Shown here: one piece after another, positions 1 to 64,000 of the stretch
Layout of the letters: the number at the start of each line of letters is the position of its first letter
How positions within the stretch are numbered: the first letter of the stretch is position 1
Position numbers and translations under genes: made by a program
Assembly: GCA_026770705.1 (NCBI GenBank)
Contig: JANJGN010000007.1
Location: 88,536,001 to 88,600,000 of the forward strand
Direction: 5' to 3'
Source of the DNA: Isurus oxyrinchus
Taxonomy: Eukaryota
DNA: 64,000 nucleotides
Notes under the pieces: model-generated
What the model saw: only the letters and a program-made list of their open reading frames with translations
Told to the model about the DNA's origin: nothing
Databases searched by the model: none

Positions 1-250
1 ATTTCTGCTCATTCAGTGCTGGATGTCGAATAATTTAGCAAAAGTGGAGGAGTCGGGAGGAGTGGTGGTGAGGTAGAGCTGAGTGTCATCAGCGTATATG
101 TGAAAACTAACGCTGTGCTTTCGGAAGATGTCGCCAAGGTGCAGCATGTGGATGCAAAATAGGAGGAGGGCCATGGTTGTTGCAGGTGAGGTTGAAGGAG
201 ACAGGGAAGAGGGGTTTAAGAAGACTATTTGTAGTAGTGAAAAGAAGCTG
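1..250 (-). mobile_element. L2-type LINE RT fragment (approximate bounds)
   Basis: Reverse strand reads ...[24 protein letters not shown], a typical L2 RT motif. Confidence 0.7.
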
Positions 251-986
251 AAGCTTATTTTTGCATTCCAGGAGTTGGCCTCAATTTTTCAGCTTTAAAA
301 TACGTGTGTAAGGTTATAATGGTGCATGGAATCAAGCAGGCAATATGGACTGTGTTGTCAAGAAGATGCACTTGAGTTTAAGACACAGTCGCACAGTGCT
401 AACCAAGCATGGCGACCAACAAACAAAAATGGAATTTGAAGCCCTCCACCTAGCACCCAATGTCACCATTTCTCCAGCACACGTTAACTTATTTTACTTT
501 ACAGTTCCTGCACTCACTAGAATTCAGAGATTACTACCCTCTGATGTCCTTTACCCTAGCAAGTTTTTCTCTCACTTCTTAATTTATTCAAGCTGCTGTA
601 TTTTGATCGGTTACTTAGTTATTATTTTCTTTTCTGAACCTCAAGTATTTATGTTATCTTTGATGCTATTTTGCATCCCAAAAATATAACCTACTACATA
701 AATCTTTGTTATTTAGAGCTAAGGGATGGACTTTGAGAGATAGTTCCATAACGTTACTTAGAATCATAGAACAGTTACAGCATACAAGGAGGCAGTTCGG
801 TTCATCTTGTCCATGCCAGCACTCTAAGAGGAACTCAACTAGACCCACTCCCTGGCCTTTTTCTGTAGCTCTACATTTTTTTCTATTCACATAATTATCC
901 AATTTCCTTTTGAAAACCACAATTGAATTTGCCTCCACCACACTCTCAGCAGTGCATTCCAGATCCTAACCAGTCATTTTTGTTAT

Positions 987-1192
987 AAAAGCAAAGTACT
1001 GCGGATGCTATAAATCTGAAATAAGAACAGAAAATGCTGGAAAATTACTCCTCTTCAGAGCTAAAGAGCCCATCCATTAGCTCCCTTTAGCTCTGAAGAG
1101 GAATCATATGGACTCGAAATGTTAACTCTGTTTCTCTCTTTACAGATGCTGCCAGACCTGCTGATTTTTTTCAGCATTTTCTGTTTTTATTT
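987..1192. mobile_element. Fold-back Penelope-end element (head-to-head PLE termini) with hammerhead-like motif
   Basis: Inverted PLE ends; perfect 17-bp inverted repeat at 1050-1066/1085-1101; CTGAAGA...GACTCGAAATGTTAACT at about 1089-1137. Confidence 0.75.
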
Positions 1193-2944
1193 ACTCATTT
1201 TTTTTATTTGGTTCTTACTTGCCTTTGGTTCTTTCCCCATTGATCTTAAATTAGACCCCTTTGCTTCTCAACCCTTCTGCCAATAAAAGTTTCTTATCAA
1301 GTCTCTCTAGGCCCCTCATGATTTTGAACACCCCTATCAAATCTCCTGTCAACCTTCTCTTACCTAAGGAAAATAGCCCCACATAACTGAAGACCCTCAT
1401 CCCTAGAATCATTCCTGTAAATCTTTTCTGCATTGTCCCTAATGCCTTCACATCTTTCCTAAAGTGTATTGCCCAGAATTGGACACAGCACTCTGGTTCA
1501 GGCTGAACCATTGTTTCATAAATGTTCACCATAAGAACGTAAGAAGAACATAAGAACTAGGAGCAGGAGTAGGCAATTCAGCCCCACGAGCCTGCCCCGA
1601 CATTCCATACGATCATGACTGATCTCATTTCGGCCTCAACTCCAATTTCCCGCCCTCTCCCCAGAACCTTTCAACCCATTACTAATTAAAAACCTGTCTA
1701 TCTCCTCCTTAAATTTATTCAGCGTTCCGGCATCCACTGCACTCTGAGGTAGTGAATTCCACAGATTCACGACCCTTTGAGAAAAGTAATTCCTCCTCAT
1801 CTCCGATTTAAATCTACCATCCCTTAGCCTAAAATTATGGCCTCTCGTTCTAGAATGCCCCAGAAGGGGAAACGTCTGCTCCACATCTACTTTATTTATC
1901 CCCTTTAGCACCTTATATACCTCAATTAGATCTCCTCTCAGCCTTCTAAACTCCAGCGAGTATAGGCCTAAACTCAATCTCTCCTCATAAGACAAGCCCC
2001 ACATCTCTGGAATCAATCTAGTGAACCTCCTCTGAACCTCCTCCAGTGCAACTACATCCTTCCTCAAGTAAGGGGACCAAAACTATGCACAGTACTCCAG
2101 GTGCGGTCTCACCAATGCCTTGTACCATTACAACAACACTTCCCTATTTTTATACTCTATTCCTTTAGCAATAAATGCCAAGATTCCATTTGCCTTCCTT
2201 ATTACCTGCTGTACCTGCATACTAGCTTTAAGCGAATCATGCACGAGGACACCCAGATCCCTCTGCACTGAAGCATTCTGAAGTTTCTCTCCATTTAAGT
2301 AATAAGTCACCTTTTTATTCTTCCGACCAAAATGGATAACCTCGCACTTATTCACATTAAACTTCATCTGCCAAATTTTGGTCCATTCACCAAACCTGTC
2401 CATATCCATTTGTAAAGTTCTTATTTCTTCATTGCAACTCACTTTCCCACCTATTTTGGTGTCATCTGCAAATTTAGCTGTAGTACCTTCTATCCCTGAA
2501 TCTACGTCATTAATATAGATTGTAAATAGTTGGGGCCCAAGGACCGAACCCTGTGACACCCCACTAGTTACAGCTTGCCATCCAGAAAAAGACCCATTTG
2601 TCCCGACTCTCTGCTTTCTGTTGGTTAGCCAATCCTCTATCCAAGCTAATATATTACCCCTAACTCCATGTGATCTTATCTAGTGTATTAATCTTTTATG
2701 CGGCACCTTATCAAAGACCTTCTGGAAGTCCAGATATACTACATCTACAGGATCCCCATGATCCACTTTGCTTGTCACATCTTCAAAGAACTCTAGCAAA
2801 TTAGTCAAACACGATTTACTCTTCATAAAACCATGCTGACTCTGATGGATTGCATATTGACTTTCCAAATGCCCCATTACTACTTCCTTAATAATGGATT
2901 CCAACAATTTCCCAATAACAGGCGTTAAACTAACTGGTCTATAG

Positions 2945-3867
2945 GGACACCCTGGTCCGCTCCTCAAACCCTTCCCACGGCACCTTCCCATGCAACCGCA
3001 GAAGGTGCAACACCTGCCCCTTTACTTGCGCCCTCCTCACCGTCCAAGAGCCCAAACACTCCTTTCAAATGAAGCAGCATTTCACTTGCACTTCCCTCAA
3101 TTTAGTCTACTGCATTCGCTGCTCCCAATGTGGTTTCCTCTACATTGGAGAAACCAAACGCAGATTGGGTGACCGCTTTGCGGAACACCTTCGGTCTGTC
3201 TGCAAGCATGATCCAGATCTCCCTGTTGCTTGCCCTTTCAACACACCACCCTGCTCTCATGCCCATATGTCCGTCCTTGGCCTGCTGCAATGTTCCAGTG
3301 AAGCTGAATGCAAACTGGAGGAACAGCACCTCATCTTCCGACTAGGCACTTTACAGCCTTCTGGATTTAATATTGAGTTCAACAGCTTTAGATTATGAAC
3401 TATCTCCTCCTTCCCCACCCCCTTTCCGATCCCCCTTTTTCCAATAATTTATATATATTTTTCTTTTCCCACCTATTTCCATTATTTTTAAATAATCCAT
3501 TGTTTTATTTCTACCTTTTAGCCTATTTCGATTCCCCCCCCACCCCAACCCCACTAGTCCTATCTGTCCCTTGCTCGTCCTGCTTTCCATCCTTAATGTC
3601 CCCATTAGCACATTTCTTAGCTAATATCACCACTGTCAACACCTCTTTGTCCTTTTGTCTATGACATCTTTTGGCAATCTCCACCTATCACTGGCCCTCT
3701 ATCCAGCCCTACCTGTCCCAGCACCCCCCTTTAAACCAGCTTATATTTCACCTCTTTTCTATTTTTCCTTAGTTCTGATGAAGAGTCATTCAGACTTGAA
3801 ACGTTAACTGTGTTCCTCTCCACAGATGCTGTCAGACCTGCTGAATTTTTCCAGGTATTTTTGTTTT
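2945..3867 (+). mobile_element. 5'-truncated Penelope-like element (GIY-YIG C-terminus plus terminal repeat) inserted in CR1
   Basis: ORF 3069-3398 LVYCIRCSQCGFLYIGETKRRLGDRFAEH. 10-bp TSD TGGTCTATAG at 2935-2944 and 3868-3877 splits the CR1 NYRPVSLT motif. Confidence 0.92.
3771..3809 (+). ncRNA. Minimal type I hammerhead ribozyme motif in the PLE terminal repeat
   Basis: AGTT-CTGATGA-A-GAGTC-attca-GACTT-GAAA-CGTT-AACT: intact CUGAUGA and GAAA core, stem I AGTT/AACT, stem II, palindromic ACGT stem III. Confidence 0.75.
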
Positions 3868-6329
3868 TGGTCTATAGTTTCCTACTTTCTGTCTCCCCAC
3901 CTTTTTGAATAAGGGCGTTATATTAGCATTTTTCCAATCCAATGGAACTTTTCTAGAATCCAGGGAATTTTGGAATATTATAGCCAATGCATCCACTATC
4001 TCCGCTGCCACTTCCTTTAAGACCCTGGGATGTAGGTCCTGGGGACTTGTCATCCTTTAATACCAATAGTTTGCTCAGTACCTTTTCTCTAGTGATGGTG
4101 ATTGTTCCTCCTTCTCTATACCCTCTGCACTACCTGTTACTAATGGGGTGGTACTAGTGTCCTCCACCGTAAAAACTGAGGTAAAATATTGATTAAGCAA
4201 ATCTGCCATTTCTGCATTCCCCACTATTAACTCCCCAGTCTCGTCCTCCAAGTGACCAATGTTCACTTTAGCTACTCTCTTTCCTTTTATATACTTGTAG
4301 AAGCTTTTGCTATCAGTTTTTACATTTTGCGCTAGTTTTCTTTCATAATTTACCTTTATTATTTTTTAGTAACCCTTTGTTGATCTTTAAAAGTTTCCCA
4401 ATCTTCCAACCTGCCACTGACCTTTGCAATTTGGTGTGTCTTAGTTTTTGCCTTTATGTGATCTTTAACTTCCTTGCTTAGCCATGGATGCTTTTTCCCC
4501 CCTTACCATCTTTCTTCCTTTTTGGAATATATTTTACTTGGGAGGAATTGAATATCTCCTTAAATATCTGCCACTGTTCATCAACTGTCCTACTTTGTAG
4601 TCTTCCTGCCCAGTTCACTAGGGCTAAATCTGCCCTCATACCTATGTAGTTACCTTTGTTTAAATCCAGAACACTAATGTGGGACTCAAGTTTCTTGCTC
4701 TCAAACTGAACTTGAAATTCTATCATGCTATGATCACTCTTCCCTAGAGAATCCTTTACTGTGAGATTATTAATTAATCCCATCCCATTACAAAAATCCA
4801 AATCCTTAATAACTTCCTTGCTTTTGTACTCTGACTTTATTTATGAAGCCCAGAATCCCATATACCTAATTAAGCACTTTCTCAATCTGCTCTGCCACCT
4901 TCAAAGATTTGTGCACATATACCTGGTCATTTCACACTACTTTGCATTAAATTTCATCTGCCATGTCTGCCTATTCCACCACCCTGTCTCTGTCATCTTG
5001 AAGTCTATCACCATGCTCCTCACAGATAAAATGCTTCCAAGTTTTGTGTCATAAATTTTCAAATTCTGTCCTGTGCACCCAAATCTAGGTCATTGATATA
5101 TATCAGGAAAAGTGGTGGTCCTAATACCTAGGGAACCCAACTATATACCTTACTCCAATTGGAAAACCAATCATTCACTGTTATTCTCTGTTTCCTGTTA
5201 CTCAGCCACTTTGTATCTCTGCTGCAACTGATCCTTTTATTTCAAGGGCTTCAACTTTGCTGACAAGTTTGTCATGTGGCATTTTATCAAGTCCCTTTTG
5301 GAAATCCATGTATACCAGATCAACCACAATACCCTCATCAACCTTCTATATCATGTCATCAAAAAACTCAATAAAGCTAGTTAAACACAATTTGTCCTCA
5401 ACAAATCTGTTCGCTTTCTGTCATTTATCCACAACTGCCTAACTGTCTTAAGTTTGTCCCAAATTATCATTTGTAAAAGCTTTCCCACCATCAAGGTTAA
5501 ACTGAGTTGCCTATAATTGTTGGGTTTATCGCTATACCTTTTTTGATCAAGGGTGTAATGTTTGCAATTCTCCAGTCCTCTGACACCACCTCTGCATCTG
5601 AGGAGGATTGGCAGATTAAGGCCATTGCCTAAGCAATTTCCACCCTTACTTCCCTCAGTATCCTTGGATGTATCTGATCCAGTCCTGGTGACTTATCAAC
5701 TTTTATTCTGGCCAGTCTCTCTAATAATTCTTGTTTATTAATTTTTAGTCCATTCAGTGTCTCAACTACTACTCTTTTATGATGAGTTCTGCAGTAAACT
5801 CTTCCTTGGTAAAGACAGAGGCAAAGTACTCATTTAGTACTCCAGCCATGTCCTCAGCCTCCATGCATAAATTCCCTTTTTGGTTCCTAATCAACCCCTC
5901 CTCTTACTACTCATTTACTATTTACAAGCCTACAGACACTTGTTGATTCCCGTTTATGTTAGCTGTCAGTTTCTTATATTCCCTCTTTGCTTCTTTTATT
6001 TCTTTTTTCCGCTTCCTGTCTGAACTTTCTATATTCAGCCTGGTTTTCACTTGTATTGTCAACATCATCTATCATGCACACCCTTTTTATCTTCATCTTA
6101 TTCTCACTCTTTCTTTAATCAAGGGAGCTCTGGCTTTCTTTGTCCTATCTTTCCTCCTTGTGGAATTGTACCTTGACTGTTCCAGAATTAAATCCTCTTT
6201 AAAGACAGCCCATTGTTTCATTACAGCTTTGTCTGACGGTCTTTGATTTCAGTTTATCTGGGCCAGGTCCTTTCTCACCCCGTTGAAACTGGCCCTCATC
6301 CAATTAATTATTTTTACTCTGGATTGCTC

Positions 6330-8640
6330 TTGAGAGTAAAATAGCAAGAAATAAAAATACAGAAAATAAGAGCTCTACAAATATACAAAAAGGAAGAGAG
6401 TAGATAAAGTAAACAATGGTCTGTTAGAAAATGATACTAAGGAATTAATAATGGGAAACAAGGAAATGGCAGAGACTTTGAACAAGTATTTTGTATTTAT
6501 TTTCATGGGAGAAGACACTGAAAGCATCCCAATAATAGAAAATTAGGAGGCAAAAGGGAGGGAAGAACTTAAATCGGTCATTATCACTGGAGAAAATGTA
6601 CTCGGCAAACTAATGTAACTAGAGGCTAACAAGTCCTTTAGACCTGATGGCCTGCATCCTAGAGTCATAAAGGAAATGGCTGTAGAGATAGTGGGTTTTA
6701 ATCTTCCAAAATTCCCTAGATTCTGGAAATGTTCCAGAGGATTGGAAAATGCAGGTATATTGCCCCTATTCAAGAAAGGAGGGAGATAGAGAGCAGCAAA
6801 CTATAGGGCAGTTTGCCTTACATCTGTTATGGGAAAAATACTAGAATCTATTATTAAAGAGGCAGTTGCAGGACATTTAAAAAGTAATACAATCAAGCAG
6901 AGTCAACAGGGTTTTATGAAATGGAAATCGTGTTTGACAAGTTTGAAGATTCTTTGATAAAGCAGGGTAGATAAAGGTGAAATAGTAGATGTGTATTTTG
7001 ATTTTCAAATGATATTCGATAAGGTCTCACACAAAAGATGACTGCAGAAGATAAGAGTTCATGGTGTCAGGGAGAATAAATTAGCATGGACAGAGGATTG
7101 ACTAACAGAAAACAGAAGGAGATAGGATAAATGGATCATTTTCAGGTTGGCATACTGTAACTAGTGGGGTGCCACAGGGATTAGTGCTAGGGCATCAACT
7201 ATTTATAATCTATATCAATGACTTGAATGAAAGTGTTGACTATATTGTAGCCAAATTTGCTGATGGTACAAAGACAGGTGGAAAAGCAAGTTGTGAGGAG
7301 GACATAAAGGCACGGATTTCAGCCATGGCGGAGAGGCTCTCCGTCGTGGCGAAAATCCCCGAAATGGCAGTAAATTTTGAGTCCCGCCTTTGAACCCAGC
7401 ATTTCCTATCCTCATGGGAGCAGGGCCCGAGTTGGGCCAAGGTTCACGCATGCGCGATTTGCGGAGGCAGCTGGCCGTTTAAATCACCAACTACCTCCAC
7501 TGAAGTGGGATTTTGGAAGAACAGGAGTGTGGAATCCTGAGTGTGCAGATTAGAACAAGTAAAAGGAGGTCTGAACTTGGTGGAAGTGTTTGGATAACCA
7601 GGGTAGCCCTTTGGGAGAGGTAAGGCACCCTTTAGGATTGTTAAAAGTGAACATGATTAGCACTTTTTGTGCACAAAATTGTTGGAATTGTCAAGCAGTC
7701 AAAGAGCTGTCCAGCTGTCAAGGAACTATCCAGCTGTCAAGGAAATATTAAGGAGCTGTCCAGCTGTCAAAGCTGTCAGACCTATCCAGGAAGTGTCAAG
7801 GCTTTCAGAGCTATCCAGGAAGTGTCAAAACTATCAAGGAACTGCCCAACAATACTAGGATACTAGGCGAGTTGGCATGGAGGGGGTAAGGGCAAAAGGT
7901 GGTGGGTGGGAGGGGCATGGATTGGTATGAGTTGGCACTAAGTTGCCATTGGGGTACGGGGCTATGGGGGGTGGGTGGGAGAACATGGGTTGACATGGAG
8001 GTATGGAGGCCATGGGGATTGGGTGGGGGGCATGGCCTTGCACCCAGCCCGCTTCCGCACCTGTGTGGGCATTCATTTCCGATTGCCCACCCTGACTCCT
8101 GTTGCAGCTCCCTCACCCCCTGACCAAATATCCAACCTGCGGGCGGATGTTTTTAAAAGTTGGGTTCGCCAAGCTGGGAGATCTCCTGATTCTGCGAACC
8201 CGACCCCAAGACGAATATCTAGGCCAAAGAGTCTGCTAAGGGATATTGATAGGTTCAATGAATGGCAAAAATTTAGCAAATGAACTGTAACATTTATCCT
8301 CTTTGGTAGGAGGAATACAAGAGCAAGATATATAAATAGAGAGAGACCACAGAACATTGCGGTGGAGAGGGTTCTGAAGGTCCTTGTACTTGAAACGCAA
8401 AATGTTAGCGTTCAGGTGCAGCAAACAACTAGGTCAGTAAATGGAATGCTGCCGTTTATTACAATGGGAATGAATATAAAAGTAGGGAAGGTGGATTCTG
8501 AGGAGACTTGACAGGGTAAATGCTGTTAGACAGCATGGCTTCTGAATGAGGGGCTGCCTATTTAAGATACCCCCTCAACAGAAGGAATTTCTTATCTCAG
8601 TGGGTAGTGAATATGGAATTCTCTATCCCCGAGAACTGAG
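6330..8640 (+). mobile_element. Degraded CR1 LINE ORF2 (approximate bounds), interrupted by a Harbinger MITE
   Basis: PQGLVLGHQLFIIYINDL..KFADGTK; frame EEDIK|SLLRDIDR resumes after the insertion. Confidence 0.85.
7309..8225. mobile_element. PIF/Harbinger-like non-autonomous element
   Basis: Imperfect TIRs GGCACGGATTTC / GAATATCTAGGCC; 3-bp TSD AAA; internal about 19-bp repeat (AGGAGCTGTCCAGCTGTCA) at about 7700-7850. Confidence 0.75.
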
Positions 8641-8649
8641 GGCTGAGTC

Positions 8650-11600
8650 CTTGTTAGCAAATTTGGATACATTATTCTTGGCCTCCCTCTAAGTCAATAA
8701 TATAAATTGTAAATAGCTGAACCCTCAGCACTGATCCTTGCGGCACTTCATTAACTACAGCCTGCAAACTTGTCCAATTTATCCTTACTTCTGCTTCCTG
8801 TCCAATAACCATTCCTCCATCCATGCTAATATATTAATACCAACTCTGTAAGCTTTATCTTACGTATTAATCTTTTAAGTGGCACTTTTTGGAAATCCAA
8901 GCTTACTATAGCTACTGGTTCCACTTTATCTACCCTACTTGTTGCACCCTTGAAAAGCTCTAATAACTTTGTCAAACACGATTTCTCTTTTGTAAAACCA
9001 TATTGACTTTGTCTAATTGTGCTATGTTTTTCTATGTGCATAGTTAAAACTTCCTTAGTAATACTGTAGATTCCAGCATTTTTCCAACAACTGATGTCAG
9101 GCTAACTGGCCTGTAGTTCCTGTCTTTTCTCTCTCTCTCTCCTTTCTTGAACAGCAGAATTACACTTGTTAACTTTCAATCCCTGGGACCATTCTTGAAT
9201 CTAGAGAATTTTGGAAAATCATAACCAATGCATCCAACTATCTCTGCCATTCTCTTATAGAACCCTAGGATGTAGGCCATCAGGTCCCAGGGATTTGTTA
9301 GCTTTTGGTCCCTTAAGTTTCTCCAGCACTTTTTCTCTGCTTATATTAATTACTTTGATTTCTTTTTTAGCCCCTTGCTTACCCTTTATTTCTAATAAGT
9401 AATTTGTGTCTTCAACTTTGAAGACAGCCACAGATTTTTTGTTCAATGCCTCTGCTGTTTTGTCATTCCCCGTGATACTTTCTCTTGTTTCTGCTTCTAA
9501 TGTTAGCTACTCTTCTCTTGTTTATATACTTGTAGAAGCTCTTACAGTCTGTTTTTATATTCCTGGCTTGTTTACCCTCACATTCTATTTCCTGATCTTC
9601 TGAGCCGCGATCCTTCCTCACTAATCTCACTAAGGAAAGTGGAATTGAGGCCAAGATCAGGCCAATCATGATCCTATTGAGTGGCCACATAGCCAACTCC
9701 TATGTTCTTGTCCTTTTTCCAGAGCTAAGCTATATCTTATGAAACAATGATCACTAGCCCTTAAATTTTCTGCTGCTGACACCTGATCCCCTTGACCCGC
9801 ATCATTTCCCAGAACCAACTGCAGCAAAGCTTCCTTCCTCGTTGGTCTAGAAACATGCTGATCTAGAAAATTCTCCTAAATACACCAGAAGCTGCCCTTT
9901 ATATAATTGCTATCCCAGTGTACATTAGGATAATTAATGCCCCACATTACAACTACTCTTTGTTTTTGTACCTCTGTAATTTCCTCGCAAGTTTGTTCCT
10001 TTATATATTTCCAAATAGTTGATGGCCTATAGACTACAGCCACTAGTATAATGCTATCTGTTGTTTCTTGGCTCTAACCAAATAGATTCTGTCCTTGGTC
10101 CCACCAGGACACCTGCTCTCTGCAGCACTGTAACATTATCATGGTTCAATCTAACCACCCCATCTCTTTCCTTTCCTTCCCTATCCTTCCTGAACAGCTT
10201 TCATCCCAGAAATATTTAGTACCAAGTCCTGCCCTTGAGCCAGGCCTTCATCACTGCAACAAAATCACATTCCCACCTAGTTCTTTGTGCCTGCAGCTCA
10301 CTAACCTTATTTACCACATTCACATGCACGCACTGTAAACCTAATTTAGACTTTATGGGACTGAACTTCTGTGGAGTGACAATAAGAGTCGGATTGCCAC
10401 TCTGCTCCTATGTTTTTACTTTAAAATTCTTTCGATCCTTTCTCTCCCGACCTTCCAACTCAGGCAGGGTGAGAACTGTGCAGGGTGGTGCGTTACCGGA
10501 GCCTTCTGTAGAGCGCTGCAGAATTGGAGGGAAGGAGGCTAAGCCCCTTTTTTAGCTGCCATAACCCAGGTAGGTTTAAAGGTCCAGCCAGTGAGAAGGT
10601 AGGTTTGTCAGGTAAGTAGTTACAATTGGGAGGTGAGGGGGAGCATGGACAGTCGTGGGAGGGGGGCCAGACCGGTGGTGGGGGAGGGTTGGGCAGTTGC
10701 GGGGGGGCTGGAGGTTGGGTCTGGGGCAGGGGTTGGAGGAAGTCTTGTGGGGTCAGGTGGGCAGGGTGGGGGGGGGGGTGTGATCTGTGTCCCCTGAGGA
10801 TTTGGGTGTTGGCGGGAGTAGTCTCATGGAGGTCGGGGAGCTGGGGGACTCGTGAGGGGGATAGTGAGGGGGTGATGTGGGGGATTCCCATGGTGGAGGG
10901 GAGGTAGTTAGGGGTGTGGGAGAGTCCTGTGGAGAGGGGGGTGGGGTAGGCTGGGTGATGGGGGAGTCCTGTGGAAGGAGGTGTGAGGCAGATGGAGGGA
11001 GTTTCCTAATGTTTTGGGGTGGTGGGGGTCAGTGTGGATCTGTATAATTGTTACTCAGAAGCTAGAAGTGCTTTTAACTCTTCTAACTTCTTCTGGGTAG
11101 CTATTACTGTAAGACAGTAGGAACCATCCAAAGTTTAGGATTTATATCATACTTTTGGATGGTTCCCAGTGCAAGGCAATTGCCCATCGGAAGTTTCCCA
11201 GGCAATTGCTGTGCAAACCTTATCTGGGAATTTCCAGAGGTGGTTCCCCAGTGCATCTTTGGGATACCCCCCCAGAAACACTGCCCTGGAGCTTGGAAGC
11301 TACAGCTCTAAGCATTCCATCTTACTCTTACCTCACTTAAGACTTAATTATTTATTACTCTAGTGCTGTCTATCACTCCTATTTTTTTTTTTTGCACCTT
11401 GCTTTTCCTCTAACATTATATCCTGATTCTCATCCCTCTGCCGAGTTTGCTTAAAACCTCTCCAATAGCAGTAGCAAACTGCCCCCATGAGTATTCATTC
11501 TTGCTCTGTTCAAGTACAACCTAGCCGCTGTGCAGAGATCCAATTTTTTTTTCACGAGAACTGCTTCCGATGTCCCAGGAATCTAAAGACTGCCCTCCTG

Positions 11601-11910
11601 CACCATCTCCCCAGTCATGCACTTATCTGCTCTATCCTCCTATTTCTATACTCACTAGTATGTGGCACCAGAAGTAATCCAGAGATTACTACCCTTGAGA
11701 TGCTGCTTGCCAGTTTCTTTCCTAACTCCCTAAAATCTACCTGCTGGACCCTAGTGCTTCTTTGTACCTATCTCACTGGTATTGAGGTAAACCATGACCA
11801 CTGGTTGTTCACCTTTTCCACTCAGTACTCTACAGCTGCTCAGTGACATCCTTTATTTTGTCACAGGGAGGCAACATACCATCCTGGACTCTCATCTGCA
11901 GAAATGCCTG
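8650..11910 (-). mobile_element. Degraded CR1 LINE fragments including ORF2 and ORF1 esterase-like region (approximate bounds)
   Basis: KSLGPDGLHPRVL and QYGFTKEKSCLT peptides; reverse strand near 11650-11700 reads VVISGLL.VP, typical of CR1 ORF1 esterase. Confidence 0.75.
10357..11286. mobile_element. Harbinger-like MITE with G-rich interior
   Basis: Loose TIRs GGGACTGAACTTCTG / CAGAAACACTGCCC interrupting the CR1. Confidence 0.5.
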
Positions 11911-11996
11911 TCTGTTCATTAGGACTGTAAAATTCTCAAGCAGCTAGATGAGCTTGGCAATCATTTTGTGGCTGTGCAAGCATTGGTGTACTCTAA

Positions 11997-12787
11997 AATA
12001 AAGCAAAATGCTGCAGATGCTGGAAATCTGAAACAAAAACAAAAATAGCTGGAAAAACTCAGCAGTCTGACAGCATCTGTGGTCTCCTTTACATTGGAGA
12101 GACCAAATGCAGACTGGGTGACCGTTTTGCGGAACACCTTCGGTCTGTCTGCAAGCATTACCCAGACCTCCCTGTTGCTTGCCATTTCAACACACCACCC
12201 TGCTCTCATGCCCACATGTCCCTCCTTGGCCTGCTGCAATGTTCCAGTGAAGCTCAACGCAAACTGGAGGAACAGCACCTCATCATCCGACTAGGCACTT
12301 TACAGCCTTCCAGACTTAATATTGAGTTCAACAACTTCAGATCCTGAACTCTCTCCTCCATCCCCACCCCCTTTCCGATCCCCCTTTCTCCAATAATTTT
12401 TTAAAAAAGTATATTTTTTCTTCTCCCACCTATTTTAAAATCCACCTTTTAGCCCATTTTGATCCCTTCCCCCCCACCCCACCCCCACTAAGGCCATCTG
12501 CCACTTGCTTGTCCTGCTTGCTACCCTTAATGTCGCCATTAGCACATTCCTTTGATAATATCACCACTGTCAACACCCCTTTGTCCTTTTGTCTATGACA
12601 TCTTTAGCAATCTCTTCTTTGCCCCCACCTATCCAGCTCTGCCTGTCCCACCCCCCTCTACCAGTTTATGTTTCACCTCATTTCTCTATTTCCTTAGTCC
12701 TGATGAGTCATTTGGACTCGAAATGTCAACTGTGTTCCTCTCTGCAGATGCTGTCAGACCTGCTGAGTTTTTCTATTTTTGTTTTTG
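11997..12787 (+). mobile_element. Penelope-like element with an inverted terminal copy at its 5' end
   Basis: Inverted end at 11997-12080, GIY-YIG fragment, hammerhead-like CTGATGAGTC..GACTCGAAATGTCAACT at about 12696-12731; 14-bp TSD TTGGT(G/A)TACTCTAA at 11983-11996 and 12788-12801. Confidence 0.88.
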
Positions 12788-13000
12788 TTGGTATACTCTA
12801 ATGTGGTCCTGTACAACAATAGGAACAAGTTGCATGTATATAACACTTTTAATGTAGAAAAACAGGCAAAATCAAAAGAATGGCACCAGACCATAGAAGA
12901 AAGTATTCAAAGGGATGACCAAAGACCAAAGTCCAAGTTAGGAAAGCAAAAGCAAGGGGAAAATAAGACTAAAACTGAAAGCTGCAAAGAGAAAAGGAAA

Positions 13001-13743
13001 GGTTTCCTCTACATTGGAGAGACCAAACGTAAACTGGGCGACTGCTTTGCAGAACACCCGCGGTCTGTCCGCAAGAATGACCCAAATCTCCCTGTCGCTT
13101 GCCATTTTAACACTCCACCCTGCTCTCTTGCCCACATGTCTGTCCTTGGCTTGCTGCATTGTTCCAGTGAAGCCCAACGCAAACTGGAGGAACAACACCT
13201 CATCTTCCGACTAGGCACTTTACAGCCTTCCGGACTGAATATTGAATTCAACAACTTTAGGTCGTGAGCTCCCTCCCCCATCCCCACCCCCTTTCTGTTT
13301 CCCCCTTCCTTTTTTTTCCAATAAATTATAAAGATTTTCTTTTTCCCACCTATTTCCATTATGCAAAACAACACCCCCACTAGAGCTATACCTTGAGTGC
13401 CCTACCATCCATTCTTAATTAGCACATTCGTTTAGATAATATCACCAACTTTAACTTTAACACCTGTGTGTTCTATTGTACTATTGTCGTTGACATCTTT
13501 TGATGATCTGCTTCTATCACTGCTTGTATGTCCATACAACCACACCCCTCCCCACCTCTCTCTCTCTCTCTATCTCTCTGCCCCCCACACACACACCTTA
13601 AACCAGCTTATATTTCAACTCTTTCTTGGACTCACACTCAAGTTCTGTCGAAGGGTCATGAGGACTCGAAACGTCAACTCTTTTCTTCTCCGCCGATGCT
13701 GCCAGACCTGCTGAGTTTTTCCAGATAATTCTGTTTTTGTTTT
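13001..13743 (+). mobile_element. Young 5'-truncated Penelope-like element
   Basis: GFLYIGETKRKLGDCFAEH...EFNNFRS; 11-bp TSD AGAAAAGGAAA at 12990-13000 and 13744-13754; hammerhead-like motif at 13641-13679. Confidence 0.92.
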
Positions 13744-13754
13744 AGAAAAGGAAA

Positions 13755-14505
13755 CAAAATGGGAGCAGAGATTACAGTCTGAAATTGTTGGACTCAATGC
13801 TGAGTCCGGAAGGTTGTAAAGTGCTTAAGTGCTTAATTGAAAGATGAGGTGCTTTTTACTGAGTTTATGTTAGGCTTCATTGGAACAGTACAGCAAGCTG
13901 AGTACAGGGATGTCAGCGTGAGAGCAAGGTGGGGAATTAAAATGACAGGCAACTGGAAGCTCGGGGTCATGATTACAGACTGAACAGAGATTTTCTGCAA
14001 AGCGGTCGCTGGCTGGGCCAGCATTTATTGCCCATTCCTAATTGCCCTTGAGAAGGTGGTGGTGAGCTGCCTGGTAATCTGAATGTGGTCTCCCAAGTGT
14101 AGATCAAACTGCATTGAGAGCAGTGAATACATTATACATTGAAAAAAGTACATATAAATTGCTTTTTCACCTGGAAGGATTGTTTGGGTCCTTGGATGAT
14201 GAGGAGGGAGGAGATAAAAGGTCAGGTGTTGCATGTCCATTGGAACAATGGCATGTGAAGGAGAGGGTGTGACGGGAGTGATTGAGGAGTGGATCAGAAG
14301 ATCGTGGAGGGCACGATCCCTTCGGAATGGGGTGGAGCTGGTCAAGGGCTTGGAGGATCCTTGGTTGAAGAATAAGGAAAATATGCAGAAGCATTGGCAT
14401 GGAAGGTTACATCATCAAAACAGATGCAGCAGAGATGGGAAAATGGAATGGAGTCCTTACAAGAAGCAGGGTGTGAGGAAGTGCAGCTGAGGTAGCTGTG
14501 GGAGG
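13755..14505 (-). mobile_element. Older Penelope-like element fragment, antisense, into which the 13001-13743 copy inserted (approximate bounds)
   Basis: Reverse complement resembles the same GIY-YIG C-terminal region and the upstream FRRDRALHDLLIHS segment. Confidence 0.7.
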
Positions 14506-14830
14506 TCTAGTCACTCTAGTCACTTCCAATATGCTTTATGACCTTTTGTGTTCTGCACCATATTATTAGTCTCCTTCTGGGAGGAAAGAAGTGGGAGCAT
14601 TATCTTTGCTTAAAAATCATTTTTGTTTAGGATTAACTGGACTGAATTAGAAACATATTAAATGTACATTCTGATGTAATGCTTTAAATCTCATGTTACT
14701 CTGCTGCAATTTACATTAATTCTGATTTTTTTCCTTCACCTCTGTGACCCATTGTTTGCAAAGAATGACAGCAAATATAGTGAATCCAGAATATAAACCC
14801 AAAATTTATCTCATTCTATCTTTTTTGCAG

Positions 14831-14931
14831 GATGAACCTTTTAGTTCCCACTTACCTGAAGCGCTCTTCAACATTTCCAGATTTTTACTTCACAATCTTA
14901 CAAAAGAAACTCCTTTGGGCATCTCCAAGGT
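14831..14931 (+). CDS. IFT122: IFT122 internal coding exon ([34 protein letters not shown])
   Basis: Acceptor ttttttgcag ends at 14830. Translation matches the recalled vertebrate IFT122 segment ([13 protein letters not shown]...TPSGISKV). The exon ends in phase 2 before the U12 donor GTATCCTTT at 14932. Confidence 0.95.
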
Positions 14932-15039
14932 GTATCCTTTTGTCACTTGAGCTATTTCATATGCCAGAAATAAAAACAGAAAATGCTGGAAATACACAGC
15001 AGGTGAGGCAGCATCTGTGGAGGGAGAAACAGCATTAAT

Positions 15040-15801
15040 GGGCTGGATTTTACCGGTGGTGGGGGGAGGGGGCAGACTGCTCGTCCTCCGAGAAGGAAAG
15101 TCAGCCAGCAGCCAACACACTGGCAAGAAGCCTGCCTGGCAGCTATAACATGCTGAGGGTGGGCTAAACTAGCTGACATTCAGACTTCCTCTCCTCAGTG
15201 GGAGGAAATCCCACCCTCGAGAGTTGCCAGTCAATCAAATTGGCCAGCAACTCCAGCAGTCCCTGAGCACTAGAGCTCAGTGGTGGGCGCTGCTTGGACT
15301 TCAAGAGAGAGCATGAAGGAGATCAATGGCTACCACAAAAAGGTAAGTCCCAGGCTTTTAGGGTGAAGAGCTATCTGGGAACCTGGGAGTGGGGAGAGTG
15401 GGGTGCAGCACCTTGATTTTGGAGGGCAGGCGAAAAGAAGGAACTGGGGGTGACATCTTAGGGAGGACGCCCCAATGTACACAGGGCATGTCTCCAAATG
15501 AAGTGTCACCTTCCCGCCATTTCTCATCTAAGCCACAATAAACAGCCTGCCCACTCCCAGCTGCCTGCCCATGCCAACCTTATTATGGCATGGGCAGTGT
15601 ATTATCTCAATCAATAGACTTGTTGACAAGCCTAATTGATTTTTAATTATTCATTTAAATATGTTGGGTGGGCTGCCAATTATGACACCTGCTCACCTAG
15701 TGTATAATGGGGCTCAGCTCAAGGGTGGACAGGTAAGGTGGTGGGCTAGCCAACCCCCTTGCCAAAAACACTCCGAGTGGCGGGACTGTAAAATCCAGCA
15801 C
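15040..15801. mobile_element. Harbinger-like MITE inserted into an antisense PLE end fragment (about 14965-15835)
   Basis: TIR GGGCTGGATTTTAC / GTAAAATCCAGCAC; TSD AAT at 15037-15039 and 15802-15804. Confidence 0.85.
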
Positions 15802-17349
15802 AATGTTTCAGATCAATGACCTTTCATCAGAATTGGAAAAAGTTTAGCTGATGTTTGCCAGGATCAGAAAGTATTGATTGTTTTAATGTGACCTACTCAA
15901 TATGGTTTTGATACAGTTGGCATCATCATAGGAGAGATAATGGAAAGACAGATGCTGTTGATTTATTTGTAACCTGGGTGCTACTATATAGTATTCCTGC
16001 TAAGCTGCACGGTTATGTGGCAATGCATCAGCTACCCAAATTTTGTTCCGTGATAACTGATAAGTGTGCAAAGCCATGCAAAAATATTTAAAGGGACGTC
16101 ACACTGAAAAATATTGGTCACATACATCTAAATTTTAAAGGGAGATTACTACTTGCTATACAGCAACATTGAATTTTATGCAAGCCTCCTCGGATGTGAC
16201 AATTGCTACCAATTCTAAATGTCCAATTTGGGCATTAATTTTAATAATGCAAATTAATTAAAAGGAGGAGTTGACCTGAGGCTAAGTGGTTGTTGGAGCT
16301 GAGACTTTCACTGTAAGTACTGCTTGTGTTTGACTTCTGAAATTTTTCAAAATGTTCAGCAATGTACATGCACAAAAAGTTAGCATTTGGTGCTACAGTG
16401 CACCATGACACATAGGGTGTAAAATATGGGCTTACAGGCTACGATTCCCTCAAATAGTGGCTTTCCCACCTCATTCTTGTAAAAGCTACTAAAAGTGGCT
16501 AGATATTTACTTGGGAAGAAAGGAAGGCTGGTCATGGGGGGGGGGTGGTGGGCAGTGACACAGGTGTTCACAATCATGCTAAAACGTTAGTGGAGAGCTG
16601 AGAGTAGGGTATCTGAGTGCCCTCAAGGCTAGGATAAGGTATGAAAGAACTGCTGGTGCCAGTGGAACTGTACCCTAGCAAGTCAGTGCCTTCAGCAGAG
16701 GAGGGAAAACTGAGTTTGAGCCCAAATATGACCAGTGGATGGTGGGTCATAGTGCAGCGTATTGGGATGGCTAGAGTAAAGATAGAGAGCTGTATGCCAG
16801 GATGGACTATATCACAAACAAAATATTGGTTGGGTTCAACATCTAGCTCAGTGTTGAAACGAGGAGAGCAGAAATTCCATGCCCACCAGCCTTACTTCAA
16901 TCCATGTCAGTTTGAGCATTGTAATGCATATAATGAACCAGAATGGGACCAATGAATAAAACATTCAAATATAAAAATGGAATAACTTCAAACTTCATTT
17001 TAAGCCTGTAAAACTGGCACTTCTGAGGCAAGTTTTTGTGAGCCATCCCTGAATTTTAAGCATATCCCAATGATCTTTAGTCTGTACATGGCAATGAGGC
17101 TCTAACAATATGGAACATAATTCCTGAGCTGATCATCATAGCAGGCAGGCAGATTATCATCCCACCCATTAAAGGAGTGAACAATGCAGGTGCAGCTGGT
17201 TCCTGTAGACAAATCCCTATTAAAGTTTATGCATTCAGTGTACCTTAGCATGTCTTGCATTGTTGCATTGACTTGCATTGTTTATGTACTGCGGAACCCA
17301 CTTCTATATCTTGCAGTTATGCAATGTGTTCTGGACAAGGTTATTCTTT

Positions 17350-17620
17350 ATTCTTTCATGGGATGTGGGAATGGCTGGCAAGACCAGCGTTTATTATCTA
17401 TCCCTATTTGCCCTTGAGAAGATGGTGGTGTCAATTTTTTGATGCAACCGAGTGGCTTGCTAGGCCATTTCAGAGGGCAATTAAGAGTCAACAATGTTGC
17501 TGTGGGTCTGGAGTCACATGTAGACCAGACCAGGTAAGGATGGCAGATTTCCTTCCCCATGAATTAGGTAGGTTTTTACAACAAACCACCTGCTAGATTA
17601 CTAATACTGGCTTTTTATTC
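17350..17620 (-). mobile_element. SINE/LINE 3'-tail fragment (approximate bounds)
   Basis: Shares the ttcatgggatgtggg...ttgcccttgagaag tail seen at about 29945, 36175 and 55940. Confidence 0.6.
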
Positions 17621-18804
17621 CGGTTGCAGTCAACTTGTATTTGCTTTGACATTGCTTCTATCCAGTTTTCACCCCTGTTTGCTGTAAACAATATATCTCA
17701 AAAACTAATGGACATATTTCAACGAATCTTTGTACATGGATAGGGCATGGCAAGAAAAAGAACTGATTAGCTTTTGGTGAAGATATGGATCCGGACCCTT
17801 GAATTTTTGTAAAGGATCCATCCGTTAACATTGGGAGATGGGGTGAATTGACTTTTTCTTTTAGAATATTGTGAGTTGTTTGATTTAGAATGCTATTGAT
17901 TGTTTTAGAATATTGTGGATTGTCTCATCTCCTGTATTGGAATTTGTCATAACTGTCAAAATGAAAGCAGAATTTTCAGAGCAGGTTGTTGCATGTGGAT
18001 TGGCATGAAGCCTCCTCACTGAGATGGAATCACTTATTAAAAAGATTTATTTTCTCAGCTTTGTAGTTACAGCGCATTAACTAGACAGGGAAAAATCTCA
18101 AGGAAGAGCTGCTTAATTGTATTAATGTTGAGTGAACACAGCGTGGCAGAGGCATGCGCTTTACTGAGTGCCCTGTTCACTTGTTGAGTTTGTTCTAATC
18201 TTGACAATATCACAAACTTACTCCTAGAGATTAATTTTGTCGATTTTTCCCTTCCTTCTGAATCCTTCAAAAACTGATTTTTCCTGGGCTACATTTCCAT
18301 GGGCATTTGCGGCATCAAGCCCACTCTTGTGTGAGGTTACATAATGAGTGTCAGCAGAATATCTACTGAGGAGGTTGACAGCTGAGCCAAATTCTACCTT
18401 CACTCAGCATTCTCACATGTACTACTTTATAATATCGGTTACTAGATAGTGATCAGGAGCAATATGCCTAGCAGGTTTTTGCCTCTTTGCTGGGCTCTGA
18501 GGCCAATTTGTTATGGCAGGTAGATGGTAAATGCCAAGCTACCCAAAGCCCAGAGGGAAATTTGAAGTAGTTGTCACAACTATTTGCAATGTGTACTTAT
18601 TTCAAGATGCGGGCTTTGAATTCATTAAAAAGAAGCCACCAAATCTTATAGGTTTCTTATAAAACTAAATTAAACCTTTATTAATAGAAGAAATGATTTT
18701 AAGCACAAACATACATCTACAAGTTACTACTATGATAACTTCCAAATTCCCTAATTAACCTAAACCTCAATTACACCTCCATTAAGGCAACAGTGAGATA
18801 TGTA

Positions 18805-18932
18805 GGCCGGGATTTTCTGGCTCTGTCGTGGCGCGAGTGGTCGTGGGCGAGGCGGCACCCCAGCCAGAAGTCCATTGACTTGCGGCGGGACTGGACGATC
18901 CTGGTGGTGGGTGGGTATAGAAAATCCCTCCC
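18805..18932. mobile_element. Short Harbinger-like MITE
   Basis: GGCCGGGATTTTCT ... AGAAAATCCCTCCC inverted ends; CpG-rich. Confidence 0.6.
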
Positions 18933-19239
18933 ATTAATTTTTAAATGACCTAGGCAAAGTAACACACAATACCCTGAGCAGTTGAATTCAAAGTGAGTTT
19001 TTCTTAGCTTCAATTCCTTGTAGACAGCAGCTTGATGCTTAGATGCTGGAGGCTTTTCACACTTGTTAGATCTTAGAATTCCTTTCCCTTGCACACAGCC
19101 TTTTCTTCTTTATACAAATTTTCCCCTTTGAATGCAAATTTGCATTGTTTCACTGTGTCTTTGGACTTTATCTCTCTAATAATAAAAATCCATCAAAGTA
19201 CCAATTTTACCAGTAATGTTTGGGAAGAATAAACACACT

Positions 19240-19855
19240 GGGCAGAATTTTGCCCTTGATGAGTGGATGGGCCCCAGCGGCAGGCGGGCAGCTGATTGCG
19301 GCTGCCAAAATGGGCCCTGCCATCATTTTGAGTGGGCGGGCCAATTAAGGCCTGCCCAGCGGGCTGTCCGACGGGAAGCGCCATGCGCTTCCTGTGCAGC
19401 TCCCTGAGACTAAATACTGTCTCAGGGAGAGCGCTGACAGTTTTTGTAACTTGAAAAATAGAAAAATAAAAAAATTATTAACATGTCCCCCTCATGTGAC
19501 ACTGTCATATGAGATGGGGCATGTTAATAAATATCAAATAAACTTTATTAAAGTTTTTTAAAACAGACATGAAACCTCACCCCGCCGGTGGATGAGGTTT
19601 CATGTTTTTTCAGAAGCCCGCTAGGGCTCCTGGCCTGCCCGCCAACCTTAAGGTTGGACGGGCAGGGCATTTAATTGGCTTAATTATCCTGTCAATGGCC
19701 TCAATTGGCCATTGACAGGTCGGCGGGCAGACAGCTGATTTCGCTGTCTGCCCGCCTTCCTGAATATTTAAATGGGGCAGGATGATGTCGGGGAGTCCCC
19801 CCGACGTCTTTTTGCGTCAACGAGCCCCCAGCTCTCTGATGGAAAAATTCTGCCC
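19240..19855. mobile_element. Harbinger-like MITE
   Basis: Perfect 12-bp TIR GGGCAGAATTTT / AAAATTCTGCCC; TSD ACT at 19237-19239 and 19856-19858. Confidence 0.9.
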
Positions 19856-20092
19856 ACTGTTTCTTAACTTCTCCTGGCTAGGTGAAACATTTCACCACCT
19901 CTTTTGAATTCAAGCTAGTCTGGTTTATTTAAAAATGCAAATGTTCCCTTCACACCTACTTAACATTTCAATCCTAGTTTATCTTCTGTTACATCAAAAC
20001 CTTCAGACCAGCTGCCTTTAATTCTCTCTCTCTCTCACACACACACACACACTGCACTCTACAAAAATTCCAATAACCTTATGAAAATTATT

Positions 20093-20718
20093 ATTTTCCC
20101 CTCATCGGGCCGGTGTGACAGGCGGGCCTGGAAGCAGCTGCGAAATGGTCCGCTGCCCCCGATTGGGCTCAGACCGCGATTTCACGCTGGCTGGCCAGTG
20201 TGAAACGCACACTAGGAGCCTCAGCACTGCTGGAGTGAGGGTGGGAGGAGTGCGAGTGCTGAATTGTGCGCATGCGCAGGGGTGCGCTCACTGAAAGCTC
20301 CCTGAGGCAGCTTAAGATTTTTAAAATGAAAAATAAAGATTTCACAAATAATATAAACAAGTTCCCATATGTAACTCAGTCACATGAAGAGGGACACGTT
20401 AAAAATGAGTTTTAATTTTTTTTTATTTTTTTATTCATTGTTGGAAACCTCGTCCCATCATGGATGGGGTTTCACAAAAAATGCAAAGGCTGTCTGGCTT
20501 ATTCGCCCGTCCACCAACTGTAAGGTTGGACGGGCAGTGGAAAATTTTACTTATTTAGCTGCTTAAGAACCTTAATAGGCCCCTTAATTGTCGGCGTGCG
20601 CGCTCGCCGACCGACATAGCGAGTGAATGCGCGATGACGTCTGGACGCTCGCCCGATGTCATCGTGCATTATTTCACGCTCAGGCGTGCACCCGCACACT
20701 GAACTGAAAATCCTGGCC
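20093..20718. mobile_element. Harbinger-like MITE related to 19240-19855 (left end eroded)
   Basis: Shared internal blocks (gaaacctc..ccc..tggatg.ggtttca, taaggttggacgggcag); right end GAAAATCCTGGCC. Confidence 0.7.
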
Positions 20719-21094
20719 TATTTCTTCCTGACGAATTGGAGAACCCCAGTTGAAATCAGCCAATTCAGCATGATTCCTAGTCCATGCTGAATCAAGCATG
20801 GGACTTTTTATATGGCTTTGTGCTCTACCAGGTGGTACCATTACCCATAAGGCTATTAATTGGACATCCACTTGTGTGAGTTGAAATCACACTGTATGGT
20901 ATTAGTAATGAAGATGTCATGAAAGCCATCTTTAATATCCTTTTGAAACAGTAGGCAAAGAATGACAGTATTGCAGTGTGCAATACAGATGTGTTAATTC
21001 TTCAATGACTGATATTGTGCAATGTGATTAATTTCAGTTCCATTGGAATTCTGAAGAGAAATGACTGTGCCTTTTATTCCTTAACTATTAGCAG

Positions 21095-21260
21095 TAATAC
21101 TTTATATGCTCTTGCCAAACAAAGTAAGGCACTGGGTGCGTACAAACTGGCTCGGCATGCCTACGACAAACTACAGGGCCTGCGCATTCCTACCAGGTTT
21201 CAGGAGTCCATCGAACTAGGTAGCCTGACGATTCGATCCAAGCCATTTCATGATAGTGAG
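21095..21260 (+). CDS. IFT122: IFT122 internal coding exon ([55 protein letters not shown])
   Basis: U12 branch point TTCCTTAAC at 21077-21085, CAG acceptor ending at 21094, donor GAG|gtgagg at 21261. The phase-2 join (GT+T = Val) keeps frame with the previous exon. Confidence 0.95.
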
Positions 21261-21489
21261 GTGAGGAGCTTCATCAGCTACTGGCTGCAAGTGTAGCTGA
21301 GCATTAAAAATAGTACTTTGTATTGAATGTAATTTAAGATTTTTTTTGTCTCAGAGAAAAGGGGAATGTTGTTAAACTGGGGTGCAGTGTTATGATCTGT
21401 GAGTCACTCATAGGGGGATTTCCTGTAGCCACGGTATGTAGCAGGACTCATCCTTTTTGAACAGCAATAGAATAAAGAATAGAGCAGAA

Positions 21490-22500
21490 ATAATGCAGTT
21501 GATTTTCAAAAAAAATTTAATGAAGTACGTCATAATGGACTTATTAACAAAATTGAAGCCTATCGGATTGAAGGGACAGTGGCTGCATGGATATGAAATT
21601 GGCTAAGGGAAATTAGCATTGGGAACACTGAACTTTTGTTACATATCAATCACCTGGACTTGCGTATGTAGGGCATACTTGCAGCTGGCAGGAAACTCAT
21701 AAATGTAGTTAGCAGTGACGAGGATAGTGACAGACTTCAAGAGGACAGATGGAATGTAAAGCAGTGAAGTGATTCATTTTGGCAGGAAGAATGAGGTGAG
21801 GCATCAAAAATAATACAATTTTAAAAGAAGTGCAGGAACAGGACCTGGGGGGTGTATGTACAAAAGTGTTTGAAGGTGGCACAACAAGTTGAGAAGCCTC
21901 TTAAAAAGGAATACAAAATTCGCAGCTTTATAAATGGATGTATGGAGTACAAAAGCAAGGGAGTTAAAAAGCGCTGGTTAGGCCCCAGCTGGAATATTAA
22001 GTCCAGTGCTGGGCACCACACATCGGGAAAGATGTCAAGACCTTAGCAAGGGTGGAGAGAAGATTTACAAGAATGGTATCAGGGATGAAAGACTTCATTT
22101 TCTATGAGAGACCGGAGAAATGGTTTATTCCCCTTAGAGCAAGGAAAGTTAAAGGGAGATTTTATGGAGGTGTTCAAAGTCTTGAAAGGTTTTGATAGCA
22201 TAAATAGGAGAAACTGTTTCAGTGGCAGAAAGGTCAGTAACCACAGGAGACAGATTTTAATTAGAGGTCACATGTGGAAACAGTTTTTATGCAGCGAGTG
22301 TTATGTTCTCTAATGCATTGCCTAATTAGGGTGGTGAAACAGATTCAATAATAAATTTCAAAAGGGAATTGAATAAATTCTTGAAGGGTAAAAAAATTGC
22401 TTGACTATGGGGAGTGGAATTAATTGGATAGCCTTTTCAAATAACCAACACAAGCATGATGGATTGAATGACCTCTTTCTGTGCTGAATCATTCTTTGGC
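21490..22500 (+). mobile_element. Degraded CR1 3' half (approximate bounds)
   Basis: GLFPLEQGKLKGDFMEVFKVLKGFD peptide and CR1-type 3' tail. Confidence 0.75.
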
Positions 22501-23459
22501 TTTATGGAATATTGTCCTGTAAGCATCATCTGCTCTACTATATAGAGATATCACAAATATATAAATGCATTCTTCATTCTTTTAAAGAGAATAAGTAATT
22601 TCAACAAGCAAATTATAATTTAAGAGTAACATCTTTACATTGATACAGGTAGATTTACCGATTCCATACTGTCAAGCAGGAGCCATACTGAACAGAAGAC
22701 TGATCCAGCGATAGGGCTACAACAAAGTGGCTTTACTACAAACTGAAATTCCTTTGAGTACAAATTGCAGCTGGAAATGTAGAATCAGTAAAGTCAGCCT
22801 ATAAATTAGACTCACCTGGAATGATGAATGACTAAATTCGAACACTGTAAAGGACCTGGAAAAAGTCTAATGAGCAGAGTGGATATGGCTTTAAAAGGCC
22901 TGAAAATTCATCTGCCTACCTAGCCAAAAAGAGAAACTTTACAGGCTGGGAGTGGCATCAGTGTCATTTTTCTCAGCTGTTCCATTCCTTTGTTTATTTC
23001 TCTTGTGCTTTTCTTGTCTTTAACATTTCTGAGGCCTAATTTTAACTCTTCCTCACCACAGAGGATCTCTCATCCTTATTTTGTTATTATTTAAAGGACT
23101 ATGTTCTCTGAGTAAAGTTCAAGGAGCTGTCACAGATGAAGGAATAAGAAATATTAATGGGTTTCAAAAAGGAACTGGGCAGGTCTTTGCCAACAAATAG
23201 GTTTAAGGATTATTGCACAATGGGAATGCTGACGAAATGTGGGCTAGATGGGCTGAAGGGCGTTCCCCTGCCCAAAGTTATGCTAATAACAAGTCAAAAT
23301 AAGTTCTAATTGCCAAGTAGCCAAGTCATCCTTAAGAACCTTTGTCCAGCATTGTTACTATTGTTTTTGTAAAATTTGCTTCAATCTTCCTGACTCTCCT
23401 TGCTTTAAGTGTCTGTGTGTATGTGTGTTTGTGTAACTGCCTGCTATATTTGTACACAG

Positions 23460-23571
23460 GACTTTGTACCTATGTGCTATAGGTGTTCAACTAACAACCC
23501 ACTACTCAACAACCAGGGAAACGTGTGCATCAACTGTCGGCAGCCCTTTGTGTTCTCTGCTTCCTCCTATG
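23460..23571 (+). CDS. IFT122: IFT122 internal coding exon ([37 protein letters not shown]), CxxC...CxxC zinc-binding motif
   Basis: Acceptor tgtacacag ends at 23459; donor G|gtgagt at 23572; near-identical to the recalled IFT122 peptide. Confidence 0.95.
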
Positions 23572-24079
23572 GTGAGTTTATTGTATGCTGGCGGTAGCAT
23601 AGTTTGCTTGTATTTACTGCTCTAAAGTTAGGTTGTAGTTTGCTTATATACTTTTGTTTTATTGTGGAACTTTTAAAATTCAATACAATTCTACCCTAAG
23701 GCTGGAAATAAAACCTCTCAGTAACATAAGTTTCCCTTGGGGAAGAGGGAGTAGTTGGAGTTTGCGCACATAGATACATGAAATGGTAGCAAAAGCTGAC
23801 CAGCAGCTTTAGGAAAGATGATACAACCCCTCAGATTTGACAACTCAAAAACAGAAGCTTGAATGACCACTGACCAGTGAAGAGTGCTGAAGCTGCTTAG
23901 CTCTCCTCTGCCGCTTGTTTGCAGACTGATCTTGCACCTTCACTTTGAGTTTCAACCACACTGATCAGTCTCCCACACTGCCATATAGCCATTGCAACCG
24001 TTGGGAACTCTGCTTTATTTTTGAATCTTTAAAACACTTTCCTTTTGAGTCCTTTCAGCATCTTATCAAAGTTTGAAAC

Positions 24080-24330
24080 ACAAGCAAAGATAGAAAATGC
24101 TGGAGTAACTCAACAAGTCAGGCAGTATTTGTGGAGAGAACAGAGAAGTCAACGTTTCAGGTACAGAGACTTCAGCAAAACTGAATGATGTTATAGATGA
24201 ACAGCATTTACAAAGGAATGGGGCAGGTGGGAGGGGGAGAAATATCAACCCACAGAAGAAAACAAATAGAATGACTTGTAAATGGAGAACAGCAGATGAC
24301 TGAACAGTAGAAATTATATCAGCATGAGAC
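24080..24330 (-). mobile_element. PLE terminal-repeat fragment (approximate bounds)
   Basis: gaaaatgctggag..ctcaacaagtcaggcag..aacgtttcag matches the other PLE ends in antisense. Confidence 0.6.
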
Positions 24331-25239
24331 AATATTAGACATAATGAGAAAAATCATTGATATAATAGCCACATATGAGAAATAGTGTATGAGAATAGCT
24401 AAAGAGGTAGGGGATAGGCAGGCAAAAGGGAAGCACAAAAAACTGGCAAAATGGAAGCGGCAGCAGTGGTCCAGTTTCCTGATAGCTTCCATTGGAAGAC
24501 TTCTGCCGATCTGTTGTTGATCTGTTTTCTTCTACTAGCTAATCTTGTTTTGCAATCCTATTGAAGCTGAAAGTTAACCTCTCTGTTCCCAAAAAAGCAA
24601 TGAGTAAACCTATAATGTATAAATTCACGCAGCACTTTTTAAAGTATGGCAGGCTAGTTTTGTCAATGCTGACTGCTCAAGTATAAAAATTCTGAAATAT
24701 TTAAGTACTGTTCTATTGGCTTTAGATTGTGTCTGGCCCAACTGTTTCTAGCCAAACACCTTGCACAGGTTGCAATGCATCAAACATGCCATACTAGCCC
24801 TTAATTAGTGTTGCTTCTTGTGGCAGTGGTTTGAAAGTGCTCCAAAGTTGCTGAAGTTGGGGCAGGCAAGAAAGTACAAATGCGTTTAGTGATGCGCTAC
24901 TTCAGGATTGTCTGTAACTGGTCACTAAACCCTTGAAGCCAGAAGAAAGGACAGCCCTTGCCTCTATGGCAGTAGTTTCTGCATCCGTGGAAGAAACAGA
25001 CATTACCCTCTTTGGAGCTTCAATGTAGATGCCCTTGGAGTAGCAATGTATGGCGGGCTACAGTGCTGTAAAACCATCTTCCAATGTATTTCATTGGCAG
25101 CATTTTATCTTAAATCGTCCTTAAGGCCTGCTCCAAGGCTGGATACTCTTTTCAAAACAGAGCCCACAAGCCCTACTTCTTCAGCTGAGACCTGAGTCTC
25201 TAGTGAATGACATCTTTCTTCTTCTGCCTCCACCAGCTA

Positions 25240-27680
25240 GCCCGGCTCAATTGTACTCTTTTCTGTGTCACCCAGCATGCCCCAGTGCAGCTTACTGAAG
25301 AATTATATTGCCATTTCTTCACTGTTGCTGTGTCAAAATCATGCAGCTCCCTCCCAATGCATTTAATGATGCCATTACCCATATAACAAATTTCTCTGGC
25401 CAAGTACTTTCTGAAAGCGAAGAGTTTGCTCTTGCGCATGGTTTCAATTTTGGTGTGCCTTCAACCCAAACGAAACGGGAAAAGGTATTTGCTGAGTTCA
25501 AACTTCTCCACTCCCAACCATCCTGTCACAAACCAGCGTCCGCTGAAGACGCTGAATCCTTAAAAGGGCGCCTAGCTGATCTAACGCACACATATTGTTT
25601 TGACTTTCACACGCAACGCTAATGTCTTACAGCGTTGTGAGGCCTTAAGACCAATCCTGACGTACACATCAGTAAACCTGACAAAAGGACGGAAATAGTC
25701 ATCCTTAATAAGCATGTCTAAAACAACAAAATGCACACCATTCTTAATGATAGGTCCAAATTCATATCCATTGGACCTGCGCTCAACATGACTGGACAGT
25801 CTTGCTCGAAAGTAAGATTAAAAAAATGCTTGCTGGACTTGGTGTAAGAGCGATGAGTTAACGCCTGGTATATATGACAGGGTTTGTCCTCACGGTTCGC
25901 TCTGTCTGCAGATGTATGGGCTGCCCAAGACACACAAAAGTGATGTCCCTTTAAGCCCTATTTTATCTATGACCGGTTGTACACAACATGAATTGGCCAA
26001 ATGGTTGGATGAATTGTTGCAACCAGTTTTGACCAAGTTTTCCACATGCATGGTGAAGGATTCCTTCACAATTCCGAAGGCCATACAGGACTTGCATATT
26101 GATAGCAGTGCTGTGTCCATGTGCTCATTTGACATTGTTAGCTTATTCACCAATATTACACTTAAGGAAGCCATAGATATTTGCGCTGCAGCACTATATC
26201 ATGGTGACCTAGACCTGCCACCATTATGTGAATCAGTATTCATTGAACTTATGAACTCGGCAACTCGCGCAGTTGAGTTCAGTTTTAATGATACCATGTT
26301 TGCCCGAGTAGATGGTATTGCTATGGGATCCCCTCTAGGCCCTTTGCTGGGTTCCATGAGAAACGAGTTTTCAATGGAATGACACTTAACCTTTTGCCCC
26401 TCGCACATTTCCGACATGTGGATGATATGTTTGCTATATTTAACTCTGCAGCTGCATGTAACAATTTGCTTACATGTCTTAATGAGCTCCATCCTGCGCT
26501 GAAATTCACCTTTGAAATGGAGCAGTCAAATGAACTCCCTTGATGTACTAGTTGAGAAATCTGCCAGGGGATTCTATACCACGGTCTACCTCAAGCCCAC
26601 CTTCACTGGTCAATAAACGTGTTGGGATTCTTACAGTTCCACACACTATAAGATTGCTGTTATCGGCAACCTTGTAAATAGGGTCTGAGCGATTTGCTCC
26701 CCATCCAAGCTTGATGCTGAAATAGGGCACATCAAAGGCACCTTGCAGAATAGTGGTTACCCTGATCAGATCACTTCGTGCTGTATATCACGCAAGTTCA
26801 TGAACGGGCCTAAGGCCCTGAAAATTGCCCAGTCTACCTCAGATTACCATGGAAGGGTAAGGTATCTCAAAAATTTAAGCAACAGGTGAAGCTCGCTGTT
26901 TCACGCTGTTACTATGCAGTAGCAACATGAGTGGTATTCGCCACTAACGGGATGCTGCTGTCAAGCCAAAAGACATTCTCCCTATCGCAGAAATGAGTAA
27001 TGTGGTATATGAATTTCAGTGCCATACTAGGTATGTAGCTGTACATCCCAAAGACTGGCGGATCATATCAAACAGCATGTCCCAGCTGCTGGTCACAACG
27101 GGCGAGGTACAAACCGTAGCCAACCAGCCTGTGCTTGCAAAACTCAAAACACAGTGTCCAACATTAGATGTGATTCCGCTATTGGACAACACTTGCTAAA
27201 TAATCCTTAGCGTGCTAAAAGTTACACTGACAACCAATTTAAGATTGTCAGTTGGGCTTGCAGTGTGGCGCATTGAAAGCTACATATATTAATACACAGG
27301 GCCCTGTTCTTTGCGTCAGAAAGAACATGTACACATATTGCACCAGTTTCAGCTAAACAAAACAAGTGACAGCCATTTGCTGACTCATTGTTCAGGGCAA
27401 TGTCTTGACCAATCAGGGTCAAGCTGCCTGGTTTAAATTTCAAACAATGCTTGGCAGTTAACTGTCAGCCATCATCACTGGTGCATTCCCCATGGCAACG
27501 CCTCTACTAATCAGAGTTCTCTTGCCAATCAATCAGCGCTCTCTTCACAAAGAGTATAAATTGTTGTTTCCCCCCTATATTGGTGTTCTTGTGAAGTGTC
27601 TTAATGAGTGCAAGACAAAAACCTTAAACATGTCTCTTTTTTCAGTAATACTCAAGTTCTGCACTACCAAACGACTATTC
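25240..27680 (+). mobile_element. Near full-length degraded Penelope-like retroelement, a second family (RT plus GIY-YIG)
   Basis: LSESEEFALAHGFNF, MYGLPKTHK..PL.PILS, SFDIVSLFTNI, GIAMGSPLGP, FRHVDD, HPALKFTFE, SNVVYEFQC; frameshifts and stops. Confidence 0.88.
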
Positions 27681-27815
27681 GTAGCATTGTGGGTGTACCT
27701 ACATCACATGGACTGCAGCGGTTCAAGAAGGCAACTCACCATCATCTTCTCACGGGCAGTTAGGGATGGGCAATAAATGCTGGCCTAGCCAGCAATACCT
27801 GCGTCCTGTGAAATA
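27680..27815 (+). mobile_element. 3' tail of the second CR1/L2-group LINE/SINE family
   Basis: ggactgcagcggttcaagaaggc..gggcaataaatgctggcctagccagc, the reverse complement of the tails at about 36175 and 55940. Confidence 0.7.
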
Positions 27816-28533
27816 ATTTTAAAAACTGTCAGATCTGGCTGCAGAGAGGCCTGTGAGTTCTTTGTTCAGCACATTTATAGGAGGGAGAGAGGTTAAATTG
27901 GTTCCTTGCCGCTTTCAGTAGATGATATAAGAGCTTCATGATATGATCAGAGATGGTTAATAGAAAGTACAATAAGAAGAGAGATGGGATATAGTCTCGA
28001 ACTCTGAGCCACTTTTCCTGTATCCCTGTCTGACATCCTCTACTGCTTCCCTCACTAAGGGATAGAATGCTCTCTCCTTACAGATTTGGGAGCAGCCGCC
28101 TGTTGCAGATTAGGAGTTATATCCTTCCACAGAATGTGCTCAAAATGTGAAACTCACTGGCTCAGGCAGTGGTTGAAGCAGATAGCATTGATGTACTTAA
28201 AGAAAGGCTTGATGCTCACATGAGGATGAAGGCAATAGAGGGATTTAGGGACATGCTGGGAAGAGGTTAGAGTACGAGGGGGCTTATGTAGAATATTAAA
28301 AAATATGCCCTTGTAAAGCAGTTGGTCCACATGGCCTGTTTCAGGCTATAGATTCTGTGTAATTGCAGCTATTATGCCAAAGAAAGCAGACAGAACCAAA
28401 AGATCTTTTGTTACTATGACATGCAGCAGTATACCATTTTTCACATCGAGCCCAAGCATGCAGTAGGCATCCATATGCCATCTAAGGCTTTTTGAGGTGT
28501 GTAAGATTGTAGACGAAGGAACACTTGCAGATG

Positions 28534-28637
28534 AAATAAAAACAGGAAATGCTGGAAAAACTCAGCAAGTCTGTTACCATCTGTGGAGAGGGAAAGAGAG
28601 TTAACGTTTCAGGTCAAGTTGACCTTTTATCAGAACT
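28534..28637 (-). mobile_element. PLE terminal-repeat fragment with hammerhead-like motif
   Basis: Reverse strand agttCTGATAAaaggtc..gacctGAAACGTTaact. Confidence 0.7.
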
Positions 28638-29307
28638 TTCTGCCATGCTGTTGACTCCACAGTTGCTTACTTGCTGATTTAATGGTCTGTGGGAAGCTCT
28701 CTTGCTTAAAAGAAGCTTTGCAACATAATCTAAACCCACTGTTTATGAAGCATTTCAGCTCTCGTATTTGCCAATGTCTTTTTTTATTTTCCCCATGCTT
28801 TTTGGGGCATTTTTATATTTGCTCCCAACCTTCACCGATATACATTTTCACAGGCCGTTCTTCCGTACCTTGCCCAAGTGGCCGTTCAGTGTGAGGCTAC
28901 GTAGTTAGTGTTAGCAAATTACCCAGCTTCACAGTCAGACCCCATCGTGCCCTCAGGTTCACTGCACAAATATAATTCCAGCAGGAACCTGCTGAAACAG
29001 GCTGCTGTACTCTTAGTAATAGGACCTGAGTTCCATTGTGATGAATCTACTAAAGATCAGAACGACTGGCTATGACCCTGAGATCTATCTGGTCTGTGAC
29101 GCTACTACTCACTGCTTTAACCAGTTCAGCCATGAAGGAAGCCCCATTTTATATCATTTATTTTGACCTGGAAAACAAAGCATCTGTATTTTTGTGAATT
29201 TTCAGTTATTCCTTCACTGTAGCGTTAATTTTGTCCACATCCTAATGCAACATTTTACAGCTCCTACCATTTATTCAGTTTTATTGATACAAATGTAATG
29301 CCAACTT

Positions 29308-29685
29308 GGCTGAGTGATCACTCTCCAGCCACTGAGTCAAGCATTTGTGGGTTTATGCTCCACTCCAGGATTACAGCACATCATCCAGGCTGATACTTCA
29401 GCGCAGCACTGAGGAAATGTTCTTGAGAAGAATAATAGGTCTGTTAACACCCACAGTGCAGAAACATCAAACCGAGGCTCCATCTACCAGGTGAACATAA
29501 AAATCCCATGGTGCTATTCGAAATATGACAGAAATTCTCCTGGTGTCCTGGCTGATACTTATCTCCTTGCTGCTTGTGGAATCTTGCTGTATGCAATTTA
29601 GCTGCTGCACTTTCCTAAAAGATAACTCTAGGTGCCTTGGTACATCCTGAGGTTGTGAAAGTTACCATATTAATACAAGTTCAAT
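29308..29685 (+). mobile_element. Deu-domain SINE (SacSINE1/AmnSINE-like)
   Basis: tRNA-like head, then aaaccgaggc..aaatcccatgg..ttctcctggtgtcctggc (Deu domain as recalled). Confidence 0.65.
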
Positions 29686-29944
29686 TAATGTATCCTGTTT
29701 ATTTAGCCCAATTTATTGAAAATTTTTGTTGCTGCAAACACACATCTCAGACTGTTTCCTTCTTCAGTACAGAAAAGTGTAGTGAAACATATAATCTTAT
29801 TCCACATATCCTCTATTAGCCAGTACTAAGCAGTTAATGGGATCATCACAGATTATAGACTCTATTCCAGGTTACATTGACATTGGGTTTTCCCTTTTAT
29901 GCTTAAACTATGTTTTTTTTTTCCCAGTCCCATCATTTTTTAAA

Positions 29945-30190
29945 CATTTATTCATTCATGGGATGAGTGTGTCACTGGCTAGGCAAGCATTTATTGTCCA
30001 TACCTAACTGCCCTTGAGAAGGTGGTGGTGAGTTGCCTTCTTGAACGCTACAGTCCATATGGTGTAGGTACACCCACAGTGCTGTTAAGAAGGGAGTTCC
30101 AGGATTTTGACCCAGTGACAGTGAAGGAACGGTGATATATTTCCAAGTCAGGATGATGTGTGACTTGGAGGGGAACTTGCAGATGGTGTT
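29945..30190 (-). mobile_element. LINE 3' end (second CR1/L2-group family)
   Basis: Near-identical to 36175-36400 and 55940-56150. Confidence 0.75.
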
Positions 30191-31529
30191 AGGGAAAAAA
30201 TATGGAAGATTGAATTAGATTGTAATGTTGGCTAGTCTGAGTGGTTTTAGTCACTCTATTTAAATTCTCCACCTATGAAGAAAGGCTGAAGCGAAGTCCT
30301 TCCCAAGTTTGAACATACGTTTGTTTCTTTGTTCTCATTTTACCCCACAATATGGCCTCAGTCCAAGGTGATTATTCAGATGGATCCTTATGTAATTGAT
30401 CTTAAGTAATACAGAACCTCCCTTGTTGTTGAGTAGTAAATATTCAAACAGCTTAAAAAGTGAAACAACAAATCCATTTTCCCCAATTTCATTTATATTT
30501 GAGTCTAGCGAAAGCAAGGACTTGATAGTCACATAACTCTTAACTATTATTTACTTTTATTCTAAGGCTTCTTGTTTTATCATTTTTATTTTTATATTTG
30601 GTAAGGATTTTAATAGCCTTGTGTCATTGTGAAATTCTGCAGAATCAGGAGCCCTTCATGTAATTCACCTTAGACTTAAGAGCAGTAAATCCTGTTAGTT
30701 GCCAGGATACAGATCTTCTAACAAGATAAGCAGATCTGGTATTGTTTTTAGCTGATCTGCTTCACCATTTGAAGAGTATGACATATATGTAACCAGGATT
30801 TGTTCTGTAAATGCATACAGGCAGTTCATTATAACATACATTTCAAATCATAATCTGTACTTAAAACACAAATTACAGGAAGAGAAATCACTCTGCATTA
30901 TAAAGATTTTATACATTTCAGCATTTACCTCATCGACTCAGTCAGCCTCCAGTCAGGTTGTGTTCTGGCGTAACCTAGATTGCATGATTTTTTAAAGTAA
31001 AGTACAATGTATCTTTCTCTTGCTGTGATTTTTGTTATTACCTCTCTTTGATCCATTTGCACTTTGTGATTGAGATTTATAACCTAAGATTAACTTTGGA
31101 CCATCCAAAAGAGGATATAGATGAGAAGGGATGGAAAACAAGCTAGCTAGTGAGACGAATGTGCAGTCTTCTAAATGACAATGGAACCTGTTTTATAATT
31201 GTTGCCTTTCTTAAGGAACTTTCACAGAGCTGTTGGAGAACTTGCCCAAGGCATCATGCATGAATTAGGCCACCACTGAGACTTTGAAACATCCTGTATC
31301 ACACGACAGCTATCATCACAACCAAATCAGGTCCTTGCCTTGCACATGGTCCATATGCAAATGAGTGGGGCCACTGGGTTAGGTGAAGAAGTGGGTTGCA
31401 GCTTTTCCCTCCCTTTCTCAACCCAGGAATGTGAAGGCCAGTTATGGCAGCCCCTGAGAACTTTCTTTTCTTGGTAACATAGGATCCTATCTTGCATGAT
31501 TTAATGTGTGTTAACAATGCACGGCATGT

Positions 31530-32220
31530 GGCACAGCCCTTGGGTAGACAGTGGCAGATGCAATTTAATGTGGGTGAGTGGAAGAAATGTATTTTGCGAG
31601 GAATGGTGTGTATATCCAATATACAGTCACTGAAGGGTGTGAATGCACAGAGAGATCCAGGGTTCAAAGACTTAACTCCCTTAAAGTTGGATTGCAGGCA
31701 GATATAGTCTGTAAAAAGACCAATCACATTTTGGTTTTATAAGTAGGGGCAGAGAGTACTAGGGTAAAAAGTAAATGATAAATTTGTGTAAATATGGGTT
31801 AAGCCATTTGGAGTACTGTGTGCAGTTTTGGGAGCCCCATTAAAGAAAGGACATTAAAGCCATAGAGAGCATTCAATGTAGATTCCATAGGATGTTGTAA
31901 AGGATTAAAAACTGTAGTTATAAGAAACCGTTTCCATGGAAGAAGAGAAGGCTAAGAGGACATTTAATAGAGAGTTTTAAAATTGTGAAGGACTTTCAAA
32001 GTGTGCATCAGGGAAAGATTATTTCTACAGGTTAGGGAGTCAGTGATGTTGGCTTATCAATTTATAATAATCAGTAAAAATGTGAGGAGGATTTAAGAGA
32101 AATTTCTTTACAGAAAGGGTCGTTAGGTCATGGAATGCTTTGCTATGGGGAGCAGATAAGTCAGAGACCATTGCTTCTTTCAAGAAAAAAAATTAAACAA
32201 AAAATTGAAATAGGAAGATA
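31530..32220 (+). mobile_element. Degraded CR1 3' portion, resuming at about 35730 after the Harbinger insertion
   Basis: QWQMQFNVGEWK peptide, tggagtactgtgtgcagttttgg motif. Confidence 0.7.
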
Positions 32221-32223
32221 AGA

Positions 32224-35200
32224 GGGCGGAGTTGTCTGTGCCCGCTGGTGTCGGGGGTATTCGGTGGCGTGAGCAGACAATATGGTGAGAAGGCCAAAAA
32301 TCAGTTTCACGACCTTGTGAAACCAGTTTGCAATCGTCCCCGTTCCCTGCCATCGAACATCGGGAACCTTATTGTAATACATCAGCATATCATTATAAGG
32401 CCAGCCCACCAGACTCAAATCCCAACCCCCCCCCGCCCACTGAATTGTCTGCCCATGTCAGCGGGAAAACACATCCGGACACAGCTCACCTTGTTAGGTG
32501 TGAAGTAGGAACTTACTGACATGACCTTGCTCACATTGCGGACATCCGAGGAGCAGAAAATGCTGGAGCCCAACAGCAACGGCACACTGGAGGAACGTCA
32601 ATGGCATATTGGGTGGACTCCCATGGACTTGACTCTGCTGCAAAGCAGCTCACAGAAGTTGGAAAGTCACCGTTGATGTTCACAACGGATGATGGTTGAG
32701 GGGTGGGGAGAGGAAGCTCTAGAGTCGACTGGGAAAGGAAGAGGTGTCGGCGGGGTGAAGTTGGGAGGGGCGAATGAAGGTGTCAAGGGAGTGAGGTTGC
32801 GGGGGATAATGAAGGTGTCAGAGAAGGAGTATGAGTGGAGGAGGGGGTAACGGGAGAAGATGGAAACTGAGGAGGTAGGCTTAAGTCTGGGGGAGAAAGG
32901 AGTGCGGAGAGGGGAGGGAGTCCAGGGGGAGGAAGGAGTGTGGGGAGGGGAAGGAGTCCAGGGGGAGGAAGGAGTGCAGAGAGGGGAAGGGAGCAAGGGT
33001 GGGGGAAGGAGTAAAGCTGGAGGAAGAAGTAAGGGTGTCTGAGGGAGTCAGGAAGGGGGGAGTAAGGATGGAGAAAGAAGTGAAGCTGGACAAAGAGGAA
33101 AGAGTTGGAAGAGGGAAAGGACTAAGAATGGCGTAAGAAGTAAGGGTGTCCGAGGGAGTCAGGAATGGAGAGGGACTAAGTGGGGGTGGGAGGACAAAGG
33201 AGGGAAGAGGTCCTGAGTTAGGGGAAGGGGTTCTGGGAGGGTATGGGTCATGAAGAGGGGATGTCCAGGTAAACTTACAAGGGAGGGGTCTGATGGGTCC
33301 ATGATTGCCTCCTGGGGAGCGAACCGAGGGTGGGTATGGCATGAGAGAATGGTGAGGATGATCGAGGGCAGAGTGAGGTGGGAGGATGAGGGTGTGACGG
33401 TCGTGGTAGAAGGAACGGGTGAGGGTGGTTGGTGGGAATTTGGATGCAGACATGGACCCTGGGGATGGGAAGGAGGAGATCGGGGATGTTAATGTGGATG
33501 GGGGTGGGATTTTCGAGAAGGAAGGGAACGTGCAAATTCATCTGGACATCCCTGAAGGAAAAGGATTGTGGCTGGTAGGTCACGGAGGGGAGGTGGAAGG
33601 TAATCCTGGGGTGGGGGTGGGGGGGGGATTAACTGTGATGGGGAAAGGAAATGGGTGACTGGGGGAAAGTCAAACCGAATAGCACCATGCTGTCCAAATT
33701 GAAAGTGAAACGAGAGTTGTGATGGGCAAGATCAGGTGCTGCATGGGAGTGTCATCAGTGGGTGAGTGGAGATGCAGGTCGGTTCAGATGGACAACTGAA
33801 CGTGAACCCCAGCAGGCAGCATTCAAAATGCTCAGGACATTGAGATGAGTGTTTATGGGAAGGGTCTCTGTGCGTGGGAGAATGCATGCGTGAGACTCCG
33901 AAAGGCCCTGCCACACACATCCTTCTCTTTCCAGACTCACTCGTGAGCTGGCTGTACCCTCCGTGGTGACAGAGGACGAGGTTGAAGGGCTCACAAGCAA
34001 AGGGGACTCTGAGGGGGTGGACAGCCTCTGGGATTCCTGAGTGGTTGACCTAGGGGTGTCCAGTTGCTGCTGCTCCTCCCATCGGGTGCCCAAGAGCCCC
34101 AGTCTGACTTGTTGAATGTAAGGATCACCTGGAGGGGCGTTGAGGTGCCCTGTTTCCCTCTTGCGTCGCCACTGCAGGAACTCACCTATGGCTCCTTCGA
34201 TGGGAGTGCAGGTCTGCGTGCATCTCCATGTTCTGCTGGACCAGGGCCTTCTTCACATCCGCCACCTCCCCATGAGACCTCCATATGCGCATGTGTTGAC
34301 ACCACTTCATCAGAGAGCAGGTGGACACACTCCTCCGACTCGCATGCCACTCTGTTGAGGGCTTCCAACAGCTCTGCGTGATGTTCCCCTGCCTTCTGCT
34401 AACTCCCCACGATGAGTTGGAAGACTAAATCCAGAGGCTCGTCACCTGACTCGGACCTCATAAATGCTTCTTTCTCAGCAGTACTCCGAGTGCTGGGGAG
34501 CTCGGCTGAACCTGCTTCCTCCTGCTGTGGACACGTATCCGTGCGGTGACCACCAGATTGTGAACCTGAGCCTGCTCTAGATCTAGATCCCACCGAGGCG
34601 TGTGTCTCTGCGCTGGTGAAGGGTGTGGGTAGACAGGGTGATGGGTCTACCAGGCTGCTCATTTCCAGCTCTTCAGTGGAAGAGGTGTTCTCTTGGCCGG
34701 AGATGAGGACGTGGATGGAGCTGAGGGACTGCCTGGCTGAGGATGTCGGTCGCTTAGCAGAGCTCCCTGTGAACCAAAGTAGAGATAATTAGTACACGAC
34801 AGCAGAGTCAAAAGTAGGAGAGAGAGCGCACGCAAATGCATTGAGAGAGGGATGATGTGATGCAGGATCCTCACGCGGGTGTTCGCCACCGATCTCACCA
34901 TCACCACAGGCACGGTCCACATCCTCACCAGCCAGCATGATGGCCGCTCCTCAATGTGAGTGAGGGGCCTAATGTGGGCCAATCCACCCCTGGTCTGAGA
35001 CCTCTGCTGATGTGAGCAGGCTTCTCCTGCATGGAAACAGACGGAGGAAATGTGAGCAGGACACATGGCACTGCATGGAATGTTTGTGTAGTGAGCAGAG
35101 CCATAGACGGGATGAGGACACGAGCTTCAGAGGAATTGAGCCTGATGGTGATGTGAGGGTGTGTGTGAGAGTTAGTGATGTTGTCCCTTGAGTTGTGAGA

Positions 35201-35729
35201 TCCCTGGGGATGTGTGATGGGTTTGTGAGAGTGTGAGTTAAGAGTGATGAGAAGAGTGACTTACCTTGGTGGAATGGATGAAACCATCGTGTAGCGGCAA
35301 TGGATGACTGTCTTGCTTTGCAGGGCATTGGCGCTGACCACCGCTGCCACCGCCTCCCATGCTGGATTGGTTACTCAGCTGCCTATCCTGTGGCCAGAGC
35401 GGGGGTAGAGGACATCACGGCGGGCCTCCATGCATCACTAAACCCAGAGGCTGCAGTCTCCTTGCCTTTTGGGGTCATGTCTTCTGTGACGCAGTCGTGG
35501 GCTAGAAGCACTGAAAAATGTGCGCACGGCTGGTCTTGAAATATGGAGCCCGCTGCAAAACGGCAGCGAGGTGATGACGCGGTGGGTGAATGAGAGCCCG
35601 CCCGCCATGGAAATGGTGTGTTTCCTGGGAATGTATAATTAATGTGGTGGGTTTGGGACAATATACGGCGTGAAAATTTGCCATTGTGGTTGCTACCACA
35701 CATAGTGCAAATCTGGGATGATTCCGCCC
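32224..35729 (-). mobile_element. PIF/Harbinger transposon derivative (3.5 kb) carrying a Myb/SANT gene remnant
   Basis: Ends GGGCGGAGT / ATTCCGCCC; 3-bp flanks AGA/ACA; interrupts a CR1 tail. Confidence 0.75.
33990..35478 (-). pseudogene. Harbinger Myb/SANT-like DNA-binding protein gene, spliced and disrupted
   Basis: ATG at 35478 (MTPKGKETAASGFSDA), AWEAVAAVVSANALQSKTVIHCR, donor gtaagt at 35264, acceptor ttccatgcag near 35027, then EKPAH..SQTRGG..IRPLTHIEER; contains stops and frameshifts. 3' boundary approximate. Confidence 0.72.
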
Positions 35730-36174
35730 ACAGCATTATGGGGAGAGTGAACAGGTCATTGGTGTTACTAGTATGTTAATTAAACAATGACTTTCATCAG
35801 CGTATCTTAACAATATAAACAATATAATTAAGTACTTTGATCACATGTAAACAGGGAACAGCTGGGACATTGGGTGTTGGAATGGGAGGTAAGAGACTGA
35901 ATAAAGTCAATAAACTTACTTAGTAAAGAAAAGCTCTGTGTCTTGGCTTTAACTTCAGTGACTGGCTTGGTTTCTATTAACAATTGCGATTAGTTTAGAT
36001 TAATATGGTGCTTTTAGTGATTACAGTGATTAGTATTGGTTTGACCTAGTGAAAAGTTGACCCAAACATAATTGACCAGTGGACTCTTTCTGTGCTGCAA
36101 TGCTCTGTGGCTCTATTGGTGAAATTATAAGATTGTTCAATTTTTTTATTGCCATAGATTTTGACACTTATTTA

Positions 36175-37232
36175 TTCATTCATGGGATGTGGGCATCGCT
36201 GGCTAGGCATTCCAAACTGCCCTTGAGAAGGTGGTGGTGAGCTGCCTTCTTGAACTGCTGCAGTCCATGTGTTGTAGGTACACCCACAATGCTGTTAAGG
36301 AAGGAGTTACAAGATTTTGACTGAAAGACAGTGAAGGAATGATGATATATTTCGAAGTCAGAACGGTGAGCGGCTTGGGAACTTCTGGGTGGTGGTGTTC
36401 CTGTCTGCCACCCTTGTCCTTCTAGATGGTAGTGGTTGTGGGTTTGGAAAGTGATGTCTAAGGAATATTGGTGAATTCCTGCAGTGCATCTTGTAGATGG
36501 TACACACTGCTGCCATTGTGCGTAGGTGGTGAAGGGAGTGAATATTTGTGGATGGGATACCAATCAAGTGGGCTGCTTTGTCCTGGATGGTGTTGAGCTT
36601 CTTGAGTGTTGCTGAAGTTGCACTCATCCAGGGAAGTTGGGAGTATTCCATCACACTCCAGATTTGTGCCTTGTAGATGGTGGACATATTTGGGGAGTCA
36701 GGAGGTGAGTTACTTGCCGCAGGATTCCTAGCCTCTGACTCATTCTTGTAGCCACAGTATTTGTATAGGTAGTCCAGTTCAGTTTCTGGACAATGGTAAC
36801 CCCTAGGATGTTGATAGTGGGGATTCAACAAGGTTATTGCCATTGAATGTCAAAGGGTGATGGTTAGATATTGTGTTTTGGAGATGGTCATTGCCTGGCA
36901 CTTGTGTGGCATGAATGTTACTTGCCACTTGTCAAATCAAGCCTGGATATTGTCCAGGTCTTGCTGCATTTGGACATGAACTGCTTCAGTATCTGAGGAG
37001 TCACGAATAGTGCTGAATATTGTGAAATCACCAGCAAACATCCCCACTTCTGCCCTTATGCTGGAAGGAAGGTCATCGATGAAACAGCTGAAGATAGTTG
37101 GGCCTAGGACACTACCCTGAGGAACTCCTGCAATGATGTCCTGAAACTGAGATGATTAACCTCCAATAACCACAGCCACCTTCCTTTGTGCTAGGTATGA
37201 TTTCAACTAGCAGAAAGCTTTCCCTCTGATTC
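36175..37232 (-). mobile_element. LINE 3' portion (second CR1/L2-group family)
   Basis: IYKAQIWSVMEYS..LKKLNTIQDKAAHLIG..IHSLHHLRT; PQGSVLG motif near 37110. Confidence 0.85.
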
Positions 37233-40200
37233 CCCCCACCCGATACTGCTGGCCCCCTCCACCCGACACCGCTGGCCCCCTCCACCCGACACCGCTGGCC
37301 CCCTCCACCCGACTCCCCTCGCCCCCTCCAACCGACACTGCTCGCCCCCCTCAACCGACACTGCTCACACCCCCCCTCACCCGACACTGCTCGACCTCCC
37401 CACCCGACACTGCTCGAGCTCCCCACCCGACACCACTTGCCCCCCCCACCCGACACCACTCACTCCCGCACTCGAAACTGCACGCCCACCCCAACTGACG
37501 CTGCTCGCCCCCAGCACCCGACACTGCTCGCCCTCCCCACCCGACGCTGCTTGCCCTCCCCGCCCAACACTGCTTGCCCTCCCCGCCCAACACTGCTCAC
37601 CCCCCCACCTGACCACCTCATCCGACACCATTCGCCCCTTCAGCCGACACTGCTCACCACCCCCACCCAAAACTGCACGCACCCCCCAACTGTCACTGCT
37701 CGCTCCCACCACCCGAGACTGCTCGCCCCCCCCCCACCCAACACTGCTCGCCCCCTCAACCCAACACCGCTCGACCCCCTCCACGACACCGCTCGCCACC
37801 CCCAAACCGACACCGCTCGCCCCCCCCCCACCCGACACCGCTCGCCCCCTCCACCTGACTCCGTTCACCCCCCCCCACCCGACACCGCTCGCCCCCTCCA
37901 GCCAACACCGCTTGCCCCCCGACCCGACACCGCTCACAGCCCCCACCCAAAACAGCACGCCCCCCCCCAACTGACACTGCTAGCCCCCCCACTCAACACC
38001 GCTCGACCCCCCCCACCCGATACCACTCGCCCCCACCTCCCGACACCGCTTGCCCCCCCAGCCAACACCGCTCGCCCCTCCACCCGACACCGCTCGCCCC
38101 CTCCACCCGACACCGCTCGCCCCCCCCCACCCGACACCGCTCGCCCCTCACCACCCGACACCGCTCGCACCCCCCCCTCCCACCCGACACCGCTCGCCCC
38201 TCACCACCCGACACCGCTCGCACCCCCCCCCCACCCGACACTTCTCGACCTCCCCACCCGACACCGCTTGCCCCCCCACCCGACACCGCTCACCCCCCAC
38301 ACCCGAAACTGCATGCCCCCCCAACTGACAATGCTCGCCCCCACCACCCGACACCGCTCGCTCCCTCCAACCGACACGGCTCGCCCCCTCAACCGACACT
38401 GCTCGCTCCCTCAACCGACACTGCTCGACCTCCCCACCCGACACCACTTGCCCCCCCACCCGACACCGCTCACCCCCCACACCCGAAACTGCATGCCCCC
38501 CCAACTGACACTGCTCGCCCCCACCACCCGACACCGCTCGCCCCCTCCACCCGACACTGCTCGCCCCCCTCAACCGACACTGCTCACCCCCCCCACCCAA
38601 AACTGCAAGCACCCCCCAACTGACAATGCCCGCTCCCACCACCCGAGACTGCTCGCCCCCTCAACCCATCACCGCTCGACCCCCTACACGACACCGCTCG
38701 CCCACCCAACCCGACACCGCTCGCCCCCCCCCCCCCCAACCGGACACCGCTCGCCCCCACCACCCGACACCGCTCGCCCCCCCACCAGACACCGCTCGCC
38801 CCCTCCACCCGACACTGCTCGCCCCCTCCACCCGACACTGCTCGCCCCCTCCACCCGACACCGCTTGCCCCCTCACCCGACACTGCTCACACCCCCCTCA
38901 CTCGACACTGCTCGACCTCCCCACCCGACACTGCTCGACCTCCCCACCCGACACCACTCACCCCCAACCCGAACTGCACGCCTCCCCCATCCGACACTGC
39001 TCGCCCCCCCCACCCGACACCGCTTGCCCCCCGACCCGACACCGCTCACCCCCCCCCAAACCGAACTGCACGCCTCCCCCACCCGACACTGCTCGCCCCC
39101 CCCACCCGACACCGCTCGCCCACCTCACCCGACACCGCTCGCACCCCTCCACCCGACACTGCTCGCTCCCTCCACCCGACACTGCTCGCTCCCTCCACCC
39201 GACACTGCTCGCACCCCTCCACCCGACACTGCTCGCTCCCTCCACCCGACATTGCTCGCTCCCTCCACCCGACACTGCTCGCTCCCTCCACCCGACACTG
39301 CTCGCTCCCTCCACCCGACACTGCTCGCTCCCTCCACCTGACACTGCTCACCCCCCCCCACCCGACACCGCTCGCCCACCCGACACCGCTCACCCCCCCC
39401 CACCCGACACCGCTCGCAACCCTCCACCCGACACTGCTCGCTCCCTCCACCCAACACTGCTCGCTCTCTCCACCCGACACTGCTCGCCCCCCCCCCACCC
39501 GACACCGCTCGCCCCCCTCACCCGACACCGCTTGCCCCCCCCCCCCCCCCACACCCGACACCGCTCTCCCACCCGATACCACTGGCCCCCTACACCCGAC
39601 ACCGCTGGCCCCCTCCACCCGACACCGCTCGCCCCCTCCACCCGACACCGCTCGCCCCCCTCACCCGACACTGCTCACACCCCCCTCACCCGACACTGCT
39701 CGACCTCCCCACCTGACACTGCTCGACCTCCCCACCCGACACTGCTCGACCTCCCCACCCGACACTGCTCGACCTCCCCACCCGACACTGCTCGACCTCC
39801 CCACCCGACACTGCTCGACCTCCCCACCCGACACTGCTCGACCTCCCCACCCGACACTGCTCGACCTCCCCACCCGACACTGCTCGACCTCCCCACCCGA
39901 CACTGCTCGACCTCCCCACCCGACACTGCTCGACCTCCCCACCCGACACTGCTCGACCTCCCCACCCGACACTGCTCGACCTCCCCACCCGACACTGCTC
40001 GACCTCCCCACCCGACACTGCTCGACCTCCCCACCCGACACTGCTCGACCTCCCCACCCGACACTGCTCGACCTCCCCACCCGACACTGCTCGACCTCCC
40101 CACCCGACACCACTCACCCCCGCACCTGAAACTGCACGCCCACCCCAACTGACACTGCTCGCCCTCCCCACCCGACATTGCTCGCCCTCCCCGCCCGACA

Positions 40201-40450
40201 CTGCTTAGCCCCCCCACCCGACCACCTCATCCGACACCACTCGCCCCTTCAGCCGATACTGCTCACCACCCCCACCCGAAATTACACGCACCCCCCAACT
40301 GACACTGCTCGCCTCCACCACCCAACACTGCTCGCCCTCCCCACCCGACACTGCTCACCCCCCCCACCTGACCACCTCATCTGACACCATTCGCCCCTTC
40401 AGCCGACACTGCTCACCCCCCCCACCCAAAACTGCAAGCACCCCCCACAC
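37233..40450. repeat. C-rich satellite/minisatellite block 1 (20-23-bp CCACCCGACAC[C/T]GCTCGCCCC-type units)
   Basis: Directly visible tandem array; homogeneous 23-bp sub-array CCCGACACTGCTCGACCTCCCCA at about 39690-40110. Confidence 0.95.
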
Positions 40451-41144
40451 ATGCACAAGCACACACATCAGAAGTAAGAAAGAATATATGAGTAAGTCCT
40501 TTGCTTGTCCATGAGACATAGATTGTGGAACGTTATGGCCGTTGAAGTTAGATGGTTTCTTGTAAAATTCTGGAGTTGACTTTGTTCAGGTCTGCACTTT
40601 GTTGAAGACACTCTGGCTTCAGAGGTAGAGAGGGAGAAAGAACAAGATCTTTCTTGCTGTTTCTCAGCAGAGTTTCTTAGATGACTGTCATGTTTCTTTT
40701 CCTGCCTTTCCATCTTTCTCTGCCTGGCAGAGCAAATTTTAAACTAATTTTTGTATATTCCTGGAAGGGAATTCAATTAATATGTCTTGCATCCATTGTT
40801 GTAGTTACCAGGTTTTTGCTCTTTCATCTCAGAAACCTTTTGACACATTTTTGAGATATAAATCAACATGAGATGGGGTTGTTTTGTCCTCCACTGGGGG
40901 TTTGGAGTGTCTGGTGGGGTGTAACTGCTGGGTAGCAGTTAACATTGTCTTCACAGATTTAGAGTGAATTAAAAGCCCAGCACTTTGCATTTTCAGGGCC
41001 TTCTTTTCAAGATTCCCTGTTTGAAGTAGGCCTTGACACCCCACCTTGGATGTGAATTCCATGTAACATCTTAAAGCAGTTCTACAGTGCAATCCTTATA
41101 GGAACTTTCCGGAAAAGTGGTCAACCTACAATATCAGACATCAG

Positions 41145-41385
41145 AGTTGAAAACAAAGAAAACTGCGGATGCTGGAAATCTAAAACAAAAACAGAATTAC
41201 CTGGAAAAACTCAGTAGGTCTGGCAGCATCGGCGGAGAAGAAAAGAGTTGACGTTTCGAGTCCTCATGACCCTTCGACAGAACTTCTGTCGAAGGGTCAT
41301 GAGGACTCGAAACGTCAACTCTTTTCTTCTCCGCCGATGCTGCCAGACCTACTGAGTTTTTCCAGGTAATTCTGTTTTTGTTTTT
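41145..41385. mobile_element. Very young fold-back PLE-end insertion (perfect 101-bp palindrome)
   Basis: Arms 41182-41282 and 41284-41384, 1-nt spacer; 15-bp perfect TSD AATATCAGACATCAG at 41130-41144 and 41386-41400. Confidence 0.95.
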
Positions 41386-41827
41386 AATATCAGACATCAG
41401 GTGACTGCTGGTATTCACCTTTGGTCAGTGTCTTTTGTTGTATTTTAAAAAAAAGCAGGTCCTCTTTAAACAATTTTACATGTCTTTGGTTAGCTGGTGA
41501 AGTTGTAGGTAGTTCTCACTCAGTCACTGTTTCCTGTCAATGTGACACAATGCCTGGTGAATGCAGAATCAAGCTCGGTCATGATGGACCCAGTGACTTT
41601 TCAGGATTAGAAAGGGGGAACGGTAATTAAATGAGTTTCTAGGACTCTGCTAGATAGAAGGGAAGGCAAAAGTTGGGGGAAAAATAAGAATAGTTACAAT
41701 AATGCAGCATTTCCTTAAACTACTTCTTCCTAAAGGTCTATAATGAAACCCAGGGCTTGAATCAGATGAGGTACACACTAGGTTCCACAGGTCTATCATC
41801 TCATGAGCTTTATTGTTGTGTTTACAG

Positions 41828-41956
41828 AGGTGCTGCCGCTTGTTCAGTTCTATTTGGAAGAAGGGATTATGGATGAGGAAGCAGTGGCCCTGATTGATCG
41901 TGAGGTGCCCAGGACAGAACTGAAAAAGGACGGGTGGCAAGAAAAGAACATTGGCG
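41828..41956 (+). CDS. IFT122: IFT122 internal coding exon (EVLPLVQFYLEEGIMDEEAVALIDREVPRTELKKDGWQEKNIG)
   Basis: Acceptor tttacag ends at 41827; phase-1 join G+AG = Glu; the exon ends before GTATCCATTT at 41957. Confidence 0.92.
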
Positions 41957-43006
41957 GTATCCATTTTGTAGTATTACCCTGTGTGAAGTGGGCAGCTCAT
42001 TGAAACACTAACATGTAGTGTAACAGAGTGTTGCCCACCTACCAATTGCCAGGCTTTGTTACACTGCAGTGGGACAGGGCCAAGACTTGGCTGGAAAATA
42101 AGAGGGAAAGTCATCTCTAGATCACACTTGAGCATCCCCCATATACTCCTTCAGTCAGAGCTTGGATCACATCGGTCATGGATATATGTTGCTAACAGAG
42201 TGTTGGGGGAGGGGGGGTGTTGGGCGTGGAAATAAAGTATTGAGAAAGAATAATTAGAATATAAATACCTCGTCAATTATTAACCCTTGGCTTAATTTCT
42301 GTACTTTTGGAGTATTAAACAGCGGTGTTACTAATAAGGAAAGTTGTTAGCAGTTGCCAGTGTGGGCTGTGCCTGCTGCTGGTGCAAATCTAACTCCCTG
42401 TGCCACCCAGATTAAGAGCATGAAATAAACTAGTTACAACACAGGCTGTTGAGTGGCTCATCAGCCCTAATAATTGAGGTAAATAATGCTGTGGCCACTG
42501 AGTTAGTGGAGATTTTCAAGGTTAATGACAATTGCCAGGAGTTGGAAAGTGGATATCCATAGCCATGCAGTGGCTGTTGTCAAGGAAGATGAGCTAGCTC
42601 GTCCACAGCTCACCTTGGGGCTGGTAGATTACATCATCAGCAAGGCTCACCTTAGCACCTACAACACAAATCCTGCTGCAGATTTTAGCTCCAACCCACT
42701 GTACCTCATATCCAATTAATTATTTTGGGGTGTGGGTAGGCAAAGCTCGTCTCACAGGCAGCAATGAGTGACATTGACTCTGTTGTAACACTCTAATGCC
42801 TGAATCAAAAGGTTGTCAGTTCAAACTCCACTCCAGAGACATTAGCACATAATTCGGTGCAGTACTGAGTATGTACTGTATCATCAGAGGTGCCATCTTT
42901 TAGGTGCTGTGACTGATGTTCAGTTATGCTGCTGAACTAAATTACTTTTGGTTATGAACTTGTATTTTCCAATATGCTTTGAAACATTTCCTTGGCACTT
43001 TTGTAG
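41957..43006 (+). other. Probable U12-type intron with degenerate signals
   Basis: Donor GTATCCATTT (consensus GTATCCTTT); branch-like TTTCCTTGGCAC at 42987-42998 close to the AG. Confidence 0.65.
42780..42905 (+). mobile_element. 5' fragment of Deu-type SINE (approximate bounds)
   Basis: Similar to the head of 29308-29450 (tgagtca..ctccactccag..gcagtactgag). Confidence 0.55.
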
Positions 43007-43083
43007 ATGCACAGACTCTACAGCTTGAAGACAGTATGGCCAAGATTGAGGCAGATCCATTCACTGCAAAACTGAGCTTTGAG
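43007..43083 (+). CDS. IFT122: IFT122 internal coding exon (DAQTLQLEDSMAKIEADPFTAKLSFE)
   Basis: Acceptor ttttgtag ends at 43006; donor GAG|gtaact at 43084; DPFTAKLSFE is a recalled IFT122 motif. Not in the ORF track, read manually. Confidence 0.92.
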
Positions 43084-43179
43084 GTAACTTGCTGTTAAAT
43101 TAACATACATATGTATGAATCATTTGAGTAATTTTCATCTGACTTCACAGGAAAGGAAGAAGACAAAATACCATTGGTA

Positions 43180-43865
43180 CAAAAGAAGATAAATCAAGGG
43201 GCGGGTGTGGGATCTTATTGAATTTATTAGTTTTTTTAAAAAAACTAATAATGGTGAATGTGATGAGACTGTGATCTTTTGACTTGGAACGATCTAGGTA
43301 GTTTCACCCCAGGATATTAAATGGTGTAGATAAGGACATTGCAGATGTGTTGGTCATTATATTCTAAAGTTCTCTTGATTGGGGAATTACGCTATTGAAT
43401 TGGGAAATTGCAAACATCACTTTATTACTTAAGACAGGATGGAAAAATCTGTCCGTCCAATGTCAGTTGTAGGAAAATAATAGTCATTAGGGACAGAAGA
43501 ACTGAGTACTTGAATTGGTCAGAATCAGCACGTGTTTGTGAATGGTAGGTCATGTCTGGCTTTTTAGTTGTACTTTTTGAGGAGGCCACTGGCATAGATA
43601 AGGGATAGTCTCTGGATGTTACTTATATGTACTTTTAAGAAGCATTTGATCAGTTTTTGCACTAGAGATTGTCTTAAGAAATGAAATACAACAGAATTGG
43701 AGCAAGCCTGCACCATGGGTTGGAAATTGGCTGGAGGTAGGAAACAGAAAATTGAATGAAGTTTAATTGTCAGGAAGTGACAAGTGGTGTTCCACAGGGA
43801 TCGGGGCTGTGGCCTCAGCTTTTCACCGTACCCAGTGACTTGGATGAGGGAATTGAGAGCTGTGT
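43180..43865 (+). mobile_element. Degraded CR1 ORF2 fragment (approximate bounds)
   Basis: aagtggtgttccacagggatcgg RT motif and ttgggaaattgcaaacatcac. Confidence 0.65.
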
Positions 43866-44209
43866 TTAACAATTTTCAGATAAGGCACAGACCTTCTGAC
43901 CACAATAGCAGCAAATGAAGAGATTTCCACTGCTGTTGAGGGTCGCAGTGGCATTGGAAGTTGCAGGCAGTAGATTTACACTCGAACTCCACACTTCCAT
44001 TTTGGCGAAAATACTTCCATGGAAACCGGTAGTGATGGTTCGCCTGTGAACCGTCAGCATGTAAACTTTGCCTATTTGCTCAATGTTACATTGTTTGATA
44101 TCCTGAATTATTAGCGCTGTTCCTAGCGTAAAGTGTAAAGCTTGTGACAGATGTGCAGACATTTAAATCAGGAAGTGTGTCAAAGCACTGCAGCATCCCA
44201 CCACAATTG

Positions 44210-47200
44210 GACAGTGCTCGCCTCCCGCACCTGACACTACTCACCCTCTCCGCCCAATACTGCTTGTCCCCCCCAAACCACCCGACACTGCTCGCCCCCC
44301 CACCTGACACTGCTCGCACCTCCCCAACCGACACTGCTCGCCCCCCTCACCCAACACTGCTCACGCCCCCCTCACCTGACACTGCTCGCCCCCCCTCACC
44401 CGACCACCTCACCCGACACCACTAGCCCCCTTCACCCGACACTGCTCGACCTCCCCACCCGACACTGCTCGACCTCCCCACCCAACACTGCTCGACCTGC
44501 CCTCCCAACACTGCTCACCCCCCCCGACACGACCACCTCATGCGACACCGCTCGTCCCCCCCACCTGACACCGCTCACAACCCCCCCACCCGACACTGCT
44601 CGACCTCCCCACCCGACACCGCTTGCCCCCCCACCCGACACCGCTCACCCCCCACCCGAAACTGCACGCCCCCCCAACTGACACTGCTCGCCCCCTCCAC
44701 CCGACACCGCTCACCCCGCTCAACCGACACTGCTCGACCTCCCCACCCAACACTGCTCGAGCTCCCCACCCGACACCACTTGTCCCCCCACCCGACACCA
44801 CTCACTCCCGCACCCGAAACTGCACGCCCACCCCAACTGACGCTGCTCACCCCCAGCACCCGACACTGCTCGCCCTCCCCATCCGACACTGCTCGCCCTC
44901 CCCGCCCAACACTGCTCACCACCCCCACCTGACCACCTCATCCGACACCATTCGCCCCTTCAGCCGAAACTGCTCACCCCACCCCCCCAACCAAAACTGC
45001 ACACACCCCCCAACTGGCACTGCTCGCTCCCACCACCCGAGACTGCTCGCCCCCTCAACCCAACACCGCTCGACCCCCTACACGACACCGCTCGCCCCCC
45101 CCCACCCGACACCACTCGCCCCCCCCCACCCGACACCACTCGCCCCCACCTCCCGACACCGCTCGCCCCCCCACCCAACACCGCTCGCCCCTCACCACCC
45201 GACACCGCTCGCCCCTCACCACCCGACACCGCTCGCCCCTCACCACCCGACACCGCTCGCCCCCCCCCCCACCCGACACCGCTCGCCCCCCCCCACCCGA
45301 CACCGCTCGCACCCCCCCCCCCACCCGACACCGCTCGACCCCCCCACCCGACACCGCTTGCCCCCCCACCCGACACCGCTCACCCCCCACACCCGAAACT
45401 GCACGCCCCCCCAACTGACACTGCTCGCCCCCACCACCCGACACCGCTCGCCCCCTCCAACCGACACTGCTCGCCCCCTCAACCGACACTGCTCACACCC
45501 CCCTCACCCGACACTGCTCGACCTCCCCACCCGACACCACTTGCCCCCCCACCCGACACCACTCACTCCCGCACCCGAAACTGCACGCCCACCCCAACTG
45601 ACGCTGCTCGCCCCCACCACCCGACACTGCTCGCCCTCAGCACCGGCGCTGCTCGCCCTCTCCGCCCAACACTGCTCACCACCCCCCACCTGACCACCTC
45701 ATCCGACACCATTCGCCCCTTCAGCCGACACTGCTCACCCCCCCCCACCCAAAACTGCAAGCACCCCCCAACTGACAATGCTCGCTCCCACCACCCGAGA
45801 CTGCTCGCCCCCTCAACCCAACACCGCTCGACCCCCTACACGACACCGCTCGCCCACCCAACCCGACACCGCTCGCCCCCCCCCCCAACCGGACACCGCT
45901 CGCCCCCACCACCCGACACCGCTCGCCCCCCCCCACCAGACACCGCTCGCCCCCCTCCACCCAACACTGCTCGCCCCCTCCACCCGACACCGCTTGCCCC
46001 CTCACCCAACACTGCTCACACCCCCCTCACCCGACACTGCTCGACCTCCCCACCCGACACCACTCACCCCCAACCCGAACTGCACGCCTCCCCCATCTGA
46101 CACTGCTCGCCCCCTCATCCGACACCGCTCACCCCCCCCCCACCCGACACTGCTTGCACCTCCCCAACCGACACTGCTTGCACCTCCCCAACCGACAATG
46201 CTCGCCCCCCTCACCCGACACTGCTCACCCCTCCTAATCCGAAACTGCCCGCACCCCCCAACTGACACCGCTCGCCCCCTCCACCCGACACCATTCCCCC
46301 CCCCCACCTGAAACCGCTCGCCCCCTCCACCTGACACCATTCCCCCCCCACCTGACACCGCTCGCCCCCCTCCACCTGACACCATTGCCCCCCCACCTGA
46401 CACCGCTCGCCCCCTCCACCTGACACCATTCCCCCCCCACCTGACACCGCTCGCCCCCTCCAGCCAACACCGCTTGCCCCCCGACCCGACACCTCTCACC
46501 CCCCCATCCGAACTGCACGCACCCCCCACATGACACTGCTTGCCACCCCCCACCCAATACTGCTTGCCCCCCGACCCGATACCGCTCACCCCCCCAACCC
46601 GAACTGCATGCATCCCCCACCCAACACTGCTCGCCCCCCCCCCACCCAACACTGCTCGCCCACCTCACCCGACACCGCTCGTGCCCCCCACCCGACTCCG
46701 CTCGCCCCCCCACCCGACACTGCTTGCCCACCTCACCCAACACCGCTCGCGCCCCCCACCCGACTCCGCTTGCCCCCCCTCCACCCGACACCGCTCGCCC
46801 CCTCCACCCGACACTGCTCGCACCCCTCCACCCGACACTGCTCGCCCCCCTCCACCCGACACTGCTCGCCCCCTCCACCTGACACTGCTCGCCCCTCCAC
46901 CTGACACTGCTCGCAACCCCACCCGACACTGCTCGCAACCCCACCCGACACTGCTCGCACCCCCCCACGCGACACCGCTCGCCCACCTCACCCGACAGCA
47001 CGCGCCCCCCCCCACCCGACACCGCTCGCCCCCCCACCAGACACTGCTCGCCCCCTCCACCCGACACCGCTTGCCCCCTCACCCGACACTGCTCACACCC
47101 CCCTCACCTGACACTGCTCGACCTCCCCACCCGACACTGCTCGCCCCCCCCACCCGACACCGCTTGCCCCCCGACCCGACACCGCTCACCCCCTCAAACC

Positions 47201-50200
47201 GAACTGCACGCCTCCCCCACCCGACACTGCTCGCCCACCTCACCTGACACCGCTCGCACCCCTCCACCCGACACTGCTCGCTCCCTCCACCCGACACTGC
47301 TCGCTCCCTCCACCCGACACTGCTCGCTCCCTCCACCCGACACTGCTCGCACCCCTCCACCCGACACTGCTCGCTCCCTCCACCCGACACTGCTCGCCCC
47401 CCCCCACCCGACACCGCTCTCCCACCCGATACCGCTGGCCCCCTCCACCCGACATCGCTCACCCCCCCCACCCGACACTGCTTGACCCCTGACCCGACAG
47501 CACGCGCCCCCCCCCCACCCGACATCGCTCGCCGCCCCCACCAGACACCGCTCGCCCCCACCACCCGACACCGCTTGCCCCCTCATCCGACACCGCTCAC
47601 CCCCACCACCCGACACCGCTTGCCCCCTCACCCGACACTGCTCACACCCCCCTCACCTGACACTGCTCGACCTCCCCACCCGACACCACTCACCCCCAAC
47701 CCAAACTGCATGCCTCCCCCATCCGACACTGCTCGCCCCCCCACACCCGACATTGCTCGCCCCCCCCACCCGACACTGCTTGCCCACGTCACCCGACACC
47801 GCTCGCACCCTCCACCCGACACCGCTCGCTTCCTCTGCCCGACACCGCTCGCTTCCTCCGCCCGACACTGCTCGCTCCCTCCACCCGACACCGCTCGCTC
47901 CCTCCACCCGACACCGCTCGCACCCCTCCACCCGACACTGCTCGCTCCTTCCACCCGACACTGCTTGCCCCCCCCCCACCCGACACCGCTCGCCCCCCTC
48001 CAACCAACACTGCTCACCCCCCTCACCCGACACTGCTCACACCCCCCTCACCCGACACTGCTCGCCCTCCCCGCCCGACACTGCTTAGCCCCCCCACCCG
48101 ACCACCTCATCCGACACCACTCGCCCCTTCAGCCGACACTGCTCACCACCCCCCACCCAAAACTGCACGCACCCCCCAACTGACAATGCTCGCCTCCACC
48201 ACCCGAGACTGCTCGTCCCCCCCACCCGAGACTGCTCGCCCCCTCAACCCAACACCGCTCGACCCCCTACACGACACCGCTCGCCCCCGCAACCCGACAC
48301 CGCTCACCCCCCCCCACCCGACACTGCTCGCACCTCCCCAACCGACAATGCTCGCCCACCTCACCCGACACTGCTCGCCCCTCCTCACCCGACCACCTCA
48401 CCCGACACCGCTCGCCCCCCCCACCCGACACCGCTCGCCCCCTCCACCCGACACTGCTCAGCCCCCCATCCGACACCGCTCGCCCCCTCCACCCAAAACA
48501 GCTCAACCCCCACCCGACACCGCTCGCACCCCACACCCGACACCGCTCGCCCCCCCCCCCCCACCCGACACCGCTCGTCCACCTTACCCCAGACCGCTCG
48601 CCCACCTCACCCGACACCGCTCGCACCCGACACCGCTCGCCCCCCCCCCCCACCCGACACCGCTCGCCCTCTCACCCGACACCGCTCACCCCCCCACCCG
48701 ACACTGCTCGCACCTCCCCAACCGACAATGCTCGCCCACCTCACCCGACACTGCTCGCCCCTCCTCACCCGACCACCTCACCCGACACCGCTCGCCCCCC
48801 CCACCCGACACCGCTCGCCCCCTCCACCCGACACTGCTCAGCCCCCCATCCGACACCGCTCGCCCCCTCCACCCAAAACAGCTCAACCCCCACCCGACAC
48901 CGCTCGCACCCTACACCCGACACCGCTTGCACCCTACACCCAACACCGCTCGCACCCCTCCACCCGACACTGCTCAGTCCCTCCACCCGACACTGCTCGC
49001 TCCCTCCACCCGACACTGCTTGCCCCCTGACCCAACACCGCTCACCCCCCCACCTGACCCCGCTCGCCCGCCCCCACCCGACACTGCTCGCCACCCCCCC
49101 ACCCGACACTGCTCGCCCCCCCTCCACCCGACACTGCTCGCCCCCCTCCACCCGACACTGCTCGCTCCTTCCACCCGACACTGCTTGCTCCCTCCACCTG
49201 ACACTGCTCGCCCCCCTCCACCCGACTCTGCTTGACCCCTGACCCGACACCGCTCGCCCCCCCCCCACCCGACACCGCTCGCCCCCCCCCCCCCACCCGA
49301 CACCGCTCGTCCACCTTACCCCAGACCGCTCGCCCACCTCACCCGACACTGCTCGCACCCGACACCGCTCGCCCCCTCCACCCGACACCGCTCGCCCCCT
49401 CCACCCGACACCGCTCGTCCCCCCTTCCCGACACCGCTCGCCCCCCTCCACCCGACACCGCTCGCCCCCTCCACCCGACACCGCTCGCCCCCTCCACCCG
49501 ACACCGCTCGTCCCCCCCTTCCCGACACCGCTCGCCCCCTCCAGCCGACACCGTTTGCCCCCCGACCCAACACCGCTCACCCCCCCAACCCCAACTGCAT
49601 GCCTCCCCCAACTGACACTGCTCGCCCGCAGCTCCCGACACTGCTCGCCCCCCCCCCTCCACCCGACACTTCTCACTCCCTCCACCAGACACTGCTCGCC
49701 CCCTGACCCGACACCGCTCACCATCCCCACCTGACACCGCTCGCCCCCCTCCACCAGACACTGCTCTGGCCCCCCACCCAACACAGCTCACCCCCCCACC
49801 CGACACTGCTCTGCCTCCCCACCCAACACAGCTCACCCCCCCACCCGACACGGCTCTGCCCCCTCCACCCAACACAGCTCACCCCCCCACCCGACACTGC
49901 TCTGCCTCCCCACCCAACACAGCTCACCCCCCCACCCGACACGGCTCTGCCCCCTCCACCCAACACTGCTCTGCCCCCCCACCCAACACTACTCACCCCC
50001 TCCACCCGACCACCTCACCCGACACAGCTCACCCCCCCACCCGACACGGCTCTGCCCCCTCCACCCGACACTACTCACCCCCTCCACCCGACCACCTCAC
50101 CCGACACAGCTCACCCCCCCACCCGACACTGCTCTGCCCCCTCCACCCAGCACTACTCTGCCCCCCCACCCAACACAGCTCACCACCCCCTACCCAACAC

Positions 50201-50230
50201 TGCTCACCCCCCCCACTCGACACTGCTTGC
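44210..50230. repeat. C-rich satellite block 2, same unit family as block 1
   Basis: Directly visible about 6-kb array; drifts to ACACAGCTCACC variants near 49780-50200. Confidence 0.95.
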
Positions 50231-50329
50231 CGTCCCCCTGACATTGCGTGCTAACCCACCTCCGCCCGATGCTGAATGCCAACCCTGCCCCACCCTGAGG
50301 AGATGCTGAGCAGGTTTGGCTGGGCAGTG

Positions 50330-50800
50330 GGTGGTGGTGCTGAGCTGTCTTGACGGGGGTGGGGTGGTTGGTGAGCTGTGTCAATGGGTGACGTGAGCCA
50401 CATCAATGGGTGGGGGGGAGTTGAGATGTGTCGGATGTTGAGGGTGGTGAGCTGTGTTGGTGGGGGGTGGGTGAGTGAGCTCTGTCAACAGTGGGGGTTG
50501 AGCTGTGTCAACGGGGGTGGTCAGCTGTGTCAACGGGGGGGTGAGCTGTGTCAAATGGGGGTGGTGAGCTGTGTCAGTGGGGGGTGGTGAGCTATGTTAA
50601 AGGGGGGGTGAGCTGTGTCGGCAGAGGGTGGGTGAGCTGTGCCGGAGGCAGTGGGTGAGCTGTGCCGGAGGGGGTGGGTGAGCTGTGTTGGTGGGGTGAG
50701 CTCTGTAAACGAGGGGAGGGCAGCTGTGTTGGCGGGAGGGTGAGCTATGTCACGGCGGGGGGGTGAGTTGTGTCTGCAGGGGTTGAGCTGTGTCAGCAGG
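50330..50800. repeat. Inverted (G-rich) arm of the satellite, GGTGAGCTGTGT units
   Basis: Reverse complement of the ACACAGCTCACC variant at 49780-50200; more degenerate. Confidence 0.85.
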
Positions 50801-50969
50801 GGGATGAACAATAGAGAGGTGAAGAGTGTTGGGACTCACAGGGTTGATGGGGTGGGACCTGAGGGCAGATTTGAAGCGGCATGACTTAAGTTTGTGACGT
50901 GCAAGGGGGGTGTGGCATTGCTGCAATTCTTTACAAAAAACTTTGTATACAACAATCAATCACCAAGAA

Positions 50970-51068
50970 GTTCATTCTCAGCTACCATGTTAACCAATAA
51001 GTGCTTATCGAGGAAGAATGAATACAAAACTATTGGACCTTGACAATGTAATTACTGATACATTGACA
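50970..51068 (-). mobile_element. Copia 5' LTR (50988-51068, 81 bp) plus tRNA-iMet-type PBS (50970-50987), inverted relative to pol
   Basis: Minus strand TGTCAATG...GGTTAACA followed directly by TGGTAGCTGAGAATG; about 85% identical by eye to 54233-54314. Confidence 0.82.
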
Positions 51069-51250
51069 CTGGATACTGCAAAGGCTATGGGCCCTGACAA
51101 TATTCCGGCAATGGTACTGAAGACTTGTGATCCAGAACTTGCCGCACCCCTAGCCAAGCTGTTCCAGCACAGCTACAACACTGGCATCTACCTGGTATTG
51201 TGGAAAATTGCCCAGGTATGTCCTGTAAACAGAAAGCTGGACAAATCCAT
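51069..51250 (+). mobile_element. LINE fragment (DTAKAMGPDNIPAMVLKTC...), continuation of the LINE at 54315-54760 in the opposite orientation
   Basis: ORF 51018-51275 peptide; the same family reads KKMLKALDTAKATGPDNIP uninterrupted at 57319-57609. Confidence 0.8.
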
Positions 51251-51259
51251 TGTCGATAA

Positions 51260-54200
51260 GGTCATGGAGAAATAGGTAGCAACAGGATTATGAACATCAA
51301 CCAAATTTCTGACAGATATTGGTGAGGAATTTGCGAATGAGGAATTTTGAGATGTGTGAAAATTTGAATATCATAGTTATGCACACTATGACTGTGAGCC
51401 CGTTCAGTAATAGTTGTGCAAGAGAAATCATGCAGTGATAGACGACATGTAGCATAAAATATTGACTGATCAACCAGATTGCAAATTGCAAATGGCACTG
51501 GTATGGGCAGTATATGCAAAGAACTCTTTGTAAATTGGGGGTGCACACTCTGTATGAATTGGTGTATGGAAGGAATTCAAAGTTGCATTTGGTGTTATCA
51601 GATGCTCCCCCTGCTCTAGAAGGGACTAGCATTAGCTCCACTTATTCTGCTCATCTGAACATGTGGGCAGAAAAGCTTTCATCAAAGCTGAAGTTTTGGA
51701 GAAAATGCGGCGAGCCTTACAGCACTGCATAAGACCATCAGGAATACGGTTTAGCCAAGCAGACATGATATATTACAAAAGAGAAGGCCAGAAAGAGTGG
51801 AAAGTCCCTGGCAAAATGATAGGCAGTGATGAAAAAGTAATAATTGTACAATACGGAATCAAACTGTTAGGGTACATTCTTCGAGGTTAATTGGCACTGA
51901 CTATACCTTTACAGGTTCTGACCAGGACATAGAAAGTGAAGAGGCGCCATACACTTCACGTACAAATTTATTGGGCAGTTGTGAGGAGCAGACTACGGTG
52001 GATAGAGGGATAACTGATGATGAGTAAAGTAACACTGAGGCACAGGATAAGGCTATTTATCCAAAAGGGCAACTACCCAAAGTAGGAACAAAGGTAACAT
52101 ACATGCCAGAAGAGACCAGTGTGTGGAAGGATGTCACCATCATAGGGAGAGCAGGAAAGGCTACTGGGAAATACAAACATTAGCTAAATTTGCAGGATGA
52201 AGGACAAGAGACAAGACCCATGGATTGGCAAAACGAGGTGAAGATGTAGAAGGCCAGAAAATGCGGTGTGAGTTCTGACAGTGGACCAGAAAGTGGTCAT
52301 GAGCCCTGGAAAAGATCTCAGACTTGTGAAAGGAATTCTAATCACATGCAGGAAAGATCAAACAGCAGTGGCCCAGAAAGAGAGAGGATTGTGAGTAGCT
52401 TGACAAGAACGAGGACTACAGAACTAGCTGGGAATGTCAATAGAAGTAGAAGCCCTTATGATTGAGAGGTTTTAGGAGCTGCTAATAAATTGGAAAATAA
52501 ACTGATAAACGAAGCCAAACAAAAAGAGTTGGACAGTTGGAAAGAATTTGGGGTATGCACTGATATACCAGACAGGGGTATGCTCGTATACAGCCAGCTT
52601 CATCACACAGGTGGATATATACAGAAAAAGTTATTCCGGACAGCATGTACAATGTTAAAGCTAGACTGGTAGCTCGAGGTTTTGAAGGAAGAGTTGGGAT
52701 CAAGATGTCAGGGTGGGCTCTCCTACTGCAGGGAAAGTGAGCTTGAAGATTTTTAAAACTATTTTAGCATCATATTCCTGAGAGTTCAGATTAATTGATA
52801 AAAAAGCTGCATTTTTTGCAGGGTGAGAAATTTCAAAGGGAAGTATTTTTCAAACAACCTAAAGAAGCTGGTGGTATAAAAAGAAAGTTGTAGAAATTAA
52901 ACAAGTGTGTTTATAGGTGAATGATGCATCAGGATTATGGTATTTTTCTGTGAGGTCTGTCCTGTTGAAACCAGATTGCGTTAAGTTAAAGGCAGACCCT
53001 GCGATGTTCTACTGGCATCACAAGGAGAAACAAGCAGGGACCTTTATCATGCATGTTGATGATTTCCTGTGGGGAGGTTCTGTAGAATTTGAGCAATAGG
53101 TGACCGATAAAGTAAAGAAGGAATTTAAGTTTGGAAGTCAGCCTTCAGGGGCCTTTAAATACAGAGGTTTATATATTAAGCAGAGCAAGTCAGGAGTAAC
53201 ATTGAATCAACAATCTTATTTAGAAAATGTCAATCATATCCCAATAAATCGGGTCAGATCCTCACAAAAAGAGAATCCTGCATTCAAAGAAAAAAACAGA
53301 CAAATTAAGAAATTTGGTTTGACAATTGAACTGGTTGTGCACTCAGACTAGACCTGATGTCAGTTATATCATATTGGCACTGAGCACTATGATGAAACGT
53401 GCTACATCTGAGGAAGTCCTGAGAGCAAAGAAATAAATTAAATTTGGAGAAATGCATACTCAAGTTTCTAGCCATGGGTGATCCAGAAGATATGAAGTTA
53501 GTCATTTTTAGCGATGCTCCAATGCCAAATTTCCAGATGGATTCTCTAGCACGGCAGAGTTATCATATTCTTGGTGGGAAAGAATGATCAAAGTTGTCCA
53601 TTGGCCTGGGAGGCCATGAAAATAAAAAGGGTAGTTAAAAGCACCATAGCTGATGAAACACTCGCTTCTACCAAGGCCATAGGTATGGGGCTGTACTTAT
53701 TCAATATACTGACGGAAATACTATACAAGGGGCAATGTGAGAAAAGTTCACCCATAGAATGCTATGTGGATAACCATTCTCTTTCAGATAATGAGAAGGG
53801 AGATCGCTAAGATACGATGTGTTGACACAAGTCACCAACTATCAGATTGTTTTGCGAAAAGAAATGCCTGCTCCAAGAAACGTTTTGGAAGAGGGGTGCA
53901 AAATGCAAAAGTGATTTTTTTTGCTTTGTAATGTTTATATAAATGGTAAAGGGAATGTAGAATCTATAATGTGAAAATTGGTGACTTTGTTTCCTGGAAA
54001 AACTCAACAGGTCTGACAGCATCTGTGGAGAGAGAAACAGGTGATGTTTCGAGTCCGTGTGACCCTTCTTCAGAGCTACCAGACCTGCTGAGTTTTTCCA
54101 GCATTTTATGTGTTTGTTTCAGACTTCCAGCATCTGCAGTATTTTGCTTTTAATTTTGTTTTCTTTTGTTTAATTTGAAAGATGTTCTTGAATTTTTCAA

Positions 54201-54314
54201 AAGCTTTAATTTAAAAGAAAAAAAGGGGAATCTGTTAATGTGTAAGTAATTCCATTGCCAAGGTCCAATAGATTTGGATTCATTCTTCCACAATTAGCAC
54301 TTATTGGAGTAACA
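51260..54314 (+). mobile_element. Degraded Ty1/copia LTR retrotransposon: integrase-RT-RNase H, PPT 54213-54230, 3' LTR 54233-54314
   Basis: Integrase remnants (GEEFANEEF, ERNHAVID, LVYGRN) precede RT motifs KARLVARGFE, SPTAGK, NDASGLWY, DPAMFYWH, MHVDDFLWGG, TRPDVS and RNase H KIKRVVKSTIADET, CYVDNHSL; copia domain order. Confidence 0.88.
53994..54151. mobile_element. Fold-back PLE-end insertion within the copia 3' region
   Basis: ctggaaaaactc..ggtctg versus cagacctgctgagtttttccag; antisense hammerhead-like CTGAAGA..GACTCGAAAC at about 54039-54077. Confidence 0.78.
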
Positions 54315-54760
54315 TTCAGTGCCTTCAGCCATTTCTTGATATCATGTGGAGTGAATTGAATTGACTGAAGACTGGAATCTGTGATGCTGAGAACCTCTGG
54401 AGGAGGCCAAGATGGATCATCCAATCTGCACTTTTGGCTGAAGATTGTTGCAAATGCTTCAGCCTCATTTTTTGCACTGATGTGCTGGGCTCCCCCATCA
54501 TTGAGGATGGGTTATTTGTGGAGCCTCCTCTTCCACCGAGTTGTTTAATTGTCCACCACCATTCACGACTGGATGTGGCAGGGCTGCAGAGCTTATACCC
54601 GATCCATTGATTGTGGAATCACCTGCTCTGTCTATCATTTGCTGCTTATGCTGTTCAGAACGCAAGTAATCCTGTGTTGTAGCTTCACCAGGTTGACACC
54701 TCATTTTTAAGTATGTCTGGTGCTGCCCCTGGCATGCCCTCCTGGACTCTTCATTGTAAT
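54315..54760 (-). mobile_element. LINE fragment (second CR1/L2-group family), host of the copia insertion
   Basis: MDDPSWPPPEV..IQFTPHDIKKWLKAL. Confidence 0.8.
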
Positions 54761-54859
54761 TCAATTTGGGGAAGCGTGAGGCTTTCACTTTTAATTAAAC
54801 AAAGACAACATTTTTTTTGAAATGATGTTCCATTTACACAAATTCTTAAAAGTTAGTGG

Positions 54860-55510
54860 ACAACTATAAGAAGCAAATAGAATGTTAGTCTTCATCTCAA
54901 GAGGACCAGAAGTGGAGAAGCCTTGGTTAGATCACGCGTGTTAAGCTCTGGGTATCACACTGAAGGAAAGATCAATTGTCCTTGGTGGGAGTACTGTGCA
55001 GATTCACCAAAATCATACTGGGGCTTAAAGGGTTAAGTTATGAGGACAGGTTGCATAAACTTGGATTGTAACCCTTGAGCGGTGATCAAATTGAAGTTTT
55101 TAAAAAGATAAATTTTCAATATTTTAGATAGAGCAAAGCTATTTCATCTGATGGGGTGGGGGGAATTTAGAACAAGGGAATATCATCAATTTAGAACCAG
55201 ACCATTCAGGATTGAAATCAAGAAACAATTCTTTACACAAAGAGTAGTAAAAAGCTGGAATGCTGTTCCCTCCAGCTTTTGGATGCTGGAGGTCACCTCC
55301 AGCTTTTGGATGCTGGAGGTCACCTCCAGCTTTTGGATGCTGGAGGTCAATTGACACTTTCAGTACTGAAATTTATGGATTTTGATTAGATAAGAGTATC
55401 AAGGGATATAGAACAAAAACGTATACATGGAGTTGAAGTAAAGATCAACCATAATCCAACTGAATGACAGAACGGGCTAGAGAGGCTGAATGATCCCCTC
55501 CTGTTCCTGT
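54860..55510 (+). mobile_element. CR1 3' end containing a perfect 27-bp triplication
   Basis: FRIEIKKQFFTQRVVKSWN peptide and CR1 tail. Confidence 0.75.
55269..55349. repeat. 3 x 27-bp perfect tandem repeat CCTCCAGCTTTTGGATGCTGGAGGTCA
   Basis: Directly visible; each unit has an 8-bp inverted repeat. Confidence 0.95.
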
Positions 55511-55939
55511 GAGTTGTTGCATAAAGAATGTTTTCCTGGACACTCCTTGATCCCCAATGCACTGAAAAAATGATGCAAACTAAATTTACTGTGACTGACA
55601 GCATGTTCTTTTGACTGAATCTACACCTCATGAGAACTGTGTCAGGGTGGGCTGAAATTATGTCTCATAAATTGCCATCCAAACTTCAAATGGAAGTGTC
55701 AGACTCTTTAGAGCTCAGCCCCTTCCAACTGCTGAGCCTCTGAGCCTGCCTCTAGGATCTTTGTTGCTGGCATTTTTCCTGAGGAAAATTTGAAATCGCA
55801 ATATTTGTCACTGGATCTTTAAAATTTGTTTTCATAAACTTTAAGCACAGCACTTGTTGACAGTACAAGCATGCATTATATCACAGCAGCTCCTCTGACC
55901 TTTCAGAAAAATGTGCTCTGATGTGGTCTTTGCTCACAA

Positions 55940-57605
55940 GGCCAGCATTTATTGCCCATCCCTAGTTGCCCTTGAGAAGATGGTGGTGAGCTGCCTTCTT
56001 GAACCGCTGCAGTCCATGTGGTATAGGTAGACCCACAGTGCTGTTAGGAAGGGAGTTCCAGGATTTTGACCCAGTGACAGTGAAGGAACGACGATATATT
56101 TCCAAGTCAGGATAGTGAGTGGCTTGGAGGGGAACTTGCATGTGGTGCTGTTTGCGTGTATCTCCTGCCCTTGTCCTTTTAGATGGTAGCGGTTGTGGGT
56201 CTGGAAGGTGCTGCCTAAGGAGCCTTGATGAGATTCTGCAGTGCAACTTCTAGATGGTACACACTGCTGCTACTGTGCATTGAAGATGCAGGGAGTGAAT
56301 GTTAGTGGAAAGGGTGCCAATCAAGTAGGCTGCTTTGTCCTGGGTGGTGTCAAGCTTCTTGAGTGTTGCTGGAGCTGCACTCATCCAGGCATATGGAGAG
56401 TATTCCATCACACTCCTGACTTGTGCCTTGTAGATGGTGGACAGACTTTGGGGAATCAGGAGGTGAGTTACTCGCCGCAGAATCCCTAGCCTCTGACTAC
56501 TGTAGCCACAGTATTTATATGGCTAGTCCAGTTCAGTTTCTGGTCAATGGTAACCTCAGAATGTTGTTAATGGGGGATTCAGTGATGGTAATGCCATTGA
56601 ATGTCAAGGGGCGATGGTTAGATTCTCTCTTTTTGGAGATGGTCATTGCCTGACACTTGTGTGGTGCGAATGTTACTTGCCACTTGTTAGCCCAAGCCTG
56701 GATATTGTCCAGGTTTGCTGCATTTGAACATGGACTGCTTCAGTATCTGAGGAGTCACAAATGGTGCTGAACATTGTGCAATCATCAGCAAACATCCCCA
56801 CTTCTGACCTTATGATAGAAGGAAGGTCATTAATGAAGCAGCTGAAGATAATTGGGCCTAGGACACTACCCTGAGGAACTCCTGCAGTGATGCCCTGAAA
56901 CTGAGATGATTGACCTCCAACAACCACAACCATCTTCCTTGTGCTAGATATGACTCCAACCAGCAGAAATTATTTCCTCTGATTCCCATTGACTCCAGTT
57001 TTGCTAGAGCTCTTTGATGCCATACTTGGTCAAATGCTGCCTTGGTGTAAAGTGCTGTCACTCTCACCTCACCTCTCAAGTTCAGATCTTTTGTCCATGT
57101 TTGAAACAAGGCTGTAATGAGGTCAGAAGCTGAGTGACCCTGGCGGAACACAAACCGAGCATTAGTGAGCAGGTTATTGCTAAGCAAATGCACTATTAAT
57201 GACTCTTTCCATCACTTTACTGATGACCTGTTGTAGACTGATGGGTCGGTAATTGGCTAGGTTGGATTTGTCCTGCTTTTTTTTTTACAGGATATACCTG
57301 GGTAATTTTCCACATTGCTCAGCAGATGCCAATGTTGTAGCTGTAGTAGGACAGCTTGGCTAGGGGCACGGCAATTTCTGGTGCACAAGTCTTCAGTACT
57401 ATTGTTGGAATATTGTCAGGCCCTGTAGCCTTTGCAGTATCCAGTGCCTTCAGCATTTTCTTGATATCACCTGCAGTGAATCGAATTGGCTGAAGACTGG
57501 CATCTGTGATGCTGGGGTCCTCCGGAGGAGGCCAAGTTGAATCATCCATTCGGCACTTCTGGCTGATGATTGTTGCGAATGCTTCAGCCTCATCTTTTGC
57601 AACAA
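55940..57605 (-). mobile_element. LINE ORF2 plus 3' end (second CR1/L2-group family)
   Basis: GVPQGSVLGPIIFSCFINDLP..MFADDCT; KAAFDQVWH; GPDNIPTIVLKTCAPE. Confidence 0.9.
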
Positions 57606-58384
57606 TCAACAGCTACTGCATTCAATTACCTGGAGGCTGGATTGAGAATGCATGTTTATGAGAACAAGTGGAAGCTCTTTGTTACCAATATTGTTTCTAA
57701 TTTCAAAAAGGTAACAAATCAAACCTATTAATCTGACACTAGCAATTAGCAAAATAATATAATCCATCATTGTACAAACTCCAATGACATCAATATGAAA
57801 ATGTCTTTTAAGCGACAGCCAACACTGCTTCAGAAAGGCAGTTTGGCTGGATCAACCCTGTTGACATGACATTACTGCAGACTTCACATGCAAATTCTGC
57901 ATTTGTCTTGTTCCCCATCTCCATTTATTATCTCACATGAGTGAAGAGCTTCCCCACAGTGAGAGGAAACAGATCAGCGACTGCATATTCACAGTCTGGT
58001 TTTGTAACATGAATCTATTGTCAAGTGTGCATCACAAGCTGAATTCTCAGTGGAATATTTCAAATCAGTTTTGCAAGGATTGTAAGAGCTCCCTGGGACA
58101 GCTATCATGGTCGCACAATGGTGCAGCATGTGTGGACACAAAAAGACATCTTTAGTTTAATGTCTTCAGTGACCATGGTTAATGGACATGAGGACGGTAA
58201 CATTATAGGACCTTGCAGTTTCATGTTGGAATTGAATGTAATGTGCTTTTTAACCAAAACTTTAAGCTAAAATTTAATTTAAAATTGAGGTCTTGAGTTA
58301 AGATTGTCTGAAGAATGCTACTAATCCAGTAACTAATGAGGAACAATTGTCATTCATTTTCAAGTGTGCTTACTAAATAGTCAC

Positions 58385-59101
58385 CAAGGAATTTTACAGT
58401 CCCCCACCACCTTCTTGCCCACCCCCAAGCTGTTCCCTTTTATATAATGGGAAAGTCAGGTAAGGCATCAGGCAGTCCGCCTGCCCTTATGCCTATAGAG
58501 GCCCTTTTACTGGCCAATTAAAAGCCACTTAAGGACCTAATTTTGCCTCCGCTGCCATAATACATTGGGCAGGTGAAAGGAAGGAAGGTGGCCAGTTTGC
58601 AACTTTAACAGCTTGGGCTTAAAGGCCGGAAGGAAGGTGGGGTGGTATCTCCTTTGGGGCACTCCTGTGTCCATCAGGGTCACCCCCCTACTCAGGATGA
58701 TACTTCCTCTTTGTGCCTCCACCCCAGCTTCTAAAACCCTCCCCCATACCCCTCCTCCCCCAACCCCCTTCCTCGCTAGTGCCTCTAATCCATCCCAGAC
58801 CAAAATCCCCGGACTTACCTCGAAGATTGATGTCCCACTTCCTTCTTCTTGGGGCTCCTTGTAGTCCCAGCACCGGTCACTACTGTGTTCTGGAGCTGCT
58901 GAGACTACTCAGCTGCCAGCCAATCAGATTGGCCGGCAGCTCTCAAGGGTGGTCCATTCTGTGCCCAAAGGGGCCGAAGTCCCACTCCCACTTTGTTAAG
59001 ACAAACCCCAGTGTATTATCATTGCAGGGGTGCCCGTTTAAAGTCAGCGAGGTGCCCACTGAGCACGCAACCCCCCCCCCCCCAACCATAAAATTCACCC
59101 C
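58385..59101. mobile_element. Harbinger-like MITE (approximate bounds)
   Basis: GGAATTTTAC ... TAAAATTCACCCC ends; internal gccaatcagattggc motif shared with 15040-15801. Confidence 0.65.
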
Positions 59102-59455
59102 ATAGATTCATTATGGCACAATAGGAGACGGTTTGGCCCATTGAATCCAATCAGTGCAATCCCCTGTGGTGCCCTTGGAGCCTTTTATGTTTATTTCCTT
59201 CTAGTGTCCATCCAATTTCCTTTTGAAATTATTCATCATCTCTGCTTCCACCACCCTCTGGGCAACGAGTACCAAGTCATTATGCCTGACTGTGTGAAAA
59301 AGTTCTTCTTCACATCTGCCCTGCATCTATTCCCCACAACCTTAAATCTCTGTCCCCCTAGTCCTTGTACCACCAGCTAATGGGAACAGTTTTTCTTTAG
59401 TCAGCCTTATCCAAACCTGTCATAATTTTGTACACCTCCATCAAATCTCCTTATA
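59102..59455 (-). mobile_element. CR1 3' end fragment (approximate bounds)
   Basis: Reverse-strand CR1 tail (gtgtgaaaaagttctt, cacctccatcaaatctcc). Confidence 0.6.
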
Positions 59456-59686
59456 CCTTTTCTAATAGTTAGTGACTTCCACATTCAGATCTCATTTTCA
59501 CTGACTACCTGTGTACTGCTATTCTGCAGAAAGTAAAGTCTAGAAACCCACTGAACTTTTCACAGAGTGCCTCACAAGTCCAATCATCATCAAAGGTACA
59601 AGTTACATCTGAGCCTTGCAGGAATAATCAGTCTAGTCCAATGATGACAATCTCATTTGTCTTTTTCCCCTGCATTTTTTTTGCAG

Positions 59687-59851
59687 CAAGGAGGCTCAGA
59701 TTTTGTCCCTGTGATTGTGAATAGGGAAGTTCTGCAATCAATGAGCAGGAGGGATGTTCTGATTAAACGCTGGCCAAAGCCGTTAAGGTGGCACTACTAT
59801 CGATCACTGTTACCTGATGTCTCCATTACCATGTGCCCTATATGTTTCCAG
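59687..59851 (+). CDS. IFT122: IFT122 penultimate coding exon ([55 protein letters not shown])
   Basis: Polypyrimidine tract plus ttgcag ending at 59686; donor CAG|gtggga at 59852; 165 nt, phase 0/0. Confidence 0.95.
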
Positions 59852-60479
59852 GTGGGAATGTCTACATTTTTTACCATAACTCTTGTTACTACCCTCTCAC
59901 CACTTTTTACAATCCTGTTCTCCACACAGTCCATCCCCCCAGGTTCCTACCAAGTTTCTTCCAGAGATACCCTCCTTGCTTTGCAGAGATATCCTCCCTC
60001 CTTTGTACTGTGCAATTCTTCATACTCAGCGATTTGAATTTTTATCAGCTGCACTTGACACCTCTCCAATGACTTCATCTCCTTTCTATCCTGCCTATAT
60101 ATTTGCTTCCATATTCATACTCCCCTCCCTTGAGGCTATCTTCTCCTTTGCCCTCTCTAAGCCCATGACTCCTATGTCTCAATCACAGGAAAGGTAATCC
60201 CTAACCCCTTCCATAAAACCCTCACCACCCACATCCCCTTGCATCTTTCTACATTGACCTCGAGAAATAAATTTTCTTCCCCAAGTCACTTACAGCTAAA
60301 CTTACAAACTCCCAACCACTCAAGTCCTGATTTTAACTTTACTCACTTGGCAGGAAGGCAGGTTCTGATCCATTGTCAGTTTTGCACCACACCTGATCCT
60401 CTATCTTAGTCAGCCTTCCTAGCACAACCCTTATCTTCACTGCCTCCAGTCCAAAAGACACAGACTTGATGTTGAGAGA

Positions 60480-61115
60480 ATAGTCACTAAAGCATATAGT
60501 ACCTTAGGTTTTTTAATAGGGGCATTGAGCACAAGAGTAAGGAGGCCATGTTGAACTTGGATAAGACACTACTTTGGCCTCATCTGGAGTACTGCATCCA
60601 GTTCTGGGCACCACACTTGAGGAAGCATCTGAAAGCACTGGAGAGAGTACAGAGGAAATTCACAATAATGATTCCAGGGATGAAGAATATCTATGAGGAT
60701 AGATTGGAGAAGTTGGGACTGTTTTCCTTGGAGAAAAGAAGGCTGAGAGGAGACTTGTTGAAGGTATTCAAAATCCTGAGGGGTATTGGCAGGGTAAATA
60801 GTGAGAAACTATTCCCCCTCAAGGGAGCGTCGAGAACTACAGGGCACAGATTCAAAATAATTGGCAAAAGGAGTAAAAGTGATGTGAGGAAAAGTCTTTC
60901 CATGGTTGGAATCTGGAACGAACTTCCTGAGAGGGTGGTGGGGGCAGGTTTGATTGAGGTATTCAAAAGGGAATTGAATCAACAATCTGAAAAGAGAGAA
61001 TGTGCAGGATTTTGGGGATAAGGCAGGGGCATGGGACTAGGTAGAATGCTCTTTCAGAGAGCCAGTGCAGATTTGATGGGCCGTATGGCCACCTTTTGCA
61101 CTTTAAAGATTCTGT
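60480..61115 (+). mobile_element. CR1 3' end
   Basis: ORF 60548-61021 PHLEYCIQFWAPHLRK..LERVQRKFT..LEKRRLRGDL. Confidence 0.88.
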
Positions 61116-61760
61116 AATGAGCCGCTTCGCCTCTTAGATTGAGACCATCCATGCAGCTGCCTTTTTTTGCTTCCCCGCTTCCCTCTGTCCATAAAGCCAA
61201 GCTTCCCTAGCTCTGAACCTGCAATTTCTCCAATTTCTTTATTACCCTTCATGACTCACATCCCATTTACCTTTTGCTACTAATCTGCTGACTATCCGAC
61301 TTGTTTGCTAGACCCTGTGCTCATTGTCCATTTCCTTGGGACTACCTTTGCTTGGTATGCTCTCTGTGGCTCATATGGGACACCCAAAACTGTATACAGT
61401 GCTTTGTTGCATAATCAACATTTTATACACCGTATTTTATTATATTTTATATTTTTTATATTTTATACATCATTACTCCTCTCTTGTACTTTCTATCCCA
61501 ATTTATGTAACCCAAAATGCTGTTGATCTTTTTTATAGCTTTATTTACCTGCCCTTGTACTTTCAATGAATTACGTACGTGATACTATATTCCTCTCAGT
61601 TCATCCATATCCTTCATCATATTTCCATTGAGTGTATGCATATTTGCCCACTGGGTTATCTTGCACTTTATCCAGATTTAGTATTGTTTACTTGAATATT
61701 GCCTGACTGAGATTCTGCATTGCCCACCCCTACTTTACCATTGTTATCCTTCAATCACAG

Positions 61761-61874
61761 ATGTTTCACAGTGAAGACTATGAATTGCTCGTTCTTCAGC
61801 ACAACTGCTGTCCATACTGTCGCCGGCCAATAGATGAACCAGCCTATGATCAACATGGCACAACTAAAGATTAA
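61761..61874 (+). CDS. IFT122: IFT122 last coding exon ([37 protein letters not shown]-stop)
   Basis: Acceptor caatcacag ends at 61760; TAA at 61872-61874; matches the recalled IFT122 C-terminal [21 protein letters not shown]. Read manually. Confidence 0.95.
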
Positions 61875-62585
61875 TCTGGATCTTACCATTCCTTTAGCAT
61901 GGGAATCTCTGCCCTAAGAATTTTGCAGCAGTTGTTAATTGTATTTAAGGCAGCAACTTGGTCTACTGCACACTGACCCTCCAGAACAGGCTGCATATGT
62001 ATCCGTGGGACATTCAGGTTTTGTGTTCAGCTTTCTAAAATCATAGTGGCAGCCTGTAAGTGTTTGAAAAATTCACTCCCATAATCTGAAATGTTACTGT
62101 TCTGCTATTGATTGAATATGAAATGAAACCGATGAGGATTGTACATTACATGATAAATGTGGATTTAACTGAAAGAGCTCTCATAGGTGTGACCATTTCC
62201 TCATGTGGTATTGGGCACATGGTATATGTGCAATGGCAGTTCATTCCCTACTGGCAACAGGTTCGATTTGCCCCAGTACCAGCAGTTTGCCCCTAATCCA
62301 TCCCCCCCTCCCCTTAAGTAGATGGTTTTTTTGTGTTTATGTGCTGACAGATAAAAGTCTAGTTGGACCATTACTGGATAATAACAGCTTCAGGAAGATC
62401 CTGAGATCTATTCAAACTTTAAGGCTCACTTTACAAGTGTGCATTAATGCCACAGAGCCTCAAATATTGAAGATAGTATTCCTTCCAATTATTTTTGTTT
62501 AATAACATACTTCAAATCAATTTAAGGGCCTTCCCAACCTCCCCTAGCATGCATCTGTAAAATCATCTCCTTTATGTTTATTAAT

Positions 62586-62591
62586 ATTAAA
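62586..62591 (+). promoter_or_regulatory. Candidate IFT122 polyadenylation signal (ATTAAA)
   Basis: First ATTAAA-type hexamer I noticed, about 710 nt after the stop codon; I saw no AATAAA. Unverified. Confidence 0.3.
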
Positions 62592-64000
62592 AAAATACCA
62601 AAATCAGCTGAAGCAATTCTACAATCCACAAAATGGTGGCAGTCTAGTTAGCTCCTGTTTCCTTCTCCCCCTCCTCCCAGCTCCTAAAAGAAACAAGTGC
62701 TGCACTTCAAACAAGGGTGTGTCCTCACCTTACAAGAGCTGCAAATGTTTCTTCTCTGTTGAATGAAGGGAAGCCAGACAAGTGTGTGAGGAGAAGTATG
62801 TAGAGGGTTAGAATGATAGATTTAGATGAGAAAAGATAGGAGGAGGCTTGAGTGGATCATAAACATCGACATGGACTCATTGGGCTGGATGGCCTCTTTC
62901 TGTGCATTCTATGCAATCCTATGTAATATCCTATGAAATAGATGCTATAGGGTTGCGTGATCGCCTCCACGCTGCTTTAGTGCAATTTAAGTACCGCAAT
63001 GGAAAGTTAACTCATTCCCTATAAACCAAAATTAGGCCAAATCCTCTTAATTAAAAGTGTTTATAAAGGATGAACGTAATTTCCAAAATATTTACTAAAC
63101 TTCATTTTTCTGCAAACAAATCCCTACCTATACATTATTTTAAGTTGACTGAATGAAAAACCCTCTTCATAAACGTGTTTAGAGTGAGGATGAATTTTCT
63201 TTTCTCAGTAAATTTAATTGAAACATTTGGAACTTGATTATCAAATGATGGCTTTTCATTTTACATTGTGTAACTAACAATCTTCTCATTTACAGACAGT
63301 GCTTGATAAAGGTTATTTTACAGTCTAGGTAGTACAGGTAGATTGGCAGCTTTCTAGTGATATTGTAGCTATGTCTGAACCATTATAGGAGCTCATCAAG
63401 CAGATGAAGATGGTCTGCAGGATCCTGTGGTTTACAACAGATCCAGCCCAGACTGATAGGGTGAAAGTTTCCTCTCAGTGGCTGAAATGAGCTTTGGGTA
63501 GTCACACCTCACTTCCAGGAGAATGCAGGTTTACAACAACTGCCTATTTTTGATTCAGAGGTGAATTTTCTATTTGCACAGTTCTGACGGAGCCTCCCAT
63601 GCCAGCAGGACACAGTAGGAGATCACATAATTTATGGACATAAAATGGGAGGACCCATCCAATCTCCTAATACTCCATCCTGCTGGGCTGGTTTTTGTAC
63701 CAGGAGTACTACCAAATGGAATCTTACTTTTCAGTGGTCAATCTTATTTGGGTTGAATTGTGCGGGTCTCAGATGCAGTGTGAGATTCAGATTAGGGCAT
63801 ATTGATAGGATAGTGTAGAGGAAACTTTACTTTGTGACTAACCTGTCTGGGTCTGTTCCTGCCCTGGGACAGACCTGTCTACAGATAAGGATTAAATATT
63901 TTTAGAGAGCTTGATTCTGTTGTTTCCAACCTGAACACATCCTGACCTCATTTGACTGTATAAAGAATTTGCCCCTGCCCTTCCCCCAGGCTAAAGTATT

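Follow-up and report, generated by a model that had tools for sequence, protein, structure and literature searches.

Minimal hammerhead motifs of Penelope-like elements in the introns of shark IFT122 and the genome-wide predominance of a U6 core

The introns of IFT122 in Isurus oxyrinchus contain short hammerhead-like motifs at the ends of Penelope-like elements (PLEs), which raises the question of whether copies transcribed together with the gene could pair in cis and cut its pre-mRNA, as a first-pass annotation had suggested. The annotation assumed that the 5' part of the window (the whole stretch analysed, 64,000 nt) is the upstream IFT122 intron, and this was correct: by tblastn, IFT122 is the host gene across the window, with seven exons inside, all on the + strand, and an upstream exon ending 2,378 nt before the window start. 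Exon 14831..14931 is the 3' boundary of a 17-kb intron with four sense copies. We searched for copies with a sequence profile built from seven window copies together with pair counts, instead of a custom covariance model, and found 10 minimal hammerheads in the window, all within IFT122 introns and at PLE 3' ends (Table 1). All of the at least nine sites listed earlier were present, and an antisense remnant at 24147-24182 was added. The antisense site given as 15030/15810 is real, as one copy in two parts rather than as it had been listed; the joint 15029-15806 was found intact in contigs from other copies. As had been supposed, the five sense copies would occur together in IFT122 pre-mRNA.

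Table 1. Coordinates of IFT122 exons, Penelope-like copies and minimal hammerhead motifs in the window
Feature	Positions	Strand	Remarks
Inverted arm of 1089 insertion	987..1066	-	element tail and short inverted hammerhead head 1051-1066
Hammerhead, sense	1089..1127	+	A6 core; stem I C.A mismatch; stem II mismatch; ACGU changed to AUGU
5'-truncated Penelope-like copy	2960..3872	+	GIY-YIG end (to 3398), 3' UTR, pLTR end
Hammerhead, sense, best kept	3771..3809	+	CUGAUGA core; 4-bp stem I; ACGU palindrome
5'-truncated Penelope-like copy	12078..12789	+	short inverted tail 12030-12082(-)
Hammerhead, sense, broken	12696..12731	+	3 nt deleted between core and stem II; stem I first-pair mismatch; AUGU
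Young 5'-truncated copy	12990..13754	+	11-nt direct repeat flanks, likely target-site duplication
Hammerhead, sense, dominant young subfamily	13641..13679	+	stems intact; core CUG-U6-C7-GA; putative cut after 13675
IFT122 exon	14831..14931	+	residues 909-942 of P0007; tblastn 100%; AG and GT ends
Old antisense copy, split	14968..15834	-	tail 14968-15032, head 15806-15834; ~776 nt of other DNA between
IFT122 exon	21095..21260	+	PDB IFT122 match E=3.9e-23; tblastn
IFT122 exon	23460..23571	+	tblastn
Decayed antisense pLTR end with motif remnant 24147-24182	24083..24182	-	profile match
Antisense pLTR end, motif 28599-28637	28534..28637	-	older AGGUC/GACCU stem II family; G8 changed to A
Young head-to-head inverted insertion	41130..41400	.	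U6 motifs 41246-41284(-) and 41282-41320(+)
IFT122 exon	41785..41955	+	tblastn span, ends approximate
IFT122 exon	43006..43083	+	tblastn span
Inverted insertion	53980..54152	.	antisense motif 54039-54077(-) and motif-less sense tail
IFT122 exon	59663..59878	+	tblastn span
IFT122 last coding exon	61758..61844	+	tblastn span

The assignment of these motifs to minimal type I hammerheads of PLE ends, with a palindrome in the place of stem III, is supported by sequence anatomy. Their layout (a 4-bp stem I, an extra nucleotide after A9, G10.1-C11.1 and GAAA-CG-UH) agrees with the consensus of the minimal hammerheads found in the pLTRs of metazoan PLEs by Cervera and De la Pena 2014 (PMC4209133), and the two sets are also alike in occurring chiefly as dispersed single copies in truncated elements. 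Among 87 distinct copies, stem II was paired in 90.6% of cells, and the closing pair 10.1-11.1 was GC in 52, AU in 14, GU in 14 and something else in 7. Stem I, which reads AGUU/AACU in the main families, was paired in 72.6% of cells; truncated heads and members of the AGCU subfamily have it disrupted. In the palindrome A15.1-C-G-U16.1, A-U was present in 82 of 87 copies and C-G in 49, with decay to U-G in 19. A 2016 study by Lunse et al. is said to deal with minimal hammerheads of PLEs as well. The covariation score was 0.196, a value reached by 1 of 500 shuffles; there were 4 two-sided pair changes against a shuffle mean of 5.1, and the stem II swap represents one inherited event. The proposed Rfam check gave a negative result: hammerhead families did not match the window copies, with no Rfam match at the gathering score in the window and four weak matches, none of them hammerhead, at E<=10 in positions 1-16000. 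The class has been known in Penelope ends since 2014 and the shark IFT122 copies belong to it.

The carrier is a very abundant Penelope-like retrotransposon lineage of the Neptune/Nematis type. Long copies contain RT, a Cys linker and GIY-YIG, followed by the motif ~100 nt from the end. The 593-aa frame of one long copy, L056, matched RVT_1 (E=1.1e-8) and GIY-YIG (E=1.3e-3, below the Pfam cut-off); RT was detected in two of the three frames scanned and GIY-YIG likewise in two of three, and translations of long copies had a CX4CxxC linker between RT and EN. The window copies could be aligned to long copies (87% identity over 959 nt for copy 2960..3872, with GIY-YIG at E=5e-4, below cut-off), and motifs 3771, 12696 and 13641 lie downstream of GIY-YIG ends. 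The EN+ PLEs Neptune and Nematis (Craig et al. 2021, PMC8557442) share RT, a CX2-5CxxC linker and GIY-YIG with extra Cys/His, as well as 5' truncation, an inverted adjacent copy, a short tail and the pLTR hammerhead; there was no structural difference, and the lineage is assigned jointly to Neptune/Nematis. Anolis Poseidon PAc (PMC11167929) is also a vertebrate PLE with a pLTR hammerhead beside the ORF start; however, it belongs to a clade without the linker, and its activity, unlike the putative activity of the shark motifs, was assayed.

Inverted arrangements are common in this lineage: head-to-head pairs accounted for 26 of 116 sampled copies, with examples in the window at 41130-41400, 987-1192 and 53980-54152, and opposite-strand pairs 100-700 bp apart were described earlier (PMC4209133). 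The insertion at 41130..41400 has 115-nt arms that are 95% complementary and is flanked by two identical 15-nt direct repeats, one at 41130 and the other at 41386. Convincing target-site repeats were found for 2 of 9 insertions searched, doubtful 8-nt matches for 4 and none for 3. Non-LTR retrozymes were also considered as carriers and rejected, as the window copies are dispersed or inverted, not tandem head-to-tail non-coding units, and several are joined to ORF ends. Very probably, the ten motifs are passengers at PLE ends, derived from separate 5'-truncated or folded-back insertions, and likely cut the pre-mRNA rarely or never.

The condition of the individual copies bears on this reading. 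Only 3771, one of the five sense copies, has both a canonical core and stems that can fold; its G10.1-C11.1 pair is now G.U, and its putative cut falls after 3805. The core had been described as CTGA(N)GA-like, and the pattern is indeed present, but the label conceals CUG-U-C-GA in 13641 and in both 41.2-kb copies, so that in sense copies 13641 and 41282 the normally invariant A6 is replaced by U. The antisense motif 54039-54077 has an A6 core, a lost ACGU palindrome and a broken stem I. In a fold of +/-150 nt, pairing is predicted between the arm 987..1066 and the 1089 core, which would be sequestered by it, and the 41282 core is predicted to be paired with its own inverted arm.

It is extremely unlikely that two sense copies pair in cis and cut the IFT122 intron to a meaningful extent, and the earlier proposal is unsupported. 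The four sense copies do share one intron, and the pairing that could work is that of the 3771 core with 13641 as its target site: on paper the two form a full double hammerhead, its two stems I and its stem III each being 4 bp long, and dimer geometry suggests that 13641, despite U6, would still allow a substrate role. CPEB3 also provides a case of host mRNA being tuned by a ribozyme within an intron (PMC10919898). However, 13641, the nearest intact substrate partner of 3771, is 9.9 kb off, a distance to be bridged by 12 mostly A-U base pairs, and G10.1-C11.1 is lost in 3771. The next acceptor lies only ~1.15 kb downstream of the 13641 site and, at a mammalian rate (PMC10919898), would be reached in roughly 20 s, and published minimal hammerhead dimers show weak cleavage, adjacent ones included (PMC4209133). 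In a nearest-neighbour model the double hammerhead was disfavoured for all 15 pairs, the 3771+13641 dimer being 5.3 kcal/mol worse than two separate folds and the young-subfamily homodimer being disfavoured by +4.5 kcal/mol; this model is without tertiary and protein terms and discriminates poorly, and the dimer energies were given little weight. Moreover, the young copies inserted recently and in this differ from a conserved element of the host, and neither sense copies nor sense-sense pairs are significantly depleted in introns.

This last point comes from a census of 116 motif copies in 19 genes (1.35 Mb). The IFT122 load is ordinary, because motif-covering copies occur at ~86 per Mb in the sampled genes; every large gene of this shark genome contains many of them, and the IFT122 copies have little significance in themselves. 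Strand bias was not significant, at modest power: 53 copies were sense and 63 antisense (p=0.40), or 40:50 with inverted pairs excluded (p=0.34), against 58:56 in a LINE control; within IFT122 the ratio was 9:9. The 95% CI of the sense fraction, 0.34-0.55, is compatible with moderate depletion. Pairs within 10 kb were sense-sense in 11 cases and antisense-antisense in 10, with no significant sense-sense depletion. None of the 116 intragenic copies had every canonical feature including A6, whereas 25 (12 of them sense) had all features with U6 in place of A6; well-folded A6 copies numbered 1 sense and 4 antisense (p=0.38). The census is a first sign, of modest power, that intronic sense copies are not strongly selected against. 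Splicing may tolerate intron cleavage (see also Dye 2006); if so, no strand bias would be expected. Our literature search on intron cleavage versus splicing found one ribozyme case, CPEB3.

Host-retained intronic ribozymes provide a further comparison. The CPEB3 HDV-like ribozyme and the RECK and C10orf118 hammerheads occur singly, are shared between species and work as monomers. The IFT122 copies resemble them as sense motifs of a self-cleaving type in an intron of a protein gene; they differ in being multi-copy transposon ends, young or decayed, that need a partner.

The sole real oddity of these motifs is the predominance of U6 genome-wide. Of 102,541 pattern matches in the genome, 95,216 (93%) had U6 and 4,740 the canonical A6 core, the latter being the state of older copies such as 1089 and 3771. 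The 39-mer of motif 13641 had 52,044 exact matches and its reversed control 0, so the recurrence is not due to chance. Two window copies fall within this identical-motif subfamily, which argues for their recent insertion. The 52,044 identical copies have kept both stems, I and II, as well as the palindrome; judging from these motifs, the element multiplied after a base change in the catalytic core, with the fold kept. Compared with the published minimal hammerheads, the host differs, there being no shark row in the available part of the supplement alignment, whose rows there have A6 where the dominant shark subfamily has U6 (PMC4209133). The ~10^5 pattern matches here compare with 4,000-9,000 in coelacanth and Xenopus, obtained by a different search method, and the published descriptor fixed the catalytic boxes (PMC4209133). 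Two explanations for the spread of U6 were discarded. Loss of an upstream AUG in the core was rejected, as an AUG has newly arisen in loop II of the youngest subfamily. Compensation for an inhibitory helix between core and cleavage site, which appears in monomer folds, was not supported because U6 also occurs together with U7 and U17 in the older stem II background.

In element RNA the motif would act as a dimer, one core cutting the site of the other copy. Such cleavage would be weak, probably occurring only with the help of the element protein, and the U6 core of the youngest subfamily may weaken or abolish it. The mutants cited here concern other hammerheads, and A6U itself is not among them: A6C is less active in Mg2+ (PMC7151607, PMC3088659), and apart from the C3-G8 swap the U-turn mutants show low activity (PMC9901934). 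If U6 weakens cutting, the 50,000 or more recent insertions point to copying that depends more on the fold or the sequence than on rapid cutting. The PAc ribozyme of Anolis requires the protein, and its cleavage is dispensable for insertion in vitro (PMC11167929). The >50,000 identical copies made after the A6 change are a natural test of the use of the ribozyme to its element, as they allow a direct comparison of A6 with U6 versions in cleavage and retrotransposition.

It is possible, although we consider it doubtful, that U6 marks an active natural core variant which, rescued by protein or Mn2+, processes the tandem transcript of the element, the intronic copies being bystanders. The intact helices of the 52,044 copies are consistent with this, as is long copy L059, which has U6 in both repeats, 3.3 kb apart; protein-assisted cleavage of PAc (PMC11167929) also fits. 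A natural substitution at core position 6 is known from phage Bcep176 (PMC3088659, PMC7151607), where it is C and not U, in a single phage ribozyme that was assayed and is weak in Mg2+, and this A6C variant cleaves well in Mn2+ (PMC7151607). On the other hand, identity among young copies comes from recent descent and not from selection, covariation is seen between families only, with a single stem II pair showing two-sided change, and another subfamily, whose stem I has a C.A mismatch, has spread as well, which fits relaxed constraint. Activity of U6 confined to the element's own RNA is a tentative reading; if it held, the hammerhead core consensus would be widened.

The opposite reading, that the motif of the young lineage is functionless and carried along solely by its position inside the terminal repeat, is also conceivable but not favoured. 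The core change, fixed in 93% of pattern matches, speaks for it; Naiad elements thrive without canonical hammerheads, and hammerheads have been suggested to be perhaps mere parasites of these elements (PMC8557442). However, the fold still looks constrained, because stem II remains paired and G12-A15.1 is unchanged across the subfamilies sampled while loop II and positions 6, 7 and 17 vary.

It is very unlikely that U6 works with protein or metal and that intronic copies, pairing with neighbours or element RNA, nick pre-mRNAs genome-wide at a low rate, including that of IFT122. This idea starts from ~10^5 near-identical copies that have a common dimer palindrome and of which about half are sense.

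All hammerhead-like sites named in the first-pass annotation were recovered by a loose core search and a profile built from seven window copies, and the same searches added one antisense copy (24147-24182). The 15030/15810 site is a single antisense copy interrupted by about 776 nt, and its joint is present in contigs derived from other copies of the element; the window holds 10 motif-bearing copies in total, five per strand. The suggested Rfam check was negative, with no matches in the window at the gathering score and no hammerhead family at E<=10 in positions 1-16000. In the 4.98-Gb genome the 39-mer of the 13641 motif is matched exactly at 26,036 (+) and 26,008 (-) sites versus none for its reversed control, and therefore the motif is not a chance occurrence. 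The motifs are genuine minimal type I hammerheads (min-HHR), correctly identified and of a kind already known.

From stem I (4 bp) the motif runs through CUG-N-N-GA, a single unpaired A and stem II (5 bp) to GAAA-CG-U-H, a layout that agrees with the published min-HHR consensus (PMC4209133). We aligned 87 distinct copies from 116 motif-covering matches, the remainder being duplicates or not parsing to 36-41 nt. Paired cells made up 90.6% of stem II and 72.6% of stem I; the closing pair of stem II was GC in 52 copies and AU or GU in 14 each; at the pair after it GU, AU and GC all occur. The covariation score was above 499 of 500 shuffles. Pairs with two-sided changes (4, shuffle mean 5.1) were not in excess; the structural support is thus genuine, yet limited to a few inherited family differences. 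A recurring subfamily with AGCU as the stem I 5' arm, present at two window sites and several sampled loci, has a C.A mismatch beside the cut site and represents a second lineage to have multiplied with its fold weakened.

At six loci chosen for long frames, a single frame encodes RT, a CX4CxxC linker and GIY-YIG; downstream lie a 3' UTR and then, ~100 nt before the element end, the motif. A 593-aa frame matched RVT_1 (E=1.1e-8) and GIY-YIG (E=1.3e-3) in Pfam. This Cys linker is described as defining the Neptune/Nematis type of Penelope-like element (PLE), for which truncation at the 5' end, tails and adjacent copies in inverted orientation are reported as typical (PMC8557442). A search with the 154-aa endonuclease end gave 142,863 first-look candidates, 150 of which were scored. 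In the window, GIY-YIG ends precede 3771, 12696 and 13641, which bears out the claimed position of minimal hammerheads at PLE ends; the insertions at 1089, 54077 and the 41.2-kb pair are inverted and consist of element ends only. The terminal repeat also carries splice-like signals (a pyrimidine tract and AG at the stem I 5' arm, a pyrimidine tract and CAG ahead of an ATG, and CAG/GT further on) that could serve as cryptic sites when the repeat is sense. An intron end at helix I is reported for D. virilis Penelope (PMC4209133).

Features of the window and its upstream flank (window coordinates; U6 and A6, base at core position 6, canonically A)
Feature	Position	Strand	Remarks
Motif 1089	1089-1127	+	A6; AGCU subfamily; stems I and II mismatched; core predicted to pair with the inverted head of the same insertion, its probability of being unpaired close to 0
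Motif 3771	3771	+	Canonical core; stem I and palindrome intact; closing pair decayed to G.U
Motif 12696	12696	+	Core and stem II cannot form together because of a 3-nt deletion
Motif 13641	13641-13679	+	Intact apart from U6
Motif 41282	41282	+	U6; broken stem I; predicted buried within 115-bp hairpin
41.2-kb inverted pair	41246-41320		U6; arms 115 nt, 95% complementary; perfect 15-nt repeat flanking
Joint of interrupted motif	15029-15806	-	
Motif 54077	54039-54077	-	AGCU subfamily
Splice-like signals	3755-3772, 3810-3860		Also 6470-6560 of L059, a long genomic copy
Distant PLE-like RT or endonuclease fragments	25299-26382; 13762-14504	+; -	Resemble other families
LINE-type RT remnants	1636-2679, 4075-4840, 36180-36849	-	2128-2676: RVT_1 E=3.3e-13
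Four-copy IFT122 intron	2,378 nt upstream of window to 14,830	+	17.2 kb
IFT122 frame	21009-21293	+	Matches IFT122 chains of solved structures, E=3.9e-23
IFT122 exons fused in contig	21095-21258, 23458-23571	+	
Exon-end repeats	about 3,100-3,400 nt upstream of window		Tandem array of five or six partially decayed copies; IFT122 exon 3' end (YYYWMLSM...); stops in some
23-nt minisatellite	about 37,160-50,200		C-rich, very long; 239 register copies

The top database match of the IFT122 exon in the window is a catshark protein (100%), which points to a shark host. With two cartilaginous-fish IFT122 proteins searched by tblastn against the window and 100 kb either side, exons were collinear on the plus strand from 89.6 kb upstream of the window to 61,844, so the earlier assumption that the 5' part of the window is an upstream IFT122 intron was right. 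A single intron holds 1089, 3771, 12696 and 13641, all sense, and 41282, also sense, lies two introns beyond. A contig from sequencing run X2 (presumed RNA; 3 differences/164 nt) fuses two exons at its positions 2822-3099, consistent with full-length spliced mRNA, the junction seen being this one and not one across the four-copy intron. The exon-end repeats upstream of the window come immediately after the genuine exon and may provide alternative donors. The minisatellite fills IFT122 introns to either side of the exons at 41.8 and 43.0 kb.

It had been proposed that two sense copies pair in cis in IFT122 pre-mRNA and cleave the intron. Five sense copies do lie in IFT122 introns; cleavage, however, is very improbable. 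In a double hammerhead the core of one copy would cut the site of the other, and 3771 acting on 13641 is then the only pairing complete on paper. These partners are 9.9 kb apart, the 13641 site being about 1.15 kb ahead of the acceptor, and the double fold was disfavored against separate folds by 3.8-17 kcal/mol in 15/15 pairs (5.3 for 3771 with 13641) under an energy model that lacks tertiary and protein terms and also disfavors young homodimers. Even min-HHR dimers and trimers are reported to cleave weakly (PMC4209133). The Anolis PAc ribozyme is reported to cleave only with its protein; insertion in vitro does not require this cleavage, and RNA-seq showed no ends at the ribozyme site (PMC11167929).

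The IFT122 location of the motifs is incidental. We took a strand census of 1,351,800 nt, comprising 120 segments of 10 kb each, taken from between collinear exon matches of 18 myosin and ion-channel genes, with gene extents from Pfam matches rather than annotation, plus the IFT122 span. Matches of >=25 bits were 70 sense and 84 antisense (p=0.30), motif-covering matches 53 and 63 (p=0.40), and the IFT122 span held nine of each; the controls gave 58:56 (LINE RT) and 20:19 (Penelope endonuclease). After removal of the 26 head-to-head-paired copies the ratio was 40:50 (p=0.34, CI 0.34-0.55), and pairs within 10 kb were sense-sense in 11 cases versus antisense-antisense in 10. Two points run counter to a reading without selection: well-folded A6 copies were one sense and four antisense (p=0.38), numbers too small to judge, and a preprint reports intron depletion of Xenopus tandem retrozymes (10.64898/2026.07.22.740005). 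Copy density in the sample was 86 per Mb, or about 4x10^5 genome-wide if the sample is representative. The 26 of 116 copies in head-to-head inverted pairs would form long pre-mRNA hairpins whatever the gene strand, possible editing substrates.

The sole part deserving a bench test is the U6-dominated expansion. With one genome pattern varied only at position 6, biased to young copies and leaving out the AGCU-stem subfamily, U6 gave 95,216 matches (93% of 102,541), A6 4,740 and C6/G6 2,585; 52,044 of the U6 matches are an identical 39-mer. U6 marks the dominant young subfamily, represented in the window by 13641 and the 41.2-kb pair. Just 42 exact-pattern matches in the genome belong to an older family whose stem II differs. 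Our literature search found no publication on a natural U6 hammerhead core, 'A6U' being met only in a twister paper, and none on Penelope hammerhead ribozymes in shark genomes. In other hammerheads, A6C is reported as weak in Mg2+ and good in Mn2+ (PMC7151607, PMC3088659) and U-turn mutants as having low activity (PMC9901934); these published data say that position 6 matters. Among the 116 sampled copies, position 6 was U in 47, A in 26 and another base in 7, the core being no longer recognizable in 36, and L059 has U6 in both its repeats. In a strict test of all features, 0/116 passed with A6 and 25/116 with U6.

Follow-up and report, generated by a model that had tools for sequence, protein, structure and literature searches.

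The window analysed here, a 64,000-nt stretch of the Isurus oxyrinchus genome (contig JANJGN010000007.1, positions 88,536,001 to 88,600,000), carries a perfect palindrome. Its two 101-bp arms, at 41182-41282 (minus strand) and 41284-41384 (plus strand), are exact reverse complements by extension from a single C at 41283, as a preliminary description of this DNA had reported. A scan of the window for inverted repeats with spacers of 0-30 nt and arms of at least 12 nt gave this palindrome as each of its best 15 results. The structure is enclosed by a target site duplication (TSD). Its 15-mer occupies 41130-41144 and has a single second occurrence, at 41386-41400; neither side allows the match to be extended. 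The earlier reading as a retro-insertion with a true 15-bp TSD was right. However, the insert between the duplications measures 241 bp and is asymmetric, not the 203 bp of the two arms and their centre. The preliminary description had overlooked a 37-nt element-derived tail on the left arm only (41145-41181, minus strand) and an extra T at 41385, between the right arm and its TSD, for which the left arm is not the template. The left (tailed) arm is the 3' part of a pseudo-LTR (pLTR) and starts at a hammerhead motif; the right arm is untailed. The C at the head-to-head junction is templated from the left arm and lies inside the junction hotspot of the family. Alternatively, the left arm may be taken to continue for 2 nt more, in which case there is an overlap of TT.

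The exon downstream of the insertion (approximately 41828-41956, plus strand, with AG/GT boundaries placed by eye) matched residues 1091-1119 of human IFT122 in a PDB sequence search (E 2e-5). A Pfam search of the 42-aa exon matched no family. Further upstream, as far as about 14.9 kb of the window, this strand carries eight matches to TPR_IFT122. Because the downstream exon matches IFT122 and the upstream TPR_IFT122 exons share its strand, we place the insertion in an intron of IFT122, about 430 nt ahead of the exon, which is the position given previously. A sister copy at 13640-13746 (plus strand, 98% identity) belongs to a longer truncated copy, of which it forms the 3' end without a tail; it carries G where both palindrome arms carry A. 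By eye, the 3' UTR upstream of it resembles that of L016, the full-length copy described below. Other relatives in the window are mostly older, with 73-85% identity. Those of 75-85% identity within IFT122 introns lie at 986-1192, 11995-12077 with 12707-12789, and 53990-54153, and some are in an opposed arrangement. A separate 169-nt inverted pair (51067-51235 and 57278-57446; 85% complementary and 6 kb apart) probably consists of dispersed repeats.

We identify the palindrome unit, with near certainty, as a head-to-head stub of an abundant Penelope-like element (PLE), lacking both the ORF and the body of the element. The full-length copy L016 (C1:464800-469800) has the arrangement pLTR-ORF-pLTR and an uninterrupted 926-aa frame. 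This single ORF codes for a reverse transcriptase (RT) followed by a C-terminal GIY-YIG domain, as in EN+ PLEs. The RVT_1 match (E 7e-8) is above the cut-off; the GIY-YIG match at 829-863 (E 9e-4, 19.9 bits) is under the curated cut-off of 22.6 bits. In accordance with the same group, the ORF lies between direct pseudo-LTRs, at 759-899 and 4099-4203 in L016 and in the same arrangement in L017. Over 141 nt, the long arm of the palindrome matches the first pLTR of L016 plus the tail at 99.3% identity, and the tail corresponds in L016 to the stretch from the pLTR's end to where the ORF begins. Another copy, L028 (6386-9160), has domains similar to those of L016 and is 97% identical to it, and the frames of the two span 925-926 aa. 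With two full-length open copies, the family may still be active, judging from sequence. RNA folding of the 5' region of L016 gave nothing unusual (z 0.69). Within L016 800-890, base pairing is predicted between the tail and the stretch that directly follows the hammerhead downstream, which would leave the upstream preferred end in a loop.

The preliminary description had called for a genome-wide count of similar fold-backs. A head-to-head junction pattern with a spacer of 0-12 nt returned 3,779 exact genome matches versus none for the reversed control, so that the palindrome is one of thousands. A 30-mer from the hammerhead region had 61,831 exact matches. We profiled 51 short loci, namely the window locus and the first 50 junctions listed, which all lie on contig C1 and are not a random sample. 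The long arm ends at 128-148 nt in 46 of these loci. The short arm ends at 94-107 nt in 35, clustering at about 97-103 within a full range of 36-107. TSDs were 12-16 bp long in 41 of the 51 loci (mode 14) and at least 11 bp in 43, after the removal of one spurious match (L042, discarded as element-derived); the seven loci without a TSD of at least 11 bp were excluded from TSD-based comparison. Among the 43 loci whose TSD is credible, 35 show a difference in arm length of 28-45 nt. We also compiled 24 longer inverted loci from the listed matches to the common 30-mer and to a marker 28-mer, with arms from about 125 nt to 3 kb. The window palindrome is the short end of this continuous size series, and it shows the features of PLE inverted insertions: an adjacent, inverted, 5'-truncated copy in head-to-head orientation, a one-sided tail and a single TSD. 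Locus L068, initially taken as one inverted pair, proved to be two separate short palindromes. Short palindromic stubs were seen in clusters (three within 4.3 kb at L018, two within 5.7 kb at L068), and some of their junctions lie inside the hammerhead.

Thousands of units of about 230-240 bp with TSDs could also come from a palindromic mini-element, non-autonomous and of a MITE-like or retrozyme-like kind, that is mobilised as a whole, which implies fixed ends and a fixed centre. Instead, there were 27 distinct centre sequences among the 51 loci, and the arm ends were variable; the diversity of centres therefore indicates that the palindrome is rebuilt at every insertion. Furthermore, the size series runs continuously to arms of about 3 kb, all of which match the autonomous PLE, and the units are not tandem like retrozymes. 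A mobile mini-element is thus largely refuted, and we consider it barely tenable.

We also considered whether the palindrome at the window locus is a fold-back artefact of the assembly. We saw no read that spans the locus, and among the contigs of four sequencing runs, whose mapping was swamped by the repeat, no listed piece spanned the palindrome stretch. However, the exact 15-bp TSD, the one-sided tail and the extra T follow the rule of the family, and diverged arms in 28 of the 51 sister loci are incompatible with read chimeras. An artefact is therefore very improbable. A contig from a related organism fits 40679-41129 (452 of 520 letters) and ends at the base immediately preceding the left TSD, which is what an empty site would look like, as seen from the left flank that this contig covers.

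The same comparison of arms bears on age. The preliminary description had argued that near spacer-less palindromes are unstable and that the insertion is hence very recent. This argument is unsupported, since the arms were identical in only 23 of the 51 loci and had diverged in the others. Loci L040, L056 and L057 have the same one-base centre as the window palindrome, yet their arms differ at 4-5 sites. L019 (689-2951) is a near-perfect 2.3-kb palindrome with 1.15-kb arms that are 98.6% identical, a 1-nt centre and no central deletion. For the window palindrome, identity over 101 bp means no more than that the arms diverge by less than 2.9%. The insertion is young relative to the family, but not necessarily of very recent origin. 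Palindrome instability is not evident in the Isurus oxyrinchus genome examined, where near spacer-less palindromes of 100 bp persist by the thousand.

The A shared by both arms, where the sister copy has G, had been taken as a sign that the arms came from one template by fold-back, or that they were homogenised. A single source for the arms is upheld by our analyses, whereas the step from this variant to fold-back or homogenisation is not. The 28-mer carrying the variant has 2,064 exact genome matches. It is a subfamily marker and therefore by itself no proof of either process. The rare haplotype was found in head-to-head pairs in 24 per 100 listed matches, versus 23 per 100 for the common 30-mer. 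Across the 43 loci that are informative at the marker site (eight were not), 33 were G/G, 10 were A/A and none was discordant. Shared minor alleles between arms numbered 32, compared with 4.3 +/- 2.1 (maximum 13) in 2,000 shuffles. Both arms derive from one source lineage, and homogenisation is not needed to account for this. Hairpin-mediated gene conversion after insertion would agree with the identical arms in the window and with minor alleles that are shared between arms yet confined to one locus (L008, L009, L010, L034 and L062). However, 68 discordant sites persist over the 51 loci, the shared alleles are mostly recurrent subfamily markers, and youth accounts for the identity. We consider such homogenisation highly improbable.

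The geometry of the arms suggests how the stubs could arise. Each arm reads as a cDNA directed inward from the TSD. This layout would follow from a staggered cut of 14 nt whose two 3' overhangs both act as primers. We propose that the endonuclease would cut the target with a stagger of about 14 nt, leaving 3' overhangs, and that reverse transcription would begin from each overhang within a U-rich tract of the RNA, at one of two positions that lie about 100 and about 137 nt from its start. Both cDNAs would extend to the RNA 5' end just ahead of the hammerhead core and would then be joined there end to end. The product would be a dead stub, assembled at the target site instead of moving as a special mobile palindrome. 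We favour double priming as the origin of the inverted stub with moderate confidence, and hold the combined reading, identity as a PLE stub together with this mechanism, to be fairly probable.

The main competitor is fold-back or self-priming. Here a single cDNA (or an antisense template) would fold onto itself and be copied into a hairpin, one arm of which then keeps the tail through the action of the endonuclease or of repair. It would explain why the arms always share source variants. In the 24 longer loci, the 5' ends of the tailed and untailed arms correlate (rho 0.79), and in some loci they are equal, as in L019; this, too, agrees with fold-back, as do the symmetric non-native letters at the junction of L042. 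Self-priming was also inferred from junction palindromes in PMC3846280. However, in 12 of the longer loci it is the untailed arm that extends further 5', by 10 nt or more; in seven it is the tailed arm, and in five the two end within 9 nt of each other. In the first of these three groups, neither arm contains the other. The untailed arm there was therefore not simply copied from the tailed cDNA, which makes simple fold-back of a tailed copy a poor fit. The 12:7 split is itself not significant (p 0.36), and the seven loci with a longer tailed arm led us to reject the idea that this arm trails in every case. Breakage of containment would also be expected from a full hairpin intermediate trimmed on either arm, or from a central deletion after insertion.

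The centres and ends of the short loci also bear on fold-back. Only 0-1 unpaired base lies at the centre in 34 of the 51, mostly without a native inverted repeat that could act as primer, which suits end-to-end joining of cDNAs better than intramolecular snap-back priming. The clustering of short-arm ends also argues against fold-back, as these arms do not run to the end of the cDNA. The overlap of the TSD with the element at the short-arm end averaged 1.29 nt, compared with 0.57 nt when shuffled (n=31/43), and such microhomology fits double priming and fold-back alike. Considering these points together, we regard fold-back as a real but rather unlikely alternative. Four loci have short arms that stop early (73-81 nt; L009, L043, L045 and L052). 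The element sequence at the stop is similar to their TSD, which suggests that the target overhang paired with the element there.

Under double priming, the junction would mark the start of the template. Throughout the 51 loci, the starts of the arms fall 0-7 nt upstream of the hammerhead core, taken at TTCTG, although the apparent width of this hotspot is constrained by the 12-nt spacer limit of the junction search. Judging from the junctions, the hotspot probably corresponds to the RNA 5' end. The predicted ribozyme cut was rejected as the hotspot, as junctions there numbered 204, 18-fold rarer than the 3,779; they exist nonetheless as a minor class. These centre near the predicted cut, many on a 4-nt palindrome of stem III, and could reflect cleaved RNA templates or local microhomology. 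Untemplated junction letters were present in 14 of the 51 loci, and 36 of the 49 letters are C or G. We considered this as a cap signature and discarded the idea, since extra GG/CC was also seen by eye in junctions away from the hotspot.

The hammerhead itself is a motif with the architecture of the minimal type-I form. By inspection against the description of minimal hammerhead ribozymes (min-HHRs) in PMC4209133, one motif lies in the sense of the IFT122 pre-mRNA at 41284-41321 (plus strand), with a predicted cut after 41316, and the junction clips the 5' strand of its stem I. A mirror copy is at 41245-41285 (minus strand). An Rfam search at the gathering threshold found no match anywhere in the window, hammerheads included. 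The young, abundant family carries U at hammerhead core position 6 (window 41286-41292), whereas three older window copies (3771, 28534-28638 and 53990-54077) carry A. The young family thus seems to have expanded with a non-canonical hammerhead core. According to PMC4209133, minimal hammerheads cleave weakly and depend on dimers. The hairpin suggested earlier for the IFT122 pre-mRNA is predicted in silico, where the plus strand folds over 100 bp (-224.8 kcal/mol, z -26.8). In this fold the sense hammerhead would be paired, and thousands of other such hairpins would exist. The sequestration of the hammerhead suggested earlier would probably be of no consequence, as the motif is minimal, of the dimer type, and carries U at core position 6.

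The palindrome is therefore real yet ordinary, and its layout has already been published for PLEs. As one of thousands, the single locus matters little. The stub population, by contrast, bears on how PLEs form their inverted repeats and tails, a question named as open in PMC8557442, and it yields concrete predictions: the RNA start, two priming sites and a 14-nt stagger. In reactions in vitro, an anole PLE cleaves and extends both strands, is predicted to act as a dimer and starts RT at two sites bounding the tail (PMC11167929). The stubs could be the in vivo record of such a reaction: a dimeric RT-endonuclease would start synthesis from both target strands, at two sites of RNA that comes from one source, and would copy as far as the RNA start; we give this an even chance. 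If true, the mirror point maps the transcription start, and the length of the tail gives the spacing of the two priming sites. Double priming, if correct, would also explain the puzzle of inverted pLTRs, in a family expanded with a non-canonical hammerhead core. Our literature search, which covered titles and the openings of abstracts and included few subscription papers, found no test of double priming on genomic PLE junctions. Intronic stubs would be a genome-wide source of double-stranded RNA.

In L1 twin priming, one RNA serves both target strands: the second strand acts as a primer too, and an inversion within a single TSD results, with two segments that do not overlap. The Isurus arms, unlike this product, overlap fully, and the mechanism may nevertheless resemble twin priming.

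Published PLE insertions contain an inverted 5'-truncated copy, a palindrome at the junction, a one-sided tail of 30-40 bp and a single TSD (PMC3846280, PMC8557442 and PMC2377424). The window stub shares the head-to-head arrangement, palindrome, tail and TSD with Pen2a_Av of Adineta vaga (PMC3846280), with the general PLE scheme (PMC8557442) and with Penelope of D. virilis (PMC2377424). It differs from these published insertions in having no ORF body and only about 100 + 137 nt of element sequence. The Isurus family also has longer TSDs (14-15 bp, compared with 8-10 in the insertions described) and thousands of copies with a tight junction hotspot. As to the formation of inverted structures, self-priming is favoured in PMC3846280, and the process is called undefined in PMC8557442.

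The hammerhead motif resembles the min-HHRs of metazoan PLEs (PMC4209133) in the extra base between 9 and 10.1, the G10.1-C11.1 pair, the palindromic 15.2-16.2 and the absence of loop 3, but the young Isurus family differs from them by the U at core position 6. Dual hammerhead motifs 100-700 bp apart on opposite strands are noted in the same source. Non-LTR retrozymes, as outlined in bioRxiv 10.64898/2026.07.22.740005, are likewise non-coding, carry a type-I hammerhead and derive from PLE pLTRs; they form tandem head-to-tail arrays, whereas the Isurus stub is an inverted pair within a TSD. PAc (Poseidon of Anolis carolinensis), described in PMC11167929, also has a hammerhead at the pLTR-ORF junction and a tail between two preferred ends, and we count its in vitro reaction, in which both DNA strands are cleaved and extended, as a further likeness. 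In PAc, RT starts 111-118 nt inside the ORF at an AC-rich stem loop, whereas the Isurus ends lie in U-rich tracts before the ORF.
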